Source: Acidimicrobiaceae bacterium (GTDB taxonomy: Bacteria; Actinomycetota; Acidimicrobiia; Acidimicrobiales; Aldehydirespiratoraceae). Taken from it: a DNA stretch of 64,000 bases. The notes under the pieces were generated by a model, which saw only the letters and a program-made list of their open reading frames with translations, made no database searches and was not told the DNA's origin. Below are positions 1 through 64,000 of this stretch, piece after piece (positions within the stretch are counted from its first letter, which is position 1; every line of letters begins with the position of its first letter). The stretch spans positions 39,168-103,167 of the forward strand of contig JAPPJC010000049.1 in the NCBI GenBank assembly GCA_028820455.1, in the 5' to 3' direction. Made by a program: the position numbers and the translations under genes.

Positions 1-92
1 GTGGCATAATCATGATGACAACAGGACATGATCAGCATGTTAGACAAGCACAGGAGACTGTGGCAAGTTGCGACGCGATCGGTTTGAGTGTT

Positions 93-1187
93 ATGTCTCG
101 TTGCCATAACCGAGTGGTGCGTACTTGTGTGTTGACAGTGTTGGTCATGGTGTTTGGCTCTTGTGGTTCCAGTGACAGTAACGTGGACGGCCCGCTATCG
201 CAACCATCGTTTGATGAAAATAGTATGTCACAATCCCCAGACCCGTCATTGTCTTCTGAAACAACTCATCAGTCACAAGCCACGGAAACTACAATATTTG
301 AGCTACCACAGCCATCACAAAATGTTACGCCACCCACCACCACCGAACCACCTCCACAAACCGGGACGACCGTCGCACCTACCACAACTGAAACACAAAA
401 AATTGAGTATGCGACTTTTCGTGACGGCTCAGCACCGCAATGGCCGTTTCGAGGGCTTGTGCAGTTGTGGCCTAGTCAGACAAGTAATACTGGTGATCGC
501 CTCAAGCCGAGTTGGGTGTTGCGCTATTGGAGTTGGGATGTATCTGCTGAAACATACCCGCAGGTTGTGCTGCCCGATTTGCGGGTTGACTGTTTGGGTA
601 AGGTCGCTCTGATAGTACACGCAGAACGTGGAATCGAAGTTGGTGGCCCGCCCGGTACTACTAACAGCATGTATTGGATACCATGGGGTGGACTAGCACA
701 ACAGGTCGATGCGCCTTCACAAGAACTGTTACAAGCGCAGCAGTCACGTCCATCCAATGTTACTGTGAACACCGAAGGAGATTGGGTGCATATAGACACG
801 GGCTCGCAGATGCAGTCTTATGCGATGCGTGACCCTATAAGATCTGCTGGCTCACGATGGAATGTGCAAGCACGTCATGATGGTGAAATATTTTTGGTCA
901 CTGTGCATCCCACGCATCTGCCATGCTATTCAGGTGTGACCTGGATGTCACTAGCAGCAACCGGTGAACATGTTATTTGTGGTGCTAACTCTGCGGCTAC
1001 GGCGTTTGTTGCTCCATCGGGGTTTGTGTCTCAACAGTTAGTGCTGCCTGACCCGGACACGTTTGGTACGTACCTGTCATGCGCACCGCAACTCAACCTA
1101 GAGTATATGCGATTTACGGAAGCTCCACGATCTTTGGTCTCTTCATTGCACTGGCAAAAATTGGGAATGACACCTAAGAACTATTGA
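93..1187 (+). CDS. Family A paralog A1: predicted secreted lipoprotein, unknown function
   Basis: ORF 12..1187. ATG at 93 gives a signal peptide ending VFGSC (lipobox-like), then a Ser/Thr/Pro linker. Motifs APQWPFRGLVQLW, RYWSWD, HLPCYSGVTW and CGAN are shared with 5 other ORFs here. Confidence 0.8.
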   Translation: MSRCHNRVVRTCVLTVLVMVFGSCGSSDSNVDGPLSQPSFDENSMSQSPDPSLSSETTHQSQATETTIFELPQPSQNVTPPTTTEPPPQTGTTVAPTTTETQKIEYATFRDGSAPQWPFRGLVQLWPSQTSNTGDRLKPSWVLRYWSWDVSAETYPQVVLPDLRVDCLGKVALIVHAERGIEVGGPPGTTNSMYWIPWGGLAQQVDAPSQELLQAQQSRPSNVTVNTEGDWVHIDTGSQMQSYAMRDPIRSAGSRWNVQARHDGEIFLVTVHPTHLPCYSGVTWMSLAATGEHVICGANSAATAFVAPSGFVSQQLVLPDPDTFGTYLSCAPQLNLEYMRFTEAPRSLVSSLHWQKLGMTPKNY

Positions 1188-1338
1188 GACCTTACAAGAA
1201 CTTTTGCGTCATATCCAATCCAGTCATCTATTACATGTAATCGGATCTGAAATGTAATGTGCTAAACAGATAAAAGAATGAACGCGAGTCCTGTTGACTC
1301 ATTTGTGTGTGATCCACCCTATCACAAGAAAGGCTTTT

Positions 1339-2286
1339 ATGAGTGTGTCAGACTGTACTTATGACCCACCTGATACTATCAGTTTTGCTGATAATGTAAA
1401 GATAGAGTCAGCTGATCCTGCTGGTTTAGACATAAAGTTCGCGAATAATTTGTTGCCAACGCGAAACTCACGTCATGTGTTAGGTGCTCCACCTGACGAT
1501 GCAACACCATTTGTATGGGGTCATAGTTCTTTACAGACACCGTTGGATTCGTTTGTAAAAAACACAAACTATTTCTCGGCTATGTATGGAAATTATGGAA
1601 CAATGAAAATCATCGGTCATATAGGGGCTCAAAGAGACAGATTGAGATGTGATGTTCCAAACCGAGATTCATACGTGCATTGCCAACGCGACGAATCCGA
1701 CCCGGCGGAGTTATTGGATCTGGAGACCAGTGCTGTGCTGCCGCAGGGTAGTTCGATCAATCCGAGTTTTCATTATCATGGCAAAGCACTCGACATCACC
1801 TGGATTTATTGGGATAATCATGGCGTCCCGATCTATTGCCTGCCTTATGATGCTCTAACAGAAGCGGAAGATGTTACGACTCACCGTCGGCTAATAGCAG
1901 TGGAAGCAGGGTTGCGTAAATGGTTCGGCTACGTCCTTAACCGTGGCATCAGTAATCATCACAATCATTTTCATGTGGATAATGATTGTCCTGTGGCTTT
2001 GAGGCTCAAAGATAGTAGCTCAAGCAGGACGCATACTTCGTGCCATTTCTTCATGCAGGATTGTATCTACGCTTTCACAGATGAGAAGATAGCCTATGAT
2101 GGCGACTGGGGCCCGAAGTCGAAGCATGGTTGTAAGACGTTGCTATCGGATTTTGGGATGGAATGCCTGAACCCTGCTAAGTATGTGAGTCATTACATGC
2201 TGTTTCTTGACTATGTTATGATGCACGGTTTCGCTGACGCGCCTGCTGGTACTTACCGTTGGGGTGATAGTGCGTTGGTGGTGTGA
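1339..2286 (+). CDS. Family B paralog B1: leaderless LAS/M15-like zinc peptidase with PG-binding-like C-terminus
   Basis: ORF 1294..2286. ATG 1339 gives MSVSDCTYDPP, as at other copies. FHYHGKALD (H-x6-D) and HHNHFHVDN (HxH) form the metal-site signature. YDGDWGPKSKHGCKTLLSDFG resembles PG_binding_1. No signal peptide. Confidence 0.8.
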   Translation: MSVSDCTYDPPDTISFADNVKIESADPAGLDIKFANNLLPTRNSRHVLGAPPDDATPFVWGHSSLQTPLDSFVKNTNYFSAMYGNYGTMKIIGHIGAQRDRLRCDVPNRDSYVHCQRDESDPAELLDLETSAVLPQGSSINPSFHYHGKALDITWIYWDNHGVPIYCLPYDALTEAEDVTTHRRLIAVEAGLRKWFGYVLNRGISNHHNHFHVDNDCPVALRLKDSSSSRTHTSCHFFMQDCIYAFTDEKIAYDGDWGPKSKHGCKTLLSDFGMECLNPAKYVSHYMLFLDYVMMHGFADAPAGTYRWGDSALVV

Positions 2287-3317
2287 CGCCTTGGTGGTGG
2301 TTGGGTGTTGTTATGTGTAAGGTTGTGGTGGTTGCGCTGTTTTTAGGTTTTTGTGTTGGTGGAGTGTTGTACGGGTTTGGTGGTGTGGGCGCAGTTGATG
2401 TTGTTGTGGACGGCGAGGTGGTGGTTATTGGTGGTGTGGGTTCACAGGGTGGTTTGATGGCTGCGGGTGGGCGTTCCCCTGTTTGGCCGTTTCGTGGGAT
2501 TGTGAGGTATGCTGTTAGTGACACGGATGGTCATATGGTGTTGCAGTATTGGAACACTGAAACTGGCGCGATCAGTGAAGTGCAGTTGGGGCCTCTGCCT
2601 GGTTGTGGGATATCACCGGTGGCTAGTGATAAGCTTGTTGAGTTGGGGAGTTGGAGTCCAAACTATTATAACGTCATGTCTGATGGTCCGGTCAGGTATG
2701 TGGTGCCGTGGGGTGATGAGGCTTATCCGGTGCTTAATGCGCCGGGTTATGGTGATGATATCCCGGTTACAGCGGGACGGCCTGTGGTGAATCAAACGGT
2801 TTTTGATGGCAGGTTAGAAGTTTCGCATGTTGGGGATCTCTTGGATGGAGCGTTTGTTCTTCGTGTGGCTACACCGCAGCAGGAAGCGTATTACAATCCT
2901 GGTTATGATCCGTCTTCGGATACGGGTAGCGGGTACTGGCCAACGCTTGATGAGGTTCCATTACGTGGTGTTGACACGGAGGATTCTTATGATGAGGGGC
3001 CTTGGGTTGCTGCGGTTGGTACGGACGGTTTCTATTATGGCATAGGAGTCTTTTACAACGATCCGGCCTGCCCGGCGGAAGACCTTTATATTTTTGCGGG
3101 TGATACTGGTGAAGTGGTGGCATGTTCGCATTCTGCATCGGGTCCCGCTTTAGGAGGCGCAGCGTTTGTGCTGCCCGAAGGAGCGCAGCTTCTTGACCGT
3201 TTCGCCTTGCCTCAGCCTTTCACTACCCAGAAGTGTCCAGGATTGGATCTCTGGAAACTGGGAATACCACCGATTCCCAGCAGTGGGCCACCAACCCCTG
3301 GCAGCGGGCGTGACTGA
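2283..3317 (+). CDS. Family C paralog C1: N-terminally membrane-anchored protein, unknown function
   Basis: GTG 2283 overlaps the B1 stop (GTGA); alternative ATG at 2313. TM segment VVVVALFLGFCVGGVL. Motifs SPVWPFRGIV, LQYWNTETG, VPWGDEAYP, GTDGFYYG, AGDTGEVVAC. Confidence 0.8.
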   Translation: MTPWWWLGVVMCKVVVVALFLGFCVGGVLYGFGGVGAVDVVVDGEVVVIGGVGSQGGLMAAGGRSPVWPFRGIVRYAVSDTDGHMVLQYWNTETGAISEVQLGPLPGCGISPVASDKLVELGSWSPNYYNVMSDGPVRYVVPWGDEAYPVLNAPGYGDDIPVTAGRPVVNQTVFDGRLEVSHVGDLLDGAFVLRVATPQQEAYYNPGYDPSSDTGSGYWPTLDEVPLRGVDTEDSYDEGPWVAAVGTDGFYYGIGVFYNDPACPAEDLYIFAGDTGEVVACSHSASGPALGGAAFVLPEGAQLLDRFALPQPFTTQKCPGLDLWKLGIPPIPSSGPPTPGSGRD

Positions 3318-3452
3318 TGCTTGGGTTGGGGTGTGCGGAATCCGCTGTGGAACCGCCTTCCAACAGAAGACTGGGTTGATGAAGTTCTTGCTGTTGTGTG
3401 TTGGTAGTGTGCGGGATTGTCCGCTGGTTGTCTGCTTACTGGGTTTGAGCTG

Positions 3453-4436
3453 ATGAGGCGTTGTTTTGTGTTGGCGATGAGTGTACTGGTCGTGTGTTGC
3501 GCGTGTGCTGGTGGCACAACGTCTGAGGAGGTTTCACAGCCGTCGACTACCGAACATACAGTTCTTGAACCACCAACTGAAAATGGCAAACGCAGCACGA
3601 CCACCGATTCGCCAATGACAACGGATGAACCTGTGGGTGTGGAAACTGAGCGGCCGGTGGTTACCACGACTACGTCTGTTGTGACTACTACCAGCACGCA
3701 GCTGCCGTTAGAAAAAGAACTCCCAAGTTTCGAGGATGCGCCAGCACCCGAGCGGCCTTTCACCGGTTTGGTGCAGCTTTGGTACTTGCCGTACGCTGAG
3801 CGAAAAGGCTGGAGGTTGCGGTACTGGAGTTGGGACACACCCGCTGATGAGTATGCACAGGTGTTACTACCAGACCTACAAGTAGAGTGCCTCGGTCGGA
3901 TAGCGATGGTCGCCGACGATGAGCACGGTATCGAAATCGGTGGCCCCGAAGGTACCACCAACAGCGCGTTTGTGGTCCCTTGGGGAGGCACCGCCCAAAA
4001 GACGGGTGCGCCTTCTGACAAACTTCTCGAGTGGGCTACCCAGAGGCCTTCTAACATAACTGTGCGCACCGAAGGCGACTTGGTACACGTAAACACTAGT
4101 ATTCAGCAGCACTCTTATGCGATGCGCGATCCCGTACGACCTGACGGTGACCGATGGACAGTGCAAGCCCGCCATGATGGTGAACTTTTCCTGCTAACAG
4201 TGCATCCGGCGCATCTGCCGTGCTATTCTGGTGTTACTTGGGTATCACTAGCAGAAACCGGTGAGTTCGTCACGTGTGGTGCCAACACCGCGGCCACACT
4301 GTTTGTCGCCCCGGAACCACCCGCCGGTGAGCTGATTCTACCGGATCCTGACACTATGGGAACTTATCTGTCATGCGCGCCTGAACTTAACCTGGAACTC
4401 CTACCGTTTACCAAATCACGTCAACTCACTCGATAA
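3453..4436 (+). CDS. Family A paralog A2 (predicted lipoprotein)
   Basis: ORF 3417..4436. ATG 3453 gives MRRCFVLAMSVLVVCCACAGG. Thr-rich linker. ERPFTGLVQLW, RYWSWD, HLPCYSGVTWVSLAETGEFVTCGAN. Confidence 0.8.
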   Translation: MRRCFVLAMSVLVVCCACAGGTTSEEVSQPSTTEHTVLEPPTENGKRSTTTDSPMTTDEPVGVETERPVVTTTTSVVTTTSTQLPLEKELPSFEDAPAPERPFTGLVQLWYLPYAERKGWRLRYWSWDTPADEYAQVLLPDLQVECLGRIAMVADDEHGIEIGGPEGTTNSAFVVPWGGTAQKTGAPSDKLLEWATQRPSNITVRTEGDLVHVNTSIQQHSYAMRDPVRPDGDRWTVQARHDGELFLLTVHPAHLPCYSGVTWVSLAETGEFVTCGANTAATLFVAPEPPAGELILPDPDTMGTYLSCAPELNLELLPFTKSRQLTR

Positions 4437-4575
4437 CAGTCTCTCAGGGTTATCCGACGGGGTTTATACTTCTAGTTTTGCGGGTAAACACTACTGGTGA
4501 ATCTGTATTGATAACACAACTTTGCTATGAATGCGCGATTTATTGATGAGGCTGCTGCTATTGTGGATTGTTAAG

Positions 4576-5835
4576 ATGACGTACAAGCGTTATAAGGGCT
4601 GGATTGGCAATAAATTAGGTCTGGGTTTTCGTTTCGGCTTGGTTGTTGCTGTAGCTGCTAGTGGTGCGGTTGTTGGTGCTGACATGGCTGCTAGGGTTGG
4701 TGTGTCACAGCAGCTGTTGGGGGTCGTTGGTGTTGATAGGCCATCGCAGCTGTTGGCGGGTTCTGAGGTTGGTTTGCAGGTAGGTTCGGGTGGTGTGGTG
4801 GAATTCTCAGGTAGGGCTGATGGTGAATCTTTGGGCGTGGGAAGGAACTTTGCGCATCGGGGTGATGGCCTAGCACCAGTTTGGCCTTTCCGTGGAGTTG
4901 TGGATTCCGGGAGGGCTGATGATGGGGGGTTCGTGTTGCGGTTTTGGAGCATCGAATCCGGTGGGGTTTATGATGTGCCACTAGGAGCTATGTCACAGAG
5001 CGAACCGTATTGGTATTCTGATCGGGAGTATTCCGATGATCACTCTTATGCTGGTGATGTCCTGTATGCTAGCGAGGAGTTCGTGATTACTCAATTAAGT
5101 AACAGACTATCTCCTCTTAACGAGGATTGGACTCCTCATAGAGAGGAACGGACTAGGTGGTGGTGGATTGTTGTTCCGTGGGGTGATGAGGCGTACCCTG
5201 TTTTGTGGCCTGAAGTTCTTGTGGAATCTGAGTTGAGTCCAGAACGATTATCACAGGCTGAGGGTTTTGAAGTGTCTTTTGTCGAAGATCTTCATCGTGG
5301 CAGTGTGTTGCGTGTTGTCACACCACCCGAGGAAGCTTACTACGACTTGGATTACAGTTGGGATGTGTCGAGTCACACAGCAGGCACTGATGAGTATTAT
5401 GCGGCGTATCACCGGTCTTTTCATGTTCTGTTAGAGTTGAGCGAACCGCCGTCTGATCCTGTGGATTATTCTGATTATGAGTCTGAGGATAGTCCTTTTG
5501 GTGCCTTGGCGTACGATAGGTACATAACGTGGTTGAGGGAAGCTCCTTATGTTCGGTTTGATGGTACTGACGGCTACTATTATGGTATCACGATTATGGT
5601 GGCTCCAGATTTAGAGGATGCGACCGCTAGGGATTCGTGGGGTTTTGTTTTCGCTGGGGATACTGGTGAGGTTGTTAGTTGTCGCAGAGTGTTCAGCACT
5701 GCTGGAGCTCTGCTGGTGAAACCCGAGGGCTGGTCGGATCTTGTCGACCGTTTCGTGTTGCCTGAAGCCTTTTCAGGCTCGGATTGTGTGGGTACCGGAG
5801 AACTGCATAACCTGTCATCGGGTGAGGTGTCATGA
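4576..5835 (+). CDS. Family C paralog C2 (long subtype)
   Basis: ORF 4531..5835; ATG 4576 precedes TM segment FGLVVAVAASGAVVG. APVWPFRGVV, VPWGDEAYP, GTDGYYYG, AGDTGEVVSC. Confidence 0.75.
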   Translation: MTYKRYKGWIGNKLGLGFRFGLVVAVAASGAVVGADMAARVGVSQQLLGVVGVDRPSQLLAGSEVGLQVGSGGVVEFSGRADGESLGVGRNFAHRGDGLAPVWPFRGVVDSGRADDGGFVLRFWSIESGGVYDVPLGAMSQSEPYWYSDREYSDDHSYAGDVLYASEEFVITQLSNRLSPLNEDWTPHREERTRWWWIVVPWGDEAYPVLWPEVLVESELSPERLSQAEGFEVSFVEDLHRGSVLRVVTPPEEAYYDLDYSWDVSSHTAGTDEYYAAYHRSFHVLLELSEPPSDPVDYSDYESEDSPFGALAYDRYITWLREAPYVRFDGTDGYYYGITIMVAPDLEDATARDSWGFVFAGDTGEVVSCRRVFSTAGALLVKPEGWSDLVDRFVLPEAFSGSDCVGTGELHNLSSGEVS

Positions 5836-5953
5836 CCATACAGCTGTTCTGTTAGCACTGTATTTGGTTATGTGGCTGTTTGGTATCTGAACACGAGCAC
5901 GAACAGTACAGGCTGGACTACGGTTGCTATAACCACCTTTTGGTTAAGGCTGA

Positions 5954-6981
5954 TTGAGACACGGAGGTAAACGTATGGAAGAATGCAGCTATGATGATGC
6001 TCCAAGCTACGCGGACAGGTATCGGCGAGTTGGAAGTGTCTACCGTCATAGTAATGGTTCTATTTTAAGTCAAATCTTCTCTTTAGGGAATAAAAACCTA
6101 ACGGTAGACGTTCGGCCAGTAGTAGATTGGGCGGACACAAGAATTAATGACAAAATAACTTCAAAGCCGGAATGCAATCTTGATCTGGGGCAATTGGGGC
6201 AGGATATAACAAAGGCTAAGAGGAAAGGCAGAAATCCGTATTTGTTCGGTGGCCCATATAATGCGAACTATAAGTTCGATATTCATCCTGATATGGTGGC
6301 ACCGTTGAATAGTGCTGTTGTGACTATCGATTATTTTGCTCGGGTTTATGGTGACAACTATGGAAGACTCAAGGTGATCGGTCAGGGTGGCACGATAAGA
6401 AATCGTACGGGCTCTGATAGTTTTCATTATCATGGTAAGGCTATTGATATTTGGTGGTTGGGTTGGGAGAACCAGCAACAAGGCGGCACTGTGGTGCATA
6501 CCGCGTCTCGTCCGTGTAATGGTGCAGGTGAGGTGTCTTCAAGTTTAACAGCCCACCGTCGCCTAGTAGCGGTAGAAGCTGGACTGCGTAAATGGTTCGG
6601 CTACGTTCTGAATCGGAATATCGCTGGACATCACAATCATTTTCATGTTGACAATGGCTGTCTTGTGGCGTTGAGGGTTGATAATGAGCCTGAGGGATTG
6701 CCAATCCTGAAACACCAGATCGACCGGTTCGTTCGTGCCACTATTTTTTGCAGGACTGCATAAACGCATTTACGGATGTGGAAATAGACTATGATGGGAT
6801 ATGGGGGTCTCAGTCGGATCGGGGTTATAAAGCACTGCTGTCTGATTTTGGTATGGAGTGCTTGCACCCTGCTAAGTATGTGAGTCATTACATGCTGTTT
6901 TTGGATTATGTTATGATGCATGGTTTCGCTGACGCTCCTGCTGGTACGTATCGTTGGGGTGACGGTGCGCTGGTATTGTAA
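5954..6981 (+). pseudogene. Family B paralog B2, apparent frameshift
   Basis: ORFs 5954..6763 and 6748..6981 together cover a full B protein (FHYHGKAID, HHNHFHVDNGC, then HYFLQDCINAF...HYMLFLDYVMMHGFADAPAGTYRWGD). The frame switch maps to GGG run 6694-6696. It may be a homopolymer sequencing error. Confidence 0.7.
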
Positions 6982-7010
6982 CGGGTCAAGTTCTGTTAGT
7001 AGATGAATCG

Positions 7011-8050
7011 GTGGTAGTGGTGGGTAGTTATTTCGCAGCTGTATCTGTTGTTGTGGTATTTTCTGTTGGTGTAAGTGGTGCTGGGTTGGGAGACGTAGAA
7101 GATGTTGAGGACGGTGTGTCTGTAATATCAGCGGGTAGTGCTGTGGGGAACTTGTAGTACAGGGTGGTTCTGGGGTTACGGTTGGTCGGACTCCGGTTTG
7201 GCCGTTTCGTGGTATCGTGAAGTATGGTCTTGATGATGAGGGTGAGTCCGAGTATCCCGATTATTATGAGTGGAGACCTTTGGATTTGTTGTTTAGTGGT
7301 GAGCATAATGTGTTGCAGTATTGGCATACTGACACGGGTGAGATCACTGAGGTGCGGTTGGGGCCATTGCTCGGTTGTGAGCTGCAGATAGTGCCATTTG
7401 GTAGTGCTGTCGTGGTGTACGATAGTAGTGGCATGCTTGATCCGTCGCCTTTTTTTGGGTTCGTGCAGTATGGAGTGCCGTGGGGTGATGAGGCGTACCC
7501 GTTGGTTCGTGGGGTTGGTGTTGGTAGTGGCATGGATTCTGATGAGCGTTCGGTGCAGCAGTCGTTTCTGTTGGGCAAGTTGGCTGTATCGTCTGTCGGG
7601 GAACTTCTTCGTGTGTCAACACCACAACAGGATGCGTACTACGACACTTATGTCAATGCTAGGATCGGGTTGATGCTGGCGGATGCTCCGCATATTAGTG
7701 AGCTTGAACCTGAAAATGATGGTGAGTCGTGGTTTTGGCCTAGTGCTGACGTTATTGGTACTGATGGTTTTTACTACGGTGTTGGTGAGATTTATAACGA
7801 ACCGGCGTGGTGTCCGGGTGCGTATGGTTTTGTTGTGGCTGGTGATACTGGTGAGGTGGTGGCTTGCGGTAGTTTTAGGGGTTTGGATTCTGTTGGTTTG
7901 GGGGGTGTGGCGTTTGTGTTGCCTGAGGGTTCGCCGGGTTTTGTTGATAGTTTTGCTGTGCCTCAGGGGGTTCCACCTGGTGGTTGCAAGAATTTAGATT
8001 TGGAAACGTTGCGGGTGCCACAGACTGCTGGTGTGGATGTGACCCGGTGA
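7011..8050 (+). pseudogene. Family C paralog C3, apparent frameshift between TM anchor and body
   Basis: The TM-like N-terminus (GSYFAAVSVVVVFSVGVSG) reads in frame 3 from GTG 7011 to TAG 7155-7157. The body (TPVWPFRGIVKYG... to 8050) is in frame 2 and opens only after TAG 7136-7138. The switch is at G-run 7145-7148. The tracked ORF is 7217..8050. Confidence 0.6.
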
Positions 8051-9126
8051 TGTTGAGTGTGCTGCGATGGTGGGTGGTGGTGTGGGTGCTGGTGGTGTGT
8101 GTTGCTTGTGCCAACAGTGATACCCCAGAGGATGCTCCCCAGTCTTCAGAGGCTGTGACAGGGGTGGCAGGGTCGCAGTCGGTGGAGTCTTCTGCTGATG
8201 ATCCTGTGAGTGACAGGCGAGACGAAAGTGATGATACCGCATTCACGAACTCGAATTCAAACGGCCAGGACATAGAACAACTCGGAGAGAGATCACCCGA
8301 GGAGGAAACATCACTGGTGGGTGAAACATCCCCGGCGACTACGATCCAGACTACGACAACTACAACGTTTGCACCCTTAGATAAAGAATACCCATCTTTC
8401 GGTGCAGACGGTGCTGATACCGCACCGCGGTGGCCGTTTCGGGGTTTGGTGCAGCTCTGGTACAACACGTATAGTTTCATGGGTGAACTGGGTTGGTCGT
8501 TGCGGTATTGGAGTTGGGACACATCCGCTGAGATATACCCCCAAGTACCGTTACCAGGCCTGGAAATTGAATGTATGGGCAGAATCGGCATGGTCACACA
8601 CGGTGAGCTTGGCATAGAGATAGGTGGCATAACAGACACTGCTAGTAGCACGTATTGGATCCCTTGGGGTGACACCGCAGCAAAAGTCGACACAGCTTCT
8701 GAGATGCTGCTAACACAAATACGTGATAGGTCTTCAAGTGTTGAGGTGGCAACCGAGGGAGACTGGGTGCACCTGACCACCGGCACCCAGCAACAGTCAT
8801 ACGAGATACGCGATCCTATGCGACCCGATGGTGACCGATGGACAGTGCAAGCCCGCCATGATGGTGAACTGTTCCTGCTAACAGTGCACCCGGCGCACTT
8901 GCCGTGCTATTCTGGTGTCACTTGGGTGTCACTAGCCGCAACCGGTGAGTTCGTCACGTGTGGTGCTAACACCGCGGCCACACTGTTTGTCTCCCCGGAG
9001 CCACCCGCTGGTGAGCTGATACTACCAGATCCTGATACTATGGGCACATACCTGTCATGTGCACCACAACTCGACCTCACCAACCTCCCATTCACACAAG
9101 ACCGGCAACTCACACCACCACACTGA
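8050..9126 (+). CDS. Family A paralog A3 (predicted lipoprotein)
   Basis: ORF 7984..9126. ATG 8050 overlaps the C3 stop by 1 nt (TGATG) and gives MLSVLRWWVVVWVLVVCVACANS. PRWPFRGLVQLW, RYWSWD, conserved C-terminus. Confidence 0.8.
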   Translation: MLSVLRWWVVVWVLVVCVACANSDTPEDAPQSSEAVTGVAGSQSVESSADDPVSDRRDESDDTAFTNSNSNGQDIEQLGERSPEEETSLVGETSPATTIQTTTTTTFAPLDKEYPSFGADGADTAPRWPFRGLVQLWYNTYSFMGELGWSLRYWSWDTSAEIYPQVPLPGLEIECMGRIGMVTHGELGIEIGGITDTASSTYWIPWGDTAAKVDTASEMLLTQIRDRSSSVEVATEGDWVHLTTGTQQQSYEIRDPMRPDGDRWTVQARHDGELFLLTVHPAHLPCYSGVTWVSLAATGEFVTCGANTAATLFVSPEPPAGELILPDPDTMGTYLSCAPQLDLTNLPFTQDRQLTPPH

Positions 9127-9306
9127 TCATCACACTGAGCAGCCATTCAGACGCTACAGCGGTCGCAGGCAAACCGCGAGTACACAGTAGACTCTAGGCT
9201 ATTACCTAGGGCATTGAAGAAACCACCCCGTGAGTGTTTGACTTCGGGAATAACGGATACTTGGATTCCGGTGGATTTGGGACTGAGGAACCTGATATGG
9301 GTTGGT

Positions 9307-10437
9307 TCAACTATTGGGAATCTTGAGACCGCTGATGTCTAGTGGAGCCTGGTTGCATTGATCGTTGTCCCAGTCTGTGACCGTCTCAGGAAAAGCGATA
9401 GTATCAACCTGTGCTAGCACTTCAGGCTGACTTATCAAGAGTGCTCCACCTCTCGACCAACCGCAGGCTACCAGTTCTCCGGTCTCAATCGCAAAAATAA
9501 ACCCGTTCTCATCTGGGCATGCTGTTTCACTGGAGACAACCCTAACACCCCAGTGATAGCCATCAGTGCCATCCAACAGAACAATAGGAGTTGGAAAGTC
9601 CACAACCCCGTCGGATTCCTGGGGCTTCTCAGGGTCGTGATCAGTTAACGAAAGCCCATACGCACCAACAGAGTAATACTTTTGTAATGTTCCAACCGAT
9701 ACACGAACAACGCTAAAAACACCATCGGAGACAATGGATATCGTTCCCGCCTCACCAAACGAAATAGACTCCGGGCGACCAGCAGTATCTTGTGATCCGA
9801 CGACTATAGGGTAGGCCTCATCACCCCACGGCACACTATAAATAACCCGAGGCCAGTTATCCAAATTAAACTGTACAGCGTCTTCGTTGGCAACTGGAAG
9901 ACCAGGACACCCTCCGATCGGCCACGAACTATGTATCAGTCGCACCTCACTGTACCCACCGGTGTCAGCATTCCAGTATTGCAATACACCAAACTCACGC
10001 GGCTCCGGTACGCTGCCGTAGCTCACAACACCCGAAAACGGCCATCGCGGTGCCAACCACTCAAGACTCTCAACCTCTCCTGACACGGTAGAGTATACTT
10101 CTTCTGACGTGATGCGCATGTCTGGCACCATGTGCGTGTCGCTGTTGTGGATCAACGTAACAGGCCTAGACCAGCTAGGTACAGCATCTCGTCGCGCCAT
10201 CTGTCCCGAATGTATTCGATTCAGACCCACCACCATCTGTCCTGGACGCACCCCAGTATGTATGGTTGGAGCATTATGCCGCCCATGATGGGAACTGCTT
10301 TCTAATTCTCTATCAACGCTTGAACTAGCCGTCAACGGTACAATCAATAACACAATCAACGTACTGGTGGATCGGCGAGCAGCTCCGCTTCTTTCTTTAC
10401 GCCAACGCCGCGTTTCACAGCACCAGGGCATTGTCAC
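9307..10437 (-). CDS. Family C paralog C4
   Basis: 376-aa ORF. APRWPFSGVV, LQYWNADTG, VPWGDEAYP, GTDGYHWG, ETGELVACGW. Confidence 0.8.
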   Translation of the reverse strand: MTMPWCCETRRWRKERSGAARRSTSTLIVLLIVPLTASSSVDRELESSSHHGRHNAPTIHTGVRPGQMVVGLNRIHSGQMARRDAVPSWSRPVTLIHNSDTHMVPDMRITSEEVYSTVSGEVESLEWLAPRWPFSGVVSYGSVPEPREFGVLQYWNADTGGYSEVRLIHSSWPIGGCPGLPVANEDAVQFNLDNWPRVIYSVPWGDEAYPIVVGSQDTAGRPESISFGEAGTISIVSDGVFSVVRVSVGTLQKYYSVGAYGLSLTDHDPEKPQESDGVVDFPTPIVLLDGTDGYHWGVRVVSSETACPDENGFIFAIETGELVACGWSRGGALLISQPEVLAQVDTIAFPETVTDWDNDQCNQAPLDISGLKIPNS

Positions 10438-10690
10438 CCCAACGATAAGTACCAGCAGGCGCGTCGGCGAACCCGTGCATCATCATGTAATCTCAAAACA
10501 GCATGTAGTGGTTGATGCACCGAACTGGGTCTAGGCATTCCATCCCTAAATCCGATAGCAGGGTCTTGTATCCGTGATCCGACTCGTCATTCCACACGCC
10601 GCTGTAAGCTGGTTGCTCATCAGCGTGTGTGTCCATGAGTGCAGCCCTGCCGAACCCACCAACCAGAACCATGAACCGGTTATTAGATCA
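10425..10690 (-). pseudogene. Family B C-terminal fragment with in-frame stop
   Basis: The reverse strand reads ...YSGVWNDESDHGYKTLLSDLGMECLDPVRCINHYMLF*DYMMMHGFADAPAGTYRWGDNALVL*. TGA replaces the conserved Leu codon. No catalytic half lies upstream. The 3' end overlaps the C4 start. Confidence 0.75.
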
Positions 10691-10951
10691 GGTTTCATGT
10701 TACACCAGCTCTTTTGGTTGTTGATTTTGTGATAAAAATCATGGGCTATTCGGTTGTGAAGTTGTTTACCTGGCTGTTCAGTATACACAATACAACTGGT
10801 TTAGCGTTACTGGTGTGCTCACCGTTGTCAGGATGTGCACTACGATTGGATTGATGCGGAATGTGTGATGTGGGCGATATTGAACCACCTATCAGTTATC
10901 TTGAAGTTACGCTATTGAAGAGAAGATTACCGAAAGGAGAATAGACGTACC

Positions 10952-11881
10952 ATGACTCCTCCTGAAGATGTCACATCCAAAGAATATGACGTGTGCTCTT
11001 ATAATCCACCCGCACCTCCTCAAGGGACAAACCTAGTGGCGAATTATCCAAGCCATACTTTTCCGTCAGTTGGTAGCGGCTCAGTTGAAGTAAAGTTCCG
11101 GTACTCTTCGACATATAATTCGCAAGATTGGGCGGAGCAGAAGAAGATTAATCTAGATGCTTCTATGGAGCCTCTTTTGGATAGTTTTGCTAACAATATG
11201 AGTTACTTTTCTAGACTATATGGAAATAATGGTTATGGAAACATATCTTGGATTGGTCATATCGGTGGTGCACCCGGTACTCGCAGGTATACCTATCATA
11301 ATGTTGGTAGAGCACTTGATGTTACTTGGATTCAATGGACTGGTGGTAATGCGTCTAATCCACAGGTCGCTGAAAGCGAGGTATTTGACTCGAATGGCCA
11401 CTGGAGGCCAACGACTCATCGACGTTTGGTAGCTGTGGAAGCTGGATTACGGAAATGGTTCGGCTATGTATTGAACCGCTACATCGGTTGTATTCTTCCA
11501 CCTACGGAATGTAATGGGGAGCCTCTAGAGGGCCCGAGGAGTTCTCATCATAATCATTTTCATGTTGATAACGGGTGTCCTGTAGCTTTGAGAGTGGATC
11601 GAGAATCACGAATAAGATTAGATCGGACTATTCGGTCTTGTCATTATTTCATACAAGATTGTATTAACGCCTTCACAGATGTGGACGTGGACTATGACGG
11701 GACGTGGGACGCGCAAACAGATAGAGCCTATGAACACTTGTTATCCGATCTAGGGATGGAATGTTTGAATCCGATCAAGTTTATTAACCATTATATGTTG
11801 TTTTTGGATTATATCATGATGCATGGATTTGCGGATAAACCTGCTGGCACTTTTCGTTGGGGTGACAAAGCAATTTTATAA
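10952..11881 (+). CDS. Family B paralog B3 (LAS/M15-like peptidase)
   Basis: 309 aa. YHNVGRALD (H-x6-D), SHHNHFHVDNGCPVALR, YDGTWDAQTDRAYEHLLSDLG, HYMLFLDYIMMHGFADKPAGTFRWGD. No signal peptide. Confidence 0.85.
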   Translation: MTPPEDVTSKEYDVCSYNPPAPPQGTNLVANYPSHTFPSVGSGSVEVKFRYSSTYNSQDWAEQKKINLDASMEPLLDSFANNMSYFSRLYGNNGYGNISWIGHIGGAPGTRRYTYHNVGRALDVTWIQWTGGNASNPQVAESEVFDSNGHWRPTTHRRLVAVEAGLRKWFGYVLNRYIGCILPPTECNGEPLEGPRSSHHNHFHVDNGCPVALRVDRESRIRLDRTIRSCHYFIQDCINAFTDVDVDYDGTWDAQTDRAYEHLLSDLGMECLNPIKFINHYMLFLDYIMMHGFADKPAGTFRWGDKAIL

Positions 11882-11957
11882 ACGTAACCGGATTCGTGAG
11901 GGTGGAAACCCCGATGTCACACCACCAAAGTACATGTAGGATTGTAAGCTGGTTCGT

Positions 11958-12725
11958 ATGGGTAGACGTCGATACCGTATCGCACATCTCATTACTAGTG
12001 TCGTTGTCTACGTTGTGGTTGTAGTTTCTAGTGTAGTTGTTACATATGCAGCTGATTCGTCTTATACGCACAAATCGACATTGCAAGCACCGAGTTTGCC
12101 TTTTAGGGGGGTAATCGGCTACTACGATGGCACCGCCCCCGTCGCCTCCTACGACGTGGTCCCGTCAGTGGATCCGTATCCCCATCCAGGATTCGGTTTG
12201 CAATACTGGAATGCTAATGACCTATCTAGCACTTATGTCCCTCTAGGTGTTGATCATATGATTTGTGGTGGACATATCGAGGCCAGTTTCGATAGGCTCA
12301 AAGTCACATTCGTTGATTACAGATCTCTGGGTTATGTGATATTCCAGGTTCCGTGGGGCGATGACGCATATCCAATGTTCATTTCTGATCCCCCTGGTTG
12401 GCTCCCACCACCTACCGTACTTGGAGCAAGGGTGTCTGGCACGGACGGACACCACTACGGCTTTCATTATATTCCCGAAGAACCGGCATGCTCTGCGCAC
12501 AAAACCTACGTGGTAGACGGCATTACCGGAAAGTTAATCACTTGCGGCTGGAACCGTTTAGGCCCCATTTTAGTGAACTTTGATGAATCCTACGAACCCT
12601 CTAGCAGTATCAAGGACCCAGAGTTTCTGGTAACAAACCTACCCGAAGTCTACGATGATTCTTGCGATCGGTTCTTAGATTTGCGAGACTTGCCGCATAA
12701 CACGACGGGCGACTCCGCAGAATAA
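11958..12725 (+). CDS. Family C paralog C5 (short subtype)
   Basis: 255 aa. TM segment ITSVVVYVVVVVSSVVV. SLPFRGVIGY, LQYWNAN, VPWGDDAYP, GTDGHHYG, ITGKLITCGW. Confidence 0.8.
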   Translation: MGRRRYRIAHLITSVVVYVVVVVSSVVVTYAADSSYTHKSTLQAPSLPFRGVIGYYDGTAPVASYDVVPSVDPYPHPGFGLQYWNANDLSSTYVPLGVDHMICGGHIEASFDRLKVTFVDYRSLGYVIFQVPWGDDAYPMFISDPPGWLPPPTVLGARVSGTDGHHYGFHYIPEEPACSAHKTYVVDGITGKLITCGWNRLGPILVNFDESYEPSSSIKDPEFLVTNLPEVYDDSCDRFLDLRDLPHNTTGDSAE

Positions 12726-12803
12726 CACCTTCAAATATGCCAAGGGAAGGCTTGAACAACATAGCGTCTATAGCGGATTCTCAACACAGCAACCACAGAT
12801 CGG

Positions 12804-12960
12804 ATGTGCTCCCCCCCCCCCACTGATTGTAGGGCGAAGAAACAGTCACTGGAGGCTCCGAACAGTTCACATAAAAATCATTTTCATGTTGACGATGGGT
12901 GTCCAATTGCTTTGAGGGTGAAGCGGCGATCGAGAACGTTGCTAGAGTGTCAGGTGGGTT
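12804..12960 (+). pseudogene. Family B internal fragment (HxH region only)
   Basis: Reads PPPTDCRAKKQSLEAPNSSHKNHFHVDDGCPIALRVKRRSR, matching the PPTECNGEPLEGPRSSHHNHFHVDNGCPVALRV region of B3. The 5' boundary coincides with poly-C 12811-12821. Confidence 0.7.
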
Positions 12961-13464
12961 ATGATACGCTGTGGGAGAATATTAGTTGCTGTATTGTTGA
13001 TGATCCTTGCAACTATCAGTGCAGTCGGCTCTGAGGTTGGCTTAGAGGTTAACTCAGCAGCCAACATTAGCGTAGACGGCAAGCTAGTTCGTGGTATGCT
13101 TCTAGCTTCTGTGTCGACAACTGGCACGAGTGTAGACGGCAATGCGCAAGAACTAGAAGCTCTCAATGCGGTACAGGCGACGATCTCGTCTTTCGCGCCG
13201 GGCTTGACGAAGAACGTATCAATCGAAAGAAATGGACAAGCACCAGATTGGCCTTTCAGTGGTGTGATCAACTACGGACATTCTCTACAGTACTGGAACA
13301 TCGAAACAGGTCTTTTCAGTGAAGTGTCGCTAGGTAACAGCTCACTTTCATCAGGATGCAGTCCTGCATTATACGCGAACGATCGCTACTCTGAGGTTCA
13401 CTTTACAGGCGCACCAGATACGGTATTTCGAATACAGTCTTCAACAACCACCACAAACACATAA
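12961..13464 (+). pseudogene. Family C paralog C6, truncated (167 aa)
   Basis: Has the signal/TM segment (ILVAVLLMILATISAV), APDWPFSGVINYG and LQYWNIETG. It then diverges and stops, and lacks the VPWGD, GTDG and TGE..CG modules. Confidence 0.55.
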
Positions 13465-13507
13465 TACCTGAGAAATCCTAAGTCGTCGCCAAACGAGGAG
13501 CCGGGAT

Positions 13508-13674
13508 AGGTTGGTTCAACTCTTGGTAATCTTGAGGCTACCGCGGATTTAGAACTGAGGAACCTAGGTGTGGTTGGTTCAACCCTGGGGAATCTTTAGA
13601 GCACTGATGTCCAGCGGAGCCTGTTCGCAGTGATCGTTGATCCGGTCTGTGGCCGTCTCAGGAACTGAATTGAT
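13508..13674 (-). pseudogene. Two nested 3'-end remnants of a minus-strand family C gene
   Basis: Reverse strand 13674->13579 reads INSVPETATDRINDHCEQAPLDISALKIPQG*, compared with C4's IAFPETVTDWDNDQCNQAPLDISGLKIPNS*. A second short copy (LKITKS*) lies at 13508-13545. The flank resembles 9270-9330. Confidence 0.7.
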
Positions 13675-13828
13675 TGGGCAGCACCTTCGTTGCAACCGGA
13701 CCAACAGAACACTCCCCAATTGGCTATGAGTCGTGCTTCAATCGCATCACTTATTGCAGGATTGTGGTGCACGGGCTTGCCGGTAGAGTAAGTTATATGG
13801 TAAGCAAGAGTTATGAGTCTAGCCCGTT

Positions 13829-15217
13829 GTGGTGTGGTGGGTGGTTCTGGGTTTGCGTATAGGTTATTTGCTGGTTGTCATTGTAGGGTTTGTTGCAGTT
13901 ATAGGTGGCGCAGTCCTTGACATTGATGCAATACTGCAACCATCAGGAAGTTCTGGGGTTGATATTAGCGTACTACCACAGTCGCTGGGAGAACCTGAAG
14001 TTAGTCTGAACGCACCGCCGCAATTACTTTTGGGTAGTTCTAGGGTTGACTCGCAAGCGGGTTTGGGAGTTGTGGTGGGGTTCTCGGATAGCACCGATAG
14101 CGGGATTTCTGCCGAGGAGAACGATCCCGCGGTTGCGAGTGAAGGTTTGGCACCGGTTTGGCCTTTTCGTGGGATCATAGATTTCGGAAGGGCCGAAGAT
14201 GGTGAGTTTGTGTTACGGTTTTGGAACACTGAATCTGGTAGGATACATGATGTGCAGCTAGGGGCTGTGTTGGAGGGCGAACCGTGCTGGCATTCTACTT
14301 CTGCTTATTCTTCGCACTACGATTTTCGTGATCACGGCTCCGATATTTATGGTTATGCTTTGTATGCTACTGAGGAGTTCGTGCTGACACAGTTCGGTGA
14401 TAGCAGCTTACCAGTAGATAGTCATACTAGGTGGTCGGTTGTTGTTCCATGGGACGATCAGGCTTACCCGGTTGCGTGGCCTGAGGTTCTAGTGGGGTCT
14501 GAGTTTGGGTTAGGACAGCTACCACTGAGTGAGAACAACCCATCAAGCGGTAGACAGCGCGGGTTTGGATTGGGACAGTTGCCACTGGGTGAGGGTTTTG
14601 AGATGTCTTATATAGCCAACGGGCATTTCAACCCTAAAGGTGTGATAAGTGTTACCACACCAGATGGGCAGGCCTACTACGACTGGGATGCAGAGTTCTT
14701 GGATTATGATCTTTATACGGATGAATATCCTAAGGAGATCGATGCGGAAGTTAATTCTGAGTGTGAAAGAATCTACGTGGAAACCCTTATTGGTATTGAG
14801 TTGGAGTTGGGTGAACCGCCTCCTAATCCTGTTGATTATTCTCAGTTCTCGTCTAGTGATGATCCCTACGAACACGATGATTACAATGAGTGGTTGAGAG
14901 GTGCTCCTAAGGCTCGGTTTGACGGCACTGATGGCTATCATTACGGCTTCACGATCATTTTTCCAAGTTGGGAGGCTGGTCCAGGCGTTTCGCAGCCGTG
15001 GAGTTTTGTTGTTGCTGGTGATACTGGTGAAGTTATCGCCTGCCGTAAAATGGACGGTGCTGCTGGGCCTTTGCTGGTGAAACCTGAGGACTGGCCGGGT
15101 CTTATTGATCGTTTTGTGCCTCCTGAAGTGTTTTCAGGTTCGGTGTTTTCAGGTTCAACGCTTTCTGGTTCAGGCTGTGCTAGTGCTGGCGAGTTGCTCA
15201 ATCTGCCATCTGGGTGA
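13829..15217 (+). CDS. Family C paralog C7 (long subtype)
   Basis: 462 aa. TM segment IGYLLVVIVGFVAVIGGAVL. APVWPFRGII, VPWDDQAYP, GTDGYHYG, AGDTGEVIAC. C-terminal VFSGSVFSGSTLSGS repeats. Confidence 0.8.
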   Translation: MVWWVVLGLRIGYLLVVIVGFVAVIGGAVLDIDAILQPSGSSGVDISVLPQSLGEPEVSLNAPPQLLLGSSRVDSQAGLGVVVGFSDSTDSGISAEENDPAVASEGLAPVWPFRGIIDFGRAEDGEFVLRFWNTESGRIHDVQLGAVLEGEPCWHSTSAYSSHYDFRDHGSDIYGYALYATEEFVLTQFGDSSLPVDSHTRWSVVVPWDDQAYPVAWPEVLVGSEFGLGQLPLSENNPSSGRQRGFGLGQLPLGEGFEMSYIANGHFNPKGVISVTTPDGQAYYDWDAEFLDYDLYTDEYPKEIDAEVNSECERIYVETLIGIELELGEPPPNPVDYSQFSSSDDPYEHDDYNEWLRGAPKARFDGTDGYHYGFTIIFPSWEAGPGVSQPWSFVVAGDTGEVIACRKMDGAAGPLLVKPEDWPGLIDRFVPPEVFSGSVFSGSTLSGSGCASAGELLNLPSG

Positions 15218-15380
15218 AGGGTGATGGTACGCTTAATTCTGCTGGTGGTGCCTTCTCAGGTGCTGTTTGATGTCTAGTATTGTTGCATCGGAAGATGCGC
15301 AGTTCTTAATGTTTCTTAATGTTGGCATTGCCAGCACATTTGGGATTTGAACGTTGATGTAAACAGCGCGGGGTTGGATC

Positions 15381-16376
15381 TTGGTTGCCGTGTTCACCGG
15401 TTTGCAAAGATTGGCTAAGACAGAAAGGGATGATATTTTGGCAGGATGTTTGGATACTCCAAGTTATGAAGAACGCTATCAGTCAGACCATCCCAGCTTG
15501 ACCAGTATATTCTCTGCGGGAAACGACAATCTGACAGTCAACTTTCGACGGGTGAAAGACTGGGGCGACACGAATCCCTGCAATCTTGAGAGAACAGATC
15601 TGACACCTGCTCAGGAGCAAGATATAACACTTGCCCGCAGGGAAGGAAGACAGGTGTCTTTGTTCGGTAGGCTATACCATGCGGGTTATAAGTTTACGAT
15701 TCATCGTGATATGGTGGTGCCGCTGAATGGTGCTGTTGTGACTATCGACTATTTTGCTCGGGTTTATGGTGACAACTATGGAAGACTCAAAGTGATCGGC
15801 CAGGGTGGAACATTACGAGACATTATGACCGGTCCTAGTTTTCATTATCATGGTAAGGCTATCGATATTTGGTGGGTGGGTTGGGAGAACCAGCAGCAGG
15901 GTGGGTCTGTGGTGCATACTGCTGCGCGTCCGTGTAATGGTGCGGATGAGGTGTCTTCAGGTTTGACAGCTCACCGTCGTCTTGTTGCGGTGGAAGCGGG
16001 CTTGCGCAAATAGTTCGGCATTGTGCTCAACCGAAACATCAGAGATCACGGTGATCATTTTCATGTCGATATTGGCTGTCCTGTAGCGTTGAGAGTCAAA
16101 ACCGCAGACAACCCAGGTGGTCACACAGCAGCCAATTTTTTCCTACAGGATTGCATTAACGCGTTCACGGATATGGAAGTAGACTATAACGGTAAATGGA
16201 ACAGTAAGTCGAAACGTGGTTTTAAGACTTTGTTGTCTGATTTGGGTATGGAGTGCTTGGACCCGACTACATGCATCAACCACTATATGCTGTTCCTTGA
16301 TTATATTATGATGCACGGTTTTGCTGACAAACCCGCGGGTAAATACCGGTGGGGTGACAGTGCGCTGGCACTGTGA
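15381..16376 (+). pseudogene. Family B paralog B4, in-frame nonsense codon
   Basis: ORFs 15381..16013 and 16023..16376 share one frame, split by TAG 16011-16013 where other copies have TGG (GLRKWFG). FHYHGKAID and GDHFHVDIGC are present. Confidence 0.75.
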
Positions 16377-16480
16377 TGGTATAAGCTCCAGTGGTGTTTA
16401 CATGGGAGGATCCTTTTACACGGAGCATCATGATGGATGGTTGGTTATACCACTTGAAGTGACGGGGTTGGTGGTTTGTA

Positions 16481-17275
16481 ATGCGCTTAGGTGTTTTATT
16501 GGTTGTTGTGTGCTTGTCGGCCGGTTTAGCTTCGGTTAGCACCTGGACTTACAGCGGTGCTGCTGTTTCTGCCTTGTATGGTGGTTTGATCTTGGTGACT
16601 TCCGGTGATAGTGCTAACGGAGATTTCCCGGAGGGGGTGGAGGTGCTACCCGCACCGGATTTACTTTGGGAGGCAGCTCCGGTCTGGCCGTTCCGGGGTA
16701 TGGTTGGATTCTACGGCGGTGCTGTCGGTTTTGATTGGGTGTACGATCGTGGTGGTGGGTTCGGTTTGCAGTATAGGGACACTGATGGTGCTTCAATCAC
16801 AGCTGTAAAGATGGGTCCTGGAGACAGTCACGGTATGTGTGGGCCCGGGCAGATGTACGCTGGCGAGGATGGAGTAGAGATTGAATACATAAGATATCAC
16901 GTGTTCGGGGGAGTTGATCGTGTTCGTTTTATGGTGCCGTGGGGTGACTATGCGTACCCGCAGTTCTTACCCACTGAGAATGTTCGTCGGGTATCATCTA
17001 CCAAAGCTGGCACTGATGGAACCCACTACGGCTTCCGCTTCATACCAGATGAACCAGCATGTGGGCCGCAAATAACCTATATCGTTTTTGCTGAAACAGG
17101 AGATTTGCGTGACTGTGGCTGGGCCAATTTGGGGCCAGTGCTGGTAACACCAGAGGATATCTCGAACACAGAGTCAGAACCCGAACTCTCTCCAACAGTG
17201 TTAGAAGATAATCTATCGCACTGTAGCGACAAGGCCCTAGACCTACGTGACCTATCCAAACATAAAAAACAATAA
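16481..17275 (+). CDS. Family C paralog C8 (short subtype)
   Basis: 264 aa. Signal MRLGVLLVVVCLSAGLASV. APVWPFRGMV, LQYRDTDG, VPWGDYAYP, GTDGTHYG, ETGDLRDCGW. Confidence 0.8.
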   Translation: MRLGVLLVVVCLSAGLASVSTWTYSGAAVSALYGGLILVTSGDSANGDFPEGVEVLPAPDLLWEAAPVWPFRGMVGFYGGAVGFDWVYDRGGGFGLQYRDTDGASITAVKMGPGDSHGMCGPGQMYAGEDGVEIEYIRYHVFGGVDRVRFMVPWGDYAYPQFLPTENVRRVSSTKAGTDGTHYGFRFIPDEPACGPQITYIVFAETGDLRDCGWANLGPVLVTPEDISNTESEPELSPTVLEDNLSHCSDKALDLRDLSKHKKQ

Positions 17276-17568
17276 TGAGCACACTCGCTGGCATCAGTAC
17301 ACCAACACCGCATGTCGCGCGAATGCTGCCACAACTACCTGAAGACACCAAAGAGGTCGGTGGTGGTATCGCATGCCGCGCGAATGCTGCCACAACATGA
17401 CAACGCTCGTTCTTAGCTGTAAGGTTGCATTTGCCGGTCACTCCATCGGTTCCAGGCAGGACTCTGTGGTGAACAGAACAAAACCGCGGGCGGAATTGTG
17501 ATAGGCAAAACCGTGGAGAACAGAAGTAGGTATTGGAGGTGAGTGGATTGTTGTTTGAAAGCCAGATA

Positions 17569-18648
17569 ATGCGCTGGTGTGTGCTGGTTGTGTGTGTGCT
17601 ATTGGTGTGTGTTAGTTGTGGGGGTGGTGAAGAAACCTCCGAAGAGGATCACGACCGCTCAGAGGCCACGCTCCCTCACACCCCCTCAGACGGGTCTGAA
17701 ACATCGGCTACAACAACCGCAAACACTGAGAAGCGAGACGCTGGTTTGGGGTTGACAGGTCCGGCGCGGGAGGCTACTACTTCTACGACTGAGCCACCGA
17801 GGGTTACCACGACTACGACTACTCCCAAGTTAGAGCAAGAGTACCCACTTTTTGTGGAGGGACCGGCTCCGCAGTGGCCGTTCCGGGGCATCGTGCAACT
17901 GTGGTCCTCGTCGGATTACCCTTTGGGATGGGACGATTGGGTGCTGCGGTATTGGAGCTGGGACGAATCAGCAGAGTCCTATCCTAAGGAGCTGTTACCC
18001 GCAGAAGCTCGAGAATACCTCGATCGGCGAGAAGCCCACAAAGCTGAAGCCTACTCTGAGGTACCGGTAACCGGCTTGGAGATCGAATGCTTAGGCCGGA
18101 TAATCATGGTCGTCGACACTGAGCGCGGCATTGAAATCGGTGGTATTGATGGTGCCGCGAATAGTGCGTTCCGAATCCCGTGGGGTGGTACCGCACAAAG
18201 AATTGACACACCGTCGGAGGAACTCATAGAATGGGAGCGTGAACGTCCCTCGAATGTGGCTGTGCGCGTCGAAGGTGATCAGATCCACATCGATACCGGC
18301 ACTCAGCAGCACTCTTATGCAATGCATGACCCTATCAGATCAAACGGCCCGCGCTGGGCGGCTCAAGCCCGCTATGATGGTGAACTCTTCCTGCTCATGG
18401 TGTATCCAGCGCACCTGCCCTGTTACACTGGTGTCACTTGGATATCACTAGCCGAAACCGGTGAGTTCGTCACGTGTGGTGCCAACACCGCGGCCACACT
18501 GTTTGTCGCTCCAGAACCACCCGCCGGTGAGCTGATACTACCGGATCCTGACACTATGGGAACTTATCTGTCATGCGCGCCTCAACTAAACCTCACCCAC
18601 CTTCCATTCACGCAAGACCGACAACTTGTCACTGGTTTGTCTCGTTGA
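17569..18648 (+). CDS. Family A paralog A4 (predicted lipoprotein)
   Basis: ORF 17533..18648. ATG 17569 gives MRWCVLVVCVLLVCVSCGGG. Thr-rich linker. APQWPFRGIVQLW, RYWSWD, HLPCYTGVTW, TCGAN. Confidence 0.8.
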   Translation: MRWCVLVVCVLLVCVSCGGGEETSEEDHDRSEATLPHTPSDGSETSATTTANTEKRDAGLGLTGPAREATTSTTEPPRVTTTTTTPKLEQEYPLFVEGPAPQWPFRGIVQLWSSSDYPLGWDDWVLRYWSWDESAESYPKELLPAEAREYLDRREAHKAEAYSEVPVTGLEIECLGRIIMVVDTERGIEIGGIDGAANSAFRIPWGGTAQRIDTPSEELIEWERERPSNVAVRVEGDQIHIDTGTQQHSYAMHDPIRSNGPRWAAQARYDGELFLLMVYPAHLPCYTGVTWISLAETGEFVTCGANTAATLFVAPEPPAGELILPDPDTMGTYLSCAPQLNLTHLPFTQDRQLVTGLSR

Positions 18649-19744
18649 GGTTCATGGGGGCTTCGTCGCAGCGTGTGTTCGGTTCCGTGTCGGGGAATGC
18701 GACGGCCTCAACTTGGGTTGAAGTCTCTGAGGGAGCGATCAGGAATGCGCCGCCTCTTGTCCATCCGCAGGCTACCATCTCACCTGTTTCAATGTCGAAG
18801 ATGAAGTTCCACTCCAGCGGGCATGCTGCTTCACCAACGATTCTAAGGCCCCAGTGGTATCCGTCGGTGCCGTCCAAAATAATGAAACTATCACCCTCAT
18901 CTGTAGCCTCGGGCGCGGTTTCAGGATTCGTGGGGGACAGACCGAGCGTGCTCGCAAGGTAGTACTTCTCTGAGGAACCCGATACAACCTTCACCTTGCT
19001 GGACACAATGGATATCTCGCCTGCTTGACCGAACTGCAAACGTGTCGACCGAGTATCGATTGTGTCGGTTGATCTGACAAACTGCGGGTAGGCATGATCT
19101 CCCCAAGGAACCCTAAGAATCGTCAAGTACGCACCTTCGAAGCTGAATTCCACAGCGTTGTGATCCGCGACAGGCCAACTGGGGCATCCGCCACCTCTTG
19201 AGTTGGGAGAGGCCAGCTGCACCTCACTGTAAGCGTTCGTCTCGATGTTCCAATACTGCATGACTGGGAACCCAGCATCGCTTGTCGCATAGTTCACCAC
19301 ACCCCGGAACGGCCATGGTGGTGCCGCCCCTTCAACAGAAGCCTCTAGCCCAGTTCCCTGATCCTCCATCGTTGACGCTTGATCGTTTACTGAGATATGC
19401 GCGACAGACTCGGATCTGCTTGGTGCGGCGTATCTCATGAGCGGGTGAGACTTCATACCGGCATGGGCAGAAGTAGTACGATGAAGAGCAACACCATCGG
19501 GCACGCCACCATCCGGGGGCCGGTCCAACGGTTGCGCGTTCTGCTGTAAGAGCTGATCATACCAGCGGTCGGTGTTGACTCCGGTATTGTATGAGAATTG
19601 GCTTGTATCGGTACCAGTGTCCGCTCCGTTGGCCAGCATGAAGATCAGCAAGCACAGAAATCCCAACAACCCAAACGGAAGCCCCAATCTAGTAGAGCGA
19701 CTAGGGCGACATGCTCTATACTCTCTCTTTTGGTTTGATGGCAT
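18629..19744 (-). CDS. Family C paralog C9
   Basis: 371 aa. APPWPFRGVV, MQYWNIETN, VPWGDHAYP, GTDGYHWG, ETGEMVACGW. Its 3' end overlaps convergent A4 by 20 nt. Confidence 0.8.
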   Translation of the reverse strand: MPSNQKREYRACRPSRSTRLGLPFGLLGFLCLLIFMLANGADTGTDTSQFSYNTGVNTDRWYDQLLQQNAQPLDRPPDGGVPDGVALHRTTSAHAGMKSHPLMRYAAPSRSESVAHISVNDQASTMEDQGTGLEASVEGAAPPWPFRGVVNYATSDAGFPVMQYWNIETNAYSEVQLASPNSRGGGCPSWPVADHNAVEFSFEGAYLTILRVPWGDHAYPQFVRSTDTIDTRSTRLQFGQAGEISIVSSKVKVVSGSSEKYYLASTLGLSPTNPETAPEATDEGDSFIILDGTDGYHWGLRIVGEAACPLEWNFIFDIETGEMVACGWTRGGAFLIAPSETSTQVEAVAFPDTEPNTRCDEAPMNLNETNQ

Positions 19745-19925
19745 GACGTATTTTTGATGGCATGAGGTGTTTTAGAAACTAATCCCTATGAGTCGAGAAC
19801 GAATGAGTGGTAACAGGCCCATCGCGGTAGCGTGGATGCCGACCTCCGCTAGCTCGTGATAGCCGTGCTCTAATAGCGTCTCTGGAGTAGGAGTGGTCGA
19901 CACGCTAGCTGACTTCGCGTGTAGC

Positions 19926-20846
19926 TCATGACAATGGGAGATGACTTATATCCAAAGGTCCGTTTGTGCATTGTTCGCTTGTAGCTAACTTGGGCACGAC
20001 GAAGTTGTCGACTAGGGATGGTGAACCTTCAGGGTTTATCAGCAGTGCGCCTCCCCTGGCCCATCCGCATGCCACTACCTCGCCAGTATCACCAGCAACT
20101 ATGAAACCATCCTCCCATGGACAGGTTGGCTCGGCATGAATAATCCGCCAACCATAATGAAAACCGTCGGTACCATCTAACACGACAACAGGGTTCATTA
20201 TGCCATCAGTATCCCAGTCAGGCGCAACTGGTAGTTCTTGAGGCGTGCTGACTAAAGGAGCGAACTCTTGAAGATTATCTCTGTAATATCTTTCCTGTTG
20301 TGATGTAGCGATATGGAGCCAACCATTGACAAAATCTGCTGATATCGTCTCATCACCGACCGACACTTGCCGCGACCGTGTATCCTCAATCTCCGGCCAA
20401 CCAAAATAGGGGTACGCCTCATCACCCCAAGGCACCCGCAAAATAGTTTCAAACAGGTTCGCCCAAATACCTATTTCCACGTACTCTTCATTGGCATTGG
20501 GTTGTCCAGTACACGCCTCCCATTCTAATCGCACTGTGCGAAGATTACCTGTTTCGGTATTCCAGTACTGTAATTGTCCTCTGTGGTAGCTCACTATACC
20601 ACGGAATGGCCATACTGGTGCCAGATTGTCATCATCCTTCGTGTTGTAATTATCATTTGATGTTTGCTGTGTGTCTGATGCTTCCTGCGCACTATTCCAT
20701 GCAGATGACACATTGACAAGCTGTCCGTCAATCGTCGCATCAAGAGTTGTCGGACTATGTACAATTTGGGTGGTTTTCGAACTATCAGCTACCCAAAAAA
20801 AGGTCGCAACCACCACAGAAGTAAACAAACCAACAACATATTTCAT
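19926..20846 (-). CDS. Family C paralog C10
   Basis: 306 aa. TM segment VVGLFTSVVVATFFWV. APVWPFRGIV, LQYWNTETG, VPWGDEAYP, GTDGFHYG, AGDTGEVVACGW. Confidence 0.8.
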   Translation of the reverse strand: MKYVVGLFTSVVVATFFWVADSSKTTQIVHSPTTLDATIDGQLVNVSSAWNSAQEASDTQQTSNDNYNTKDDDNLAPVWPFRGIVSYHRGQLQYWNTETGNLRTVRLEWEACTGQPNANEEYVEIGIWANLFETILRVPWGDEAYPYFGWPEIEDTRSRQVSVGDETISADFVNGWLHIATSQQERYYRDNLQEFAPLVSTPQELPVAPDWDTDGIMNPVVVLDGTDGFHYGWRIIHAEPTCPWEDGFIVAGDTGEVVACGWARGGALLINPEGSPSLVDNFVVPKLATSEQCTNGPLDISHLPLS

Positions 20847-20910
20847 TGCTGTTTTCCTGTTGGATAAGCATGAACAGCACTACACATCACTTCACACAAC
20901 CAGTGCATGG

Positions 20911-21897
20911 TCACCCCCACCGGAAAGTGCCAGCAGGCTTATCGGCAAAACCGTGCATCATAATATAATCCAAAAACAGCATATAATGATTTATACATTT
21001 ATGTGGAGACAAGCATTCCATCCCCAAATCCGACAGCAATGTCTTATACCCCTTCTTCGATTTAGGACCCCAGTCCCCATCGTATGGAACTTCCTTATCA
21101 GTAAAATCTGTGAACGCCACAATACAATCCTGCAGGAAATAGTGACATGTTGTATAGGTCGTGCCAGTGCTACTGGTTTTAAGTCTTAGTGCCACTGGAC
21201 AGCCATTGTCAACATGAAAATGATTGTGATGTCTATCAATGTTCCGGTTGACAACATAGCCGAACCACTTACGCAATCCCGCCTCCACTGCTACTAACCT
21301 ACGATGTCTCGTAAGACTACGGCCCACTTCACCTGCAGCGTTGCACGGACGTGATGCCACATTACCACTCCACTGCACCCATGCAATGTCAAGTGCCCGA
21401 GCATCACAATGATAGCTAAGGTCCCCAGACGCACACCCACTTGCAGGCCTTTGAGCACCTAGGTGCCCAATGACTTCCATATTTCCATATCCATGGCCAT
21501 AAGTACGAGAAAAATAATCGGTATTGACAACAAACGAATCCAAAGGCTTCTGCATCGAAAGGTCGCATTCGAAGCTGCCTGGTTGATCGAATATCAAATC
21601 CCCGTCGTCATCACGCAATTCATCCATCGTTGCATCTAGATCGCATGTTGTCCAGTGCCATCCACTTGTCCTAGGCTGCCCAGTTAAGCCAGGTTGAACC
21701 GTCCGGAATTGGACTCTGAGGTTGTTATTCCCTGCGTCTGTAATGCGAGTGCCAGGAGGATTATATCTTGTGGGACGGTGCCTGTCATATGAGCATGTCG
21801 GTATGGTATCTATGGGTTGTTGTGGCATGTGATGATTGTTGACTACTATAGACATTAAAGGTGTGCTTTCTAGTGGCATCGGCTGTTTGTTTGACAT
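20911..21897 (-). CDS. Family B paralog B5 (LAS/M15-like peptidase)
   Basis: 328 aa. YHCDARALD (H-x6-D), RHHNHFHVDNGCPVALR, YDGDWGPKSKKGYKTLLSDLG, HYMLFLDYIMMHGFADKPAGTFRWG. Exact start uncertain. Confidence 0.8.
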   Translation of the reverse strand: MSNKQPMPLESTPLMSIVVNNHHMPQQPIDTIPTCSYDRHRPTRYNPPGTRITDAGNNNLRVQFRTVQPGLTGQPRTSGWHWTTCDLDATMDELRDDDGDLIFDQPGSFECDLSMQKPLDSFVVNTDYFSRTYGHGYGNMEVIGHLGAQRPASGCASGDLSYHCDARALDIAWVQWSGNVASRPCNAAGEVGRSLTRHRRLVAVEAGLRKWFGYVVNRNIDRHHNHFHVDNGCPVALRLKTSSTGTTYTTCHYFLQDCIVAFTDFTDKEVPYDGDWGPKSKKGYKTLLSDLGMECLSPHKCINHYMLFLDYIMMHGFADKPAGTFRWG

Positions 21898-21938
21898 CAG
21901 ATGGGTTACATGAACCCGGGGTTATGGTTGTCTGGGGT

Positions 21939-23021
21939 TTATGATTGCGGTGATATAAGGGTTCGTTCTTTCGTGAACGGTAATGTCATCAGATTAAGTT
22001 TCGGAGCGCATGACAGGTAGGGGTAAAATGCTTCTGCATCGGGTAACACCAAAGGTTGCAGCTCAGCTTCTGGTGGTAGTACAAAAGTGGTGGCAGCAGA
22101 GTTGGCACCGCAGGTAACGAACTCCCCGGTTGCCGCTAATGACACCCAGGTCACACCCGAATAGCACGGAAGGTGCGCAGGGTGCACTGTGAGCAAGAAC
22201 AGTTCGCCGTTGTGCTGTGCCTGGGATGTCCAGCGGATACCATCAGATCTTATTGGATCACGCATCGCATAAGACCGCATCTGCGAGCCCGTGTCTATAT
22301 GCACCCAGTCCCCTTCGGTGTGTACGGATATGTTAGATGAACCTGTGCGTGCAACTTCTAACAGTTCTTGTGACGGTGCATCGGTTCGTTGTGCTACACC
22401 ACCCCAAGGAACCCAATACGTACCATTGGCAACACCTTCAACACCACCGATTTCGATACCACGGTCATCGTGCACCACCATAGCGATTTGGCCTAAGCAA
22501 TCAATCCGCAAACCAGACAACTCCAACTGTGGATATTCCTTATCGGCAGGTGGATCCCAACTCCAAAAACGCAATAACCAAACCGACTTTTTGTGGCTGG
22601 GCCACAGTTGCACAAGCCCGTGGAACGGCCACTGTGGTGCGGTGCCATCAACAAATCTTATGAACTCAGGCTTCTTTAGCGCAGGAGCTGTTGTAGTTGA
22701 CGGGACTTGCGGTTGAGAAGTCGTTGTGGGTATAGTCTGTGGTGCGTTTGTAGGCGGTTTCGATGTTGAATCTTCTGGTTGTGGTATAGTCGTACCATCT
22801 AGAGACTCCAATGGTGTCAGAGTTTGACTATCCGCTGATTCTTGTTCGCTATCCGATGTGCTCTCATCCTTATTTCCGGAAGCTGGCAGTTCTGTCGTGA
22901 AGTTACCATCTATCGTGCTAGAGACTTGTGAATCTTTCTGTGGGGTTCTGTTACTGGCGCAAGCGGCGCACACCATCAGCACCGATGCTACTAATACCGC
23001 CAGAGCTTGCCCGTTTATCAC
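21939..23021 (-). CDS. Family A paralog A5 (predicted lipoprotein)
   Basis: 360 aa. MINGQALAVLVASVLMVCAACASN. APQWPFHGLVQLW, RFWSWD, HLPCYSGVTWVSLAATGEFVTCGAN. Confidence 0.85.
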   Translation of the reverse strand: MINGQALAVLVASVLMVCAACASNRTPQKDSQVSSTIDGNFTTELPASGNKDESTSDSEQESADSQTLTPLESLDGTTIPQPEDSTSKPPTNAPQTIPTTTSQPQVPSTTTAPALKKPEFIRFVDGTAPQWPFHGLVQLWPSHKKSVWLLRFWSWDPPADKEYPQLELSGLRIDCLGQIAMVVHDDRGIEIGGVEGVANGTYWVPWGGVAQRTDAPSQELLEVARTGSSNISVHTEGDWVHIDTGSQMRSYAMRDPIRSDGIRWTSQAQHNGELFLLTVHPAHLPCYSGVTWVSLAATGEFVTCGANSAATTFVLPPEAELQPLVLPDAEAFYPYLSCAPKLNLMTLPFTKERTLISPQS

Positions 23022-23096
23022 TCAGTCCCCTCATCAGTTGTGATCTTTGACAGTAATACTACCCACTCGGGGAATTGGTTACTGCTCGTTTGTTCG

Positions 23097-23405
23097 TCAT
23101 GACTGGCATAGCACTCCTGCCGGTGGGTTGAACAACACCTCTACAGAGAAAACCTGATCGTTGGTCAAACGAAAAGCTTGAAGCCTCGTATCAACCAAGG
23201 CAAGTGCGACGATCTCATCGCCGGGATTCGTTTCAACTCCCTGAACCAGAAGTTCTTCACCCTTTCGAATCATCGGCACATCATCATCAGTCCACCCAGC
23301 CGCTGTGGCGCACCCAGAAACGAACGCCACACCGAACTGCTCGCCAACGTCGCCGTCGTCATCATCACCAGGCCGATCCCGACCGCAACCGTTGTACGAC
23401 CCCAC
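23097..23405 (-). CDS. Hypothetical small protein
   Basis: 102-codon ORF between A5 and C11 with no recognised motif. A hydrophobic stretch upstream lies in another frame, so the start and frame are uncertain. Confidence 0.3.
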   Translation of the reverse strand: MGSYNGCGRDRPGDDDDGDVGEQFGVAFVSGCATAAGWTDDDVPMIRKGEELLVQGVETNPGDEIVALALVDTRLQAFRLTNDQVFSVEVLFNPPAGVLCQS

Positions 23406-23483
23406 AACCTGCTCTCAATGCACCTGCTAGGATGGTAACTACAAAGTTGATAACACGTTTAACAGGGTTTAGAGTTATAAGGT

Positions 23484-24824
23484 ATGCATCCTATAGGCTA
23501 CGGCAAGCTCATCGGGTTTGTTGCGATGATGCTTTTGGTGGTCGGTGTGTTCGTCGGTTCTTTCCCATTACTAGCAAGTTCTGACAGCACGCCTTCTGAC
23601 AGTATGGTATTGACAATGCTATTGGCGGCGTCTGAAACCCCACTACCGCAATCGTCAGGAAGTTCTGGGGTTGGTGTTGGTGTCGCACAGCAGATGTTGG
23701 CGGGTTCTGAGGTTGCTTTGCGGACGGGTGTGGGTGCTGCGGTGGAGTTTTCTGATAGTGCTGATGATGATGGTTTGGCACCGGTTTGGCCTTTCCGTGG
23801 GATTGTGGATTTCGGGAAGGACGAGGATGGGGAGTTTGTGTTGCGGTTTTGGGACACTGAGTCTGGTGTGGTGCATGATGTGCCGCTGGGAGCTATGTCG
23901 GAGGGCGAACCGTGCTGGTTTTCTGTTAATCTTGGTTCTCTTGATCATTATTCTGATATTTATGCTACTGAGGAGTTCGTGTTAGCCAGATTCGCTGACG
24001 ATATTTCTTTTTGGCGTAGCCGGGATAGGTGGCATGTTGTTGTTCCGTGGGGTGATGAGGCGTATCCTGTTGTGTGGCCTGAGATTCTTGTGGAGTCTGG
24101 GTTGGACGGGTTGTCGTTGGGTGAGGGTTTTGAAGCGGCTGGCTTTAATGGGTTTTCGCCCGCGTCTGGGTTAGACCCGTTGCCGTTGGGTGAGGGTTTT
24201 GAAGTGTCTTTTGCGTATAATGACTATCCTGATCATAAGGGTGTGTTACATCTTGTTGCTCCGCGTGATGAGGCTTATTACGACTGGGAGTTGGATGGCC
24301 TGGATTACGATTACATGGATGAGTATCCTCAGGAGGTCGCTGATGAGGTGATTAGTTCTGAGTGTGACCGGATTTCTTATGAGTTTGCTATTGGTGTTGG
24401 GTTGATGTTGGGTGAGCCTCCATCTGATCCTGTTGATTTTTTTGAGTTTTCGTCTGTGGATCATCCCCGCTTTTATGATTACAATGAGTGGGTGAGGGGT
24501 GCTCTTCAGGCTCGATTTGATGGCACTGATGGCTATCATTATGGTTTCACTATTATTATTCCAGCATTGGAGGGCGGCGGTATTTCAGACTTGTGGAGTT
24601 TTGTTGTTGCGGGTGATACTGGTGAGGTTGTCGCCTGTCGTAGAGTGTCTGAGACTGCGGTTGGGCCTTTGCTGGTGAAACCTGAGGGTTGGCCTGATCT
24701 TGTTGACCGTTTTGTGCTGCCGGAGGCTTTTTCTGGTTCTGTGTTTTCTGGTTCTGTGTTTTCTGGTTCGGATTGTACTGTCACCGGCGAGTTGCTCAAC
24801 CTGCCATTTGGTGGAGGGTCATGA
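23484..24824 (+). CDS. Family C paralog C11 (long subtype)
   Basis: 446 aa. TM segment IGFVAMMLLVVGVFVGSF. APVWPFRGIV, VPWGDEAYP, GTDGYHYG, AGDTGEVVAC. SGSVF x3 near the C-terminus. Confidence 0.8.
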   Translation: MHPIGYGKLIGFVAMMLLVVGVFVGSFPLLASSDSTPSDSMVLTMLLAASETPLPQSSGSSGVGVGVAQQMLAGSEVALRTGVGAAVEFSDSADDDGLAPVWPFRGIVDFGKDEDGEFVLRFWDTESGVVHDVPLGAMSEGEPCWFSVNLGSLDHYSDIYATEEFVLARFADDISFWRSRDRWHVVVPWGDEAYPVVWPEILVESGLDGLSLGEGFEAAGFNGFSPASGLDPLPLGEGFEVSFAYNDYPDHKGVLHLVAPRDEAYYDWELDGLDYDYMDEYPQEVADEVISSECDRISYEFAIGVGLMLGEPPSDPVDFFEFSSVDHPRFYDYNEWVRGALQARFDGTDGYHYGFTIIIPALEGGGISDLWSFVVAGDTGEVVACRRVSETAVGPLLVKPEGWPDLVDRFVLPEAFSGSVFSGSVFSGSDCTVTGELLNLPFGGGS

Positions 24825-25033
24825 TGGGTGTGGTTCTGCTATGTGGTGACCTTTTCAGGCTCTGCTCGATGTTGGTATTGGTGTATCGGAAAACGTGTGA
24901 GGTGTGTGCTCAGTGTTAATGCTGGCTAGCATATTTGGGGTCTGGATGATAGCGTGAACGGCGTGGGATTGGATATTGATTATCACGCTTACTTGTTTAT
25001 TTATGAGAGTGGTTAGGATTTGGAGGTAGTGTT

Positions 25034-26023
25034 GTGACTGGTTGTTTGGATTCTCCTAGCTATGCAGATAGGTATCAGTCGGTTGGAGGTGTTTACCGTT
25101 ATAGGGGCCGAGTGAACGGTGATGCTTTGGAGCAGATTTTCACTTTGGGGAATGAAAATTTGACTGTAGATGTTCGGAGGGTGGTCAATTGGCCGGGAAT
25201 GGGTGAGCCTAGGCTTTGTAAGCTTGATCAGCAGGATGTAACACTTGCTGAATGGGAAGGGAGAGAAGTGTCTGTGTTTGGTGATCCGTATGATGAGAGT
25301 AGCGGTTCCGGGTGTGATGTTCATCGTGATTTGGTGGCACCGTTGAATAGTGCTGCTGTGAATATTGATTATTTTTCTCGGGTTTTTGGTGATTATGGGA
25401 GGCTTAAAGTGATCGGGCAGGGTGGCACTATAAGAACTGAAGAGAGATCCACTCCTAGTTTCCACTATCATGCTAAGGCTATGGATATTTGGTGGGTGGG
25501 TTGGGAGGATCAGCAACAGGATGGGACTGTGGTGCATACTGCTTCGCGTCCGTGTAAAGGTGGGGGTGAGGTGTCTTCGGGTTTGACGGCTCATCGTCGG
25601 CTTGTCGCGGTGGAGGCGGGTTTGCGCAAGTGGTTTGGCACTGTTTTGAACCGGAACATCGACGGTCATGATAATCATTTTCATGTGGATATCGGGTGTC
25701 CTGTGGCTTTGAGGGTTAAAACCGCAAGCTCACGTGGCAAGGATTCGGCTCATTTTTTCTTGCAGGATTGTATTGTGGCGTTCACAGATTTTACTGATGA
25801 GGAAGTTCCATACGATGGTGATTGGGGTCCGAAATCGAAGAAGGGTTATGAGGCTTTGTTGTCGGATTTGGGGATGGAGTGCTTAGACCCGATTATGTAT
25901 GTGAGTCATTATATGCTGTTTTTGGATTATATCATGATGCATGGTTTTGCTGATAAACCGGCTGGTACGTACCGTTGGGGCGATAGAGTACTGGTTTTGG
26001 ATGACGGGTCCAGCAGTGCTTAG
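25034..26023 (+). CDS. Family B paralog B6 (LAS/M15-like peptidase)
   Basis: 329 aa. Starts MTGCLDSPSYADRY. FHYHAKAMD (H-x6-D), DNHFHVDIGCPVALR, YDGDWGPKSKKGYEALLSDLG, HYMLFLDYIMMHGFADKPAGTYRWGD. Confidence 0.85.
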   Translation: MTGCLDSPSYADRYQSVGGVYRYRGRVNGDALEQIFTLGNENLTVDVRRVVNWPGMGEPRLCKLDQQDVTLAEWEGREVSVFGDPYDESSGSGCDVHRDLVAPLNSAAVNIDYFSRVFGDYGRLKVIGQGGTIRTEERSTPSFHYHAKAMDIWWVGWEDQQQDGTVVHTASRPCKGGGEVSSGLTAHRRLVAVEAGLRKWFGTVLNRNIDGHDNHFHVDIGCPVALRVKTASSRGKDSAHFFLQDCIVAFTDFTDEEVPYDGDWGPKSKKGYEALLSDLGMECLDPIMYVSHYMLFLDYIMMHGFADKPAGTYRWGDRVLVLDDGSSSA

Positions 26024-26130
26024 TGTTAGTGTGTGTGAGAGCCGCTGGTGTGTGTTTTAGTGGTGTTTAGTGTTAGTGTGGGATCTGGTGGGTGGGGGTT
26101 GTTGGGGTAATGGGGTTTGGTGGTTTTGTG

Positions 26131-27150
26131 ATGCGTTTGGTGGGACTGTGTTTGGTGGGGGTGTTGTCAGTGGGGTGTGGTTCTGGTGAGTCGGATGGGG
26201 TTGGGGTGGATGAGCTGGTTGATGAGCCTGTTACGACTACGACGGTTGTGGGGGATTCGGGGGAGGATGTGACGACGACGTTGGTGCCTGATCCGACACC
26301 TGAGGTGACGGAGCCTGATCCGGTGCCTGTTACGACTACGACGGTTTTGGGGCCAGCTTCGGTTGTGTGGTCGTTGTTGCATAGGCCTGAGTTTGTCGTG
26401 GGTGTGGCACCTGAGTGGCCGTTTCGGGGTTTGGTGCAGTTGTGGCGTGGTGTTCATGAGTATCAGGATGTGTCTAGGGGTATGTGGGTGCTGCGTTTTT
26501 GGAGTTGGGATCCTACTGTAGAGACACATTCGGAGGTGTTGTTGCCGGATTTTGGGGTTGATTGTTTGGGTGGGTTGGTGTTGGTGTCGCATGGTGAGGT
26601 TGGTATCGAGGTTGGGGGTGCTGTTGGAGCTGTTGATGATGCTTTTTGGGTTGATTGGGGTGGTAGCCCGCGAAGAGTGGAGCCTTCTGAGGTGTTGTTG
26701 GAGGCTGCGGGATCGCGTCCATCCAATGTTCCTGTTGAAACCGAGGGTGATCTGGTGCGTGTTGGTGAAGGATTACAAGCGCGTTCTTATGCGATGCGTG
26801 ATCCGTTACGCTCGAATGGTCAGCGTTGGGATGTGCAGGCTCGTCATGATGGTGACTTATTCGTGTTGAGTGTGCATCCTGCACACCTAGAGTGTTTGTC
26901 GGGTGTAACCTGGTTGTCGTTGGCTGATACTGGTGAACTCGTAGCCTGCGGTGCTAACACTGCTGCCACCGTGTTCGTCACACCCGAACCACCCGACGAT
27001 AGAGGCAGTGGTGGTGACCATAGCGGTAATGACGACAATGGTGGTGGTCTTGTGATGCCCGACTCCGAAGTCATTGGTGTTTACTTGTCTTGTCCTGTTC
27101 CTTTAGACCTGGAATCGGTCTCCCTTCCCGAACTCAAACGGACAAACTGA
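26131..27150 (+). CDS. Family A paralog A6 (predicted lipoprotein)
   Basis: ORF 26092..27150. ATG 26131 gives MRLVGLCLVGVLSVGCGSG (good lipobox). APEWPFRGLVQLW, RFWSWD, HLECLSGVTW, ACGAN. Carries an extra Gly/Asp-rich insert near the C-terminus. Confidence 0.8.
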   Translation: MRLVGLCLVGVLSVGCGSGESDGVGVDELVDEPVTTTTVVGDSGEDVTTTLVPDPTPEVTEPDPVPVTTTTVLGPASVVWSLLHRPEFVVGVAPEWPFRGLVQLWRGVHEYQDVSRGMWVLRFWSWDPTVETHSEVLLPDFGVDCLGGLVLVSHGEVGIEVGGAVGAVDDAFWVDWGGSPRRVEPSEVLLEAAGSRPSNVPVETEGDLVRVGEGLQARSYAMRDPLRSNGQRWDVQARHDGDLFVLSVHPAHLECLSGVTWLSLADTGELVACGANTAATVFVTPEPPDDRGSGGDHSGNDDNGGGLVMPDSEVIGVYLSCPVPLDLESVSLPELKRTN

Positions 27151-27317
27151 CAAGCTGCTTCATTGATCGCGAAGGACCACAAAGCGTCCATAATGAGCGA
27201 AGTGCTTGAGAAGGCTTCTGAGGTATAGCCTGCAGCAATATCGCCTAAGTATCGCCGTGTCGGTTGAGTCGCTCATTGTGTCCTGTTTTGATCTGTGTTG
27301 GGATTATCGAGTCGGTG

Positions 27318-28214
27318 TCAAACCTCTGAAACGGCACCCAACCAAATGGTTTGACCGATGACTGCAAGGGAGGCCTTATGGGTCTCATAGTCGGGCATCA
27401 GACGAGCGACGATCCTCCAGAAGCCGGGAGTGTGGTTGGCTTCACACAGATGGGCTAGCTCGTGGACCAGGACATAATCGATGAGACCGGGCGGAAGCTG
27501 GAGGGTGGCCCAGTGTATGTTGATACGCTGACCGTTGCTGGCGGGACGGACTGAGCCCCAACGGTAGCCGAGATCCCGGACTTTGACCTCCACCGTTTCT
27601 TCACCTAACCGGGCAGCCCAGGGTCGGATGCGACGCTGGAGCCACCGACCGCCTACTTCGGTGTACCAGCGACGCATCAGGGCAGGGCCTTCATGGACTC
27701 GGGCGACAGGCAGGTGGAAACGCCCTGCTTGTAGACGAACGCCAACCGTGCCGTTAGTGTCTGCGTCGCTGCCGCTGTTACCAGAGACGTTGACACCGAT
27801 GCTGCCTGCACCGCTGCTGTTGCCAGAGACGTTGGTGCTGGTACTGTTCGCGTCGGTGTTGTCGGTACCTGATGTGAGGGTCAGGCGGTAGTTGCGTCCT
27901 AGGTAGACGAAACCTTCGCCTTCTACGAACTGTTTGACAACCGGTGGACCGGTGAGGGCGTCTTTGTCGATGAGTTTTCGGTGGATCCACCCGCTTTTGT
28001 CTTTCACGAACCGCTGGGCCCGTTCGACTGTCACGGTTGGTGGGGCTTTCAAAGTCAGCGAAGCGTCGCGTTCCACTACTATCTCGATGGTTTTGCGGCC
28101 GCTGGAGAGTGAGACCTCCAACATCAAGTCACCCACGACCAGAGATTGCAGATCCCGAAGTAGATCGGAAGGGGAAGCCACAACGGCGTTCATCGCAACT
28201 GGCTGACCGTGCAA
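27318..28214 (-). CDS. DUF45/YgjP-like (M48-type) zinc metallopeptidase
   Basis: HELAHLCEANHTPGFW (HExxH) near the C-terminus. Sits directly downstream of hsdR, a common genomic association. Carries an Asn/Ser/Gly/Thr low-complexity insert. Confidence 0.8.
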   Translation of the reverse strand: MHGQPVAMNAVVASPSDLLRDLQSLVVGDLMLEVSLSSGRKTIEIVVERDASLTLKAPPTVTVERAQRFVKDKSGWIHRKLIDKDALTGPPVVKQFVEGEGFVYLGRNYRLTLTSGTDNTDANSTSTNVSGNSSGAGSIGVNVSGNSGSDADTNGTVGVRLQAGRFHLPVARVHEGPALMRRWYTEVGGRWLQRRIRPWAARLGEETVEVKVRDLGYRWGSVRPASNGQRINIHWATLQLPPGLIDYVLVHELAHLCEANHTPGFWRIVARLMPDYETHKASLAVIGQTIWLGAVSEV

Positions 28215-28239
28215 TCCGACGTGGGAGCCACAGCAACAG

Positions 28240-31200
28240 TCATCGCAGGCGATACCGGTTGGCTTTGGTTAATTCCAGCAGTTCTACGGCTAGCTGGTCG
28301 AGGCTGTTGTAGTTGAACAGGTCGCTGGCGTCGAGGGTTCGTTTGATGTGTTTGCGGAGGCCGTCTTGTTTGGTGGGGTTGTCCCAGAAGCCGACCACGC
28401 GAACAGTGCGGTGGATCTCGGTGGTGAGGCCTCCGGTGAGGTTGATCAGCCTGCCAGCTGTGTCGGGAGCGGAACTGGCGACCCTTTCGGCCATGACGTT
28501 GTGGAAGGGCAGCTCGGTGGTCGGGTCGAGTCCAGTGTGGTTCTCGTCGGAGTGCCCGGCGTTGACTTCTTCGACCAGTTCGTGGAACTCGAGAGCGATC
28601 TGTTCCCAGCGGTCTTTGAGCCGTTCCAGGATCTCGTCGACACGTTTGGAGAGCTTCCGGAAGTAGACCGGGTCCTCGTCTAGGTGCTCACGAATGTGGA
28701 AGCGTATGGCGTGTTCCATTTCCGACGCTTTGGCACGGGCCGAGCTGATCTCGTTGACGTGGACGGCGAACTCGGGGGCGGTGATGCGTACCGGTTCGAT
28801 CTTGTGGCTGAGGTCGAGGGCTGTGATATGGCTGTCGAGTAGCCGGCGGACTTTCTCCTTGTACTTGTGGGGGTCGAAGTCACCGTCGGGAGTGTCCCTG
28901 TAGCGACGACGAACCCTAATTTGTATCTCACCGAAGAGACCGACGTCATCGACGAAAGGCAATGTCTGCGGTCTGGGTAGCACAGTATCGAACGTACCCA
29001 GGAAAACCCGCAGTGCCTCGTCGAACTCCGCTCGGAGTCTCTCGTCGGCCAGCAACTGGACGCAGGCTTCGATATTGTCATCGGCGGCGGCGGGTTCCAC
29101 ACCGTGCTGCACGAAGAGCTGGCGGATTCTCTCCCGCTGCGGGTCGAGTTTGTCGATCTCCGAGGTCAGCGGACGTAACGCTACGTCGACGTCAGGGTCG
29201 AGCCAGCCGTCGTCGCGACTGTAAGCTGCCAGGGCCTGAGTGAGTTGGGCGGACACTCCGTAGTAGTCGACGACCAGCCCGTGTCTCTTGCGGGGCGCGG
29301 TACGGTTGACTCGTGCGACGGCCTGCAGCAGCTCAGCTTCCTGGATCAGCCGGTCGAGGTAGATCGCCTGAGCCCCGGGGGCGTCGAACCCGGTGAGCAG
29401 CATAGATTTCACGATCAGCAACGCGAGCGGACTGTACTTGTCGTCATCAGCGGGCCCTAGCGGCAGCTTGAAGCGAGCGATGCTATCCTGTTGGGACTGT
29501 TTGGCAGTCCACTGCGCGTAGCGTGGAGGGTCATTATGGTCACCGGAGATGACGGGAGCGAAGTCCAGGGCACGGATCATGTCGATCCGATCAGCAGCGG
29601 CACGCAGAAACGACTCGTCGTGATCGGACGACCCAGCAGGTACTCCACCTGAGGAACGACCCGACAACCCATCGGACAGCCCGCCTGATTCTAAAAACTG
29701 TTCCACCTCGGCGACTAGTTCGTCGCGGGCTTCGTTCAAGGCCTCGTGGTATCGTAGACACGCTTCGCGGCTTGTCGCAACGACCATGGCTTTGAAGCCG
29801 TCGGGCATCACCGTGGAGACGTAGTGGCGTAGCATGTTTTTGGCTTTGGCTGTGATCAGCTCGGGGGCTTCGAGCACCTGAGCGGCGGTGGCGTAACGCC
29901 TCTGGAGTGTGCTGCGCTGGTCGTCGCTGAGTCCGTCGAACCACCGCAGGAACAGGTCGTCCATTCTGGAGGCACCCCTCACGGCTGCGTCGGTGGTGCG
30001 GCCCTCGTAGAAGATGGGCACCGTGGAACCGTCGGCTTCGGACTGACGTAGGGTGTAGCGGTCGAGGTAGTTGCCGAAGATTTCCATGGTTTTCTTGCGT
30101 GCGCCCATGATGATCGGCGTGCCGGTGAACCCGATCCGAGCCGCGTTCGGTAAAGCGTTCATCAGGTTGGCGTGCAACAGCGAAGCCTGAGAACGGTGGG
30201 CCTCGTCGATCAGCACCAGGATCTCACCCGCCTCGTTCAACGTCTCGAACCGTTCGGCATCGCTCAGGCCGCTGCTGCTGGGGCTGGGGTTGCCGGTGTC
30301 GCGGTATTTCTGGATCATCGCCATCACCACGCCCGGCCCGGGCCGACTCAGCAGGTCACGTACTTCGGTTGCGTTGCGGGCAACTCTGACAGTCTCACCG
30401 GTGAGCGCAGCGGTGTCCCCCAACTGCTTTTCGAGGTCGGTGCGGTCGGTTACCAACACTATCTTGAACCGACGCAGATCGGGATGGCTGCGCATGGCCC
30501 GGATCAGAAACACCATGGTGAGGCTCTTGCCCGACCCCTGCGTGTGCCAGATTATCCCACCCCGACGGTCGATGTGGCCGTCAGCCACCCTAGTGTCGCC
30601 CTCAATCAGTCGTTTCGATGCCTTGTGCACACCCCGATACTGCTGGTAGCGGCCCACGATCTTGACAGAGCGGCCTGTGACTGATCCCACGAACAGCGTG
30701 AAATGCCGGACGATGTCGAGCAGCCGCTCCGGCGTCAGCATCCCCACAACCAGAAGCTCCTGCTGGGTGACTGCCTCAACAGGCTTACCCCGCGAAGCCG
30801 CGACCTCGGCGACGGTGGCAGGATACGAATCTTTCCAGGCCATGTAATGCTCCGGCAGAGCCGAAAACGTCGCTGCCTCGGCTCGCTCTCCGGTGGTGGC
30901 CACAGTAAACTGGTTCGTCCAGAACAGCTGCTCCGCCCCCTCGACGATCTCACTGTCACGCTGGTTGGCGTAACGACGGAGCTGATCCACGGCGTCGACT
31001 ATGGCACTATCAGGTCCAGGCGATTTGGCTTCTATCACTACCATCGGGATCCCGTTGACGAACAGCGTCACATCAGGCCGAATGTCGGGTGCCTGCCCCG
31101 GTGTCGCCACCGTGAACTGCGACACCGCAAGAAAGTCGTTGGCCTCCCAGTTGTCCCAGTCGACATAGTCAACCGTCTGATCCCGCCCGCCATCCCACCC

Positions 31201-31593
31201 CTCAAGCCCGGCAACAGTGACCCCACCAAGCAACAACCCTGTAGACCGGCGGTTGGCCTCCAACAGTTTCACCACCCCTGCTGGCATCGACCGAAGCTCC
31301 GCCACCGCCGCCTCAACCCGACCCGCATCAAGCCAAGGCTCACCGTCAGGGCCGGGGTTGATTTTCAACAATGCTTCCCTGAGACGCCCCTCCAGCAGCA
31401 CATCCCGCTCCGACGACCGGAAATCAACACCCCTCGAGTCCCATTCGGACCAGATCAGTGTCTCCCACCCGAGAGAGCGCAAATGTTCCAGAAGCGGCTG
31501 TTCCACCTGCTCCCATTCCAGTGAACCGAGGGAGGAGCTGGGAAGACGGTTCGTGAGCCGCTCCACGTGTTCCCGTTCCGGCTGAGAGGTCAC
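28240..31593 (-). CDS. hsdR: Type I restriction enzyme R subunit
   Basis: ORF 28240..31749. Helicase motif I GIIWHTQGSGKSLTMVF, DEAH box VLIDEAHRSQ, typical N- and C-terminal HsdR regions. The likely start is GTG 31593, with AAGGTGG 8 nt upstream (alternative 31605). Confidence 0.93.
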   Translation of the reverse strand: MTSQPEREHVERLTNRLPSSSLGSLEWEQVEQPLLEHLRSLGWETLIWSEWDSRGVDFRSSERDVLLEGRLREALLKINPGPDGEPWLDAGRVEAAVAELRSMPAGVVKLLEANRRSTGLLLGGVTVAGLEGWDGGRDQTVDYVDWDNWEANDFLAVSQFTVATPGQAPDIRPDVTLFVNGIPMVVIEAKSPGPDSAIVDAVDQLRRYANQRDSEIVEGAEQLFWTNQFTVATTGERAEAATFSALPEHYMAWKDSYPATVAEVAASRGKPVEAVTQQELLVVGMLTPERLLDIVRHFTLFVGSVTGRSVKIVGRYQQYRGVHKASKRLIEGDTRVADGHIDRRGGIIWHTQGSGKSLTMVFLIRAMRSHPDLRRFKIVLVTDRTDLEKQLGDTAALTGETVRVARNATEVRDLLSRPGPGVVMAMIQKYRDTGNPSPSSSGLSDAERFETLNEAGEILVLIDEAHRSQASLLHANLMNALPNAARIGFTGTPIIMGARKKTMEIFGNYLDRYTLRQSEADGSTVPIFYEGRTTDAAVRGASRMDDLFLRWFDGLSDDQRSTLQRRYATAAQVLEAPELITAKAKNMLRHYVSTVMPDGFKAMVVATSREACLRYHEALNEARDELVAEVEQFLESGGLSDGLSGRSSGGVPAGSSDHDESFLRAAADRIDMIRALDFAPVISGDHNDPPRYAQWTAKQSQQDSIARFKLPLGPADDDKYSPLALLIVKSMLLTGFDAPGAQAIYLDRLIQEAELLQAVARVNRTAPRKRHGLVVDYYGVSAQLTQALAAYSRDDGWLDPDVDVALRPLTSEIDKLDPQRERIRQLFVQHGVEPAAADDNIEACVQLLADERLRAEFDEALRVFLGTFDTVLPRPQTLPFVDDVGLFGEIQIRVRRRYRDTPDGDFDPHKYKEKVRRLLDSHITALDLSHKIEPVRITAPEFAVHVNEISSARAKASEMEHAIRFHIREHLDEDPVYFRKLSKRVDEILERLKDRWEQIALEFHELVEEVNAGHSDENHTGLDPTTELPFHNVMAERVASSAPDTAGRLINLTGGLTTEIHRTVRVVGFWDNPTKQDGLRKHIKRTLDASDLFNYNSLDQLAVELLELTKANRYRLR

Positions 31594-31687
31594 AACGGGT
31601 ACCACCTTACAGGGTGATCGTTGATCTTCCAACAAAGGCCATTTTCTACGCATCCTCCCCGCAGATGTACTATAACACACGAAACAC
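31491..31687. repeat. hsdR 5' end/leader (copy 1) fused to a vapC 3'-end scar
   Basis: 31491-31645 is about 88% identical by eye to 32576-32733. On the + strand, 31633-31675 reads KGHFLRILPADVL*, matching the last codons of vapC at 33379-33421 (KGHPLRILPADAL*). Confidence 0.8.
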
Positions 31688-31901
31688 GGCGGGCTCCACG
31701 GTGGATGCGACTTTAGACACAAGCGGCTATAAAATGACAAACGTGACAAACGTGACCGAACCGATGGGGTTTACGCCTATGATACGACGTCTACGTTTTG
31801 ACGAGCGTCGGTGGGATATCGTTGTCGACGGAAGACATCGACATCAGAATAGGCTTCCCATCGGTGTTCAGACCTTTAAGGTTGCATTGCCGGCCATCTG
31901 A

Positions 31902-32168
31902 ATGTACGATCTTCATATGATTGAGATGGCAGTGAGCGAGGCACGAAACCGGCTGGCCGAAATGATTGAAGAGTCTCGTCGGTTGGGTGAGCCGATCTCG
32001 ATAACACGACACGGCCGACGGGTTGCTGTCATCGTGGATTCTGCTGCTTTCGACCGGCTTATTGGCAGCTTGGATGACATCGAGGATCGCCGTGAGCTTG
32101 ACATCGCGCGAGCCGATGACGACTACGTGCCCTGGGATAAGGTCAAGGCTACGCTGGAACTTGAGTGA
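31902..32168 (+). CDS. Phd/YefM-family antitoxin
   Basis: MAVSEARNRLAEMIEESRRLGEPISITRHGRRVAVIVDSAAFDRL is the typical Phd/YefM fold signature. 4-nt overlap with the downstream toxin. Confidence 0.85.
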   Translation: MYDLHMIEMAVSEARNRLAEMIEESRRLGEPISITRHGRRVAVIVDSAAFDRLIGSLDDIEDRRELDIARADDDYVPWDKVKATLELE

Positions 32169-32428
32169 GCCGATACACCGTTGTGATCGCCCGGCGGGCA
32201 ATCAAATCGATTGCCAGGTTGCAACGTAAGGAACAACAACGGATTCGAGTGGCAATAGATCTGCTGGCCACCGAGCCGCGACCCCCTGGTAGTGTCGCTC
32301 TCACAGGTGAGGAATCCGTGTACCGAGTGCGCGTCGGTGACTACCGGATCTTGTATGAAATCATTGACACTCGCTTGGTGATTCAGGTGATACGTGTTGG
32401 GCATCGCCGTGATGTCTATCGATCCTGA
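32165..32428 (+). CDS. RelE/ParE-family toxin
   Basis: 87 aa. ...YRVRVGDYRILYEIIDTRLVIQVIRVGHRRDVYR is the typical RelE/ParE C-terminus. GTGA overlap with the antitoxin. Confidence 0.85.
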   Translation: MSRYTVVIARRAIKSIARLQRKEQQRIRVAIDLLATEPRPPGSVALTGEESVYRVRVGDYRILYEIIDTRLVIQVIRVGHRRDVYRS

Positions 32429-32575
32429 CAAAGCTGACCATAACGACACTCATCCATCGTAGCAGGGTCTTGTATGCTCATCATCGGATTTAATAGCAAC
32501 AGTGTATGTCGCGCCGAGCTTCAATCGACGAGTAGCTCCCGATAAGCCCCACGACTGAGCTAGAAACTCTGGTAG

Positions 32576-32733
32576 GAAGCGGCTGTTCCACCCGCTCCCA
32601 TTTCGGCGAACCGAGGGAGGAGCTGGGAAGACAGTTCGTGGGCCGCTCCACGTGTTCCCATTCCGGCTGAGAGATCGCAACGGGTATCACCTTACAGGGT
32701 GATCATTGATCTTCCAAAGACCCGGGCCATTTG
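32576..32733 (-). repeat. Duplicated hsdR 5' end/leader (copy 2, truncated)
   Basis: The minus strand reads ...SQPEWEHVERPTNCLPSSSLGSPKWERVEQPL, parallel to hsdR's SQPEREHVERLTNRLPSSSLGSLEWEQVEQPL. No hsdR body follows. Confidence 0.8.
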
Positions 32734-32780
32734 CAGACCTCTCAGCCGAACTTGTAACAATATATGCTACAATATATTGT

Positions 32781-33008
32781 ATGAAGCAGACAACGATATA
32801 CCTACCGGACGACCTCAAACGTAGACTGAACCGGATCTCCCGGCAAGACCGCCGAACAGAGGCATCCATTGTGCGCGAAGCACTCGACGACTGGTTGAAA
32901 CACCGAGAGGTGGAACCCACCACACCTCTGTTCGCACAGGGATGGGGGGATCCCACACTAGCTGAACGTGTGGACGAACTCCTATCCGAGACAGGCTTCG
33001 GAGAATGA
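32781..33008 (+). CDS. Ribbon-helix-helix (CopG-type) antitoxin
   Basis: MKQTTIYLPDDLKRRLNRISRQDRRTEASIVREALDDWL. 4-nt overlap with the PIN toxin. The tracked ORF starts at 32706, but ATG 32781 fits the RHH N-terminus. Confidence 0.8.
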   Translation: MKQTTIYLPDDLKRRLNRISRQDRRTEASIVREALDDWLKHREVEPTTPLFAQGWGDPTLAERVDELLSETGFGE

Positions 33009-33421
33009 TCCTCGACACTAGCCTATTGTTAGCCGCTTTCGTCCCGGACCAGCAGATGCACGAGGCTTGCGCGCGGATTCTCGTTTCAGCCCGCCCGAGG
33101 GTTGTGTCACCGCTGGTGCTCGCAGAACTCGACTATCTGACAGCCCGACTTGCCGGTGTGGACGCTGAACTTCTATTGCTTTCAGAGTTGTGCTCCGGCG
33201 CGTACGAGTTGGCGGCATTCACTTTTGACGATCTGGAGCGTGCGAAAGACCTGGTGAAACGCTACCGAGATCTTCCGCTGGGCCTGACCGACGCCTCACT
33301 TGTCGTACTCGCAGACCGGTACGGAACAGACACCATCGGATCGCTCGACCAACGACATTTCCGCGTCGTGCAGTCACTCAAAGGCCACCCTCTACGCATC
33401 CTCCCCGCAGATGCGCTATAA
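33005..33421 (+). CDS. vapC: PIN-domain toxin
   Basis: 138 aa. MILDTSLLLAAF (first acidic residue), LVLAELDY, LGLTDASLVVLA, SLDQRHF. Confidence 0.85.
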   Translation: MILDTSLLLAAFVPDQQMHEACARILVSARPRVVSPLVLAELDYLTARLAGVDAELLLLSELCSGAYELAAFTFDDLERAKDLVKRYRDLPLGLTDASLVVLADRYGTDTIGSLDQRHFRVVQSLKGHPLRILPADAL

Positions 33422-33653
33422 CGCACGAGACACCTTGGAACTGCAATGTAAACAGTGATCTCAACAGACTCACCGGATTGAAGCATTACTCCAGCGTAAC
33501 GTCACATCTGGGCCATGACGTTTCTGCATGTAACTGCACCGGTCGCTATTCGGTGGTGATTTCCAACAAGTCGTTAACGAGTTGTGCTGTTTCGTCGTGC
33601 TGTGATCGTATAACGTTTGTGAAGGTCTCGACTCATCCACACCATCAACCGGG

Positions 33654-33941
33654 TTGGGCATAGACTTGTGTGCTTCACCCCAGTCGTTCTCGTCAGATGG
33701 TCGGCATGCAGGTGTGGAGATTTCAGGATTAGGAGCAGAGGAGCTAATTCAAACCAACGACAAAGCCAAACGCTTTCACCGGACTCTGCTCGAAGAATGG
33801 GCCTACATACGAAACCAGGCCTCACAAACACAACGCACAACAGTCCACAAAGGCTTCCTGCACTACTACAATCACCACAGAACCCACAGCGCACTCAAAT
33901 GAGCCATACCCCCCGCATCCACCATCGGATACAACCTATGC
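33654..33941 (+). mobile_element. IS481-like transposase 3' remnant
   Basis: IQTNDKAKRFHRTLLEEWAY...YNHHRTHSALK is the C-terminal end of an rve integrase core. No N-terminal part. 33789-33941 is repeated in inverted orientation at 41130-41278. Confidence 0.7.
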
Positions 33942-34236
33942 GAAACACACAATTAGATACTCGTTCCCGGCATCCGCAGTCAAGCAGAAATCCTTTATTA
34001 AACTATTAAACCTTGTTTTCTTTGAGGAATCTGATCCAGGCTCGGGTTGGTATACCCGCCAGTGGACGGTTGAGCATGTTGTCGACCCAATCGTTCATGA
34101 ATCCTATCCTTGCAATGCGGCCGAAATTGCCTCCACCATCGTAGGCCGGTCTATCGGACGTATGACTCCGTTGCCGATAGGGTGCATTGATCTCCGGCGA
34201 AGCGATACTGCGATCCGATTTTGACTTGCGACGATA

Positions 34237-34785
34237 TTACCACCAATGGTTACGGTGCTCAGCGACATTACGGGCCGACCAGAGGCCTGGGGAATCGACG
34301 AGTGGAACACCAGAAAGTACATTCGAGAGATGCCAAGGAACTACCACCAGTAGATCCCAGGACGTGCAAGCCGCTGGTGTTACCGTGTAGCGGAAGCTTG
34401 GCTCAGCTTCCTTTGCTAGCACATACCAGCTTTTGAGTTCAATGCCCAACGCCACATCAAAGTCATCGGAGGCTAGTTGCCTTCTCAGCAGCACATCCGG
34501 GAAGGTCTGGGCTTGCCGGTCAAACCTATACAGAGGCCACTCGTCGTTGGGATCCCACACGTCTCGAATCCGATTCAGCGTGTTGACGACTTGTACCTCA
34601 ATAGTAGTTCCCAGCATAGTGTTCAGTGCGAACAGGTCACTAGCGTCAATCCCTTCAATGTTCGTTGACGAGCTAAAGTAGCCTGGAAGAGCCATAAGTG
34701 CTTCCCTCACACGATGCATCAAAGGCGTGCGCGGGTCATCAGGATCAGGTGTTCGATCGATGGGCTGAGCAGGAATCTTGGCCAC
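34237..34785 (-). CDS. Putative type II restriction endonuclease (PD-ExK)
   Basis: 182 aa, 10 nt downstream of the methyltransferase on the same strand. FPDVLL...x...GIELKSWY fits a PD-(D/E)xK core. Confidence 0.55.
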   Translation of the reverse strand: MAKIPAQPIDRTPDPDDPRTPLMHRVREALMALPGYFSSSTNIEGIDASDLFALNTMLGTTIEVQVVNTLNRIRDVWDPNDEWPLYRFDRQAQTFPDVLLRRQLASDDFDVALGIELKSWYVLAKEAEPSFRYTVTPAACTSWDLLVVVPWHLSNVLSGVPLVDSPGLWSARNVAEHRNHWW

Positions 34786-34795
34786 GGAACTACGT

Positions 34796-35815
34796 TCAGG
34801 CGTTTGAGGTTAGCGGGTGTTGTTCGCTGACGGCTTTGAGTCGTTCAACCGCAAGATCCGCGAAGTGTTCAACCAGTTCCGCTGCGTATCCGTCTCGCCC
34901 GAGTTCCACCGCTGCGACCAGCGCGCTGCACAGTCCGCCGAAGGGCTCCCACACCATATCACCAGGGACGGTAGCTGCTGAAATGATCCGGCGCATGAAT
35001 TCCAGAGGCTTCTGATTCAGATGCACAGCGGCGTTGCGTCCCGGCCGATGCACACGAGGGGCAGAACGCACACCGTTGCCTTTGTAACGTTCGCCACCGT
35101 TCAGCGGCGGCACCGACCAGACGTTGGTGATCCCATGGCTGTGACTCCACGTGCCGCGCAACTGCGCCCAATCGCTCAAGGTGGCCGGAACTGTCCCATC
35201 AAGTGAGTAGTATGGCCTCCCATCGGGTCTTCCATGTTCGTTGGCGTAAGCCACAAGACGCTGCATCATCTCGGGCGGCGGAAGATACCACAGCCAGTCC
35301 TGAGTCAGATATTTGCGGGTTGCGGCATTGGCCACCCCACAAGCCGCGTTCGCTCTGTTCAACGGCAGCCCGGTACGCTGCCATTCATAACGTAACCATT
35401 GTTTCGCCGACATCGCCCCGCTGGGCGTGTTGAATTCCAATCGACGCCGATAGAACACACACACCTCAGTCACCACGGGAAACTGTCTGATCGTGTCACT
35501 GTTCACGTTGCCCGCGATGTGAGCGACACCTTTGTCCCACACAATGGTCTGCACATATTCCCAGCCGTGGCGTATCAACACTGGATGAACAGTCGCCCAA
35601 CCCAGCTCGGTGTTCCAAAACCACAAGGTCGAAGCCGCTTGAGCGTGTCTACTCCACGATTCCACGTGCGGCTCGTACCAATCGGCCAGGTCATTCGTTG
35701 TGCGAGGATCGCCCGGGAAGCCACCAACACCATAGGCACCGTCGGAGATGATGACCGAAGGCGTAGGCCAATGAGAGTAGGCATCAAGAGCATCACCCCG
35801 AAACACCGACCACAT
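34796..35815 (-). CDS. Beta-class N6/N4 DNA methyltransferase
   Basis: ORF extends to 35989; the probable start is MWSVFRGD at 35815. N-terminal VIISDGAYGVGG sits where the DPPY motif is expected. C-terminal VWEPFGGLCSALVAAVELGR is the AdoMet motif I. VWDKG is typical of the family. Confidence 0.8.
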   Translation of the reverse strand: MWSVFRGDALDAYSHWPTPSVIISDGAYGVGGFPGDPRTTNDLADWYEPHVESWSRHAQAASTLWFWNTELGWATVHPVLIRHGWEYVQTIVWDKGVAHIAGNVNSDTIRQFPVVTEVCVFYRRRLEFNTPSGAMSAKQWLRYEWQRTGLPLNRANAACGVANAATRKYLTQDWLWYLPPPEMMQRLVAYANEHGRPDGRPYYSLDGTVPATLSDWAQLRGTWSHSHGITNVWSVPPLNGGERYKGNGVRSAPRVHRPGRNAAVHLNQKPLEFMRRIISAATVPGDMVWEPFGGLCSALVAAVELGRDGYAAELVEHFADLAVERLKAVSEQHPLTSNA

Positions 35816-36772
35816 GCTTCCTCGGGTGTCCTCTTTGGGGGAGTTCGTTTGGCAAGTGTTTTCCTGTTGAGGACGCTTTTTCCACTGAATCGTCTTTTTG
35901 GGTATCGACTCGGATGCATTTTTCTTCAGTGTGTTTAAATTACTCGACACCTGTCCTATTTCACTTTGCACAAATGGTAGTCTACGCATCTCACCACCCG
36001 TTCACTTTCATTCTTGCCTTTTCAGCGCGACTTACCCGGTGGCGGCGACGTTCGAAGATGAAATCCATATCTGTTCATCCTTATTCTTGCCATTTTACAG
36101 CGACCGCTCCGATTGCTTTACCCGTTCCGGCCATGGCGTTGTCATTCCACAATGTATTATAATATTGTAATCGCAAGCACATATATTTACAATACGTGAA
36201 AATCACTGTAAAATACTAAAATATTTCTAATCCATTGCATATGCAGGTTGCCAACAGTCTGTGAAACGACAAACAATCCGCAGTCGAAGAATTGGCTGCA
36301 AACCAGATGGTGTCGGTGAGTTTCACAGCTGTGCGTGGTGAGTGCTTTGCTATAACACGGCGCACGCATGCGCGTCCAGGGTATTTTCAACTCTGTTGGG
36401 CCGGTCCAGCGTGTCAGGGTTTCACGTAGGCCCTCGTTGTTGGTGAGCCTGTCACTCACGGTTCGTTCCAAGACTGGGTGATACTGCTAGCAGCGCATCT
36501 CGTAGGCGGTTGGCTGTCTTGGTGGCGTCAGCAGCGAGGTCGGTGTCACGGGCGTTGAGTATGCGCAGGTGTGTAAGCATCTCATCTGATGGTTCATGCC
36601 AACTGAGACGATCCGTGTTGCGTCTAGCACAAGATGGAAATCATATGAATAGATATGAAATAGTTGATGACAGCTTCGCCGTTGTGTATACTCCAATCAT
36701 GTTCACTGAAATAGCTCAACAAGAAGTGGGTCTGCTAGCTACAAATAGTATCAAGAAGAGGGAAAAGAAACT

Positions 36773-39022
36773 GTGAATCACAGATCGCTCAAGATAATAC
36801 GAGGTAGGAACACCAAACCAGCAGCTACAGAGATGCTGATAAATGAAGTGGAGCGCACGGATATTCGAGGAGAGCTTATTATCGGTTTTCCTATTGTAAA
36901 GTCATCGGATGGCCCTCACCTCATTGATGCGACCCTGATATCACCAGACTTGGGTGTCGTATGCCTCGACATAATCGAAGGGAGCGATCCGCGAGGACAC
37001 AGAGAACGTCAAGATGATATGTACACCTCAATGCACTCTCAGTTGTTCATGCATAGATCTCTGATCAAACGGCGTTCGCTAACTGTTCCTATCGTCACAG
37101 CTTCATATGCTCCCGCTGTTTCCCGCACGAACACCCCGGACATCAACCGCACATCCGGAGACAAGAATGACTCACCGCCTGGGGTTGAAGAATATCCACT
37201 ATTAGAGGAGGGACGTCTATATTCATGGATATCTGGTATCACTGATCGTGACAAGATCACAGATGACATATACAGGCAAACTCTTTCTGTCTTGCAGAAT
37301 ATAGCCACCATCCGATCTTCCACGAATAAACGCCATATCAAGAAACCGGACTCAAGAGGAGCACGGCTTCAGGAACTAGAAAAATCCATAGCAACATTAG
37401 ACCATCAACAGAGCCGAGCTGTGATTGAAACCACCGACGGTGTTCAGAGAATCAGAGGTTTGGCAGGTTCAGGCAAAACAATAGTGCTAGCCCTGAAAGC
37501 GGCATACTTGCATGCACGTTATCCAGAATGGAAAATAGCTGTCACATACCACACTAGATCCCTTAAAGCGTATCTCACTCAACTCATAGAAGGCTTTTTC
37601 ATCAGCAAAATGCAGGAACACCCCAACTGGGATAATCTTCGTATACTCAACGCATGGGGAGCACCAGGGGCATCCGACCGCGAAGGCATATACCACGAAT
37701 TCTGTAATCGCAACAATGTCGATTATCTGAATTTCAGGCTAGCCAGGCAACAATTCGGGCAGGAACAAGCATTCCAGAGGGCTGTGGATTTGGCTCTCAG
37801 TAAGACTGACCAGCCGGATGCGGTGTACAACGCTGTTCTCGTAGATGAAGCTCAGGATCTGCCGCCTGCTTTTCTGAGGCTCTGCTATGAGATCCTCCGT
37901 GAGCCGAAAAATCTTGTGTATGCCTATGATGAGCTGCAGAAACTCACTGATACTAGAATGCAACCACCTGAAGAGATATTCGGTTCAAAAAACGGCGAAC
38001 CCCGCGTTGTTCTCGAAACCGGTCACGATGGTTCTGAAAGCAAGAAGGACATCATCCTCAACAAATGCTACAGAAACTCTCGTCCTATCCTAGTTGCGGC
38101 ACACAGTCTCGGATTCGGTGTGTACCGTGAAGACTCTCACAACACGGAATCGCTGTTTGGCACGAACATGGAACGTGCTGTTGAAAACAGTAAATCAGGT
38201 TTGATCCAAATGTTTGATTACCCGGAATTATGGGAAGATATCGGCTATGAATGTACAAGCGGAAGCCTTTCACTCGGTAGTGATGTGACCCTCATAAGAA
38301 CTTCCGGGACAAGCCCTAAATTCTTGGAAGAACATTCGCCGATCGACGATATTGTCAAGTTTCAATTGTGTTCCAATGAAGACGAGCAAGCTGAGTGGGT
38401 TGCCAACGAAATAGAATCCAACCTCACGCTTGATGAACTCAACTACAACGACATCATGATCATACATACTAATCCCAGACTGTCACGCGCCAAACTCGCC
38501 AAAGTCCGCAAAGCTCTCTTGGACAGGAAAATACAAAACCATCATGCTGGTGTTGACACGAAACCGGACTATTTCAACAAGCCGAATTCCATTACATGCA
38601 CAGGTATTCACAGAGCAAAAGGCAATGAAGCTGCGATGGTGTACGTCATAAATGCTGAAGACTGCTATTACAGCTCAAATAGCCTGTCTAGTATACGCAA
38701 CAGGTTATTCACCGCGATCACTCGCAGTAAAGCCTGGGTCAGAGTTGTTGGTATCGGGCGTGGAATGCGTGAGCTCACGAAAGAATACAACCGGCTGAAA
38801 GAAGCCGATTTTGAGCTTAGGTTCCGTTATCCCACAAGCGAAGAACTCAAGAAGCTCACGATTGTCCACCGTGATATGCCGGACACTGAGCGCAGGAACC
38901 TTGAGCAACGCCAGCAACATGTGGAGGCTCTGATCAATGATTTCAAAGAAAACCGCATCTACCTCGAAGATTTCGATGAACACCAGATAGAAGCTCTGCG
39001 TGCTTTTCTTGGCAGCAGGTGA
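36773..39022 (+). CDS. Superfamily 1 (UvrD/PcrA-like) helicase with uncharacterised N-terminal domain
   Basis: 749 aa. Walker A GLAGSGKTIVLALKAAY, VLVDEAQDLP, NKCYRNSRPIL, GIHRAKGNEAAMVYVI, RNRLFTAITRSKAW. The first ~200 aa are unassigned. Confidence 0.8.
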   Translation: MNHRSLKIIRGRNTKPAATEMLINEVERTDIRGELIIGFPIVKSSDGPHLIDATLISPDLGVVCLDIIEGSDPRGHRERQDDMYTSMHSQLFMHRSLIKRRSLTVPIVTASYAPAVSRTNTPDINRTSGDKNDSPPGVEEYPLLEEGRLYSWISGITDRDKITDDIYRQTLSVLQNIATIRSSTNKRHIKKPDSRGARLQELEKSIATLDHQQSRAVIETTDGVQRIRGLAGSGKTIVLALKAAYLHARYPEWKIAVTYHTRSLKAYLTQLIEGFFISKMQEHPNWDNLRILNAWGAPGASDREGIYHEFCNRNNVDYLNFRLARQQFGQEQAFQRAVDLALSKTDQPDAVYNAVLVDEAQDLPPAFLRLCYEILREPKNLVYAYDELQKLTDTRMQPPEEIFGSKNGEPRVVLETGHDGSESKKDIILNKCYRNSRPILVAAHSLGFGVYREDSHNTESLFGTNMERAVENSKSGLIQMFDYPELWEDIGYECTSGSLSLGSDVTLIRTSGTSPKFLEEHSPIDDIVKFQLCSNEDEQAEWVANEIESNLTLDELNYNDIMIIHTNPRLSRAKLAKVRKALLDRKIQNHHAGVDTKPDYFNKPNSITCTGIHRAKGNEAAMVYVINAEDCYYSSNSLSSIRNRLFTAITRSKAWVRVVGIGRGMRELTKEYNRLKEADFELRFRYPTSEELKKLTIVHRDMPDTERRNLEQRQQHVEALINDFKENRIYLEDFDEHQIEALRAFLGSR

Positions 39023-39031
39023 TCTGTAGGC

Positions 39032-39259
39032 ATGGCTGCACCCCGACATCGAATGGTTCTACGCGAGATCGAATCCATTACAACACACTTGGTGGGCACT
39101 GGACTGGTTGACGACCAGAACTCATCGTATGAAAATCGAATAGGTTCATCAAGATATGCGATTCAGTATCACAACTCTGGTTCGGCTGCGTCAGTCCTTG
39201 AAGACGCCAGTTATTCAGAGATGTATAAGAATCAGCAAGCGAGTAGGGCTTTCAACTGA
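39032..39259 (+). CDS. Hypothetical ORF, possibly the truncated 5' end of a helicase-linked gene
   Basis: 75 codons starting 10 nt after the helicase stop. No motif. Ends where convergent hicA ends. Confidence 0.25.
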   Translation: MAAPRHRMVLREIESITTHLVGTGLVDDQNSSYENRIGSSRYAIQYHNSGSAASVLEDASYSEMYKNQQASRAFN

Positions 39260-39437
39260 GAATACCCGACAGAGTCTTGACCTTGATGGGACTATGACGA
39301 GGGATGACTTCGTGATGTTCGTCGTTGAGTTGTGTTGTCATCCGTACATGGGAGCCGCGCTGCCGGGTGGGACGATATCCGAGTTTGCGAAGTGCTCTCT
39401 GGAGATCGGTTCCGCTTAGATCTCGGGGGAGTCTCAC
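39252..39437 (-). CDS. hicA: HicA-family toxin
   Basis: 61 aa. LSGTDLQRALRKLGYRPTRQRGSHVRM...IPRHSPIKVKTLSGIL is the typical HicA signature. Confidence 0.85.
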   Translation of the reverse strand: MRLPRDLSGTDLQRALRKLGYRPTRQRGSHVRMTTQLNDEHHEVIPRHSPIKVKTLSGILS

Positions 39438-39676
39438 AGAGCCAACACTTCGTCACGGACAAAATGTAGACGAATCAAATCGGGACACTCAGCAGTGTCA
39501 TCAAAATAACACTCGACGGCCTCTCTGACGTTTTCACGAACCTCCTGTATCGTGTCGCCTTCGGTGTGTATACCATACCCCAGGGCACTAGCCGAGTACC
39601 CGCCATCAACCTCGTCTTCGGTTACCTCAAAAATAATCTCAGACACGGTCGAGTTCACAGTTTTCTCCTTTCGCAC
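39434..39676 (-). CDS. hicB: HicB-like antitoxin
   Basis: 80 aa. EDEVDGGYSASALGYGIHTEGDTIQEVRENVREAVECYFDD is a HicB/UPF0150 N-domain. 4-nt overlap with hicA. Confidence 0.75.
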   Translation of the reverse strand: MRKEKTVNSTVSEIIFEVTEDEVDGGYSASALGYGIHTEGDTIQEVRENVREAVECYFDDTAECPDLIRLHFVRDEVLAL

Positions 39677-40366
39677 CCACTGGGGTGCACACTACATCCG
39701 ATGTTCTATCATACCTACGATAGTGTACAGAGGGCATTTTGTTTTGTAGCAGCGATTATCACCAAGTCCCACACGGCACGCCGAGACATGCGAGCTGTTA
39801 CCGTTCATCGAATCAGTCCATTCCACTGGCACAGAGAAGGCCCGGAAAACAGGGAAGCTGCGATCAACACAACTAACCGCTGAACCTCTGCTATGGTATC
39901 CGGGCACGCTCGCTGGTGTCGTGCGAGAGTATCTCACCAAAGAAACACTCGCATACTACGACCGCTTACTGCGACAACCGCGGCCGTTGTATCCGGGTGG
40001 AGGGGGGTAGTGGTTCAGGATTTGGCGGCTCCAGAGGTGCTCCTTTTCGACTGTGGTCAGAGTTGCGGTTTCGCAGATTTCGTTCCAGTGATATCTACAG
40101 GCAGCGCAACAAAGACCGAAGGTCAAAAAACACATCAAAACCTTATACCGCGAACGTCGGCCCATGGTTGGCAGAAGCATCGCGTGGGTTAAAAAGGGTA
40201 AAGCCAAACGGGTGCACTACCGGGGTGTCAAAGCCAACCACCAACGACCGCTTCCCGCGCGTTGTCTGCGGTGGAAGCTGCAACGACAGTAGGACGCAGA
40301 TAAGTCTTACGCTCGGATCATGCCGCCAGTGTCTGAGGGGTGGCAGCATGCGCAGGATCCTTTCGC

Positions 40367-40753
40367 TTATGTGTGATGAACTTGAACACCTCGAGCGTGG
40401 GTGGCTAGTGCTTTGAGGTCTTTGATGTCGCCGTTGAGGACGGTACCGTCTGGTTCTGCCATCGCTATTACGACAGCGTCTACGGCAGAGCCGCGGCCTG
40501 CTCGGTCACGCAGGATTCCGGCTCGTCGTGCTACTGGTTCGGGTAGCTCATCAACGATGTCGCAGGCTTTGAGAAAACGGTTCACTGTAGCATCCGTGTG
40601 CTGTCGGCCGGAGAGGCATTCTACGAGTACAACAGTCGGTACTACCGGAGGCCAGAGCCCGTCAGCTCGAAAGGTGCTGATCTTCTCGACCGAGGCGATC
40701 CGCTGGATCGAGAGGTCGGTCACCCCGCCCGAGTCAAGGACCAGTAGTGTCAC
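40367..40753 (-). CDS. vapC: PIN-domain toxin
   Basis: 128 aa. LVLDSGGV..., VVLVECLSG, SAVDAVVIAMA. 4-nt overlap with the upstream small antitoxin gene. Confidence 0.75.
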   Translation of the reverse strand: MTLLVLDSGGVTDLSIQRIASVEKISTFRADGLWPPVVPTVVLVECLSGRQHTDATVNRFLKACDIVDELPEPVARRAGILRDRAGRGSAVDAVVIAMAEPDGTVLNGDIKDLKALATHARGVQVHHT

Positions 40754-41001
40754 AATGATACCTTGCCGGTGCTGCGGTTGAGAATGCGAAGTGCGAGCGC
40801 TTGGGAGCGTGCTAGTCCTTCGGGTGTGGGGTCACCGACTCTCTGGGTTATTTCTTCAAGATACCGGTCGGTTTCGTCTAGTAGTGAGCGGCGACGGATC
40901 TCGGCTCTAGCCGCGTCTGTTAGCAGTTCCGAAGTAGAGATGCCTAGTTCTTTCAAGGCGTTATGGAGTTCATCGGAAAGTTCGATTTCAATTCTAGCCA
41001 T
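40750..41001 (-). CDS. Type II antitoxin partner of the PIN toxin
   Basis: 83 aa, helical (MARIEIELSDELHNALKELGISTSELLTDAARAEIRRR). Translationally coupled to the PIN gene. Confidence 0.65.
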   Translation of the reverse strand: MARIEIELSDELHNALKELGISTSELLTDAARAEIRRRSLLDETDRYLEEITQRVGDPTPEGLARSQALALRILNRSTGKVSL

Positions 41002-41129
41002 CTAGTGATTATACATGTAAATTATTATATTACACTATATTATCTACTTAGTTTGTCATTTTGGGTTGTCCGTCTAAGCTCTTGGAGGAGGCTGGTAAGC
41101 TTTACGAGCGGATCATGCCACCAGCCTCT

Positions 41130-41278
41130 GCATGGGTTGTATCCGATGGTGGATGCGGGGGCGGCCCTTTTGAGCGCGCTGTGGGTTCTGTGGTGATTGT
41201 AGTAGTGTAGGAAGCCTTTGTGGGCTGTTGTGCGTTGTGTTTGTGAGGCTTGGTTTCGTATGTAGCCCATTCTTCGAG
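41130..41278 (-). mobile_element. IS481-like transposase 3' remnant (inverted copy)
   Basis: The reverse strand reads ...EEWATYETKPHKHNAQQPTKAS.. in the DNA match. About 93% identical by eye to 33789-33941. It truncates the neighbouring vapC pseudogene. Confidence 0.7.
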
Positions 41279-41633
41279 CGTTGACGGTGATCGTAGCTGA
41301 CGAAGCCTGCGAGGGCGTCGTCGAGTTGTTCAGCGCAGGCCACGTAGACAGCATCCAGGGATCTCAGTCTCCGGTCGGGGATGCGGCCAGCCCGGTCGAG
41401 CACCGCCGACGTGAGACGGGCCAGATGCACCGCGTTCAGGAGTTCATCACAACGCCTGCGCGTCGACCCCAGCAAGTGAGCACCGCGCGGCGGCGGGCTT
41501 CAGTGCGCAGCAAGTCAGACGGGACGAACGACCGTCCCCGCATCCACCGCTTCAGCTCTTCCGATTCCAGTTCGGCTGTGATCAACTTCACGAAAGCGGA
41601 CGCGTCCAAGAACCACAACTCAGCGTTCTTCAC
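41279..41633 (-). pseudogene. PIN-domain toxin (vapC), frameshifted and 3'-truncated
   Basis: The N-part VKNAELWFLDASAFVKL (ORF 41436..41633) and the C-part LRSLDAVYVACAEQL...FVSYDHRQ (ORF 41113..41475) are in different frames. The gene runs into the IS remnant. Confidence 0.7.
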
Positions 41634-41907
41634 GGCGTAGCTCTGTCAGCCGCTCGCTGGGAGACGACACCTCAGATGACATCACGATCAGCGGTCCCAG
41701 TCTCTCGAAGGCCTCATCAAAACTCTCCGTGGCCAGGGTTCACGAGTCTTTCGTCTGTCAGCCGCTCCAGAGCACCGCTCAGAGGCACTACGGGACTCAG
41801 ACGTGCCACAGTCCCCTAACGGTGATCTCATAGGTCTCTCCTTCCGCCACCCGACGAAGCCACCGACTGGCATGCTGCCGCAACTCCCGAACCCCGATCG
41901 TCTTCAT
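41620..41907 (-). pseudogene. Phd/YefM-type antitoxin with a 4-nt deletion
   Basis: DNA is parallel to the intact copy at 46147..46398 (MKTIGVRELRQHASRWLRRVAEGETYEITVRG...). GAGTGCCTGTGGCGCG is replaced by GACTGTGGCACG, which breaks the frame. Confidence 0.7.
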
Positions 41908-42306
41908 GTGCCACATGATAACACAAAACTCCCGCATTACCGTATTGCAGGGCTCATCCCACTACCCCCTCGGGCCGGGTACAGCGTCCACGGTTGTCGC
42001 CTAGACTAAATTGAAATCCACTAAAGAAGACGCTTGGGATGCTACTAATGCGGGCAGTTATAGTTAGATCAGACCTCGGCGCGAAATATGTAAGTCACAG
42101 TCTAAACCGTGAGACCCAACTACAGGTAGTTCCTCTTTTCGCCGTGGATGCAACGTTTGTGGTTGCCTCGGCTGGTCGGGGAATGCGGTTCGTGTGTGTC
42201 TTTCCGTCTGTTCCGGTGGGCCGGTTACGAGGTTGTGGTGCTGAGGGATTTCGTACGGTGTGGGTAACGTTCGGGTTCGCTGGTTGTCTGGTCGGCGGCG
42301 TCGGAG

Positions 42307-42380
42307 TTGTCCGATTCGTAGCATTCATTCTGTCCGATTCGTACTCTGGGAACTGTCCGATTCGTAGCATTCGTTCTGTC
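42307..42380 (+). repeat. Three direct copies of TGTCCGATTCGTA upstream of the AAA ATPase gene
   Basis: TGTCCGATTCGTAGCATTC(A/G)TTCTGTC occurs at 42307-42333 and 42353-42380, with a partial copy between them. The repeats end about 20 nt before start codon 42400. Confidence 0.6.
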
Positions 42381-42399
42381 TGGGTGGTAGTATCGGGTT

Positions 42400-43674
42400 G
42401 TGGGTTTATATGTTCCCAGGATCGTTGACGCGGAGTTGGACGAATTGACGGCGGGATTGGCGGCGGTCTCCATTGAGGGGCCGAGAGCGGTGGGCAAGAC
42501 CGAGACCGCGTTGCGTCGAGTTGGAACCGCTCACCGTCTCGACGATCCGGTGCAACTCGAGTTGGCTGCAGCCGATCCGAAGCGGCTTACATCCGGTGAA
42601 CCGCCGATACTGATCGACGAGTGGCAACGGGTTCCCTACTCATGGGATCTGGTGCGACGCGCTGTCGACGAAGGGGTAGAGGCGGGCCGGTTCATCCTCA
42701 CCGGCTCAGCCGCTCCCATGCAAGCTCCAAGCCATTCCGGAGCGGGACGCATAGTGACCGTACGGATGCGGCCACTGTCGCTGTCCGAACGCGGTCTGAG
42801 TGACCCCACAGTCAGCCTAGCCGGGCTGCTCGGCGGCACACGGCCCAACCTGTCGGGCGGCACCCACATCGGTTTACAAGACTACACCGAAGAGGTAGTC
42901 AGGTCGGGTTTCCCCGCCATCAGAACCCTTCCCCCGAGATTACAGCGCGCCCAACTCGACGGGTACATCGACCGCATCATCGACCACGACTTCACACAAC
43001 AGGGCCGCAGAGTACGCGACCGCAGATCGCTGCGATCCTGGATGACCGCCTACGCGGCAGCGGGATCCACCACAGCGTCGTTCGACACGATTCGAGACGC
43101 CGCGACACCCGGCGAGACGAACAAACCGGCTAAATCCACAATTCACGCATACCGTCGCATCCTCGAACGGCTGTGGGCGATCGAAGAAGTACCCGCCTGG
43201 CTGCCCACCAGAAACCGCCTGCGTCGCCTAGCCGCTTCGCCATCGCACCAACTCGCCGACCCCGCCCTGTCGGCACGCCTGCTCGGAGTCGGAGCAGACG
43301 CCCTCATAGCAGGCGACGATCCCGGCCCCCGCATACCCCGTGACGGCACCCTGCTGGGAGTGCTGTTCCAGTCGCTCGTCACACTGTCGGTGAGAACATA
43401 CGCCCAAGCCAACGAAGCCCGCGTGTCACATCTGCGCACCCGAGCAGGCGAACACGAGATCGACCTGATAGTCGAACGTGCCGACGGCCGAGTGGTCGCC
43501 TTGGAAGTGAAACTCTCAGCTACCATCAACAACGAAGACACCAGACACATACACTGGCTCGCCAAACAGATCGGCACCGACCTTCTCGACGCCGCGATCA
43601 TCACCACAGGCCCCGAAGCCTACAGACGAAAAGACGGCATAGGCGTCATACCAGCAGCCCTACTAACCGCCTGA
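42400..43674 (+). CDS. AAA ATPase with DUF4143-type C-terminal domain
   Basis: 424 aa. Walker A IEGPRAVGKTETA, ILIDEWQRVP (Walker B-like). C-terminal EIDLIVERADGRVVALEVK is typical of the AAA_14/DUF4143 family. Confidence 0.8.
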   Translation: MGLYVPRIVDAELDELTAGLAAVSIEGPRAVGKTETALRRVGTAHRLDDPVQLELAAADPKRLTSGEPPILIDEWQRVPYSWDLVRRAVDEGVEAGRFILTGSAAPMQAPSHSGAGRIVTVRMRPLSLSERGLSDPTVSLAGLLGGTRPNLSGGTHIGLQDYTEEVVRSGFPAIRTLPPRLQRAQLDGYIDRIIDHDFTQQGRRVRDRRSLRSWMTAYAAAGSTTASFDTIRDAATPGETNKPAKSTIHAYRRILERLWAIEEVPAWLPTRNRLRRLAASPSHQLADPALSARLLGVGADALIAGDDPGPRIPRDGTLLGVLFQSLVTLSVRTYAQANEARVSHLRTRAGEHEIDLIVERADGRVVALEVKLSATINNEDTRHIHWLAKQIGTDLLDAAIITTGPEAYRRKDGIGVIPAALLTA

Positions 43675-43830
43675 CCCACACACTGGCACTAACCCCCCCT
43701 GTTTCCGCGGTTGCAGTTGTTGAGGTGACAGGCTCCAACACTCGACAAGGCGTTCCCGGGAATTCACGGACACGTGCGAGACGTCGTGGCCAGTGCGCAA
43801 CACCCTCCGAGTTCTGCTCCAACCAAATCG

Positions 43831-44062
43831 TTGACGGTGATCGTAGCTGACGAAACCCGCGAGAGCGTCGGTGTTCGCCAAACCCGAAAATTATCCACCA
43901 TTCTCTGGACTGCTAGCACTGCCGCTGTTAGGAGAATCGACGTTCGAGCTCGAAGGTGATGATTCCAGACTGCTATACATCGTCAAGGCGAAAACACTGG
44001 GAGGCAGATGTGTTCTCCCCGTCAAGTCATATCTTAATTTTGAATTGCTTGATCTTGTTCGT
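43831..44062. repeat. Direct repeat copy 1 (vapC-tail fragment plus ~190-bp unit)
   Basis: 43831-43870 matches vapC DNA at 41281-41320. 43866-44062 matches 46830-46973 plus 47111-47160 at about 85% identity by eye. Confidence 0.7.
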
Positions 44063-44078
44063 TGAAGTTGATGGTCAA

Positions 44079-45803
44079 TTACGTCTCCCCACTGGCTGTC
44101 TCGAGATGGGTGACGGGATGGATCTCATAAACAAAGTCGATGATTTGGTCTGCGACCTGAGCTACTGGCATTTGCTTCAGGTTTTCAGCGGAGAGTTTCT
44201 TTTTGAGCATGGGCCATGTCTCCTCGGCTAACTCAATCTTTGAAAACTCGCAGTCCCACCGTCTCCATACAGTCTTTATGTCCTTCTTCTGTTTTCTGGC
44301 TTTCGCTAACTGTTTCTCGATTGCCTCAATCTCTGGTATGCAGTTGCTAATATGATCTGGTTTTCGTTTCGCCACTCTCTGGATTCCCAAGGCTAACTCC
44401 TCATCTGTGAAGTTGGCGAACTCAAAGCATCCACCATCTCCCCAAGTCCTTATAACGACTAGATGCTCGATGTCGGAGCGGCGCACTCTTGTTCGGAACT
44501 CATCTGGCAGAGACTCTATAATACTGTCTACTACCTGTTTGTGCTGCTTTTCCACTTTCTGTGGCGTACTATAACGGCTTTCGGGATCGACCACGACCAC
44601 GAATGCGGTCAAGGGTCGCAGCAATAGAAAAGCATCCCCATGGTCAGGATGCACTTCAGGGATGGCTATTGACCGAGCAACAAGTTTTGGGTCACCGGAT
44701 ACACTCTTGAGATTTACGAACTTCACCAATCTAGAGCTTGATCCAGGAGCGACCAACTTAAGCACACGAGGCACTATCATCATTTCGGTGTCCCCTTCAA
44801 CAGCCACTACGACAGTAGGCGTATTCTCAAGTCGATAGTCCCGTAAGGTTTTTGCCCGTTCAACGTAATCAACTTTTAGTCGATCGGGTAGCAATGGAAA
44901 ACCCTGAGCAGAATACTCCTGTAGCGGCTCTGCATAGCCGTCTGCCGCCAGATCCTCGTAGTATTGGAGGATCATCTCAGCAGCTATTCGTAGTTCCATA
45001 GCATTTAAGGCATCGTATCGGAGATCTTCCCAACGACGTGGAGTGGCTGCTTTAACGACTCGGTGCCAATCACCGAGTGGGTCGAAGGAACGCGCGTTAG
45101 CAAGCCAGAATTCCGCTTGCTCGCGGAGCGTAGTAGGCTTAATACTCGATAAGAGTTGTCGCTCCACATTAGGACTGGAAAGTACATAGTCACGTATTTG
45201 TTCAACCGAACCAATACATGAGATTCTTCCAAGCACCCTGGGCGTGTATCTCGGAGCGAGAACCTCAAGTACTATAGAAAGAGCTCTCATCTTGCGAGTC
45301 ATATCCACATAACTAGGCCGTAGGCGAGGGTGATCGTACACCATCCGGTCATCGAGTATCTGCACATTCCTGTGCAATCGTTCAATGACCGATGATATGC
45401 CCCGTAAGGCTAGAAGCTGAAACCATGAGTAGCGGACCCCAATGTGAAGGGTAAGGGTATGACGGGAGTATGATTTTGGCCATGGTCGAAAACGGGTTTG
45501 TAGAGGATCACGTAACTGACCGTGGAGACTAGCCTCATATAGTATAGATCTGTACATGGAGTACTGCTTAGGAGGATAGAGATCCACACCTGGCTCTACC
45601 TTACGTGCATATATACGAAATAAAGGTATCAGTACACGGATCTTATGTAAATACATAAGTAGATCCCTGTTGACATTGAAACCACGTTTCTTCGCTTCTT
45701 GAATGAATCCATTCACATCTAGTAGAGGTCTCTGGGAAAACGCGAACGGCATAGGCAGCAGATCAAGACTAGAAGGAACGACACCAGGTTTAATCTTGTG
45801 CAT
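44079..45803 (-). CDS. Standalone TOPRIM-like (OLD/DUF4276-type) domain protein with unknown N-terminal half
   Basis: 574 aa. VVVAVEGDTEMMIVPRVL (the EGxTE motif of OLD-type Toprim) followed by FVVVVDPES. The ~330-aa N-terminal region has no motif I recognise. Visibly more AT-rich than its flanks. Confidence 0.6.
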   Translation of the reverse strand: MHKIKPGVVPSSLDLLPMPFAFSQRPLLDVNGFIQEAKKRGFNVNRDLLMYLHKIRVLIPLFRIYARKVEPGVDLYPPKQYSMYRSILYEASLHGQLRDPLQTRFRPWPKSYSRHTLTLHIGVRYSWFQLLALRGISSVIERLHRNVQILDDRMVYDHPRLRPSYVDMTRKMRALSIVLEVLAPRYTPRVLGRISCIGSVEQIRDYVLSSPNVERQLLSSIKPTTLREQAEFWLANARSFDPLGDWHRVVKAATPRRWEDLRYDALNAMELRIAAEMILQYYEDLAADGYAEPLQEYSAQGFPLLPDRLKVDYVERAKTLRDYRLENTPTVVVAVEGDTEMMIVPRVLKLVAPGSSSRLVKFVNLKSVSGDPKLVARSIAIPEVHPDHGDAFLLLRPLTAFVVVVDPESRYSTPQKVEKQHKQVVDSIIESLPDEFRTRVRRSDIEHLVVIRTWGDGGCFEFANFTDEELALGIQRVAKRKPDHISNCIPEIEAIEKQLAKARKQKKDIKTVWRRWDCEFSKIELAEETWPMLKKKLSAENLKQMPVAQVADQIIDFVYEIHPVTHLETASGET

Positions 45804-46146
45804 CTAATACAAATCATCCTCCCTCGAATCTCACACATCCAACGCTACAAATCTGGCGACCCAGATACGCCCCAGTACATCTGATCGAAACAGGTGTGAT
45901 AACTGTAGGCGTTATATCGGGATTGAAAGATCGGAAAATGCTAGGGCCTGGTGGATATATTGCTCAAACAGAACATAACATTCTGTATCCGAAAGGCTTC
46001 ATTCCTGGACGCTGCTCACTCTAGGTCAGCGTCTCTTAAACTGACGGAACAACGGTTTCAGGGTTGTTCCACTCGCTCCCACTCAGGGCATAAGGTGTCA
46101 TGCCGCGACTGCCCTAACTCGCTCCGATAGAAGGTCCTCAGCGAGG

Positions 46147-46398
46147 CTAGTACGCAACTTCGGATGACATCACGATCGGCGGTCCCAGCCTCTCGAAGGC
46201 CTCATCAAAAATCTCCGTAGCCAGGTTCACGAGCCCTTCGTCTATCAGCTGCTCCAGAGCACCGCCCGGAGGCACTACGGGACTCAGACGCGCCACAGGC
46301 ACTCCCCTAACGGTGATCTCATAGGTCTCTCCTTCCGCCACCCGGCGAAGCCACCGACTGGCATGCTGCCGCAACTCCCGAACCCCGATCGTCTTCAT
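46147..46398 (-). CDS. Phd/YefM-type antitoxin (no adjacent toxin)
   Basis: 83 aa. MKTIGVRELRQHASRWLRRVAEGETYEITVRGVPVARLSPV. No PIN or RelE ORF lies downstream. Confidence 0.75.
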   Translation of the reverse strand: MKTIGVRELRQHASRWLRRVAEGETYEITVRGVPVARLSPVVPPGGALEQLIDEGLVNLATEIFDEAFERLGPPIVMSSEVAY

Positions 46399-46829
46399 GT
46401 GCTATCATGATAGCACAAAACGCCCACAACTCCGCTAGCGCGGACGACGAACAGAGCCCCAACGTGGGGAGTGTCGGGTCGTTAACACGACACCGGCGCA
46501 GCATAAGAGGGCCTCACTCTGGCAACTCTCCTGAAGAGCTTCCCGCGCTCTATGTCCAACAGAGTCGCACCCGCCAGAACAATCCTGAACTCTACAACGA
46601 GGAAGTCTTGTATGCTGATTAGGCATCCCTGTTGACCAGTAACGGCGGACGCAGAAGTATGCGAGTCGTGGCCTGTTGGTATCCGACTGGTCAAGTAACG
46701 GACACAGAAGCACCATGCGGTTTCATAGCGAGTTGTAACATCGCAACTGGGTTTTTATGTCTTGCGATGTTTCGGTGGCGAGGTGGGTGAACTCAGGCCA
46801 GGCGATTACGAAGTCGTTGCACGACAGGG

Positions 46830-47160
46830 CGTCGGTGTGCAACAAGTCCGCAAATTACCCACCATTCTCAGGACTACTCGCACTGCCGCTGTCAGGAGAA
46901 TCAACATTCGAGCTCGAAGGTGATGATTCCGGACTGCTGGACATCGTCGAGGTGAAAACACTTGGAGGTAGAGTCTGATTATTAGTAGGTCTAGGCGAAT
47001 ATCCAGCTGCATTTCCGCAGTATCGTTTGCCGATCCTTTGTGATTCACCCTTCGTCTTTGAACCTCGGCTTTTGTTTTTTGATCCTGTTCGGGCTTTCTT
47101 TCGCATCATCTGTGTTCTCCCCGTCAAGTCATATCTTATTTTGAGTCGCTTGATCTCGTT
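46830..47160. repeat. Direct repeat copy 2 with a 137-bp internal insertion
   Basis: Matches 43866-44062. The insertion spans 46974-47110. Confidence 0.7.
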
Positions 47161-47555
47161 GACCGTTGGCGAGTCCTTGAAACTGGGAATTCAAGAAACT
47201 CAACCTCAGACCATTTATCAGTATACCTGCACCAGTCGGATGCAACTGGACGCCAGTCTCCTGGTCGAAATTGAAGGCATAGCTGATATACAAGTCCCGA
47301 TCTCAAAACCACCACCCGCAGCGCACGAAGCAAGTCCTGATCGGAAGGTAGAAAGCTCTAGCGAAGGTATTATTCAAGCAGAACACCACATTCTATATCT
47401 GACAAGCCTAATTTCTGGGATACTGTTCACGCGAGACCAACATCTCAGTTTATTAGCATTGATGTTATTAGCATTGATGAAGGATGGTCAACAGCATCTG
47501 TACAGTTCAAAGTGGAGTGTAGAGATATCGCCACCAAGATTAACATTAAGTGGGA

Positions 47556-48593
47556 TCAGTCGCTATGACCAGCAGAGTGTATAAGGTTGGAAAGGTCAGG
47601 ATTGTCTGGATAGTCATCAAGCATTGCCTCTATTAGTCGCGACAATGTAATGTTTGCACCACCACCGCCACGATTGAGGTCTTGCAATGCTGACCACCAG
47701 ATTGAGTGTCCGTCGCCTGTGACTTGGAGTCTTGAGGGATCGCCTCCGGCACGTTCCCAGATCGAACGATCTGTTGGACCCTGGGGGTATAGTTTCGTCA
47801 CGAGATTGTGGAGCGTGTGGTCGCCTCCAACGGGAGAGACGTGTGAGAGTTTCGCGAGCAGTTCGAATGCGAAGGCCGCGGCATTGGAGGCGGCGATAGT
47901 CTGACTACCGCTTGCATCAGCTGCTGTCTTGTTGTCAAGTAGATCCGAGATCGCTCGGATCGCCAATCCATCAGCTCCCACGGTTGCGGCGGCTTTTGTG
48001 ACGCCCACATCCTCCATGGCAACTGCCACAGCGTCACTGAATGTAGATCGGATGCGGTTGGCGTCAGCAGACTGACTTGAGGCGATGACGCGTTCACCGA
48101 CGACGATCGGAGCTACGATCGCTTTTGGTGTCAAAACGTCAACAGCATCGCAGCGTCGGCGGGATAGCCATGAGCCGTCCGTTGCGATCATCCTCGCGAC
48201 CTGCACGAGCCTAGTCGAGACAGGGCCTACGTCGGGCCTTGATACAACGTGATCGCCTTCGCTTCTCCCAGATTCGGCCCAATAGATTTTGCTAGACGCT
48301 ACAACATCGCCCATCCGTACGTCTTTCACTCCACCAGCTACGCCAACCATGAGCACGATCTTTGACCGTAGGTTTATTGCAGTTTTGGTCGTCAGTGTAG
48401 CAGCGTCAATATTGCCCGGCCCGCATTCAATGATGCCCACGCTTATTGTTGTTGTGTCAGTGGCGAATCGGCCGATATCGACAACCGTTGCTCCTATACT
48501 ACGAGTGCGGAGGCTGTCAAGATGTTCCCGTACGGCGCGGTGCTCTAGTTGCAACGCTGTCACGATCAATGCATCAAGGCGATCGGAGGTCAT
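47556..48593 (-). CDS. Nucleoside phosphorylase-like (PNP_UDP fold) effector fused to a C-terminal effector-associated domain
   Basis: 345 aa. LIVTALQLEH, LMVGVAGGV and AVAMEDVG are typical of PNP/MTA-nucleosidase-like enzymes. The last ~80 aa (LYPQGPTDRSIWERAGGD...LIEAMLDDYPDNPDL) are homologous to the C-terminus of the upstream gene. ATGA overlap. Confidence 0.8.
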   Translation of the reverse strand: MTSDRLDALIVTALQLEHRAVREHLDSLRTRSIGATVVDIGRFATDTTTISVGIIECGPGNIDAATLTTKTAINLRSKIVLMVGVAGGVKDVRMGDVVASSKIYWAESGRSEGDHVVSRPDVGPVSTRLVQVARMIATDGSWLSRRRCDAVDVLTPKAIVAPIVVGERVIASSQSADANRIRSTFSDAVAVAMEDVGVTKAAATVGADGLAIRAISDLLDNKTAADASGSQTIAASNAAAFAFELLAKLSHVSPVGGDHTLHNLVTKLYPQGPTDRSIWERAGGDPSRLQVTGDGHSIWWSALQDLNRGGGGANITLSRLIEAMLDDYPDNPDLSNLIHSAGHSD

Positions 48594-50962
48594 GTTGCTT
48601 TTCGTATGATCTTGAGGTCAGAGTTTTTAGGGTAGTCGCGCAACATCTCCTTGATGAGACTCGCAAGAGTTGGTGCACCTACGGCACCGGTTGTGACTGC
48701 TGCGAGTGCTCTTTCCCAGCACTGCCTACCAGTGCCACACAGCTCTATGTCCGCTTCGTTGCCCCCAGCTCGAGTCCAGATGCCTTTTTGACTAGGCCCT
48801 TTCGGATACAACTTGACTGCTATCTCGTGGATACCAGCACTGAGTTCGTGAGTTGAAGCTGATCCCAACGAACCGAGCACCTTGGTCTTCAAGACTTCAA
48901 GTGGCGACAGGATTCGTTGACACGCAACCTTGGCGGCCACGAGGTCGGGACGTTGTGGAGCGTGAGTGATAATATACTGCGCAGCATTTTTCCATTTCTC
49001 ACGAGCGACGAGTTCGCCGAGCCGCTTTGCATCAGTCCCAAGATCAGCTGCAGCCATTATTGCTTTGGCACTGCCCGAATCTGCATAGGAAGCAAGCATC
49101 TCAATGGCATCGACTGCCTTGGATACGTCGATCACCGCGATGGCTTTCATAACTTTCTGACTCACGACTGCCCTGCTTAGGGTCGACTCAAGGCTGGATG
49201 CTGTAAATCCTTCAAGGGTGACTACTCTGGCAGTTCGGTTGAGAAGACGGGAACGCGCTGGCTCATCAACGATACTCCAGGCCTCGGCACGTCGAGGGTA
49301 GGATGCCAGATTGATCTCATCGCATGCACCGAGTTCGGCTACCAACGACCTCACGTTGCTATCGCCGTTTATGAGGGCGTTGAGAACCGGTTCCAACGCG
49401 TCCCATGGTTCCAACCATGTCCACGGATCAGCACCGTCTTCGACCGCTCGTGCCCAAATAGCCAGCCAACTTGGTGACCCCGTCCGCACCGGTAGAAGAG
49501 CGTCAGCGTCTTGGTGGACGACTTCGGCTGCTAGTTTGATGAGACCTCGCTCATTGAGAGCGACTGCGGCTTTGACCACGCCACGCGGCTCACACCGCGA
49601 TGCGAGTTGTGAGCGTGACTCAGATGTGTGCCCTGGGATGGCAAGATGATCTTGGAATGCTTCAATGGGCTCGCTGGTTGGGCATGACAGGCTGTGGGTC
49701 ATCGGGAGTTGTGCCTGTTGAGCGATTTCGTGCACCCACTCTTGGTTTCCTACGCCATCCACTGAAGCCAGTGCTGTGTCGATCCGTTCTGGAGCGGCCC
49801 GATGTGCAAGTGCTGCGAAGACGGTGCGACGGTTGGCGGCGATGGCTGCTTTGAGGTAGTCTACGAGTGCTTTCCCACGCTCCTTGATCTGTTTGTCAAG
49901 TGCTGTATTTATCGAGACGCATAGCTGATCGCGCGGTTTGGCTGCGATTTCATCCAACGCAGCCTGGAGATCATCTATGCGGCTCGAATCACCGATTACA
50001 GCCGCTGCCCACGGCTCGACTAACGCGCAGAGATTCGATTCAAGATCTGCGAGATCGAGGGTTCGCAGCCCCCGAACGTGCGAGAACGAAGCGTTAGTGG
50101 ATGATTCTGCAAGCAAAGCGACCACTCGTGCTTTGACGACACGTCCGCGCTGTGGTCCCGGGGCTAGGTGGCTGAGTAGATGTGCACATGCGCGGAGTCC
50201 GTCGGGGTTTGAGCTACAGGCTTCGTTGAGGTGCAGGTTCACCTGAGCGAGGTGATACCACTCGCGCAGCGAAGGTGCCACAAAATCTAGTTCAACCGCT
50301 ATATCCAAGTTGCCATCAAGGACAGCCCGACCGGTTTCTCTGGCCATCGGTGGATCATCGCCATTGATTATTGACGTTGAGTCGAAGCGCGCTCGGGACT
50401 GTTCCGGGACCAGGTAGACCCCGAACGTGGTATCGCGTTTGGGGTAGGGCACACTTGTGGGTGTGAACAGCAGACCGAAGACCAGATCAGCGCGATCTGC
50501 CGTGCTAAGTACGTCCCACAACTGGTCAAGAAGCACATCATAAGTCGAGGTGCCCAGCCAATAGACAGGCCGAGATTCCGCCAACAGATCCAGGACAGCA
50601 CCTAGACCCTCGAGGCGGCCACAACTAACGGGAGGAACGGCAGCGGCGTTAGCAGACGTAGCGTGGATACGGAGATCGGCGAGTTCCATCTCGCCCAATC
50701 GATCAATCTCGACAGCGGCTAGCGTTGTTTTGACCATGCCCGACCGATCTGCTTCTGCGTCGGGTTCGGTGAACTGCACCACATAGTAGTCGCGGATCGC
50801 ATAGCCAGCATAGAAGTTGGGCCATGTCGTCGGTGCGTCTGGCGGCAAATCAGTGTGCCAACGGATGGCGTCGAGCATCTCGGTGTCAATGCCTGCTGCG
50901 TCAATCAAGCCGTGTCTACCGCCCGCATCGCCGAAGCGTGCCCACCCGAGCATGTCACTCAC
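48590..50962 (-). CDS. Large adaptor protein (GAP1-like) with C-terminal effector-associated domain
   Basis: 790 aa with no catalytic motif seen. The C-terminal LYPKGPSQKGIWTRAGGN...LIKEMLRDYPKNSDL matches the effector C-terminus. 4-nt overlaps on both sides. Confidence 0.7.
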   Translation of the reverse strand: MSDMLGWARFGDAGGRHGLIDAAGIDTEMLDAIRWHTDLPPDAPTTWPNFYAGYAIRDYYVVQFTEPDAEADRSGMVKTTLAAVEIDRLGEMELADLRIHATSANAAAVPPVSCGRLEGLGAVLDLLAESRPVYWLGTSTYDVLLDQLWDVLSTADRADLVFGLLFTPTSVPYPKRDTTFGVYLVPEQSRARFDSTSIINGDDPPMARETGRAVLDGNLDIAVELDFVAPSLREWYHLAQVNLHLNEACSSNPDGLRACAHLLSHLAPGPQRGRVVKARVVALLAESSTNASFSHVRGLRTLDLADLESNLCALVEPWAAAVIGDSSRIDDLQAALDEIAAKPRDQLCVSINTALDKQIKERGKALVDYLKAAIAANRRTVFAALAHRAAPERIDTALASVDGVGNQEWVHEIAQQAQLPMTHSLSCPTSEPIEAFQDHLAIPGHTSESRSQLASRCEPRGVVKAAVALNERGLIKLAAEVVHQDADALLPVRTGSPSWLAIWARAVEDGADPWTWLEPWDALEPVLNALINGDSNVRSLVAELGACDEINLASYPRRAEAWSIVDEPARSRLLNRTARVVTLEGFTASSLESTLSRAVVSQKVMKAIAVIDVSKAVDAIEMLASYADSGSAKAIMAAADLGTDAKRLGELVAREKWKNAAQYIITHAPQRPDLVAAKVACQRILSPLEVLKTKVLGSLGSASTHELSAGIHEIAVKLYPKGPSQKGIWTRAGGNEADIELCGTGRQCWERALAAVTTGAVGAPTLASLIKEMLRDYPKNSDLKIIRKAT

Positions 50963-51798
50963 AGCGTCAGGAGTTCGCTGAGATCTCCCGTCTTGGACCC
51001 ATTGCTTCTGATGAGATACCCCATCGATTCGGGGCCGTGATCAACGAACTCGGGATCTGGTTTGTCATCGGCTAATGTCCGTCCTTGGGCCGACAAGCCC
51101 ATTACATGATGTCGTGACGGCTCCCAGTTGCCAGCAACATAGGAGTAAAACAGGGGCATGCGCTGCTTGAGGATCATCACGGGAATGACTCCATCGGTGA
51201 TATCAGATATTTCGTCCCAACAGGACAGCACGACTGTGAGATCGGGCGGGAAAGCGTCCGTCAACATATGTCGCTGGCGTTCATGGCGCAATATCTGGAG
51301 GAGTTCCACGAGGCGGATGTCCAAGGGAAGCCCGCGAGACTTTGCTGTTGCTTCCGACATGGGCTCTTCAAACTCTGGGAGGCTAGGCAGGCTAGACATC
51401 CGCTCCACACGGATGAATAGATTCCAGCGGGTCGACCGCACGACGAGGTCGCGCCAGTGTGGGGAGATATTGCGGGTGTTCACAAGTTCATCGATTGCTT
51501 CACCTGGATAATCAGGGATCGACAACCGCAGCATTTCGCCATCCTGTCGTCTCATGGTCAGTTCTTGGATTACCTTTACCCCGGCCGAAGTATGACGAAC
51601 TGGAAGACCTTGAGATAGGCGATCTAAGCCGTCGTGCACGGCAGCGAGGCTCTCTGGTGCACCGACAAGTGAAAGCGTGCTCAATCCGTGCCGTAGTCGC
51701 CCGTATAGCTGCACGAGAAAAGTTGATTTTCCGCTATCCGGCCCACCGACAAGCAGCACTAGTTCTGTTGACGAAGCCGCCCGGCTGACCGTGGTCAT
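50959..51798 (-). CDS. P-loop GTPase-like protein (second of tandem pair)
   Basis: 279 aa. Walker A LLVGGPDSGKST, DYPGE (DxxG), SCWD in the position of NKxD. 4-nt overlaps on both sides. Confidence 0.75.
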   Translation of the reverse strand: MTTVSRAASSTELVLLVGGPDSGKSTFLVQLYGRLRHGLSTLSLVGAPESLAAVHDGLDRLSQGLPVRHTSAGVKVIQELTMRRQDGEMLRLSIPDYPGEAIDELVNTRNISPHWRDLVVRSTRWNLFIRVERMSSLPSLPEFEEPMSEATAKSRGLPLDIRLVELLQILRHERQRHMLTDAFPPDLTVVLSCWDEISDITDGVIPVMILKQRMPLFYSYVAGNWEPSRHHVMGLSAQGRTLADDKPDPEFVDHGPESMGYLIRSNGSKTGDLSELLTL

Positions 51799-52856
51799 GT
51801 CGGCCTCAGCCGTTCGCGGAACCCCAGAAAGGGGTCCAGCTGCCTCGGGTCGTCATGCTCAAGGCGACGGGGTGCAGTTGCCTTTCGGATCGCCTCGTCG
51901 AGTGGAAAGATGGGATCAGGTATTGGGGATCTCCGAATAACAGACAACGGAGTAGCTGCCATCCCGAAGAGTTCGGTGTCGGTATGCTCAAGTGCTTTAT
52001 CAATCGTATCGGGTACAGGGAGATCAGCCTTCGCTCTCACCGGGTAGACCTCACGACCGTTAGCGACCGAAGACACTCGCATGGCCAGATTCTGGTAGGA
52101 ACTTCGAGCGCGTCCTTGATCTGGGCCTGAGAGCGCGTCGGAGTCGGAGAGTAGTACGAATAGATCAGCCCGGTCAGCGATCCATTGTGCTCCAGGTGCA
52201 GCGTCGGCTTCAATGGCCCATTCCTCGAACCACTCGCCTGGAACATCGGTAAAAAACACGTTATATAAGTTTCGCAGGTTCGAAGCGAGCCGGACGTGAA
52301 GCAGTGCTGGCGAGCGGCCGCTCGTAGTGTGTGGAGGGAAACCTCGTGATCCGTTAGGCGGAAACTCGGCATAGTGAGCGATCTGGTCCCATCCCAGAAT
52401 AGTGTAGGACCCGGCAAAGCTCAGACCGTTGCTTTCATAGTCGCGGCGTAGACGGATGAAGTATGCTGCAAGTGCAGATGTTTTGCCCGCGTTGGGTGCT
52501 CCGATCAGTGCCACAACCCGTGGGCGACCGGTACCAGCAATTGCGTTCAAGTCCACGCTGCCGAGAGCGAGCCCAGACCACGGTGGTCGGTCACCCTCTG
52601 TGTATAAGCCACTGCTCTCCGCTCCGTTGGTTTGCCAGTTCTCACACTCCGTTAGCTTAAGATCGCCAAGATGGCAGGGTGTTTTGGGAGCGTAACAGTG
52701 TGCGTTTTTGCATTTGTTTCCGCTGGCAGAGTGACCGCTCGTCAGGCCGTCACTACGATCCGGCTGAGCCGAGTCGACTCCCACCGCAGGCTCTTCGTGT
52801 GCTGGCTCTATAGGTGGGGCATCTACAGCCCCCGGTGCATTATTGTCTGGTGTCAC
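51795..52856 (-). CDS. P-loop GTPase-like protein (first of tandem pair) with Cys-rich N-terminus
   Basis: 353 aa. Walker A LIGAPNAGKTS, FTDVPGEW (DxxG). N-terminal CKNAHCYAPKTPCHLGDLKLTEC. 4-nt overlaps on both sides. Confidence 0.75.
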   Translation of the reverse strand: MTPDNNAPGAVDAPPIEPAHEEPAVGVDSAQPDRSDGLTSGHSASGNKCKNAHCYAPKTPCHLGDLKLTECENWQTNGAESSGLYTEGDRPPWSGLALGSVDLNAIAGTGRPRVVALIGAPNAGKTSALAAYFIRLRRDYESNGLSFAGSYTILGWDQIAHYAEFPPNGSRGFPPHTTSGRSPALLHVRLASNLRNLYNVFFTDVPGEWFEEWAIEADAAPGAQWIADRADLFVLLSDSDALSGPDQGRARSSYQNLAMRVSSVANGREVYPVRAKADLPVPDTIDKALEHTDTELFGMAATPLSVIRRSPIPDPIFPLDEAIRKATAPRRLEHDDPRQLDPFLGFRERLRPT

Positions 52857-53980
52857 GATTCCGGCTCCGGCAGATCAACGGCGCATGCGCTGAGCAAACC
52901 GATAACTTGAAGGTCTCTGAACACCGATTTGGCAGCATCGCCGGGCGTCAGTGTCTCTGGAAGGGTCAGTATTGACATGTCGGGGTCGTTGGCAGCAATC
53001 GCTGAAACCACAAGACCGTATCCGTCGACGCTGACTTCGCGCTTCGGCCCGATTCGTTCCCAAGCTGTTGCCAAGTCTTTGAACGTGATCGACAGCTCCG
53101 TGCCGATACTGCTGGCTATGGCCTCATCTAGCAGGTGCTCGACCGCTGTCGGTGCTGTTAGAGGAGTCAATCGGCGTATGTCTAGTGCTGTGGCGATCGC
53201 GCAAAGTGCAGGGTCGCTGACGTCGGCATACCGCTCACCGAGCACATCCGAATAGGCTGCAAGATGCCACCAAAGCAGACTCTCTCGAAGCAGTGAAGCC
53301 TCGACAACAGCCCACCGGGCTTTGAGTTGCGCTCGAAGTGCACCTCCCAGCTTCTGGGCGAAGGTTTTCAGTTCGCTATCATCCAGTGAGTCGCTGGTTA
53401 CAACCGGCGGCATCCGCAATTCGTCAATGTCGGTTGACGGTAGCCACACGAGGTCGAGACGCTCCGACACGACCGCATCAATCCGCGATATCTCATCTCT
53501 GACTACTTCCTCCCACCGGCCTACCGACACTCCCAACGCCCTAATGGTTCGAAGTACGTACCAGTTGGCTGTTTCGAGGTCCTCGTCATCTGCCGCTGCC
53601 GTGACCGCTGCTTGGAACGTAATAGCCCGCAGCAGTTCGGTAGGAGTCTCAGGGAAGGCGTTGCGCGCTGAGGGCCACTTGTCCAGCAGACAATTATAGG
53701 CGTAGTTCAAGACTGGATCATCGACCGGTGCTGTCGACTCGTCGATGGCACGAAGCAGAGCCGCAGCCAGCTTTGATCGACCTTCGCCCGCTAGCCACTC
53801 AGCCATGTTCTGGGCTGCTTCCCCGGCGTGTTTTAGTCGTTGATCATCTTCACCGAGATCACTTAGCAGTCCCGCCCGAAGCAGGTTCAACAGCAAATGG
53901 TTGGTCATCTGATTCCCTTGATTATAAAGCTGTGACTCGGCCACCGCCGAAGTCGCAGTCTGTTTGTGTACATTGTCCAA
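52853..53980 (-). CDS. All-helical protein, first gene of the GTPase operon
   Basis: 375 aa, Leu/Ala-rich, no catalytic motif. ATGA overlap with the downstream GTPase. An alternative start is MTNHLLLNLL at 53908. Confidence 0.7.
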   Translation of the reverse strand: MDNVHKQTATSAVAESQLYNQGNQMTNHLLLNLLRAGLLSDLGEDDQRLKHAGEAAQNMAEWLAGEGRSKLAAALLRAIDESTAPVDDPVLNYAYNCLLDKWPSARNAFPETPTELLRAITFQAAVTAAADDEDLETANWYVLRTIRALGVSVGRWEEVVRDEISRIDAVVSERLDLVWLPSTDIDELRMPPVVTSDSLDDSELKTFAQKLGGALRAQLKARWAVVEASLLRESLLWWHLAAYSDVLGERYADVSDPALCAIATALDIRRLTPLTAPTAVEHLLDEAIASSIGTELSITFKDLATAWERIGPKREVSVDGYGLVVSAIAANDPDMSILTLPETLTPGDAAKSVFRDLQVIGLLSACAVDLPEPES

Positions 53981-54442
53981 GTATATGTAGTCGTGTTAGC
54001 ATGTCCGCAGTCTATCCTGGATTCATCATGGGGATGCTCAGGTGTGAGGTTCACGGACACGTCCTGTCAGCTCGGTTCTCAGGTGTACCGCGATCTTCGG
54101 CAGGATGAAGCGGGACTTCTTTGGCCGCACGATTGTGTTCCTGTGCGAAACCTCTAATCCTGTGCTTGGCGAAACCTGTACCTGGTTACGACGTAAAGGC
54201 TGGATACAATGCAGCGGTCCGCCTCACGGCCATGATCAAGCACTTGACTTGAACCATGTCAGCGCAGCCGTAGCCAACGAAGCGAGCCTGGCAGTGGCTG
54301 TTCCGAGACGCCGAGCGGTTGTGCTCCCTATGTCATTTACCATGCAATTCATCAATCTTCATCTATATCCACTCATTAAGATCGCGATCTGCTAGCATGA
54401 TCACTCCTTCCAGATAAACCATGTCTTTTCTAAGAGATTCAT

Positions 54443-55384
54443 ATGTATATAGTACATTCAATGGAAGATCGGATGTGCATTGAAGTACTTCTTGAAGAAT
54501 CAAATACGCTGGTTGAAATTCTTGACATAATCGTAGAAGACATGTCCGATCCACGTCTACAGGCGATAGCTGACTCAGCCTGGTACCGCCTCGGATCAGT
54601 CAATGTTCTCATCCGAGATCAAGGTGGAGATGCGGTAGCAGCGTGCCTAGCTCGGGGACTTATAGAGCAAGCAGCATATTGGGATTGGACACTAGCGACA
54701 GGAGTTGGTGTTGATCACCTTGATCGGTGGGCGGTGCTTGAACTGGAGAACTTGTCGCGTCTTGCTGCTGAAATGGATGATGAGGTGTGGCTTGGGTGGT
54801 TAGTACCACCCAGTCTGACTTTAACAGTATCTTCAGGGCCAGCTATTCCGAAGAATCCTGGAGATGCAGTTCGACGACTCGGATCGGGTTTAGACGGGGC
54901 TGTTCTCGGGCCGTTGCAATTTGAGGGCCTGCTGTCAGCGTACCGGATCCTTGATGTGCTTGCACATGGCAACTATATTGGTGCCACAATCCTCTCAGGG
55001 CATCCAGATTCCAAATTGCCTGACTGTCTTGCCGCTATAGCTACGCATTTAGCGGCTGCTAGTGCTACTGCTGTGATGTTCGCTCTCGTCAATGAAGAAT
55101 CGTGTCTGGACGCGGTAGCAGCACAATTCAAGCTCGTGGCCACAACAGCATCTGCGATCCATGGTCTTAAATCGCAATTGTCATTTGTGACGCGGCGACT
55201 GCCTCATGCAAAACGAACACAGCCAGTTGACACAACTTCATCTATATCGCGAATGCCCACAGCTACCGAAGACATGACGAGACTAGGTATTGAGTTTGTA
55301 GATGCAGCTGATCATCTTGTCCAAAGCGTTTTAAATAGTGCTAACCACACAGAATATTGCTGGTGCATGGCTTCCACTGTATAA
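54443..55384 (+). CDS. Hypothetical protein, tandem paralog 1
   Basis: 313 aa, divergent from the GTPase operon. LARGLIEQAAYWDW aligns with AARMLLEDGARWSW of the next gene. AT-rich relative to its flanks. Confidence 0.6.
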   Translation: MYIVHSMEDRMCIEVLLEESNTLVEILDIIVEDMSDPRLQAIADSAWYRLGSVNVLIRDQGGDAVAACLARGLIEQAAYWDWTLATGVGVDHLDRWAVLELENLSRLAAEMDDEVWLGWLVPPSLTLTVSSGPAIPKNPGDAVRRLGSGLDGAVLGPLQFEGLLSAYRILDVLAHGNYIGATILSGHPDSKLPDCLAAIATHLAAASATAVMFALVNEESCLDAVAAQFKLVATTASAIHGLKSQLSFVTRRLPHAKRTQPVDTTSSISRMPTATEDMTRLGIEFVDAADHLVQSVLNSANHTEYCWCMASTV

Positions 55385-55391
55385 CTTTGAG

Positions 55392-56018
55392 ATGGCACAG
55401 TCAAATCTGTTAGTTATTCGTAATAGTTTAGAAGGAAGCCTGGGTAAAGCACTTATGCCAATTGCTGCACGCATGCTGCTTGAGGACGGTGCTAGATGGA
55501 GCTGGTTCAGACACAGTGCGGGGAATGAGATGAGAGGCGAGTCTCTAAAAGCGTTGGTCAATGATGGGATAGACTATCGAGATCGAATAGCTGCGAATCT
55601 TAAATCGGACGGAGTACCTCAGTATATCATTGACCAACTCCTCGGCACTGCCCTCGAAGTTTCTCGCCCCGAATCGGCGACAATACCAACAGCAAAATTA
55701 GATGACATGCTGCGCGGTGCTTACCCTAACCTATCATACATTGATACAACACGAGCTATGTACAGCATATTATCACAATTTGTGCATGCTACACCTATCT
55801 CAAATTGGCATATTCATCGAGATATATTTCCTTCACTCTCAGCACCCATTTATGCTGTATCATTAGAATCAGCTGTTAGAGGATTCGAGCGCATAGCATC
55901 AATTACTCTCCCAATGATGGGTATCGATCTTGAATCCCTAGAGCAACCGTTGAAGAAGATGCGGAAACAGTGTGCTATGATAATTCAGCAGGCAATCCTC
56001 TATCATTTCCTAGGATAG
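55392..56018 (+). CDS. Hypothetical protein, tandem paralog 2
   Basis: ORF 55338..56018. ATG 55392 lies just after the upstream stop. Shares a helical N-terminal motif with the preceding gene. Confidence 0.6.
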   Translation: MAQSNLLVIRNSLEGSLGKALMPIAARMLLEDGARWSWFRHSAGNEMRGESLKALVNDGIDYRDRIAANLKSDGVPQYIIDQLLGTALEVSRPESATIPTAKLDDMLRGAYPNLSYIDTTRAMYSILSQFVHATPISNWHIHRDIFPSLSAPIYAVSLESAVRGFERIASITLPMMGIDLESLEQPLKKMRKQCAMIIQQAILYHFLG

Positions 56019-56021
56019 ATG

Positions 56022-57253
56022 GGGGATTATAGGGTTAGGTTGACGGAAGCTCGTATGCTGGGTATGTTCATTGTATGGGCAATTCACCAGGAAAATCGTA
56101 TAGGGGTGGGATCAGTCTGTTACGGTTGGCGGTCATGTTTCCCGATGAGCGAGCCGCTCGGAATGGTTTGAAGGTAGTATCTGGCCGGATGGTAGAATCT
56201 GCCCACGTTGTGGTAGTGGCAAGACTTGCGAGGCGAGTCACGCTAAGATGCCTTACTGGTGCGGTGCTTGCCGTTCCTATTTCAGTGTCAGGACGAACAC
56301 GGTGCTGGAATCGTCGAGGCTGCCCCTGCTGAAATGGGTGTATGCCGTGTATTTAGAGGTGACTAGCCTCAAAGGTGTGAGCTCCATGAAGCTACACCGC
56401 GACATCGATGTGGCCCAGAGCACTGCTTGGCATATGCTGCACAGGATACGCAAGGCCTTCAAAAACGACGACCCCCTGTTCAGTGGTATAGTCGAAGTCG
56501 ACGAGACGCACTTCGGTGGGAGAGAACGCAACAAGCACCAGTCGCAGCGCAGCGGTAAGCGCGGCCCGAGTGGCAAGGCAACCGTAGTCGGAGCGAGAGA
56601 ACGCAGCACGGGACGTGTGGCTGCTGCTAGTGTGCCCGATACCACGGCTTCCACGCTATGCGGGTTCGTGGACACCCACGTCGGGAGCAGGGCATTGTTG
56701 ATGACGGATGGGACGCACGCTTACAGCGGTTATAATCGCGTTGTCGTGAACCACAGCGTAGGAGAATACGTGAGAGGAATGGCGCACACCAACGGTATCG
56801 AGAGCTTCTGGGCTATGCTCAAGCGCGCTTACCAGGGAGTGTACCATCACATCAGCCGCAAGCACCTGCACAGGTACGTGGGCGAGTTCGCCAGCCGCCA
56901 CAACCTGCGGCCGCCGGATACGGTGGATCAAATGTCAACATTAGCTCGGGGCATGATCGGTAAACGCCTCACGTACGCGGAGCTGGTAGCATGAAACGAC
57001 TATACCGTTCTGATTGCAAAGCCACAACAGACGAACTGTCCGATGAAAGGGGTGAAAGCGGACTTGAACCATCTGGAACCGCCATTCAACGACTCAGGTA
57101 GCGTGTATCCGATGATATTCGACACCGAGACCGTCACAACGCAGCAGAAAACACCACCGCGCATCCAGGAGTCGAAAAATACACGAAACCACAACCCGCA
57201 AACCCAAACACGCAACCCCCACAACACCCCGTCAACCTAACCCTATAATCCCC
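56022..57253 (+). mobile_element. IS1595-family insertion sequence
   Basis: 25-nt terminal inverted repeats GGGGATTATAGGGTTAGGTTGACGG (56022-56046) and its complement (57229-57253). 8-bp direct duplication GATAGATG at 56014-56021 and 57254-57261. Confidence 0.9.
56075..56994 (+). pseudogene. IS1595-family (ISXO2-like) transposase with apparent frameshift
   Basis: The N-part MGNS...MFPDERAAR is in frame 2. The Zn-ribbon and DDE body (EWFEGSIWPDGRICPRCGSGKTC...VEVDETHFGG...) is in frame 1, tracked as 56248..56994. The switch is at 56159-56161, a short G run, so it could be a sequencing error. Confidence 0.75.
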
Positions 57254-57464
57254 GATAGATGGCTCTCATATCTTTATGGAGGACTCTGTGACTGCGGTGA
57301 ACTTCTTCTATGAGCTCCTACGTCACATTCTCGCACTGGATGGCTCACCCTACTACAACCCAGATACAATGTCCACGGTTATCACAGCGAGCAACGTCTT
57401 CCTAATCCAGCAGAGCAACTGCTCCACAACGGCTGCTCCGCCCGCCCCTTCTCAGGGTCTGATG

Positions 57465-58637
57465 TCATGCCGCGACCGTCCTCACCCGGCCGGAAAGGAG
57501 GTCGTCTGCGAGGCCAGCGCGGAGTTTCTGGAGCTTGTCTAGTTGCTGCTGGGTGGCCTGGATTGCATCGTCAGCTGTGTCGAGGATCTCTGCACTACGT
57601 TGTTGTTCTTCTAGTGATGGGAGATGGAGCTTAAGCTCCCCAATTAGCTTTTGATTCACGGATGGTAATGCTCCGATTTGGACAAAGTTCTTGAAATCAA
57701 CAAGCTGCAACCAGCGATATAACCATTCAGTCGAGACAAGCGACGTTGGAATGGCCGCCATCATGTTATTGTCTACGATTGAGTCAACTGTCAATATTCT
57801 ACGTTTGTTGCCGAGTAAAGCAGCACCAACTTTCGCGAATATGACCGAACCGGGTGGAAGAAGTCTCCATCCATATCTTACAGCGACCTCACGTTCGACA
57901 TAGTTGTTCGCGTCTCGCATGAACTTTCTGTTGCCAGATGCATTCATATCGCTTACCTTATAAAATGGGACGGATCCTGTCTGGTTCCCTTGCATATCCT
58001 CGGGAAATCCATGTCCACCCTTAAGAATTGCGACAGCTGCCAGATCAATTGCTGGGCCAGTTGAGCTCAGCACAAGCTGTTCCTGGACGGCACTTGAGAC
58101 GACTTGCAGTTTGGTGATGACATACTCAGTAGTCCGAATGGTTTCGTCAAACGTGTCGAGAATTTCTGCGATACGTTGCTGTTCGTCTAGGGGTGGTACT
58201 GGTACGTGCCAGCGTACTAAGTTCGCTCTAGGTAGATGACCGATACTTGTCTGCCCCGTTAAGGCTCGGAGCAGACCGCGACGTGCGGCATATTCAAAAT
58301 AATATCGCATGAAGAGCGCGCTCACCTTGGCAATAGGACGCAGACGATGGATAGCATTCTGAAAATAACAATTAGACAACTCACCAGACCACAAGGCTGC
58401 TCTTCCTACCTCGCCTCCTTCACAGATAAGCAAGTCTCCCGGTTGTAACCTATAGCACTTGCGTTCTATACCACTAAAGTTCATTGTTCCAAGGTCATCA
58501 ATGACTATTTTTCCCCATTGAACGTTCCGGTTTGCGAGGTACTGATATTGTGGCCCATTATTGGAACCATTACTAAGCATCTTGCCGAGTTGAACCTCAA
58601 ACAGCTGACCCAAAGGCTGTTGTTCCCACTCACCCAT
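57465..58637 (-). CDS. hsdS: Type I R-M specificity subunit
   Basis: Two target-recognition halves, each followed by a conserved helix ([19 protein letters not shown] and [21 protein letters not shown]). ATG 58637 overlaps the hsdM stop. Confidence 0.9.
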
Positions 58638-61035
58638 AACCCAGCCTCTCGAGATGTTCCTGGAGTCGGGCAGTAGCAGCATCTCGTTCAGCTTCGAATT
58701 CTCCCAGAGTTGTGCCGTACTTGTCGATTAGGTTGTTGTACCAAGCGTCGGTTTTGCGTTGGATCTCTGCGAAGTGATCGTCTACGAGCTTTTCGATACG
58801 GCCTCTGAGCACGCCGATCGCCTCTGTCGGGGCATCTGCTTCTTCCATGGCACCGAGAGCATCACGAGCTGCGTCGAGAAGTGAGATATCCAACGTTCGG
58901 ACTCTCGTCTTGAGTAAACGGGACTCTGACTTCATCTGTTTGATCTTGGTAGGGCTCAGAACGTTAGTGTCAGCAGCACCGTCGTCGTTGTTCACTGCTG
59001 TGGCTGCTTTGATTCTGGTGTTGAGGTCGGCTAGTGTGGCGGCCAACTCCGACCTGGATGCGAGCTGCGGACCGGCTAGGAGTTTCACAACAGCCTGATC
59101 GGCTAGGGCCGGAGCGTTCTTGTCGTCTTGGCTGGTTTCAGCGGTGGTCAGCCAGGCTTCAATCACTGCTTTCCATCCTCTACTGACCGCCGTTTTGAGT
59201 TCGTAGAAGCTTTCTTGCCACCAGGTAGCGGATATGCCAGCGGCTTCGAAGCGGTCCATGCCATCTGCCGTCATGCGGTCTGTGAACTTTTCTACGAGCT
59301 CCTGGCGTACTCCGGCGAGGCTGTCGCGTCCGGGCAGGTTTTGCAGCATCGGCTCTACCGTATCGTTCCACCATTGGGGCCAGGGGCTGACCGCGGCCCG
59401 CTGGGACACTGCATCGCTTATGATGCTGTGTGCGGCTTCACGTTCTTGTGGTGATGTGACGTTATGGTGGCACCAGTCGGCGTAGCCGTCACCCCGGTCA
59501 GTGAACAGGAGAGCGGCATCGAGGCCTGCCTGGTCGTGGAGCTCCTTGGCGGCGTTGATTTCGGCTACTGGCACGCCGCCGTGGAGGTGGGCTCGCACGT
59601 CGTGGGGTTCGGGTGGTGGCGAGTTGTCGGCGTAGCGTCGGATGTTGCAGTTGAAATCGTTTTCGGCTAGCTCTTCTATGGTGACGACTCTGGCGAAGCT
59701 GTCTACGTCGGTGAAGCTGTGGTAGGCGGCGGTGATCTTCTCTTCGTCACGGGGGCGTAGGTGGTTCTGAGCCCGGCCTGCGTAGTAGTCACGGTCGGCG
59801 TTGATGAACAGCACTCTGCCCCGACGACTGGGCGGTTTGGAGCCGGGTGCCCGCAGGATCAGGATGGCAGCGGGGATGCCGGTGCCGTAGAACAGGTTCG
59901 GAGCTAGACCGATCACGGTGTCGAGCAGATCAGCCTCGATGATCTTACGGCGGATCTCACCTTCCGTGCCGCCACGGAACAGCACGCCGTGGGGCATGAC
60001 AGTGGCGACGATGCCGCCGGGTTTGTCGCCGTCTTCGGGTTTGAGCACGGCCAGCATGTGCTGCAGGAACATCAGATCGGCCTTCTTGCCGCCTTCGGGG
60101 GTGTAGCCGTAACGGAACCGCTCGGGGTGGGTGAGCGACGCCTTGTCGTAGTTCTGACTGAACGGCGGATTGGTGATCACCCGGTCGAAACGCTTCAGCT
60201 CGCCACCGCTGACGTGCTCGGGACTGGCGAGGGTGTCATTGTTGCGCAGGTCGGCATCGTATATGCCGTGCAACAGCATGTTCATCTTCGAAATCGACCA
60301 GGTAGTACCATTGTTCTCCTGCCCGGCCAGTTCCAGATTGTTCGGGTCGCCGCCGTTGTCGGCCACATGGTTACGGGCGTAGATCAGCATACCGCCCGAC
60401 CCCGAACATGGGTCGTAGATACTCATACCCTCCTGCGGGTCGAGCAGGCGCACCATCAGCTGCACCACCGGCCTAGGAGTGTAAAACTCGCCGCCCTTCT
60501 TACCCGCAGAATCCGCGAAGTCGCGGATCAGATACTCGTAGGCCGCGCCCAATAGGTCAGGGAACTCGAAATCGGAGTTGCGCAGCCGGTAGCGCGAGAA
60601 ATGGTCGATAAGGTTGCGCCACTTCTTGTCCGACACGGTGGTGGTGCCGACCCGCCGGTTGAAGTCTATATGCTGCAACACCCCCTCCAACGGCGGGTTC
60701 TCCTGCTCCAACCCACTAAGAGCCTTATTGAGTCCATCCCCTACTTGTCTGTGCAGCTCGTTCTGCAGATACTCCCACCGGGCCTGCTCGGGCACGAAAA
60801 ACGCCTCATTGTAGAAGTCCCGGTCGCAGGCCCGTCGCTCGGCCTGCTCACGCGAACGTCCTCTGGCCATCTCACGCTCTATGAGCCGCTGACGTTCCTC
60901 ATCGAACACGTCGCTGGCTCTCTTCAAGAACAGCACTCCGAAAATGTACTCCTTGAACTCGGAGGCGTCCATTTTACCCCGCAGAATATCCGCCGCCGTA
61001 AACAGATGCCGCTCAAGCTGTCGTAACGTAAGCAC
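58630..61035 (-). CDS. hsdM: Type I R-M N6-adenine DNA methyltransferase subunit
   Basis: 801 aa. HsdM N-domain (LWxAADILRG-type [23 protein letters not shown]), motif [13 protein letters not shown], motif [10 protein letters not shown]. Long helical C-terminal extension. Confidence 0.93.
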
Positions 61036-61436
61036 ATCAGCAGTCTAGACGATAGGTGCGACACAACGTTCCACACAACGGAAACTATCCTCGCAATCCT
61101 ATCCACCCAGATACAACGTCTACGGTTATCACACTTAGCACTACGAGTGCTCCGCGTCGAAGCTATCCTGTGATCAGTCAACACAGGCAACGTCAACAAT
61201 ACTGGTCACACCAATTCCAGCAGAGCTCCACCCACACTCACACCCCATACCCATCATCAATCCCACGTTTTCGCTAAGAGCCGCTTTGTGTGTCCGGTTC
61301 CCTGTGTCATAGGAAGCCGGTACAGTAGCATCATTGATTAAGTGGATAATAGATGCAAGCTCATAATAGGTAGTCAATGTCGTATTCGCTGTTGTTGACT
61401 TATCGAGTAATGTTTAAAGGTATAATGTGATTTAAT

Positions 61437-63287
61437 ATGAAAGTTGATATTGTTACTTTCAAAGAACTGTTCCAAAAAGATGTGCAGTATCAAGTTCCAA
61501 TCTTTCAGCGTGAGTATGTTTGGACGCTTGAGAACCAGTGGGAAGTACTCTGGGAGGACATTCAGGAAACTGCTGAAGAATACCTTAAAAAGCTCAAAAA
61601 GTTAGATAATGATAGAGCCAAGGCACAGCAGCGCACGCGAAGGCATTTCATGGGTGCTGTAGTGCTCCAGCAGAAGCAGGGGACCATAGCGGATACGCAG
61701 AAGTGCGACATCATCGACGGTCAGCAGCGCATTACCACAGCTCAACTCATCTTGGATGCAGCGCGAGATGTCATCGGAGGAACCTTGGGAGACAGAAGAG
61801 CGAAGAATCTGGAACAACTGGTGGGCAATCGGTTCGTGGAAGGCACGGATCGATTCAAGCTTTGGCCAGCACGCAGTGACAGGGATGCCTTCCGGTATGC
61901 CATGACCAAAGGTGATGAAGGATCCGATAGCACACCCTCTGGGATATGCGTTGCACACGGTTACTTCCGCGATCGAATAGAAGAGTGGTTGAACTCTGAT
62001 TTTGATGCGGACGACACTGTGACCGTTGAAAAGAAGGCTCACGCTCTTGAGACGACTCTGCTCGGACTATTCGAATTCGTGACGATCGATCTGGCGGTTG
62101 ATGATGACTCCAATATCATATTCGAAGTGTTGAACGCGCGCGGTACGCCTCTGTCGCCTGCTGATCTGATCAAGAATTACATACTCTACACAGCGGAGAA
62201 GGAAGGACGGCAGGGCAGCGCGGAGGAGCTTCACGATAAGGTTTGGGGACAGTTTCTTGATCCATGGTGGAGCTTGGAAGTACGGCAGGGTGCTCTGATC
62301 CGTACTCAACTGGATATCTTCCTCAACTACTGGTTGGCATCAGCCTTAACAAAAGAAATAAGATCAAGCCGCGTGTATCCCGAATTTGTGGAATACGTGA
62401 GAGAACAGAGCCAGTCCTCTGCTGAATACTCAATACAAACGATAGCTGGTGAAATCAATCGATACAGTAAGATCTATCACGGGTGGTATGAGTATGCACA
62501 GGACGGTCATCCAGCTTTCGGTGGTTTCTTCCGGCGCAGTTGGAGATGCGGGCTGGGTGGAATGAGTCCTCTAGTGCTATGGCTGTTTGCACAACGTGAT
62601 CACGGACTGCCTGAAGAGGAACTTGTGCGCATTGTCGGTCACATAGAGAGTTTTCTCGTGCGAAGGGCGATGTGTCGGATTAATACCGCTGGTTTGAATC
62701 GCCTGAGCGTTACACTCCTGGGGCGTGTTCGTGAAGTTGACGATAAGCAGATACTTCATACACTCACAAGTACACTCACAGATATGCAAGGTACTCTACG
62801 TTGGCCGACTGATGATGAAGTTGAACAGGCAGTACTCGAACAGCCGATGTATGGTCGTGTGGGTGTTGACAAGATCCGGATGATTCTCGCTGCCTTGGAA
62901 GAACAGGAACGTCGGAAAGATCCATACTCCCAATCCGTTGCAGAAGACCTGGAGAAACGGACTGTCGAACACGTAATGCCCCGAGCATGGCATGATAATT
63001 GGCCACCACCAGATGGCACGAATCACGAAAATGGGCTTGCACGACGCAATCTCCTAGTCGATACGCTGGGCAATCTCACTCTGCTGACTGGAAAACTCAA
63101 TGCCTTTATCTCGAATGGCCCGTGGCACGTGAAACGTGAAGCATTCAGTGAACACCCAGGCTTGTACATAACTCAAGATGTGCAGAAAACACAGGAATGG
63201 TCAGACGACGCCATCCAAAATCGCGGGCGAAATCTGCTTTATGAAATACTGAAAACATGGCCGCGCCCCAGTAGCGAGCCCTTATGA
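61437..63287 (+). CDS. GmrSD-like type IV restriction enzyme (DUF262 + DUF1524)
   Basis: 616 aa. [10 protein letters not shown] (DUF262 DGQQR motif). C-terminal EHVMPRAW...[11 protein letters not shown] (His-Me/HNH-like DUF1524). Confidence 0.85.
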
Positions 63288-63293
63288 AGTCGC

Positions 63294-63562
63294 AGTCGCA
63301 GGCCCGTCGCTCGGCCTGCTCACGCGAACGTCCTCTGGTCATCTCACGCTCTATGAGCCGCTGACGTTCCTCATCGAACACGTCGCTGGCTCTCTTCAAG
63401 AACAGCACTCCGAAAATGTACTCCTTGAACTCGGAGGCGTCCATTTTACCCCGCAGAATATCCGCCGCCGTAAACAGATGCCGCTCAAGCTGTCGTAACG
63501 TAAGCACATCAGCAGTCTAGACGATAGGTGCGACACGACGTTCCACACAATGGAAACTATCC
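63294..63562 (-). pseudogene. Duplicated hsdM 5' end plus leader (truncated copy)
   Basis: About 98% identical by eye to 60823-61091. Encodes the first ~72 aa of HsdM ([20 protein letters not shown]...), then runs into the 3' end of the GmrSD-like gene. Confidence 0.85.
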
Positions 63563-63647
63563 CACTACCTCTCGGTTTTGCGGTTAGTATTTGCACAACC
63601 CGTGGGACTGTGTCGTGAAACTCATGATATGATGATATCATGATACT

Positions 63648-63857
63648 ATGAGCAAGCAGACGACTGTGCGTCTTCCAGACGATTTAGCCCGAGAAGCTGA
63701 GGCGGTAGCCCGCGTGCAAGATTCGAGCATGAACCAGCTCATCATTGATTCGCTGCGTGCAGAGATCGACCGGGTGAGAGCCGACGACGATTTCACATCC
63801 AGAGCAACGAGGCTGATACAACGCGACCGGGAGCTGTTGGAACGCCTGGCTCGGTGA
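63648..63857 (+). CDS. Ribbon-helix-helix antitoxin
   Basis: 69 aa. MSKQTTVRLPDDLAREAEAVARVQDSSMNQLIIDSL. GTGA overlap with the downstream toxin start. Confidence 0.75.
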   Translation: MSKQTTVRLPDDLAREAEAVARVQDSSMNQLIIDSLRAEIDRVRADDDFTSRATRLIQRDRELLERLAR

Positions 63858-64000
63858 CGAGATACCTCGGCTTAGCCGAGTACCTGTGGCTTGCCGAACA
63901 AGTCACAGGCATCCCTGCCGATATCCTGTCAGAGTCCAAGCCGCATAGAACTCGCGGACTCTGCCCTTCACGCTCCTATGGCCTCTTTTGGTGGTGATGA
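63854..64000 (+). CDS. doc: Doc/Fic-family toxin, 5' part (runs off window; apparent frameshift)
   Basis: VTRYLGLAEYLWLAEQVTGIPADIL in one frame is followed by SRIELADSALHAPMASFGGD in the +1 frame, both typical of a Doc N-terminus. The switch is near AAGCCGC at 63938-63944. Confidence 0.5.

Follow-up and report, generated by a model that had tools for sequence, protein, structure and literature searches.

In the genome of a sponge-associated actinobacterium, three gene families, A, B and C, are multiplied in an array that occupies positions 1-27150 of the window (the whole stretch of 64,000 nucleotides analyzed here), and this array amplifies the 3' end, genes three to five, of an uncharacterized envelope operon, X-Y-B-C-A, that is conserved in Acidimicrobiia. 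The array looks most like a toxin kept together with a collection of spare antidotes. The explanation that we tentatively prefer, giving it a little less than an even chance, is that B is a cell-wall peptidase and that C and A are its cognate and orphan tethered binders or immunity proteins.

A six-frame scan with family HMMs derived from the window copies reproduces the inventory of the preliminary description, that is, six A genes, 11 C genes and eight B genes or remnants (four intact, two interrupted and two fragments). The same scan finds no further copy of A, B or C in the window past 27.2 kb. The content assigned to the first 27 kb stands, but position 1 is not the start of the array, which extends about 4 kb upstream of the window through four further copies (B, C, A and C), themselves preceded by X and Y just outside the window; in all, the amplified stretch is about 31 kb long, and about 35 kb when X and Y are counted.

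The copies lie on the plus strand unless stated otherwise. A1 (12-1187; family A HMM E 8e-166) encodes a predicted lipoprotein consisting of a signal, a lipobox-like Cys (FGSC, residue 48), a Thr/Pro-rich linker and an all-beta domain. It is followed by B1 (1294-2286; family B HMM E 1e-145), an intact gene for a leaderless, LAS-like putative Zn peptidase that has no hydrophobic N-terminus and carries an insertion of about 40 aa ahead of the H-x6-D motif, and by the signal-anchored, G+T-skewed C1 (2283-3317), whose first 4 nt (2283-2286) are also the last 4 nt of B1. Next come the unskewed lipoprotein gene A2 (3417-4436), whose product was modelled with AF2, and the G+T-skewed C2 (4531-5835), of a long subtype in which it groups with C7 and C11. 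The pseudogene B2 (5954-6975) has two family B HMM matches in different frames (5987-6751 and 6712-6975), placing a frameshift near 6712-6751. C3 (7217-8050), the most G+T-skewed gene, lacks the N-terminal anchor and has a degenerate WPFRG motif, and it meets the lipoprotein gene A3 (7984-9126; gene call from 8050) in a 1-nt junction at 8050. An inverted segment on the minus strand holds C4 (9307-10437, found by the family HMM) and, directly upstream of it, a B fragment (10496-10627, minus strand; HMM positions 261-304).

The intact B3 (10952-11881), with an 18-aa insertion just ahead of H-x-H, precedes the short-subtype C5 (11958-12725), and a B fragment from the H-x-H region (12864-12938; HMM positions 220-244) lies directly upstream of C6t (12961-13464), which retains the N-terminal half only. 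Beyond the long, G+T-skewed C7 (13829-15217), the pseudogene B4 (15381-16376) is interrupted by a single in-frame change, TGG to TAG at 16011-16013, which hits the invariant Trp of LRKWFG. The short-subtype C8 (16481-17275) and the lipoprotein gene A4 (17533-18648), with a 24-aa insertion, are followed on the minus strand by C9 (18629-19744; inverted segment, family HMM), C10 (19926-20846), the intact B5 (20911-21897), directly downstream of which C10 lies, and the lipoprotein gene A5 (21939-23021; inverted segment, family HMM). The array closes on the plus strand with the long, G+T-skewed C11 (23484-24824), the intact and G+T-skewed B6 (25034-26023), which belongs to the subtype of the pseudogenes B2 and B4, and the lipoprotein gene A6 (26092-27150), the most divergent A copy, skewed over its 5' two-thirds. 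B6 is the only B with A, not C, next downstream; across the array, C directly follows B in 8/9 B copies or remnants.

An assembly artefact can be dismissed, because the paralogs are old (DNA identity within the array 66-77%); in addition, an independent second assembly agrees at 100% over 12.3 kb. Both gene junctions noted earlier, at 2283-2286 and 8050, are real, the latter agreeing with the gene calls in L005. Start/stop overlaps running from B to C to A suggest translational coupling, and the overlaps between B and C argue for a shared function of the two.

A survey of related genomes for the co-occurrence of A, B and C, proposed in the preliminary description, finds the B-C-A order kept in 18 other loci, and the unit is not the free three-family cluster described there but a conserved five-gene operon. 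The complete order X-Y-B-C-A is seen again in Candidatus Poriferisodalis and further Acidimicrobiia and lies on one strand in all adequately long loci (L002, L004, L006-L012 and L024), with the B-C-A order also present in L001 and L019-L023; no further conserved ORF, such as a holin, was found within it. X is a large secreted protein with predicted PPC-like domains. Judged by the twin-arginine pattern [ST]-R-R-x-F-L ahead of a hydrophobic segment, Y is a Tat-signal protein, with RRRFL, RRGFL or RRQFL in 8 of the 12 Y copies. Y stands immediately upstream of the first B in every case; in the array, a single Y accompanies five intact B genes. All operon products except B, that is, X, Y, C and A, are predicted to be exported.

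B has the metal-ligand pattern of LAS enzymes, H-x(3-6)-D plus H-x-H (or [ED]-x-x-H): H163-x6-D170 and H226-x-H228 are invariant in 44 B sequences, and the motifs occur in all four intact window copies. B5 scores 19.2 bits against Pfam Extensin-like_C (PF06904), under the gathering threshold of 25.4, and only four of the 44 members match this family at E <= 0.01 (best E 1.3e-5). For the AF2 model of B5 (pLDDT 85, pTM 0.86), the only sensible Foldseek match in the PDB is 1lbu (probability 0.77, E 0.17, 95 aligned columns), the Streptomyces albus DD-peptidase that founded the LAS group. B resembles the LAS zinc metallopeptidases (1lbu, VanX/VanY, ChiX, Ply500; PF06904) in its H-x6-D and H-x-H motifs and perhaps in its central alpha/beta core, the part that Foldseek aligns best with 1lbu, but differs from known members in that its database matches are all sub-threshold. 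Features of its own are a beta region at the N-terminus, an invariant HRRLVAVEAGLRKWF helix and, at the C-terminus, a conserved domain of three helices that has no database match. Of the earlier description of B as a leaderless LAS peptidase, the leaderless part and the metal motifs hold, as no hydrophobic N-terminus, and hence no export signal, is present in any of 38 B homologs (0/38); the LAS assignment is weak, coming from motifs and sub-threshold matches only.

The missing signal could also mean that B stays in the cytoplasm and alters the wall chemistry from inside as a D-amino-acid dipeptidase or peptidoglycan-precursor editor of the VanX type, with C and A as separate envelope proteins of the same operon; LAS enzymes do include the cytoplasmic VanX (PMC5778951). 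We consider this very improbable, since the other four operon products are predicted to be exported, B contains 7-11 Cys besides its conserved three helices at the C-terminus, a Sec signal is present in the nearest annotated relative, an Extensin-like_C protein from Devosia, and the way the gene overlaps C at start and stop points to a joint function.

Families A and C are distant homologs, as had been proposed (hhalign probability 98.7%, E 4e-16), and the motifs AP.WPFRG, YW and TGE.V.CG common to them are real. Their proteins, 250-460 aa long and with long flexible linkers, share a confidently modelled all-beta domain (pLDDT about 95 for the globular part of A2, AF2) and four conserved Cys, from which two disulfides each are predicted. 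The proposed extracytoplasmic location is borne out by a lipobox-like Cys in all six window copies of A and in 40/57 A homologs (by a simple rule), and by an N-terminal anchor in 21/26 C homologs; the lipobox Cys of A is invariant (C51 in the alignment), with position -3 often non-canonical (C/F/S). A and C are outside any described family: profile and structure searches against Pfam, NCBIfam, PADLOC, PDB sequences, Foldseek PDB and BFVD gave no match, and a set of 1.84 billion clusters contains only 142 representatives of the domain. Structurally, A has beta-propeller ligand binders as its weak neighbours, for example, 8okv, a BtuG-like lipoprotein (E 3.7e-3, probability 0.63), and these matches are insignificant (TM <= 0.22).

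Paralogs of A are mosaics in which a gene-converted 3' block is 85-98% identical at the DNA level and the rest has diverged, and the array as a whole is a mosaic with inverted segments. Tethered, flexibly linked extracytoplasmic proteins in such a mosaic, with ligand binders as their weak structural neighbours, in a clade that is mostly sponge-associated Ca. Poriferisodalis, might form a variable surface-protein repertoire, in which A and C would be adhesins, nutrient or ligand receptors or phage/host-recognition decoys, the copies would provide antigenic or ligand diversity in the sponge host, and B would be an accessory enzyme, for example, trimming wall peptides. However, neither invertible promoters nor a recombinase nor near-identical silent cassettes were found at the array, the structural matches are insignificant, and a dN/dS of about 0.2 for A2 and C1 between strains (0.21 for A2 against a related strain) speaks against fast antigenic change. 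The tight coupling of B to C and the uneven decay of the families are likewise left unexplained, and we regard a surface repertoire as improbable. This dN/dS also gives no support to the diversifying selection suggested earlier, of which no gene-wide signal was detected for A2 and C1 between strains; single paralogs are maintained by purifying selection.

Decay falls mainly on B, with degraded copies numbering 9/31 for B, 5/40 for C and 2/28 for A; the difference between B and A plus C (7/68) is statistically modest (p=0.036), copies within one locus not being independent. Units without an intact B, in the form of C-A pairs, B-fragment-C or B-fragment-C-A, occur in L004, L009, L010, L017 and L019. 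The genomic position of the locus varies among genomes, and a defence island adjoins the array.

The composition of the operon leaves room for a physiological role. An operon that includes X and Y and stands in single copy among housekeeping genes in L002 and L004 also fits an envelope function, and B could open the wall locally for the insertion or passage of X (and Y), with C and A scaffolding, positioning and restraining it and the extra copies sub-functionalized for wall chemistries or growth states. Such an assembly or remodelling module is possible, if on balance unlikely. It agrees with the constant presence of X and Y, both predicted to be exported, beside B-C-A and with the purifying selection on the paralogs, and the leaderless LAS peptidase ChiX can serve protein export, not killing (PMC5778951). 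However, it does not explain why B-C-A but not X is amplified, up to 13-fold, nor the decay of B against the persistence of C and A and the B-less units in other genomes, nor the mobility of the locus and its defence-island setting.

Peptidase and tethered binders together, our preferred explanation, would account for the array as a lineage-specific amplification of B-C-A. In this mechanism, B would be a zinc-dependent peptidase of LAS fold, most likely cutting peptide bonds in peptidoglycan, and the signal-anchored C and the lipoprotein A, paralogous all-beta proteins on the outer face of the membrane that would be produced together with B, would bind B at the cell surface and neutralize or restrain it, shielding the wall of the producer. 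Extra diverged C and A copies would then serve as "immunity" binders, some cognate and some orphan, that counter the variant B proteins of competitor strains, and surplus B copies would be free to decay. B without a signal peptide would need a non-classical exit, the most economical guess being co-export with the Tat-signal protein Y; such hitch-hiking of B on Y is pure inference, and the single Y for five intact B genes speaks against it.

The effector-and-binder hypothesis of the preliminary description gains indirectly from these results in several respects. As in polymorphic toxin/immunity loci, an enzyme gene is followed by a partner gene, and B remnants and B-less units are found. Furthermore, B decays preferentially, the A paralogs are mosaics, individual paralogs are maintained, B varies most in its first 110 aa and in loops next to the metal ligands that are prone to insertions, the locus differs in position among genomes, and a defence island is close by. 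Against it, Pfam and neighbourhood searches for an exit of B reveal neither a domain for secretion or trafficking (LXG, WXG, Rhs, etc.) nor a holin or a transporter dedicated to B, and gene-wide positive selection was not detected. In addition, the catalytic core and the C-terminal domain of B are strongly conserved whereas C is very diverse, unlike classic co-diversifying toxin/immunity domains.

Several known systems resemble the locus in part. In T6SS and T4SS effector/immunity pairs (Tae/Tsi, Tge/Tgi, X-Tfe/X-Tfi), found in diderm hosts with identified injection machines, the gene for a wall-degrading enzyme lies directly upstream of that for a periplasmic or surface-tethered inhibitor, often a lipoprotein, and orphan immunity arrays occur. 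The array would follow the same logic, given the function proposed for B, but differs in its actinobacterial host, in that no delivery apparatus was identified, and in having two homologous partners after each enzyme. Class III bacteriocins or bacteriolysins, such as lysostaphin and zoocin A, are peptidoglycan peptidases of the LAS family that Gram-positive bacteria secrete against relatives and that have a targeting domain at the C-terminus; they have Sec signals, and immunity is due to FemABX-like cross-bridge modification, not to binding proteins. Bacteriolysins are not known to form paralog arrays, whereas B has no Sec signal and lies in a paralog array with putative binding proteins.

The T7SSb of S. 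aureus offers a further parallel, in which the leaderless toxin TslA is accompanied by tandem arrays of TilA (DUF576) lipoprotein immunity genes beside restriction genes, and these arrays combine converted blocks with a diverged remainder, as the A paralogs do (PMC10730906). Both systems comprise a leaderless enzyme, polymorphic in its N-terminal region but helical and conserved towards the C-terminus, and variable tandem arrays of diverged lipoprotein paralogs reshaped by inter-paralog recombination near restriction-system genes. However, TslA, a lipase, has an LXG-like domain for targeting, small helical partners and proven T7SS dependence, whereas B is LAS-like, its C-terminal domain consists of three short helices without an LXG/WXG signature, and such partner genes and a T7SS link are not seen here. 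Furthermore, A and C have neither a sequence nor a fold relationship to DUF576, and the present locus has two tethered families (a lipoprotein and its signal-anchored homolog) plus the conserved X and Y.

As ChiX demonstrates, activity outside the cytoplasm is open to a LAS peptidase without a leader, and the order of leaderless LAS peptidase, N-terminally anchored protein and lipoprotein parallels chiWXYZ (PMC5778951). On this parallel, the locus could be a domesticated phage lysis cassette or type 10 secretion-like module, with B as endolysin, C as an i-spanin-like protein and A as an o-spanin-like lipoprotein. That idea is hardly tenable and largely refuted, since the holin ORF is absent, the homologous A and C proteins are globular and rich in beta structure, unlike the small coiled coils of spanins, no relatives were found on viral contigs, and spanins would be unexpected in an actinobacterial host.

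A bolder proposal, which we count as a long shot, is that X-Y-B-C-A is an undescribed actinobacterial antagonism system, in which B, as a signal-less Zn peptidase of peptidoglycan, would be exported on the Tat carrier Y, C and A would be two tethered immunity families of new fold, and their genes would be diversified by strand-specific, block-wise hypermutation. The array does contain blocks of extreme coding-strand G+T (keto) skew with sharp edges, the largest at 23500-26700 on the plus strand, spacers included, and others at about 2100-3400, 4500-5800, 6750-8050, 13650-15300 and 16200-16800. G+T at four-fold degenerate sites is 0.73-0.87 in the blocks versus 0.48±0.06 in non-array genes. A diversity-generating retroelement was considered and rejected, as no RT domain is found among window ORFs of at least 150 aa and near-identical repeat pairs are absent; the skew also disfavours it, since both adenine and cytosine are removed and the change is not adenine-specific. 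The same loss of these two nucleotides from the coding strand marks C and A genes in several genomes, and the co-oriented X, Y and B genes in those comparisons are free of it.

ORF listing and translation of positions 1-27150 yielded three recurring protein types, namely A (a lipoprotein family), B (a leaderless LAS-like zinc peptidase family) and C (a signal-anchored family), each of which was aligned and converted into a family HMM for a six-frame scan. The scan returned the same inventory as the preliminary description, that is, six A genes, eleven C genes, four intact and two interrupted B genes and two B fragments, and found no A, B or C relatives between 27.2 and 64 kb. Numbering the copies in array order, C3 (7217-8050) lacks the N-terminal anchor and C6t (12961-13464) is truncated, both according to the family HMM scan; B2* (5954-6975) is interrupted by a frameshift and B4* (15381-16376) by a single TGG-to-TAG nonsense change in an invariant Trp codon (16011-16013), and the B fragments lie at 10496-10627 (minus strand) and 12864-12938. 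The overlaps noted earlier are real as well (4 nt between B1 and C1, and a 1-nt junction between C3 and A3). Upstream of the window in this genome lie X (a large secreted protein) and Y (a Tat-signal protein), then B, C, A and C copies, and the complete locus reads X Y B C A C A1 / B1 C1 A2 / C2 B2* C3 A3 / C4(-) Bfrag(-) in the 5' part, B3 C5 / Bfrag C6t / C7 B4* C8 A4 in the middle, and C9(-) C10(-) B5(-) A5(-) / C11 B6 A6 in the 3' part. Counting copies or remnants, the whole locus holds seven A, thirteen C and nine B, the largest expansion seen. An assembly artefact can be ruled out as its origin, because array paralogs share only 66-77% DNA identity and the locus agrees at 100% over 12.3 kb with its counterpart in a second assembly (L005).

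When the DNA around relatives on megabase contigs was retrieved and the neighbouring genes were classed with the family HMMs, the A-B-C cluster was found to recur, and to do so within a same-strand five-gene operon, X-Y-B-C-A, present in five Poriferisodalis species representatives, Ca. Aldehydirespirator and other Acidimicrobiia MAGs. The B-C-A order is also kept in six metagenome contigs, and in other genomes the (Y-)B-C-A units number between one and three. All three families are very small: 53 homolog matches for B, 67 for A and 36 for C were obtained among 5.8 billion clusters, and when A and C were combined in an exhaustive profile search, only 142 representatives emerged among 1.84 billion. 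By named matches, the window belongs to an Acidimicrobiaceae MAG and its relatives to Candidatus Poriferisodalis (Acidimicrobiia). The surroundings of the operon vary from genome to genome; at locus L002 its flanks (5026-6215 and 13348-14454) consist of duplicated fragments of chorismate synthase and pyridine-nucleotide oxidoreductase genes, which suggests insertion by recombination, and at L003/L007 C and A are separated by two inserted DDE transposase genes (12402-15176). In addition, the GC content of B genes is ~0.5 in every genome (L001-L012), including those in which the adjacent X, Y, C and A genes reach 0.65-0.72; B may have been transferred recently or be under an unusual constraint.

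Protein X (700-2400 aa) contains repeated PPC-like/DVUA0089 domains, the only family matched in an NCBIfam/PADLOC search, and begins with a signal or anchor where its start is visible. Protein Y (~370 aa) has a twin-arginine motif in 8 of 12 copies and no detectable homology to anything searched, including NCBIfam, PADLOC and PDB chains; as a candidate homolog of A/C or B it was likewise not detectable. Family A carries a signal followed by a lipobox-like Cys (all six window copies and 40 of 57 homologs), and family C an N-terminal anchor without lipobox (21 of 26). In both, a low-complexity linker leads to an all-beta domain of ~235 aa with four conserved Cys, and the homology between A and C that had been proposed from shared motifs is significant (hhalign probability 98.7%, E 4e-16). 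The first reading could place A and C in no family, and profile and structure searches agree, with no significant match in Pfam, NCBIfam, PADLOC, PDB or BFVD. The domain is modelled at pLDDT ~95, yet is without a structural neighbour; a Foldseek search with A turned up nothing beyond weak beta-propeller-type matches in PDB and BFVD (TM <= 0.22), and A contains no internal sequence repeats. PDB-chain sequence searches with A, B, C, X and Y returned nothing meaningful. Some metagenomic relatives of 900-990 aa (P0157, P0173, P0179 and P0207) contain three or four tandem A/C-type domains per polypeptide and no informative fused Pfam domain; they may be real fusions or gene-call artefacts. Two antisense ORFs across the A2 and A3 linker regions (3212-4096 and 7875-8786, minus strand; 294 and 303 aa) are probably spurious frames arising from Thr/Pro-rich (ACN/CCN) linker codons.

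In B, H163-x6-D170 and H226-x-H228 are invariant in 44 sequences, the only Pfam match is a sub-threshold one to Extensin-like_C, and the AF2 model is confident (pLDDT 85, pTM 0.86). For this model Foldseek returned only one sensible PDB neighbour, the weakly matching 1lbu (probability 0.77, E 0.17), founder of the LAS enzymes. On these sequence and model comparisons, the motifs of B are LAS-like and its fold probably is too, and it is a member of no curated family; NCBIfam and PADLOC gave no match, and no relevant description was found in the literature on Extensin-like_C and on Poriferisodalis. Conservation is strong in the core and in a three-helix domain at the C-terminus, and variability is found in the first ~110 residues and in insertion-prone loops beside the metal ligands. 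A by-eye reading of the three-helix domain as PG_binding_1 was dropped, as no Pfam match appears even at E <= 10. None of 38 B homologs has an N-terminal hydrophobic segment, and a Devosia Extensin-like protein, the closest relative with an annotation, carries a Sec signal. A cytoplasmic VanX-like role for B is quite improbable. The reading that the evidence supports best, which we prefer tentatively and at somewhat less than even odds, takes B as a zinc peptidoglycan peptidase, with C and A as membrane-tethered extracytoplasmic partners that would bind and neutralise or restrain it. A precedent for a leaderless LAS peptidase acting in the periplasm is ChiX (PMC5778951). Export is the weakest link of this peptidase/binder model, no trafficking domain, holin or transporter having been found for B; the strict Y-B adjacency suggests that B might leave the cell by co-export with the Tat protein Y. 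An origin from a phage or lysis cassette was rejected for want of viral relatives and a holin, and a lysis-cassette or type 10 secretion-like origin is rated barely plausible.

C directly follows B in eight of nine B copies or remnants, and a sub-type unit, long-C -> B' -> C -> A, has been duplicated three times. Over all loci, degraded copies make up 9/31 for B, 5/40 for C and 2/28 for A (B versus A plus C, Fisher p=0.036), and units without an intact B (C-A pairs, B-fragment-C and B-fragment-C-A) recur at other loci. The A paralogs are mosaic, with the last ~300 nt 85-98% identical in four copies and the remainder 30-70%, which indicates gene conversion. Comparison with a related strain (L025 and L026, 87-92% DNA identity) gives a dN/dS of ~0.2 for A2 and the alignable part of C1; therefore individual paralogs are conserved, and the diversifying selection suggested in the preliminary description finds no counterpart in gene-wide positive selection. 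That the copies serve as a surface-variation repertoire is improbable. In both L025 and L026, which come from different sequencing runs, 175 nt are missing from the 3' part of C1 (3037-3211), and there the truncated C1 ortholog adjoins an intact A2 ortholog. Control by invertible promoters or a shufflon was rejected, since the inverted repeats turned out to be nothing more than paralogs, no dedicated inversion sites accompany the inverted segments, and promoter/terminator matches are at chance level. A physiological wall-editing module serving the insertion of X, the main rival and an unlikely but serious one, would account for the conservation of X and Y and for purifying selection on the paralogs, but leaves the selective B-C-A amplification, the decay of B and the mobility of the locus unaccounted for. 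Under the peptidase/binder model, the expansion would represent a repertoire of cognate and orphan binders of B, and surplus enzyme genes would decay.

Directly downstream of the array, positions 27318-63287 form a dense defence island. It comprises genes for a YgjP-like peptidase and HsdR (27318-31749, minus strand), an N6_N4 methylase (34796-35989, minus), a UvrD-like helicase (36773-39022, plus), AAA_14/DUF4143 (42400-43674, plus), PNP_UDP_1-EAD1 (47556-48593, minus), GAP1-N1/EAD1, DO-GTPase1, DO-GTPase2 and GASH (48590-53980, minus), an IS1595 transposase (56248-56994, plus), HsdS and HsdM (57465-61035, minus) and GmrSD (61437-63287, plus), the type I R-M genes being split ~26 kb apart by inserted systems. 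The ~2.5 kb separating hsdR from the next long gene (31750-34236) contains short overlapping ORFs on both strands and no ORF of at least 150 aa. A second precedent is TslA/TilA (PMC10730906): the toxin TslA is leaderless, polymorphic in its N-terminal region and conserved in its C-terminal helical domain, and as many as 18 lipoprotein immunity paralogs (TilA) occur with it in tandem beside restriction genes. The logic of a wall enzyme with tethered partner or immunity arrays is already known; the families, the five-gene operon, the two-paralog partner arrangement, the export route and the nucleotide skew of the array are undescribed in the resources searched, and none of the libraries searched describes four of the five families (A, C, Y and most of B). 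If the immunity model is true, the locus would provide a new enzyme/inhibitor pair for cell-wall antagonism in Actinomycetota and a first glimpse of how strains of uncultivated sponge symbionts fight one another, and the export problem of a leaderless wall enzyme could reveal Tat hitch-hiking of an effector; if remodelling is true, a clade-specific wall-editing machine would be defined.

Finally, seven array genes (C1, C2, C3, C7, C11, B6 and A6) exhibit an extreme coding-strand G+T excess, with four-fold degenerate-site G+T of 0.73-0.87 versus 0.48+-0.06 in non-array genes. The keto-skew blocks (~2100-3400, 4500-5800, 6750-8050, 13650-15300, 16200-16800 and 23500-26700) are sharply bounded, take in spacers and parts of adjacent genes, and cease over ~150 nt or less, as at the C3/A3 junction. 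The skewed copies are no closer to outside homologs than unskewed ones, and recent import was rejected on this ground. Relative to the paralog consensus, A6 has lost C and A mainly via C>T and A>G but also through transversions, and its excess of C>G, A>T and T>G leaves a pure deamination signature unsupported. Overall, the skew suggests a local mutational process that treats the two strands differently. Co-oriented X, Y and B genes of other genomes show no skew; a milder skew is present in C/A genes of other genomes (L001, L004, L008-L011 and L019-L022), and such bounded G+T blocks, recurring across genomes, are worth study in their own right.

What the first reader, a model, noticed from the sequence alone, without database searches (positions are those of the whole stretch)
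10952..12725. Family B: LAS/M15-type zinc peptidase signature, PG-binding-like tail, no export signal, coupled to a membrane-anchored partner
Every intact B copy has H-x6-D (for example YHNVGRALD, FHYHGKALD) and HFHVD about 50-60 residues later. This is the metal-ligand pattern of LAS enzymes (M15 D,D-/L,D-peptidases, DUF882-type). A Y-DG-W-x5-GY-x-LLSD(L/F)G segment resembling PG_binding_1 follows. No copy has a signal peptide, whereas the flanking A and C genes all do. All copies keep a Cys 3-6 residues from the likely start (MTGCLDSP, MSVSDCTYDPP, YDVCSYNPP). A leaderless cell-wall peptidase present in many diverged copies is endolysin-like or toxin-like in architecture, yet no phage genes are present.
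Basis: partly seen in the sequence, partly recalled or inferred. Interest (0 to 1): 0.75.

Follow-up and report, generated by a model that had tools for sequence, protein, structure and literature searches.

The report
Leaderless zinc cell-wall peptidase gene array
The flagged gene most likely encodes an uncatalogued zinc peptidase of the cell-wall-cutting LAS type; it has no export signal, and in related genomes it always follows a partner protein that carries a twin-arginine (Tat) export signal, which suggests a new way of exporting and controlling a wall-cutting enzyme.

Summary
B (10952-11881) has invariant H116-x6-D123 and H199-x2-H202-x-H204, no hydrophobic N-terminus, and a three-helix tail. 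C (11958-12725) has an N-terminal transmembrane helix and an all-beta ectodomain.

B itself hits no Pfam, NCBIfam, PHROG or PADLOC model. Relatives reach Pfam Extensin-like_C. A family profile best matches the Streptomyces albus zinc DD-carboxypeptidase (1LBU), with catalytic motifs and PG-binding domain aligned. Remote relatives are fused to amidase, glucosaminidase, SleB-like and M15 domains. Foldseek gave no significant LAS match, so the fold is unconfirmed.

New context: in 20 of 20 loci inspected, a leaderless B directly follows X, a ~350-aa protein with a canonical twin-arginine signal. All 13 family members judged to carry their own signal peptide have an RR motif. I infer, without direct test, that B is exported folded through Tat by riding on X.

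In sponge-associated Acidimicrobiales the operon is giant surface protein-X-B-C-A. This genome adds about 27 kb of old, diverged B/C/A cassettes: 5 intact B, 2 pseudogenes, 2 fragments. No holin or phage genes are present.

The role is unresolved: secreted lysin with self-protection, or the cell's own wall remodelling.

The parts
10932..10939 (+). Ribosome-binding site GAAAGGAG, 12 nt upstream of the B start codon
   Evidence: Read directly from the sequence. It supports the 309-aa start over NCBI's 227-aa call (P0001).
10952..11881 (+). B4: intact 309-aa leaderless LAS-type zinc peptidase gene (the flagged copy)
   Evidence: ORF. 68 homologues, all annotated hypothetical. AlphaFold model has pLDDT 90.6 and pTM 0.91.
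10952..11146 (+). N-terminal variable region (aa 1-65), containing Cys15 (codon 10994-10996) in the motif C-x-Y-x-P-P
   Evidence: Mean pairwise identity is 18-22%, against 54-72% for the tail. The Cys column is 83% conserved. There is no hydrophobic segment.
11147..11596 (+). Catalytic LAS-like core (aa 66-215). Secondary-structure order: long helix, strand, H116, strand carrying D123, two helices, strand, strand carrying H202/H204
11297..11320 (+). H116-N-V-G-R-A-L-D123, the first zinc-ligand motif (T-x-H-x-x-G-x-A-x-D)
   Evidence: Invariant H and D in A1 and A3. Aligns to SRHMYGHAAD of 1LBU, SHSRGSAID of VanX, SYHTKGQAMD of MepK and SNHSRGTAID of DdpX.
11546..11569 (+). H199-H-N-H202-F-H204-V-D206, containing the H-x-H motif plus a third invariant His
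   Evidence: Invariant in A1 and A3. Aligns to HNDHTHV of 1LBU and HRAHMHV of MepA.
11624..11878 (+). C-terminal three-helix tail (aa 225-309), PG_binding_1-like; together with the second half of the core, one of the two most conserved parts of B
   Evidence: Helices at 225-241, 254-266 and 278-294. The family profile aligns to PG_binding_1 domains of 1LBU (i-E 0.0068), 7RUM and 4XXT. Identity among window paralogues is 72%. Pfam PG_binding_1 itself does not hit.
11958..12725 (+). C: 255-aa partner with a transmembrane helix (aa 3-31, nt 11964-12050) and an all-beta ectodomain. It carries the family motifs LPFRG, LQYWN, VPWGDDAYP, TDG and TG..CG, plus two invariant Cys
   Evidence: Foldseek gives only weak beta-propeller-like matches.
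10433..10636 (-). Fragment of a B tail (pseudogene remnant), adjacent to C copy 9307-10437(-)
   Evidence: tblastn at 60% identity; HMM hit.
12807..13464 (+). B fragment (12807-12947, HFHVD region only) followed by a truncated C (12961-13464)
1294..2286 (+). B1, intact; the likely start is ATG 1339 (MSVSDC...). Its stop overlaps the start of C 2283-3317 by 4 nt
5954..6978 (+). B2 pseudogene (frameshift near 6718)
15381..16376 (+). B6 pseudogene (TGG->TAG at 16011-16013, in the conserved LRKWFG)
20911..21897 (-). B7, intact, followed on the minus strand by C copies 19926-20846 and 18629-19744
25034..26023 (+). B8, intact (MTGCLDSP...), followed by lipoprotein A 26092-27150
12..27150 (.). Whole array: 8 B loci and 17 A/C-family genes with nothing else, including a threefold higher-order repeat of about 9.4-9.6 kb at 75-88% nucleotide identity. 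It continues upstream of the window as G'-X-B0-C0-A0-A0'
   Evidence: For the upstream part, L008 is 100% identical to the window from L008 position 8663.

Best explanation
What B is. B is most likely a zinc-dependent peptidoglycan peptidase of the LAS type. It has a divergent catalytic domain of the Extensin-like_C / M15A kind, followed by a PG_binding_1-like three-helix domain. This domain order is the reverse of that in the Streptomyces albus DD-carboxypeptidase.

How it is probably exported (inferred). B is made without a signal peptide. I infer that it folds and takes up zinc in the cytoplasm and is carried across the membrane by the Tat pathway as a passenger of X. X is a ~350-aa protein with a canonical twin-arginine signal, encoded directly upstream of B in every complete operon. 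In this genome X occurs once, about 16 kb upstream of the flagged copy and outside the window.

What happens outside the cell (inferred). The conserved tail docks B on the wall, and the LAS site cuts stem peptides or cross-links. The cognate membrane-tethered proteins C (transmembrane anchor) and A (lipoprotein), which have beta-rich ectodomains, bind B. The likeliest contact is B's hypervariable N-terminal region. They restrain or position B at the producer's own surface.

What the array is (most likely reading). The ~27-kb array is a long-maintained repertoire of diverged enzyme/partner cassettes. It most likely encodes secreted bacteriolysins with self-protection proteins, used among the dense bacteria of a sponge.

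Shown versus inferred. Shown: the motifs, homology to LAS families, absence of a signal peptide, synteny and the amplification. Inferred: Tat hitch-hiking, B-C/A binding, and the antagonistic role.
For: Enzyme identity:
- H, D and H-x2-H-x-H are invariant.
- Pfam Extensin-like_C hits in relatives cover the motif region.
- 1LBU is the best PDB match and VanX also matches. MepK, DdpX and MepA align on the motifs.
- Remote relatives are fused to Amidase_3, Hydrolase_2, Glucosaminidase, and Peptidase_M15_3 plus PG_binding_1.

Export:
- There is no hydrophobic N-terminus in 54 of 54 family proteins.
- X has nearly invariant RRxFL and lies directly upstream of B in 17 Acidimicrobiales loci and 3 remote loci, with gaps of -4 to 90 nt.
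- Of 180 family proteins of at least 200 aa, 17 have an N-terminal hydrophobic segment. Thirteen of these are preceded by RR, and I did not read the other four as plain Sec signals.
- Tat export of signal-less partners is established (PMC4273604 and PMC10924467).
- ChiX is a precedent for a zinc LAS peptidoglycan hydrolase that folds in the cytoplasm and needs a partner to be exported (PMC5778951).

Partners:
- B-C start/stop overlaps are frequent.
- A and C have signal or anchor sequences and conserved Cys pairs.
- B is most variable at its N-terminus and A/C are highly variable.

Repertoire:
- There are 5 intact B copies, 2 pseudogenes, 2 fragments and about 20 A/C genes. Synonymous sites are saturated and dN/dS is 0.17-0.56, so the paralogues are old and under purifying selection.
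Against: - Foldseek found no significant LAS-fold match for the confident B model.
- The flagged copy hits no Pfam model, and the profile-to-PDB E-values are modest.
- No X is adjacent to the extra cassettes or anywhere in the window. One X would therefore have to serve all B paralogues.
- No X-B fusion protein was found.
- No physical interaction, zinc binding or activity was tested.
- No delivery apparatus or toxin-trafficking domain was seen.
- Two conserved partner types (C and A) are more than a simple immunity model needs.
- In remote relatives the genes downstream of X-B are an ECF sigma factor and a putative anti-sigma protein, which suggests a housekeeping envelope role.
- All Acidimicrobiales operons start with a giant surface protein, which fits a role in wall remodelling for the cell itself.
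Confidence: 0.45

Rival explanations
1. The enzyme and export route are the same, but the job is remodelling of the cell's own wall. B locally opens peptidoglycan so that the giant surface protein G (700-3768 aa), or a neighbouring Tad-type pilus, can be inserted or anchored. C and A act as localisers or activators rather than inhibitors.
For: - G-X-B-C-A synteny holds in all 12 genome loci and in L004-L008.
- Tad-like genes (T2SSE ATPase, SAF-domain protein) lie divergently next to G in two genomes.
- Remote X-B pairs sit next to an ECF sigma factor and a putative anti-sigma protein.
- ChiX is a precedent for a LAS hydrolase dedicated to protein secretion (PMC5778951).
Against: - The extra cassettes in the window, and the remote relatives, lack G.
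- A housekeeping wall-opener gives no reason to maintain 5 intact diverged copies and about 20 diverged partners under purifying selection.
Confidence: 0.3
2. B is a cytoplasmic enzyme that is never exported. It would act as a VanX/DdpX-like dipeptidase or trim wall precursors, and its link to C and A would be only regulatory or coincidental.
For: - B has no signal peptide.
- VanX and DdpX are LAS enzymes, and the family profile touches them.
Against: - B has a PG_binding_1-like tail.
- Relatives carry Tat signals.
- Relatives are fused to wall hydrolases.
- B is invariably coupled to a Tat-signal protein and to exported partners.
Confidence: 0.08
3. B is a domesticated phage endolysin, or part of a holin/endolysin-type secretion system like ChiWX, and is exported by a holin.
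For: - Its architecture is leaderless and endolysin-like.
- Some remote relatives, such as P0144 and P0194, match phage endolysin families through their other domains.
Against: - No small multi-transmembrane ORF exists in the array.
- Positions 1-27 kb contain only A/B/C-family genes.
- B, C, A and X hit no PHROG family.
- C has a single transmembrane helix and a 200-aa ectodomain, unlike a holin.
Confidence: 0.05
4. B is a catalytically dead binding or regulatory protein, like the degenerate LytM factors, rather than a hydrolase.
For: - Foldseek similarity to active LAS enzymes is weak.
- Inactive LAS proteins exist (PMC8416486, listed).
Against: - Every metal and catalytic residue is invariant across 85 diverse sequences.
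- The paralogues are under purifying selection.
Confidence: 0.05

Closest known systems
Streptomyces albus G zinc D-Ala-D-Ala carboxypeptidase (PDB 1LBU, MEROPS M15A)
   Same: It is the best PDB sequence match of the family profile (E=4.2e-4). It shares S-x-H-x-x-G-x-A-x-D and H-x-x-H-x-H, and it also combines a PG_binding_1-type three-helix domain with the LAS catalytic domain. It too comes from an actinobacterium.
   Different: The domain order is swapped: the binding domain is N-terminal in 1LBU and C-terminal in B. B has an extra ~65-110-aa variable N-terminal region with a conserved Cys. B has no signal peptide. Identity is too low for Pfam M15 models or Foldseek to detect the relationship.
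Pfam PF06904 Extensin-like_C
   Same: Relatives of B reach the gathering score over the region from H-x6-D to HxH. Examples are P0063 at 27.6 bits and P0144 at 67.4 bits. From memory, this family belongs to Pfam's Peptidase_MD (LAS) clan.
   Different: The flagged copy does not hit the model, and only the C-terminal ~70 of its 176 positions ever match. I found no functional literature on the family.
Serratia marcescens ChiX (LAS L-Ala-D-Glu endopeptidase of the ChiWXYZ secretion operon)
   Same: It is a zinc LAS peptidoglycan hydrolase with no signal peptide and a non-phage role. It is thought to fold and load zinc in the cytoplasm, and it needs a partner protein to reach the wall (PMC5778951).
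   Different: ChiX's partner is a three-transmembrane holin. Here no holin exists, and the conserved neighbour is a soluble Tat-signal protein.
Tat 'hitch-hiker' complexes, such as PaoABC and hydrogenase small/large subunits; from memory also Streptomyces tyrosinase MelC2 carried by MelC1
   Same: A signal-less, metal-containing protein is encoded next to a partner that bears the only twin-arginine signal (PMC4273604 and PMC10924467).
   Different: The known passengers I am aware of (from memory) are mostly redox or cofactor enzymes, and I know of none that is a peptidoglycan hydrolase. The X-B complex is inferred only from synteny.
Bacteriolysins and wall-targeting effector/immunity pairs, such as lysostaphin and T6SS Tse1/Tsi1 (from memory)
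   Same: A secreted peptidoglycan hydrolase is encoded next to an exported self-protection gene, in diversified multi-copy repertoires that include orphan and decayed copies.
   Different: There is no recognised delivery domain or secretion apparatus. Two partner types (C and A) occur per enzyme. Toxicity and protection are untested.

Membership tests
LAS metallopeptidase superfamily | Zinc-ligand motif H-x(3-6)-D ... H (PMC4087270) | tested here: met
   H116-x6-D123 and H204 are invariant in 54 and in 85 sequences.
LAS metallopeptidase superfamily | Second motif H-x-H, whose first His is catalytic (PMC4087270) | tested here: met
   H202-F-H204 is invariant. It aligns to HTH of 1LBU and HMH of MepA.
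LAS metallopeptidase superfamily | LAS fold with the three ligands clustered around one zinc | tested here: inconclusive
   The model is confident (pLDDT 90.6), and its order of helices and strands places the H/D/H residues on or beside consecutive strands. Foldseek gave no hit at E<=1e-3; Shh-N was at E=1.7 and phage M15 at E~1.5.
LAS metallopeptidase superfamily | Zinc-dependent hydrolysis of a peptidoglycan peptide bond | not testable with these tools
   This needs purified protein and muropeptide analysis.
Pfam PF06904 Extensin-like_C | HMM score at or above the gathering threshold (25.4 bits) | tested here: not met
   The flagged B has no hit at E<=1. Window paralogue B7 scores 19.2 bits and B8 scores 14.1. 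Relatives P0063, P0064 and P0052 score 27.6, 25.8 and 25.4. The link is therefore homology by transitivity, not direct membership.
MEROPS M15A (1LBU type) | Significant sequence or structure match over the catalytic domain | tested here: inconclusive
   The whole-sequence E-value is 4.2e-4, but it is driven by the binding-domain segment. The catalytic motifs align only as weak extra segments.
PG_binding_1 (PF01471) | Three-helix domain that matches the Pfam model | tested here: inconclusive
   There is no Pfam hit. The family profile aligns to PG_binding_1 domains of 1LBU (i-E 0.0068), 7RUM and 4XXT, and three helices are predicted.
Phage endolysin / holin-endolysin secretion | Adjacent holin and phage or lysis-cassette context | tested here: not met
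   There is no multi-transmembrane small ORF and no PHROG hit. The array contains only A/B/C-family genes.
Tat hitch-hiker pair | A signal-less passenger encoded next to a partner that carries a twin-arginine signal | tested here: met
   X has nearly invariant RRxFL and lies directly upstream of B in 20 of 20 loci inspected. The flagged copy itself has no adjacent X.
Tat hitch-hiker pair | Physical X-B complex and Tat-dependent export of B | not testable with these tools
   No complex prediction or experiment was available.
Effector/immunity (bacteriolysin) pair | Enzyme gene tightly linked to an exported cognate protein, in diversified copies | tested here: met
   B-C overlaps, signal or anchor sequences on A/C, and a multi-copy diverged array.
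Effector/immunity (bacteriolysin) pair | Toxicity of the enzyme and specific neutralisation by the partner | not testable with these tools
   This needs expression and killing assays.
T7SS LXG/WXG toxins | N-terminal LXG/WXG100 trafficking domain | tested here: not met
   No Pfam or NCBIfam hit in the N-terminal region.

The most novel reading that the evidence does not exclude
X-B is a previously undescribed export module in which a peptidoglycan hydrolase crosses the membrane by riding on a Tat-signal carrier. In sponge-symbiont Acidimicrobiales the module has been built into a new, secretion-system-independent polymorphic lysin/immunity system: giant surface protein-X-B-C-A plus arrays of diverged B-C-A cassettes. 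The conserved N-proximal Cys may act as a latency ('cysteine-switch'-like) ligand of the catalytic zinc until B is exported.
Probability: 0.3. Interest if true: 0.85.

Novelty: new variant of a known kind. Interest (0 to 1): 0.65.

Why it matters
Cells must move wall-cutting enzymes out safely and keep them from destroying the producer. To my knowledge, a zinc peptidoglycan peptidase that is systematically signal-less yet always paired with a Tat-signal protein would be the first wall-hydrolase passenger of Tat hitch-hiking. That idea is directly testable with an RR->KK change in X or a tatC deletion.

The family is absent from NCBIfam, PHROGs and PADLOC, and B itself hits no Pfam model. It is rare: 355 clusters at 50% identity among 1.84 billion protein representatives. 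Here it is amplified into a large, old array of paralogues in an uncultured sponge symbiont.

If the cassettes are lysin/immunity pairs, they would add a new mechanism of interbacterial competition for single-membrane Actinomycetota in host-associated communities. They would also be a source of new lytic enzymes and inhibitors.

Tried and rejected
- Pfam, NCBIfam, PADLOC and PHROGs on B, C, A and X returned nothing usable.
- Foldseek of the full-length B model against PDB and BFVD returned only kinase noise, with LAS proteins at sub-threshold rank.
- A profile of close B homologues against PDB sequences gave spurious hits. Only the broadened profile A3 reached LAS entries.
- hhalign against single E. 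coli MepK, MepA and DdpX sequences gave the correct motifs but low probabilities.
- The C model (pLDDT 74.5) gave weak beta-propeller-like matches on Foldseek, and the A/C profile found nothing in PDB sequences.
- X is unrelated to A/C by hhalign. X against PDB gave spurious S11 hits and signal-peptide matches.
- No Rosetta-stone X-B fusion was found. P0101 has a Tat signal and a different N-terminal domain.
- dN/dS among paralogues is uninformative for positive selection because synonymous sites are saturated, and gene-wide values are 0.17-0.56.
- The holin hypothesis was rejected because no small multi-transmembrane ORF exists.
- The promoter and terminator scan showed no enrichment over shuffled sequence.
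- Literature searches found nothing on Poriferisodalis or on the function of PF06904.
- The lookup of P0011 failed. I reached the upstream region through P0026 instead.
Full report
**What is at the coordinates**

Window 10952-11881(+) is a 309-aa ORF, called B here. Window 11958-12725(+) is a 255-aa ORF, called C. B's ATG is preceded by GAAAGGAG at a 12-nt spacing. Homologues from other genomes cover the whole N-terminus (95% query coverage). The 309-aa reading is therefore preferable to the 227-aa NCBI call (P0001).

The window comes from an Acidimicrobiaceae MAG. The closest relatives are in Candidatus Poriferisodalis and other Acidimicrobiales.

- B carries H116NVGRALD123 and H199HNH202FH204VD206. 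These H, D, H, H, H columns are invariant in an alignment of 54 close homologues (A1). They are the only invariant columns in an alignment of 85 sequences that reaches remote relatives (A3).
- The Y-DG-W...GY..LLSDLG tail is conserved.
- No B-family protein has a hydrophobic N-terminus. Every full-length A/C paralogue has one.
The D-to-HFHVD distance is 56-79 residues, and 79 in this copy, which has a 20-aa insert. The N-proximal Cys is residue 15 here and lies 4-12 residues from the likely start elsewhere; it is 83% conserved. Two of the copies are pseudogenes: B2 has a frameshift, and B6 has TGG->TAG in LRKWFG. A and C are one superfamily with shared motifs and two invariant Cys.

**What B is**

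The flagged copy hits nothing in Pfam, NCBIfam, PADLOC or PHROGs. The evidence comes from the family as a whole.

- 26 of 54 family members hit Pfam Extensin-like_C at E<=1. Three reach the gathering score. The match spans the stretch from H-x6-D to HxH.
- The only other weak hits are to LAS-type families: Peptidase_M15_4, M74, DUF5715 and HH_signal.
- An exhaustive profile search of 1.84 billion representative proteins found only 355 clusters at E<=1e-3, so the family is small.
- Remote members are fused to Amidase_3, SleB-type Hydrolase_2, Glucosaminidase, and Peptidase_M15_3 plus PG_binding_1. This domain company points to peptidoglycan as the substrate.
- The broadened profile's best PDB sequence is 1LBU, the Streptomyces albus zinc DD-carboxypeptidase (M15A), at E=4.2e-4. 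The tail aligns to its PG_binding_1 domain (i-E 0.0068). SaHgeGrAfDl aligns to SRHMYGHAADL and HedHiHvD aligns to HNDHTHVA, though these two segments are individually far from significant (i-E ~2e3). VanX follows on the first motif, and two PG_binding_1 endolysins match the tail.
- hhalign puts the same motifs on E. coli MepK (E=0.0049), DdpX (0.022) and MepA (0.19).
- These are the two motifs that define LAS enzymes (PMC4087270).
- The AlphaFold model is confident (pLDDT 90.6, pTM 0.91). Its element order is helix, strand, H116, D123 strand, helices, strand, H202/H204 strand, then three helices. This is what a LAS core plus a three-helix binding domain would give.
- Foldseek found no significant match in PDB or BFVD. 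Sonic hedgehog N-domain and phage M15 peptidases appear only at E~1.5.

I therefore rate 'B works like a LAS zinc peptidoglycan peptidase' at about 0.8. Formal fold confirmation remains open.

**The partner C**

C has a predicted transmembrane helix (aa 3-31) and a 12-strand all-beta ectodomain (pLDDT 74.5). Its matches to beta-propeller-like proteins are weak, and it has no sequence relative in the PDB. C-type proteins are transmembrane-anchored. A-type proteins have lipobox-like cysteines.

**Context outside the finding**

Positions 12-27150 contain only B and A/C genes: 8 B loci and 17 A/C genes. They are organised partly as a threefold higher-order repeat of ~9.5 kb at 75-88% nucleotide identity. 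Synonymous sites between paralogues are saturated, and gene-wide dN/dS is 0.17-0.56. The copies are therefore old and kept by selection.

A sister scaffold identical to the window shows what lies upstream. In order, it holds an 869-aa repeat protein (G'), a 376-aa protein (X), then B0-C0-A0-A0'.

The order G-X-B-C-A recurs in all 12 loci found among 185,579 species-representative genomes and in five further contigs. G is a giant protein of up to 3768 aa with PPC-like repeats.

X is unrelated to A/C, has no known domain, and carries a canonical twin-arginine motif (S/T-R-R-x-F-L) that is nearly invariant.

**The Tat connection**

In three loci of remote relatives (E about 1e-25 to 1e-30), the leaderless B-like gene is again directly preceded by a 331-351-aa protein with TRRDFL, SRRRFV or SRRALL. 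The downstream genes differ: two lipoproteins in one locus, and an ECF sigma factor (followed in L023 by a putative anti-sigma membrane protein) in the other two.

Of 180 family proteins of at least 200 aa, 17 have an N-terminal hydrophobic segment. Thirteen of these are preceded by RR. I did not read the other four as plain Sec signals.

Tat exports folded, metal-loaded proteins and can carry signal-less partners (PMC4273604 and PMC10924467). ChiX shows that a zinc LAS wall hydrolase can fold in the cytoplasm and depend on a partner for export (PMC5778951).

My inference is that X is the Tat carrier for B (probability about 0.5). A weakness is that the extra cassettes, including the flagged one, have no X of their own. 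One X would have to serve all the paralogues. This is plausible because the tail and the second half of the core are the most conserved parts of B (72% and 68% identity among the window paralogues, against 18% for the N-terminus).

**Role**

Several features fit a repertoire of secreted lysins with cognate self-protection proteins:
- the hypervariable B N-terminus and very variable A/C partners;
- tight B-C coupling;
- an excess of A/C genes over B genes;
- decayed copies and island-like location.

Other features fit self-directed wall remodelling:
- the invariable giant surface protein in Acidimicrobiales operons;
- the ECF sigma neighbours of remote X-B pairs.

I rate the remaining options low: a cytoplasmic VanX-like role, a holin/endolysin system (no holin found), and a catalytically dead protein.

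**Novelty**

The enzyme class is known. New here are this family, its reversed domain order relative to M15A, the constant X-B pairing, the G-X-B-C-A operon, and the ~27-kb amplification. I found no literature on any of these.

Noticed in passing
L018 535-6558 (NZ_OZ241975.1, complete Ca. Poriferisodalis chromosome); protein P0081: A 2007-aa in-frame fusion joins the giant protein G (78% identical to the G of L004) to the last ~190 aa of a B protein, starting just before the H-x6-D motif. X and the B N-terminus are missing, and C and A follow. It is either a deletion derivative of an L019-type locus or a genuine 'toxin-tipped' giant protein.
   Followed up: partly
Remote B relatives P0093-P0206 (not in the window): Many ~250-aa relatives start M-x-C and end in Cys. 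An N-terminal Cys and a C-terminal Cys co-occur (32 of 86 have both; Fisher p=1.4e-5). This suggests a disulfide or a shared metal site joining the two termini. The window's B family keeps only the N-terminal Cys.
   Followed up: partly
window 27318-64000: The rest of the window is a defence island. It holds a YgjP-like peptidase; type I restriction-modification genes (hsdR 28240-31749, hsdS 57465-58682, hsdM 58630-61035); an N6/N4 methylase (34796-35989); a UvrD-like helicase (36773-39022); an AAA_14/DUF4143 protein (42400-43674); a GTPase-associated system (GAP1-N1/EAD1, DO-GTPase1/2, GASH, and a PNP_UDP_1-EAD1 effector, 47556-53980); an IS1595 transposase (56248-56994); and GmrSD (61437-63287).
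   Followed up: partly
window 2001-8000, 14001-16000 and 24001-28000: These stretches of the array have very strong strand composition bias (GC skew up to +0.38, AT skew down to -0.32). The bias generates long spurious antisense ORFs, for example 7875-8786(-) and 3212-4096(-).
   Followed up: no
L004 806-1843(-); L007 1-2834(-): In two Poriferisodalis genomes the G-X-B-C-A operon is divergently adjacent to Tad/Flp-pilus-like genes (SAF-domain CpaB-like protein, T2SSE ATPase).
   Followed up: no
window 10952 (annotation of P0001): The public annotation starts this gene 82 codons too late (227 aa). The ribosome-binding site and the conserved N-terminus support 309 aa.
   Followed up: yes
window 11486-11545 (B aa 179-198): A 20-aa insert (GCILPPTECNGEPLEGPRSS) lies between the core helix/strand and the HxH motif. 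It occurs in this copy and in a subset of homologues that share a conserved 'EGP.S.H'. It marks a subfamily, and its function is unknown.
   Followed up: no
L017 (JAPOXV010000025.1, labelled Gammaproteobacteria MAG): A complete X-B-C-A set sits on a 4.6-kb contig binned as Gammaproteobacteria. This is probably a binning error, but horizontal transfer is not excluded.
   Followed up: no

Follow-up and report, generated by a model that had tools for sequence, protein, structure and literature searches.

The divided locus and its cargo

The window, by which we mean the whole 64,000-nt stretch of DNA analysed, carries on its minus strand a type I restriction–modification (R–M) system, as predicted from gene content, followed by a gene for a YgjP-like/DUF45 metallopeptidase (Table 1). 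HsdM combines an HsdM_N domain (PF12161, E = 2.5e-30) with an N6_Mtase domain (PF02384, E = 9.4e-98), and HsdS has two target-recognition domains. The long open reading frame (ORF) that contains hsdR (28240-31749, minus strand) matches HSDR_N, SWI2_SNF2, T1R_D3 and T1RH-like_C in Pfam (accessions among them PF04313, PF18766 and PF22679) and TIGR00348 in NCBIfam, the latter with a score of 418 bits (cut-off 284). Matches of relatives begin at residue 78 of this longer ORF, and the GTG at 31593 fits their start. The full frame of 1117 codons keeps the motor motifs GSGKS, DEAH and TGTP, and the N-terminal nuclease domain and SF2 motifs expected of HsdR accompany the HsdM domains and the two-domain HsdS. 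Of the columns invariant in 24 relatives, HsdM retains 220 of 220 and HsdR 227 of 229, the exceptions being A283V and D586N; hsdS frames from 24 relatives are typically 399–511 aa long, with one outlier of 163 aa, and that of the window, likewise intact, has 405 aa. G+C contents of hsdM (59.3%), hsdR (61.3%) and the DUF45 gene (58.8%) lie above that of the genome (50.9%).

The hsdS stop and the hsdR start lie 25,871 nt apart, and the gap between hsdM and hsdR measures 27,036 nt. An earlier note on this DNA had described these genes as lying in the order M-S-R on the minus strand, with hsdMS and hsdR about 25.9 kb apart; Pfam, PADLOC and NCBIfam matches and the measured distance bear out both statements. 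In between lies a mosaic cargo whose 28 ORFs are divided equally between the strands (14 each), the four nearest hsdR being on the plus strand. The Phd–ParE pair is divergent from hsdR. The two IS481 fragments share repeat arms (33788-33941 and 41130-41279) that are 92% identical, and the Phd-like half gene, whose frame ends inside a remnant of hsdS described below, has a 91% identical copy at 41669-41936. Five consecutive minus-strand genes form, by their Pfam families, a GTPase-centred conflict system, with GASH, two double-GTPases, GAP1 and an EAD1-linked effector (Pfam E values in gene order 3.8e-29, 1.1e-42, 2.4e-61, 9.8e-13 and 1.4e-13). Family searches of Pfam, PADLOC and NCBIfam gave no match for the three ORFs at 54105-56018.

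Most of the cargo listed in the earlier note was recovered, namely toxin–antitoxin (TA) modules (Phd–ParE, RHH–PIN and Phd fragments), a helicase, an ATPase, the GTPase operon and IS elements (the IS1595 transposase and IS481 fragments). Its type II R–M pair stands as regards the methyltransferase, and the endonuclease partner is a candidate with a weak REase_II match. The ORF that it called a TOPRIM protein is present, and that assignment is likewise weak: the 574-aa product had no sequence match in Pfam, NCBIfam, PADLOC or the PDB, and weak atlas leads (feature score 0.81, TM 0.35–0.40) point to OLD-like ATPase/TOPRIM proteins.

The island extends past hsdM, where a GmrSD-family gene is found together with one further helicase and one further DUF4143 ATPase. 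The GmrSD gene is enclosed by two 277-nt repeats of the hsdM 5′ region, of which copy A carries a TAGACT −10-like hexamer 6 nt before the hsdM GTG.

Table 1. Features of the window, with positions, strands and supporting matches
Feature	Position	Strand	Evidence and remarks
YgjP-like/DUF45 metallopeptidase gene, last of the operon	27318-28214	−	PF01863, E 9.5e-49
hsdR	28240-31593	−	1117 aa from GTG, intact; PADLOC REase_I, E 8e-119
Region with doubled hsdR 5′ end	31491-31687	−	
Phd/YefM antitoxin and ParE/RelE toxin genes	31902-32428	+	PF02604, E 1.6e-12; PF05016, E 3.4e-12; TIGR01552, TIGR02385
Second copy of hsdR 5′ end	32576-32717	−	142 nt; self-BLAST, alignment
RHH antitoxin and PIN toxin genes (VapBC-like)	32706-33421	+	PF01402, E 4.2e-6; PF01850, E 1.4e-13
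IS481-family transposase fragment	33654-33902	+	rve_3, E 3.1e-7; NF033577
Candidate type II endonuclease, 182 aa	34237-34785	−	Weak REase_II match, E 5e-6
Type II N6/N4 DNA methyltransferase	34796-35989	−	PF01555; PADLOC MTase_II, E 7.9e-17
UvrD-like helicase	36773-39022	+	PADLOC PDLC03002, E 1.1e-271; UvrD_C_2; G+C 47%
Inverted partner of IS481 fragment	41040-41354	−	Repeat analysis
AAA_14/DUF4143 ATPase	42400-43674	+	PADLOC PDC-S01 PDLC04790, E 4.4e-73; Pfam
574-aa protein, possibly OLD-like ATPase/TOPRIM	44079-45803	−	Weak atlas leads
Isolated S′–R′ junction remnant	46008-46163	−	nhmmer junction profile, model positions 29-187, E 9.9e-17
Phd-like N-terminal half	46147-46398	−	PF02604 on residues 1-40 only
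Five-gene GTPase-centred conflict operon	47556-53980	−	GASH, DO-GTPase2, DO-GTPase1, GAP1-N1..EAD1, PNP_UDP_1+EAD1
Three ORFs (96, 313 and 226 aa)	54105-56018	+	G+C 48%
IS1595-family transposase	56248-56994	+	NF033547, E 8.2e-56
Decayed hsdR start	57375-57468	−	Sequence, alignment; lower bound read by eye
hsdS	57465-58682	−	405 aa; PF01420 Methylase_S, two stretches, E 5e-34
hsdM	58630-61035	−	801 aa, intact; PADLOC MTase_I PDLC03031, E 1.5e-276
277-nt repeat, copy A	60814-61090	−	55 nt upstream of hsdM and its first 74 codons
GmrSD-family type IV restriction enzyme	61437-63287	+	GmrSD_N, E 1.5e-36; GmrSD_C, E 3.5e-24; PADLOC HEC-06, mREase_IV
277-nt repeat, copy B	63286-63562	−	98% identical; truncated hsdM′ with promoter-like region

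Compact relatives and scars at the hsdS–hsdR junction

Relatives among the Acidimicrobiia, many of them sponge-derived, keep the four genes together as a tight M-S-R-peptidase operon, the stop codon of hsdS sharing bases with the start codon of hsdR (GTGA/ATGA); such an (A/G)TGA overlap occurs in all 12 junctions inspected, and a YgjP/DUF45 homologue comes after hsdR in these loci too. A genome of the same family and another genus (G016) has M, S, R and DUF45 contiguous (hsdM 847633-850008, hsdR 851230-854538, the other two in place), and its M is 69% and its R 73% identical to those of the window. Among 57 genome–contig loci, 46 were informative, that is, both the 3′ end of M and the 5′ end of R were visible. 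These relatives are not independent, some loci being one sequence filed twice; hsdS alone separates M from R in 42 of the 46 (M–R gap 609–1431 nt), and the remaining four have gaps of 2264–4513 nt, mostly filled by IS elements. Metagenome loci with both ends and an R identity of at least 54% are compact in 15 of 16 cases, as judged from tabulated gaps. The uninterrupted hsdMSR arrangement that the earlier note proposed to look for therefore exists in related genomes, and its remark that nesting on this scale is unusual holds as well: the largest M–R gap in the 46 loci is 4513 nt against 27,036 nt here, and the window has the largest nested cargo among about 60 examined loci of this hsd family.

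Pieces of the ancestral junction recur within the divided locus. Directly after the hsdS stop lies a decayed hsdR start of about 27–30 codons, with the ATGA overlap retained, and here an nhmmer match (57547-57390) extends to model position 170, which is 80 nt into R. The isolated remnant at 46008-46163 joins about 62 nt of the hsdS 3′ end to about 97 nt of the hsdR 5′ end. At hsdR itself the 5′ end is doubled, codons 1–13 being followed by 10 unrelated codons and then the normal N-terminus, and the 60-nt insert stays in frame. The same region, examined by sequence reading and self-BLAST, also holds a 55-nt copy of the 3′ end of the PIN gene. The second copy of the hsdR 5′ end, at 32576-32717, is 92% identical to 31491-31632. 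Just before hsdR there is also a weak S-like remnant, in which about 12 of 22 bases agree when compared by eye.

The junction profile was built from 30 compact loci and matched 67 of 87 targets. Strong second matches were confined to the window and two further loci (L033 and L089); these are the three loci whose S–R interval carries cargo other than IS elements. The profile found no junction duplicates in compact loci, and three loci with IS insertions (L041, L043 and L065) gave a single match each. In another type I system of the same genome, on contig C12, 5 kb of cargo lies without detectable junction repeats. Together, the scars suggest serial, gene-preserving insertions that were probably driven by homology. 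They are only 71–76% identical to any sampled junction, the resident one included, and may therefore stem either from in-place duplication or from imported DNA.

History and present state of the operon

We consider it highly probable that a single M-S-R-YgjP operon was opened at the S/R overlap and filled stepwise with 25.9 kb of cargo, with duplication of junction pieces. In its usual form the family is a tight hsdM-hsdS-hsdR-YgjP operon with overlaps between the hsdS stop and the hsdR start and between the hsdR stop and the peptidase start. Opened exactly at the former, the operon of this genome would have received unrelated cargo in several steps, each duplicating a short piece of the junction, so that hsdS kept its 3′ end and hsdR its start. 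The insertions presumably arose by recombination within junction sequence. A similar event may have placed GmrSD before hsdM, in this case by doubling the promoter region of hsdM together with its first 74 codons.

A more general mechanism is conceivable, and we offer it tentatively, as something we somewhat doubt: the S/R junction and the hsdM promoter/5′ end may be recurrent, integrase-free docking sites for defence cargo that depend on host recombination only. DNA bearing a 70–160-nt junction copy together with cargo would integrate by a single Campbell-type homologous crossover, and since the product holds the cargo between two junction copies, both host genes would stay intact. The flanking repeats could later loop the cargo out as a circle able to enter another type I locus, and the scars at 57547-57390, 46163-46008, 32576-32717 and 31593 would be traces of a minimum of two or three captures, one after another. 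If so, type I operons would be integron-like collecting platforms relying on host recombination alone.

The earlier note had asked whether hsdR is still co-expressed with hsdMS. This is very unlikely, because half of the 28 cargo ORFs lie on the other strand, among them the four that are nearest to hsdR. We infer that hsdR-YgjP is at present transcribed as a unit of its own, from the 308-nt interval between hsdR and the divergent Phd gene. An AAGGTGG Shine–Dalgarno-like site and a TATAGT −10-like hexamer near 31668 can be read upstream of hsdR, where a consensus promoter scan found no sigma-70-type site. M2S would be expected to methylate still, and R2M2S to assemble from separately made subunits, by analogy with EcoKI. 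In that type IA system hsdR and hsdMS are transcribed apart, from promoters of their own, the enzyme assembling from separately made subunits, and it is normal in other type I families for hsdR to have a separate promoter. The EcoKI genes are adjacent and their separate promoters native, whereas in the family of the window separate expression would be secondary.

A system on its way to loss, with hsdR-YgjP silent or uncoupled and hsdMS surviving as a methyltransferase only, for genome protection or epigenetic regulation, is in our judgement unlikely, although the translational coupling of S and R seen at every inspected junction is gone here and the promoter scan was negative. The family does decay, as one relative (G023) keeps only a 5′ fragment of hsdM, a 3′ fragment of hsdR and DUF45, and HsdR has two substitutions at otherwise invariant columns. 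Against such decay speak an open 1117-codon frame that has all checked helicase motifs and the other 227 invariant columns, an insert that preserves the frame, the Shine–Dalgarno-like and −10-like sites before hsdR and the separate hsdR promoters of other families.

The source is a metagenome-assembled genome of 84 contigs, and the 112-kb contig could join two strains or loci within the repeat-rich cargo, in which case the halves would not lie some 26 kb apart. Internal repeats of 142–277 nt are 86–98% identical, an independent run (X2) diverges from the window beyond 33516, and no independent record spanning either breakpoint came to light. We nevertheless regard such an artefact as very improbable. 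Repeats within the cargo are 86–92% identical and usually resolvable by assemblers, and a misjoin in mid-cargo would leave both breakpoints real, with non-hsdR DNA after hsdS and TA genes before hsdR. X2, which comes from another study, moreover contains near-identical pieces of hsdR, Phd–ParE, VapBC, methyltransferase and helicase, its records 1, 4, 5 and 7 differing from the window at 0–6 positions per piece.

Identities of M and R to each relative correlate (Spearman 0.85, 45 loci), the same four loci (L030, L087, L032 and L042) top both similarity lists, and M, S and R homologues sit in one operon in the same relatives, complementation-family membership being assigned by sequence. hsdMS and hsdR-YgjP are best read as one cognate type I system. 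The earlier note had held that another hsdR beside another hsdMS would speak for two unrelated systems; such systems do exist in the genome, with adjacent partners on contigs C79 (R-M), C12 (M-S-R), C40 (R-M-S) and C24 (S-R) and fragments on C47, C80 and C9, but they belong to other families (R at most 39%, M at most 37% identical to those of the window), and the split-operon reading stands. Least probable of all is that two orphans, hsdMS and hsdR-YgjP, have simply come to lie in one defence island. In favour of it are these other systems, and also the extra hsdM′ and S′–R′ pieces, which show the passage of several copies or alleles of the family through the locus. Yet both halves are of one family, resemble the same relatives and stand about nine G+C points above the genome, a decayed hsdR start follows hsdS, hsdR opens with a duplicated start, and no other R or M of this family was found in the genome (91.75% complete, so that a missing copy is possible), the best paralogues being 39% and 37% identical.

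Relation to known embedded systems

The arrangement hsdM-hsdS-[cargo]-hsdR-metallopeptidase is shared with the RRDM (RptR-RMS-DarTG-M48) island of enteropathogenic Escherichia coli E2348/69, whose authors call the hsdS–hsdR site a potential recombination hotspot for defence systems (PMC12255303). In the accessible part of that description the cargo is one TA pair (DarTG2), the island comprises seven ORFs with a promoter repressed by RptR, and junction scars do not appear, whereas the cargo of the window spans 25.9 kb and 28 ORFs on both strands. Among the Pfam, PADLOC and NCBIfam matches of these ORFs there is no DarT or DarG. Upstream of hsdM, the position of RptR in RRDM, the window carries GmrSD along with the truncated hsdM′.

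TgvAB of Vibrio cholerae VPI-2 is likewise a type IV system, related to GmrSD, in physical combination with a type I system, a pairing that according to the available text gives complementary targeting of modified and unmodified DNA (PMC11411939). TgvAB is a pair of genes within the cluster, whereas the GmrSD of the window is a single chain and lies before hsdM, on the opposite strand and between the 277-nt repeats.

Smaller cargo between hsd genes is well established. In the C12 system of the same genome the hsdS–hsdR interval holds RloB together with an AAA_21 ATPase, and rloA/rloB are reportedly classical cargo between the hsd genes of Campylobacter type I loci. Another classical example is PrrC of the EcoprrI locus, functionally tied to the R–M enzyme in the account accessible to us (PMC12707154). 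The PrrC and rlo loci involve one to a few genes, against 28 ORFs in the window.

Defence genes that sit inside Hma, BREX, DISARM and type I R–M systems underlie 'guilt by embedding' (Payne et al. 2024, 10.1101/2024.01.29.577857), and the window resembles these cases in having defence genes nested between genes of one type I system. The PADLOC candidate (PDC) model PDC-S01 and Hma-embedded (HEC) model HEC-06 match two genes here. With 28 ORFs, 14 per strand, over 25,871 nt, the window falls outside the embedding criteria as given in the accessible part of that work, under which so long an interval would probably keep the two halves from counting as a single system. Survey rules that permit only a few same-strand genes between components will overlook split systems of this kind, recording them as orphan methyltransferases plus orphan hsdR genes.

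Embedding in type I loci is already known, and it has been used to discover new defence systems; in the accessible portions of this literature we found no explanation of how cargo enters without destroying the host operon. The window is an extreme variant of the same phenomenon, and its large cargo, clear compact ancestor and duplication scars offer a testable model of insertion that preserves the flanking genes.

Type I genes, cargo and flanks

Family scans, which took in 43 ORFs of the window, place hsdM, hsdS, hsdR and the YgjP-like/DUF45 peptidase gene on the minus strand where the earlier note had put them, and the gap between the hsdS stop and the hsdR start, there given as about 25.9 kb, measures 25,871 nt. 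The likely start of hsdR is the GTG at 31593: residue 78 of the longest ORF is where matches from relatives set in, and hsdR of relatives starts five codons earlier. The source genome (G000; 2.4 Mb, 84 contigs, 91.75% complete), in which the window occupies C37:39168-103167, has its relatives among the Acidimicrobiia, many of them from sponge metagenomes according to record titles and run labels; a wealth of restriction-modification (R-M) and toxin-antitoxin (TA) genes has been described for sponge symbionts (PMC5649159).

The cargo between hsdS and hsdR comprises 28 called ORFs, 14 per strand, with a G+C content of 47% to 63% by segment. As a block it is absent from 301 genomes of the order in DNA searches with 31594-44000 and 44000-57464. 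These returned single-gene matches only (64-79%), to the DUF4143 ATPase, Phd-ParE, the methyltransferase and IS pieces; one search counted 48 genomes with a match, including G235, which is flagged as unpublished and enters that count alone. The 574-aa protein has no PDB sequence match.

Features of the window and of related loci; cargo is numbered from the hsdR side
Feature	Position	Strand	Description
DUF45 peptidase gene	28214-27318	minus	YgjP-like metallopeptidase
hsdR	31593-28240	minus	longest ORF extends to 31749
Cargo 1-2			Phd-ParE; RHH-PIN
Cargo 3			IS481 fragment
Cargo 4			type II methyltransferase with weakly supported endonuclease
Cargo 5-6			UvrD-like helicase; small ORFs, unknown
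Cargo 7-8			second IS481 fragment, inverted; Phd fragment
Cargo 9			DUF4143 ATPase (PDC-S01)
Cargo 10			574-aa protein; weak OLD/TOPRIM leads only
Cargo 11			junction remnant fused to Phd-like half gene
Cargo 12-13			five-gene GTPase-centred operon; three unknown ORFs
Cargo 14, nearest hsdS			IS1595 transposase
hsdS	58682-57465	minus	405 aa; two specificity domains
hsdM	61035-58630	minus	801 aa
Decayed hsdR start	57468 to about 57375		~27-30 codons directly 3' of hsdS stop; ATGA overlap kept
Isolated junction piece, mid-cargo	46163-46008		last ~62 nt of hsdS and first ~97 nt of hsdR
Copy of hsdR 5' end	32576-32717		142 nt, 92% identical
Repeats enclosing GmrSD gene	60814-61090; 63286-63562		277 nt, 98% identical; 55 nt upstream of hsdM and first 74 hsdM codons
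Direct repeat pair A/A'	41669-41936; 46157-46428		273 nt, 91%
Direct repeat pair B/B'	43862-44059; 46826-47160		198 nt, 86-92%; second copy with 138-nt insert
Overlapping ORF pair	40367-41001	minus	128 and 83 aa; second with weak YlcI/YnfO-like match
Copy of ORF pair, same contig	G000:C37:22876-23292		92% DNA identity; 16 kb left of window
Right of window (L028)	G000:C37:103168-112611		AAA_14/DUF4143 ATPase, UvrD-like fragment, RCC1-repeat protein; helicase 746 aa
Duplication in hsdS of locus L033	7029-8350		tandem, 650 nt, 96% identity
Decayed relative of the operon (L027, G023:C1:515000-534999)	8768-12476		109-aa hsdM 5' fragment, 464-aa hsdR C-terminal fragment, intact DUF45 gene; hsdS and hsdR 5' half missing
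Other type I system (L116)	G000:C12:1-11000		~5 kb cargo, third gene an 802-aa RCC1-repeat/SLH protein; hsdR runs past contig end
hsdR of another type I system	G000:C40:13962-15797		in-frame TAA inside match

Two direct repeat pairs within the cargo interleave as A-B-A'-B', one unit having the DUF4143 ATPase between A and B, the other a 93-aa ORF; they look like units with conserved flanks and putatively swapped contents. The small overlapping ORF pair looks like an unclassified TA-like pair. Paralogues of the DUF4143 ATPase, full or near-full length and 26-64% identical (tblastn), occur on at least 11 contigs of the genome, and IS1595 transposase fragments are spread over at least 14.

The island extends past hsdM with a GmrSD gene, a further DUF4143 ATPase and one more helicase, 35% identical to that of the cargo. 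On the other side, 1-27150 consists of gene sets repeated in several diverged copies, as families of direct and inverted repeats of 140-355 nt (60-90% identity) at spacings of ~4.7 or 9.4 kb, and its ORFs of 260-460 aa match no Pfam family except a weak Extensin-like_C (E 0.0015). Logan contigs from four runs cover 27000-46999 in short pieces only, and no piece was observed to span the start of hsdR or to connect hsdS with hsdR; joints sited in conserved parts of hsdR, or short-sided, were left unused. A contig from an independent sequencing run (X2) follows 32548-33516 with 2 differences and then departs for ~750 nt unlike the window, which suggests a structural variant just past the PIN gene in another population.

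The compact operon in relatives

The uninterrupted M-S-R-DUF45 order, which the earlier note had proposed to seek in related genomes, is indeed found there. In G016, from another genus of the same family, hsdM and hsdR (69% and 73% identical to those of the window) lie 1.2 kb apart with hsdS between them and DUF45 next after hsdR. A scan in which each species was represented by one genome yielded 57 loci with the hsdR family of the window, 46 of them informative in that both the 3' end of hsdM and the 5' end of hsdR are visible. The interval from M to R is 609-1431 nt in 42 of these, which is hsdS alone, 2264-4513 nt in the other four, and 27,036 nt in the window. The four enlarged intervals contain an IS481 element in hsdS (L065), an IS21 element in hsdS (L041), two IS4-like copies around hsdS (L043), and a tandem duplication inside hsdS with one AAA_16 ATPase gene (L033); the duplication may be a doubled target-recognition half.

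Metagenome contigs contributed 29 further loci of the family. Among the 16 with hsdR identity of at least 54% and both ends visible, 15 are compact by the gaps in the table of loci, the sole exception being L089, in which S and R are separated by a DUF6338 gene and a small ORF. In these locus counts some loci are one sequence filed twice, and the relatives are not independent. The family is also present in 7 of 400 further class-level genomes, with hsdM within a few kilobases in all seven, at least three of which resemble loci already counted (G519/L041, G163/L044 and G062/L054) by gaps and match patterns. All 12 compact junctions examined have the stop codon of hsdS and the start codon of hsdR overlapping as GTGA or ATGA, and by ORF calls the start of the peptidase gene overlaps the hsdR stop in the majority of ten relatives' loci; the normal state of the family is thus predicted to be a translationally coupled operon.

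The earlier note had reasoned that another hsdR next to hsdMS elsewhere would point to two unrelated systems. Other type I genes do lie on seven contigs of this genome, with neighbours of their own (C79, R-M; C12, M-S-R; C40, R-M-S; C24, S-R) or as lone pieces (C80, C9 and C47), and all belong to other families (identity to the genes of the window does not exceed 39% for hsdR and 37% for hsdM). The hsdM and hsdR of the window share their top relatives (L030, L087, L032 and L042), and across 45 loci the identities of the two genes are correlated (Spearman 0.85). The G+C content of hsdM, hsdR and DUF45 is 59-61% in a genome of 50.9%, so the type I system looks to have been imported as a unit. 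The GSGKS, DEAH and TGTP motifs of hsdR are all kept, as are 227 of 229 columns invariant in 24 relatives (exceptions A283V and D586N) and, in hsdM, 220 of 220. Taken together, these features make it likely that hsdMS and hsdR-YgjP are one cognate system; the compact relatives and the concordance of families likewise support the earlier view of a single system split by cargo.

Junction scars and the origin of the split

The overlapping hsdS stop and hsdR start recur in the window as duplicated pieces. A decayed hsdR start follows hsdS, an isolated piece of compact junction lies mid-cargo, and the start of hsdR is itself duplicated, with 10 unrelated codons separating codons 1-13 from the normal N-terminus and the reading frame kept throughout. 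A further copy of the hsdR 5' end places the Phd-ParE pair between direct repeats, and the GmrSD gene is enclosed by repeats of the hsdM 5' region.

A junction profile built from 30 compact loci (90 nt of S and 120 nt of R) was run on the window and 86 loci and matched 67 of the 87 targets. Strong extra matches are confined to three targets, the window, L033 and L089, and these are precisely the loci whose S-R interval holds non-IS cargo. Weak second matches occur in L071 and L088 (E 0.003 and 0.007), and IS-bearing loci have one junction match each. L033 and L089 share the anatomy of the window: hsdS, a remnant of the hsdR start, cargo, a short remnant of the hsdS end and the real hsdR. With proteins of ten relatives, tblastn at E 1e-3 or better detected no hsdS remnants beside hsdR and no hsdR remnants beside hsdS, an hsdM' fragment being the one exception; the short scars are visible at the DNA level only. 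No donor of the scars can be named, BLAST against all 86 loci giving at most 76% identity (71-76%) over 71-158 nt.

Insertion between genes sharing four bases can spare both in no other way than by duplicating the junction, and the scars show that this happened more than once. One homologous crossover with DNA bearing a junction piece and cargo would yield the observed product. We consider this route doubtful, because no test tells it apart from other routes that involve duplication. In the C12 type I system of this genome, the S-R interval carries RloB, an AAA_21 ATPase and an RCC1-repeat protein, with no detectable repeats. As a source of the scars, deletions in a former tandem array of several M-S-R units are considered less probable, as L033 and L089 have the same pattern around one small cargo. 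Junction duplication that preserves both genes leaves scars that are a new detail and make the insertion mechanism testable.

Expression of hsdR and comparison with known systems

The earlier note had asked whether hsdR is still co-expressed with hsdMS. Co-transcription, at least, appears very unlikely from gene orientation, since the four ORFs nearest hsdR (Phd, ParE, RHH and PIN) are directed away from it and many of the remaining cargo genes lie on the strand opposite to the hsd genes. Predicted start signals of hsdR-YgjP must then be confined to the 308 nt between 31593 and 31902, where an AAGGTGG site precedes the GTG by 9 nt and a TATAGT hexamer lies near 31668. A consensus scan for sigma-70-type promoters, with actinobacterial promoter types outside its scope, returned no site upstream of hsdR and a single weak one downstream of hsdS. 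Within the 55-nt stretch that precedes hsdM, a TAGACT hexamer 6 nt ahead of the GTG would fit a predicted leaderless hsdM transcript.

Our literature search, with supplements outside its scope, found no type I operon split as widely as this one, and no duplicated junctions flanking embedded cargo. The placement of cargo between hsdS and hsdR is already established in several cases (PMC12255303, PMC11411939, PMC12707154), including TgvAB in Vibrio cholerae (PMC11411939) and PrrC (PMC12707154). A survey of embedded genes applied an Hma rule of at most three genes per gap and reported 96.7% of embedded genes as oriented like the host system (10.1101/2024.01.29.577857). In an Escherichia coli island the cargo is DarTG2 and the site is termed a potential recombination hotspot (PMC12255303); its order, M-S-cargo-R-metallopeptidase, is that of the window, and the split locus is an extreme variant of this known arrangement.

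Follow-up and report, generated by a model that had tools for sequence, protein, structure and literature searches.

Five genes lie one after another on the minus strand of the window, by which we mean the whole 64,000-nucleotide stretch analysed (positions 39,168 to 103,167 of contig JAPPJC010000049.1, from an Acidimicrobiaceae bacterium). From upstream to downstream, these genes encode GASH (52853..53908, 351 aa), DO-GTPase2 (51795..52856, 353 aa), DO-GTPase1 (50959..51798, 279 aa), GAP1 (48590..50962, 790 aa) and a PNP-EAD1 effector (47556..48593, 345 aa). The original prediction had described five minus-strand ORFs (52853-53980, 51795-52856, 50959-51798, 48590-50962 and 47556-48593) coupled by an ATGA overlap at every junction. 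All five ORFs and all four 4-nt start/stop overlaps are present, but the overlap reads ATGA only at 48590-93 and 51795-98 (the latter joining DO-GTPase1 to the gene upstream of it); it reads GTGA at 50959-62 and at 52853-56, where the GTG start of DO-GTPase2 overlaps the GASH stop codon. The GAP1 gene is directly downstream of DO-GTPase1 and overlaps its stop codon, with an alternative start at ATG 50953, 6 nt past that stop, which is used in the ENA gene call (787 aa). The 5' limit of 53980 probably does not hold: the GASH ORF is open back to a TTG at this position, but this codon overlaps a promoter-like -10 box. GASH translation probably starts instead at ATG 53908, which is preceded by AAGGGA and gives a 351-aa product in agreement with the ENA gene call. 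The promoter-like site (53980..54007, minus strand; -35 CGGACA, 16-nt spacer, -10 TATACT) is the sole such site upstream of the operon. It is weakly supported because a promoter and terminator scan of the region gave counts that were not above chance (3 promoter-like sites found, with 3.6 expected from shuffling).

Each of the ORFs matches a Pfam family of its own (E-values between 1e-12 and 2e-61), and the gene set is therefore far beyond chance. GASH matches PF19994 (3.8e-29), DO-GTPase2 PF19993 (1.1e-42), DO-GTPase1 PF19975 (2.4e-61) and the N-terminal domain of GAP1 the GAP1-N1 family (PF20012, 9.8e-13). The effector combines PNP_UDP_1 (1.4e-13) with EAD1 (1.1e-9). The C-terminal EAD1 of GAP1 was found at 8e-5 (23.5 bits), 0.7 bit short of the gathering score, and is confirmed by its match to the EAD1 of the PNP protein at 7e-15. 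The composition given in the original prediction (GASH, a double-GTPase pair, GAP1 and an EAD-linked effector) thus proved correct in detail, both in Pfam and in comparison with the work of Kaur, Burroughs, Iyer and Aravind (eLife 2020, PMC7159879), in which the GAP1-N1 subtype of GTPase-centric conflict systems, with PNPase effectors and EAD1-EAD1 coupling, was predicted computationally. The components and their order are all alike in the two cases: each has GASH, a DO-GTPase pair of which one member bears an N-terminal zinc ribbon, an N1-type GAP1 with a C-terminal EAD1 and an EAD1-linked PNPase, with no architectural difference. In systems of this subtype, the variable effector is joined to GAP1 either by fusion or through an EAD1 or GAAD adaptor that both share. 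Judged from its sequence, the locus is an intact, textbook GAP1-N1-type double-GTPase conflict system and no new kind of system. Novelty is limited because the system has already been published and is covered by Pfam models, and the window instance itself adds little to the 2020 prediction. Full-text searches of a literature library found no experimental work on DO-GTPase systems, in keeping with the earlier statement that no experimental characterisation was known. A PADLOC (v2) run on the five proteins, which had been suggested as a check, matched only the PNP domain; the four core proteins have no model, so this catalogue does not contain the system. In NCBIfam, none of the five proteins matches a family above its cut-off and there is no equivalog match.

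The two P-loop proteins, taken for GTPases on the basis of their motifs (GAPNAGKTS/DVPGE in the 353-aa protein and GGPDSGKST/DYPGE in the 279-aa protein), do fall into GTPase families (PF19993 and PF19975, respectively). DO-GTPase2 carries a predicted N-terminal zinc ribbon, a four-Cys element (C49, C54, C61 and C71; 52644-52712, minus strand) that lies ahead of the G-domain. On the same strand are its Walker A (GAPNAGKTS, 52476-52502), Walker B (DVPGE, 52233-52247) and KxD motif (RAKAD, 52023-52037), and both the Cys positions and the G-motifs are conserved in 76 homologues. The window protein also has a low-complexity N-terminal extension of ~45 aa, whereas most homologues do not. DO-GTPase1, for which invariant columns were taken from a 20-sequence alignment, has a Walker A (GGPDSGKST, 51721-51747), a switch-I-like H69-T70, a Walker B (DYPGE, 51499-51513) with the invariant E100, and the motifs SCWD (51214-51225) and GLSAQG (51082-51099), all on the minus strand. 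Both GTPases retain the Walker A, the threonine, DxxGE and a KxD or CWD motif, and the Walker B Glu of the DO-GTPases is invariant or at least 90% conserved. Comparison of the DO-GTPase1 profile with PDB sequences returned nothing meaningful. Across loci, the GTPases and EAD1 evolve slowly and GASH and the GAP1 solenoid evolve fastest, with GASH (0.13 bits per residue) being the fastest-evolving component.

GAP1 begins with the GAP1-N1 alpha/beta domain (aa 1-102, nt 50657-50962). Another small alpha/beta domain follows at aa 120-200, then an alpha-solenoid spanning aa 209-700 (nt 48863-50338) and finally the C-terminal EAD1 (aa 704-789, nt 48596-48853); all of these are encoded on the minus strand. 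Its AlphaFold2 model has a pLDDT of 87. A Foldseek search with full-length GAP1 returned only generic alpha-solenoids (TM-score ≤0.18), and comparison of GAP1 and of the GAP1-N profile with PDB sequences gave nothing meaningful.

We compared 79 loci from species-level genomes of many phyla, with gene order being scored in the 68 that were sufficiently complete. The order GASH-DO-GTPase2-DO-GTPase1-GAP1 is kept in 65 of these 68 loci, such that homologues do co-occur as an operon in other genomes, as the original prediction required. Across phyla, the four core genes form a cassette of fixed order with a variable effector slot: this slot is occupied by a GAP1::PNP fusion in 25 loci, by GAP1-EAD1 with PNP-EAD1 in 15 and by GAP1-EAD1 with caspase-EAD1 in 27, with EAD1-trypsin and a GAP1::CHAT fusion found elsewhere. 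Where a nucleosidase is present, it is fused to GAP1 or else bears the EAD1 adaptor type that GAP1 itself has. In one relative (P0131), whose GAP1 is 69% identical to that of the window, PNP stands in the place of EAD1, and the role of EAD1 as a tether thereby gains Rosetta-stone-type support. Cognate and non-cognate EAD1 pairs (35% and 34% identity, respectively; cognate median rank 8 of 39) gave no convincing signal of closer similarity within operons.

The PNP/MTA-nucleosidase-fold domain of the effector (aa 9-246, nt 47856-48569) is followed by the C-terminal EAD1 (aa 261-339, nt 47577-47813), both on the minus strand. Following alignment to E. coli MtnN structures, residues E17, M193, E194, R213, S216 and D217 were found to correspond to the MtnN catalytic residues E12, M173, E174, R193, S196 and D197, and these are invariant in 126 family members. 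When the PNP profile was compared with the PDB, only MTA nucleosidases were matched, with no Cap17-like or DtcC-like structure. D217 (codon 47943-47945, minus strand) belongs to a RAISD motif and is paired with MtnN D197 in the alignment; the aspartate mutated in Cap17 (D472A) and in DtcC (D353A), taken as the counterpart of MtnN D197, would thus be equivalent to D217. In the comparison bearing on an immune-type PNP, 1023 cluster representatives match at E≤1e-30. The closest PNP relatives that do not carry EAD1 (~40-50% identity) are fused to TIR, NACHT, NB-ARC, STAND, TPR and FGE-sulfatase modules.

Other identities were considered and rejected. The effector is not a housekeeping MTA/SAH nucleosidase (MtnN/Pfs), as it is far below the NCBIfam cut-offs (56.2 against 169 and 36.6 against 73.8), is fused to EAD1, whereas the housekeeping enzyme stands alone at about 230 aa, and has a Lys or Arg in place of MtnN V102. 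The operon is not Detocs, as no kinase or receiver domain is present in any of the five proteins and the DtcA, DtcB, DtcC scheme is absent. It is not CBASS, as there is no CD-NTase and only the PNP domain matches a CBASS model ('Effector PN-superfamily', 3.3e-15).

We favour, with moderate confidence, a reading in which this GAP1-N1 double-GTPase system is a GTPase-gated assembly that activates an adenine-nucleotide nucleosidase and so causes abortive infection. The two paralogous TRAFAC GTPases would pair up as a heterodimer and, bound to GAP1, serve as a nucleotide switch; the invader would be sensed by GASH and the GAP1 solenoid, the helical parts that evolve fast. The GTP state would license assembly of the GAP1 complex, and assembly would gather the EAD1-tethered PNP domains into their active oligomeric form. 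PNP would then act on adenine nucleotides by cutting their N-glycosidic bond, with ATP and dATP the most likely substrates, as for Cap17 and DtcC, and the infected cell would be arrested or killed before the phage cycle is completed. That PNP-fold effectors of Detocs and of some CBASS deplete ATP, as the original prediction noted, agrees with Rousset et al. (2023), and we infer, as a reasonable logic for the operon, that the GTPases gate nucleotide depletion and that this ends in abortive infection.

Several known systems resemble the one proposed here. Cap17 of type III CBASS and DtcC of Detocs share with the window effector the PNP_UDP_1 fold, the catalytic aspartate and a multi-gene defence-type operon, and a similar outcome, nucleotide depletion and abortive infection, would be expected. 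In contrast to those systems, there is neither a CD-NTase/SLOG sensor nor a histidine kinase/receiver, and activation would come via the GTPase/GAP1 platform and the EAD1 adaptor. STAND NTPases of the Avs/NLR-like type, whose N-terminal effector is a PNP, TIR or caspase domain, likewise pair an NTP-dependent switch with interchangeable induced-proximity effectors, but here the switch would be a small TRAFAC GTPase pair with a separate scaffold, spread over five genes, and not a single STAND ATPase. The MoxR-vWA (VMAP/iSTAND) ternary systems of Kaur et al. (2020) have the EAD1 adaptor and the effector pool (PNPase, caspase, trypsin and TIR) in common with the present system; their core is an AAA+ MoxR chaperone and a vWA protein, whereas here it is the GTPase pair and GAP1. 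If the favoured mechanism holds, a GTPase-based switch would join the ATPase-based (STAND and AAA+) switches of prokaryotic immunity, and would be a parallel to eukaryotic immune GTPases. The window locus is clean and intact, and its effector can readily be assayed; for the design of experiments the comparative set offers matched GAP1-fused and EAD1-tethered pairs, PNP/caspase swaps, a phage-borne copy and Pseudomonas homologues that are intact.

The window PNP is similar to a fragment of Cap17 (31% over 65 aa, the Cap17 sequence compared being incomplete), to DtcC (23% over 147 aa) and to MtnN (23% over 247 aa); because the three scores are similar, membership in the Cap17 clade is not claimed. 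ATP specificity is an extrapolation because the window PNP resembles Cap17 and DtcC only weakly, no more closely than it does the housekeeping MtnN. An immune system with another nucleosidase substrate (such as NAD+, AMP/ADP, MTA/SAH or a base in nucleic acid), and hence a lethal step unlike that of Cap17 and DtcC, is accordingly worth weighing, and we regard it as unlikely. These similarities would fit such a system, as would the best NCBIfam matches of the domain, futalosine hydrolase and MTAN (both far under their cut-offs), and the unusual H18 of the window PNP, at a position where 99% of the family has Arg. Against a different substrate, V102 in the hydrophobic 5'-alkylthio pocket of MtnN is replaced by Lys or Arg in the PNP family, where other basic residues are invariant too; this speaks against MTA/SAH. 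The PNP relatives also have domain partners that agree with those of the Cap17 clade, for which Rousset et al. (2023) list NLR, TPR and FGE-S, and two genomes that hold double-GTPase loci (L014 and L037) appear in their Table S4 with Cap17-clade PNP genes that have no recognised defence context.

It is also conceivable, though quite improbable, that the core system works as described while PNP is a signal generator, whose product (a base or a ribose-phosphate derivative) would serve as second messenger to an executor further downstream. Kaur et al. (PMC7159879) proposed that PNPase domains act in this way in ternary systems, and noted that a SLATT pore protein is sometimes found beside nucleotide-related effectors in GAP1-N1 systems. 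The present operon, however, has no SLATT or receptor-like gene, a search for a conserved flanking or sixth gene (SLATT or a regulator) across the 79 loci found none, and the five proteins all lack transmembrane segments. Furthermore, sister loci fill the effector slot with the terminal effectors caspase, trypsin and CHAT, and the immune PNPs tested so far deplete ATP directly (Rousset et al. 2023).

The distribution of the system is patchy and mobile, with the cassette being conserved as a unit. The whole system is found on Leptospira phage LkmZ_Bejolso9, adjoining a phage integrase, and DO-GTPase1 homologues are found on 19 plasmids, 13 of which are conjugative. The one plasmid locus inspected, on an E. 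kobei plasmid, is a degraded caspase-type system in which GAP1 is split and DO-GTPase1 truncated. When this Enterobacter copy was compared by megablast with complete E. coli genomes, no match was obtained. Carriage on plasmids and phage fits addiction as well as defence, and Kaur et al. use a broad description for these systems, that of conflict or programmed cell death, such that the operon might serve as an addiction or selfish module stabilising its mobile element, or as a GTPase-regulated housekeeping or developmental module. We give such a non-defensive role little credence. The patchy, mobile distribution is joined by swappable toxic effectors and by a location in a defence island; decayed copies (L022, L075, L077, L079 and the E. 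kobei plasmid) are typical of costly accessory immunity; and no homologue of housekeeping function was found, there being no equivalog match in NCBIfam.

The window copy itself sits in a defence island, its neighbours being type I R-M, GmrSD, PDC-S01, a helicase, a Phd antitoxin and an IS1595 transposase. The transposase and an apparently split neighbouring gene adjoin the operon and, together with H18 and S77 (both replacing residues that are 99% conserved in the PNP family), might suggest an inactive relic, but this is very improbable given five intact reading frames, tight overlaps, the preservation of all catalytic and nucleotide-binding motifs and the Leu that Cap17, an active enzyme, has at the equivalent of residue 18.

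Within the favoured mechanism, a more specific role can be imagined for the N-terminal domain of GAP1. G11, H17, D38 and R73 of this domain are invariant across phyla, and its topology in the AlphaFold2 model (beta-beta-alpha-beta-beta-beta-alpha-alpha) is predicted to be longin-like. In a Foldseek search with this domain, the top ranks were enriched in the longin domains of TagF, NPRL, Lst4 and FNIP, with no match being significant, and when 20 diverse GAP1-N domains were scanned permissively against Pfam for longin or roadblock families, GAP1-N1 alone was matched. In longin GAP complexes the catalytic arginine sits in the longin domain (PMC12290439). We raise tentatively, as a weak lead, the idea that GAP1-N1 may be a bacterial longin-type GTPase-regulatory domain, whose Arg73 would provide an arginine finger for the DO-GTPase heterodimer. 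The likeness to Rag GTPases and their longin GAPs (GATOR1 NPRL2/3, FLCN-FNIP and C9orf72-SMCR8) is one of analogy only: two paralogous GTPases and a dedicated partner occur in both, but there is no detectable sequence similarity, the structural matches are below significance and the biological role is wholly different. If the longin reading were true, GAP1 would literally be a GTPase-activating protein, and the system would be a prokaryotic immune counterpart of Rag GTPase/longin GAP logic in which GTP hydrolysis times effector release.

The genome that carries the window copy is a sponge-associated Acidimicrobiia MAG, a lineage outside the phyla emphasised by Kaur et al. (Proteobacteria, Bacteroidetes and Spirochaetes). 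The host is an uncultured organism represented by this MAG, and close relatives are found in MAGs of Chloroflexota and Acidobacteriota.

All five operon proteins belong to defined families. According to the ORF listing, the operon comprises five long ORFs arranged head to tail on the minus strand: a GASH protein (52853-53980; PF19994, 3.8e-29), DO-GTPase2 (51795-52856; PF19993, 1.1e-42), DO-GTPase1 (50959-51798; PF19975, 2.4e-61), GAP1 (48590-50962) and a PNP-EAD1 effector (47556-48593). GAP1 carries an N-terminal GAP1-N1 domain (PF20012, 9.8e-13) and a C-terminal EAD1 scoring 23.5 bits, slightly below the Pfam cut-off of 24.2 bits; in the effector, PNP_UDP_1 (1.4e-13) is followed by EAD1 (1.1e-9). 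The two EAD1 domains match each other at 7e-15 (39% identity). Both GTPases retain the Walker A motif, the threonine of the HT motif and DxxGE, and the P-loop and DxxGE strings quoted in the original prediction were found in the operon proteins. KxD is retained in DO-GTPase2, and SCWD and GLSA are retained in DO-GTPase1. Because other P-loop families match these proteins at the level of Walker A only, they are not housekeeping NTPases of a non-GTPase type. DO-GTPase2 also has four cysteines (C49, C54, C61 and C71) N-terminal to the G-domain that are conserved in 76 homologues.

The original prediction likened this composition to systems from a 2020 survey of GTPase-centric conflict systems, and the likeness is exact. 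The subsystem described by Kaur et al. 2020 (PMC7159879) consists of GASH, two DO-GTPases (one with a zinc ribbon at its N-terminus) and a GAP1 whose N-domain is of the N1 type; its effector list includes a PNPase, and one variant has a GAP1 ending in EAD1 followed by a gene for an EAD1-fused effector. The system has thus already been described in silico, with Pfam models, and the NCBI annotation pipeline names it in part (e.g. "GTPase-associated system all-helical protein GASH"); a literature search for experimental characterization of such systems found none. The present analysis adds a clade that includes sponge symbionts and crosses phyla, a cyanobacterial instance, a quantified conservation of the cassette with a contrast in evolutionary rate among its components, recent switching of effectors between fusion and tethering, a phage-borne copy and a tentative longin-like GAP1-N domain.

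At every operon junction the start and stop codons overlap by 4 nt. Four ATGA overlaps had been predicted: those at 48590-48593 and 51795-51798 are indeed ATGA, while those at 50959-50962 and 52853-52856 are GTGA. The TTG start of the GASH gene taken from the ORF listing (53980) falls on the -10 box of the sole promoter-like site 5' of the operon (54007-53980), in a scan whose site count did not exceed chance. Starting from the first ATG (53908), which has AAGGGA in front of it, yields a 351 aa protein, the same as the ENA assembly call. For GAP1, ATG 50953 is a possible alternative start. No transmembrane helices were predicted in the five operon proteins.

The genes are conserved together as a cassette in which the effector slot is interchangeable. 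Scanning a single genome for each species turned up 79 homologous loci. Flanking DNA was sufficient at 68 of them, and 65 of these keep the order GASH-DO-GTPase2-DO-GTPase1-GAP1; the exceptions are one degraded copy and two loci with a GASH too divergent for detection. Since no flanking gene family common to more than three loci was found, the cassette is self-contained and mobile. Conservation, expressed as the median across loci of the BLAST bits per residue scored against the proteins of the window, is highest for the EAD1 domains (0.59-0.80), followed by DO-GTPase2 (0.55), DO-GTPase1 (0.54), the PNP domain (0.39), GAP1-N (0.26), GASH (0.13) and the GAP1 solenoid (0.11). As the most divergent parts, GASH and the solenoid would be the best candidates for sensing surfaces.

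In the effector slot, PNP is fused to the GAP1 C-terminus without EAD1 at 25 loci, GAP1-EAD1 is paired with PNP-EAD1 (the window type) at 15 and with caspase-EAD1 (chiefly in Proteobacteria) at 27, EAD1-trypsin is found at two (one cyanobacterial) and a GAP1::CHAT fusion at one. GAP1 homologues with 64-68% identity to that of the window bear EAD1, while P0131, a GAP1 relative with 69% identity, bears PNP instead. The switch between tethered and fused effectors is thus recent among close relatives. On this sequence comparison, EAD1 tethering and direct fusion are equivalent, and the contrast offers the strongest evidence available that the covalent link is replaced by a pair of EAD1 domains. 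The cyanobacterial EAD1-trypsin locus (L039, an Oscillatoriophycideae cyanobacterium MAG, 5706-12385) is a full GAP1-N1 system, despite the nearly complete absence of such systems from cyanobacteria stated by Kaur et al. 2020 (PMC7159879).

Mobile elements also carry the system. The record of Leptospira phage LkmZ_Bejolso9 contains a complete PNP-type system adjoining an integrase. Its genes (L082; KF114878, 13374-19959) follow the order GASH-DO-GTPase2-DO-GTPase1-GAP1(EAD1)-PNP(EAD1) and are annotated merely as hypothetical, "50S ribosome-binding GTPase" and "phosphorylase family protein". DO-GTPase1 homologues are present on 19 plasmids, of which 13 are conjugative. One of them is a degraded caspase-type copy (L083, 4660-11283) that has an integrase and an IS3 element as neighbours on pCTX-M_SCLZS19, a clinical conjugative resistance plasmid (Enterobacter kobei IncHI2); this copy is probably inactive, as its GAP1 is split (655 + 158 aa) and its DO-GTPase1 lacks the P-loop region. 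Chromosomal copies are pseudogenized at L022, L075, L077 and L079. The first of these (Acidobacteriota MAG, 8822-12269) is a close relative with a DO-GTPase1 51% identical to that of the window, and is decaying, its GAP1 and PNP genes each lying in several ORFs.

The PNP domain can be aligned to structures of MTA/SAH nucleosidases (4e-8; with a profile, 4e-14). Residues E17, M193-E194, R213 and S216-D217 correspond to E12, M173-E174, R193 and S196-D197 of MtnN, the E. coli housekeeping MTA/SAH nucleosidase, and are invariant in 126 family members. Identity as a housekeeping MtnN was rejected for the following reasons: NCBIfam scores are far under the equivalog cut-offs, the protein is fused to EAD1, V102 of the hydrophobic pocket is replaced by K/R, and there are several extra invariant basic residues. 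An exhaustive search with the PNP domain returned 4222 cluster representatives at E ≤ 1e-3 and 1023 at E ≤ 1e-30; among 71 close relatives longer than 400 aa, partner modules include TIR (12), NACHT (7), NB-ARC (6), STAND NTPases, TPRs, SEFIR, CHASE2 and FGE-sulfatase. Rousset et al. 2023 showed that the PNP domains of Cap17 (type III CBASS) and DtcC (Detocs) split ATP/dATP into adenine and a sugar triphosphate, with defence depending on the catalytic Asp, and described NLR-like, TPR and FGE-S contexts for a "Cap17 clade". Their Table S4 lists Cap17-clade genes with no recognized context in Rhodonellum psychrophilum DSM 17998 and Spirosoma oryzae DSM 28354, the genomes of our loci L014 and L037. 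ATP is the likely substrate of the window PNP, a rating held no firmer because direct comparison gave weak and similar scores to a Cap17 fragment, DtcC and MtnN. Action on a different substrate, or a role as a signalling enzyme, is less likely.

The window protein has two unusual residues. His18 (CAC, 48540-48542), just after catalytic Glu17, is unique within the PNP family (Arg in 99% of 126 members), and Ser77 replaces a Pro found in 99% of the family. Either change may attenuate the enzyme or be a harmless variant; Cap17 has Leu at the position equivalent to 18, so His18 need not inactivate the enzyme. The catalytic motifs are intact, and a dead copy is the less likely reading.

PNP, caspase, trypsin and TIR enzymes are activated by oligomerization or have active sites at subunit interfaces. 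In the mechanism we propose, the two GTPases would pair on GAP1 as a heterodimeric switch, the invader would be sensed by GASH and the GAP1 solenoid, and nucleotide state would control an assembly that brings PNP domains together (in sister systems, domains of the caspase, trypsin or TIR type), with cell arrest through adenine-nucleotide cleavage. The operon lies in a defence island and some of its relatives lie on mobile elements; a non-immune or addiction role is less likely than immunity.

An AlphaFold2 model of GAP1 (19-sequence alignment; mean pLDDT 87.2, pTM 0.58) contains an N-terminal alpha/beta domain (aa 1-102, predicted beta-beta-alpha-beta-beta-beta-alpha-alpha), a second small alpha/beta domain (aa 120-200), a long alpha-solenoid (aa 209-700) and EAD1 as a helical bundle. 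Foldseek returned only generic solenoid matches for the whole model and nothing at E ≤ 1e-3 for the isolated N-region, whose model is weaker (pLDDT 66.6, pTM 0.72). The top ranks for the N-region, all at E > 1e-3, are enriched for longin-domain GTPase regulators, including TagF, GATOR1 NPRL subunits, the Lst4 longin domain, FLCN-FNIP2 and the SEA complex. Longin GAP complexes hold their catalytic arginine in the longin domain (PMC12290439). Residues G11, H17, D38, A71, R73, M76 and V77 of GAP1-N are invariant across 20 diverse loci. A search for sequence-level support for a longin fold in GAP1-N found none, and no longin fold is mentioned for GAP1 by Kaur et al. 2020 (PMC7159879); we regard a longin-like GAP1-N as a tentative lead rather than a finding.

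The scaffold originates from metagenome assembly ROBB21-1, and identical proteins at NCBI, named hypothetical or EAD1-containing, belong to an "Acidimicrobiaceae bacterium" MAG. Among genomes, two sponge symbionts of the Acidimicrobiia, Ca. Poriferisodalis and Ca. Spongiisocius, are most closely related, with Dehalococcoidia and Acidobacteriota MAGs next. Window positions 28-64 kb constitute a defence island with a type I restriction enzyme, HsdM and HsdS, an additional methyltransferase, a PADLOC "Helicase" protein, PDC-S01, a Phd antitoxin, an IS1595 transposase and GmrSD. Divergent from the operon are two overlapping ORFs (54443-56018, plus strand; 313 and 226 aa), with no match among Pfam and PADLOC families. 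The pair corresponds to one ORF of 623 aa located upstream of the homologous Ca. Poriferisodalis system (L003, 1333-3204; 9e-8 and 5e-73), so the window copy looks split or frameshifted. A 574-aa protein (44079-45803, minus strand), also without a family match in Pfam and PADLOC scans, is encoded between PDC-S01 and the Phd/YefM antitoxin gene (46147-46398, minus strand), which has no adjoining ORF of at least 80 aa for a toxin partner.

Directly adjoining the island, window positions 1-27200 hold a many-times-repeated array of three paralogous gene families, none reaching a Pfam family at E ≤ 1e-3. Family A (12-1187, 3417-4436, 7984-9126, 17533-18648, 21939-23021 on the minus strand and 26092-27150) encodes secreted-looking proteins with a T/P-rich linker. 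Family B (1294-2286, 5954-6763, 10952-11881, 15381-16013, 20911-21897 on the minus strand and 25034-26023) has the motif HYHGKAxDI...HHNHFHVDN, resembling LAS-type zinc peptidases, with weak Pfam hints only (Extensin-like_C, 0.05; Peptidase_M74, 0.11). Family C has approximately 11 copies, including 2283-3317, 4531-5835, 13829-15217 and 23484-24824. The array shows a strong coding-strand skew, with G > C and T > A.
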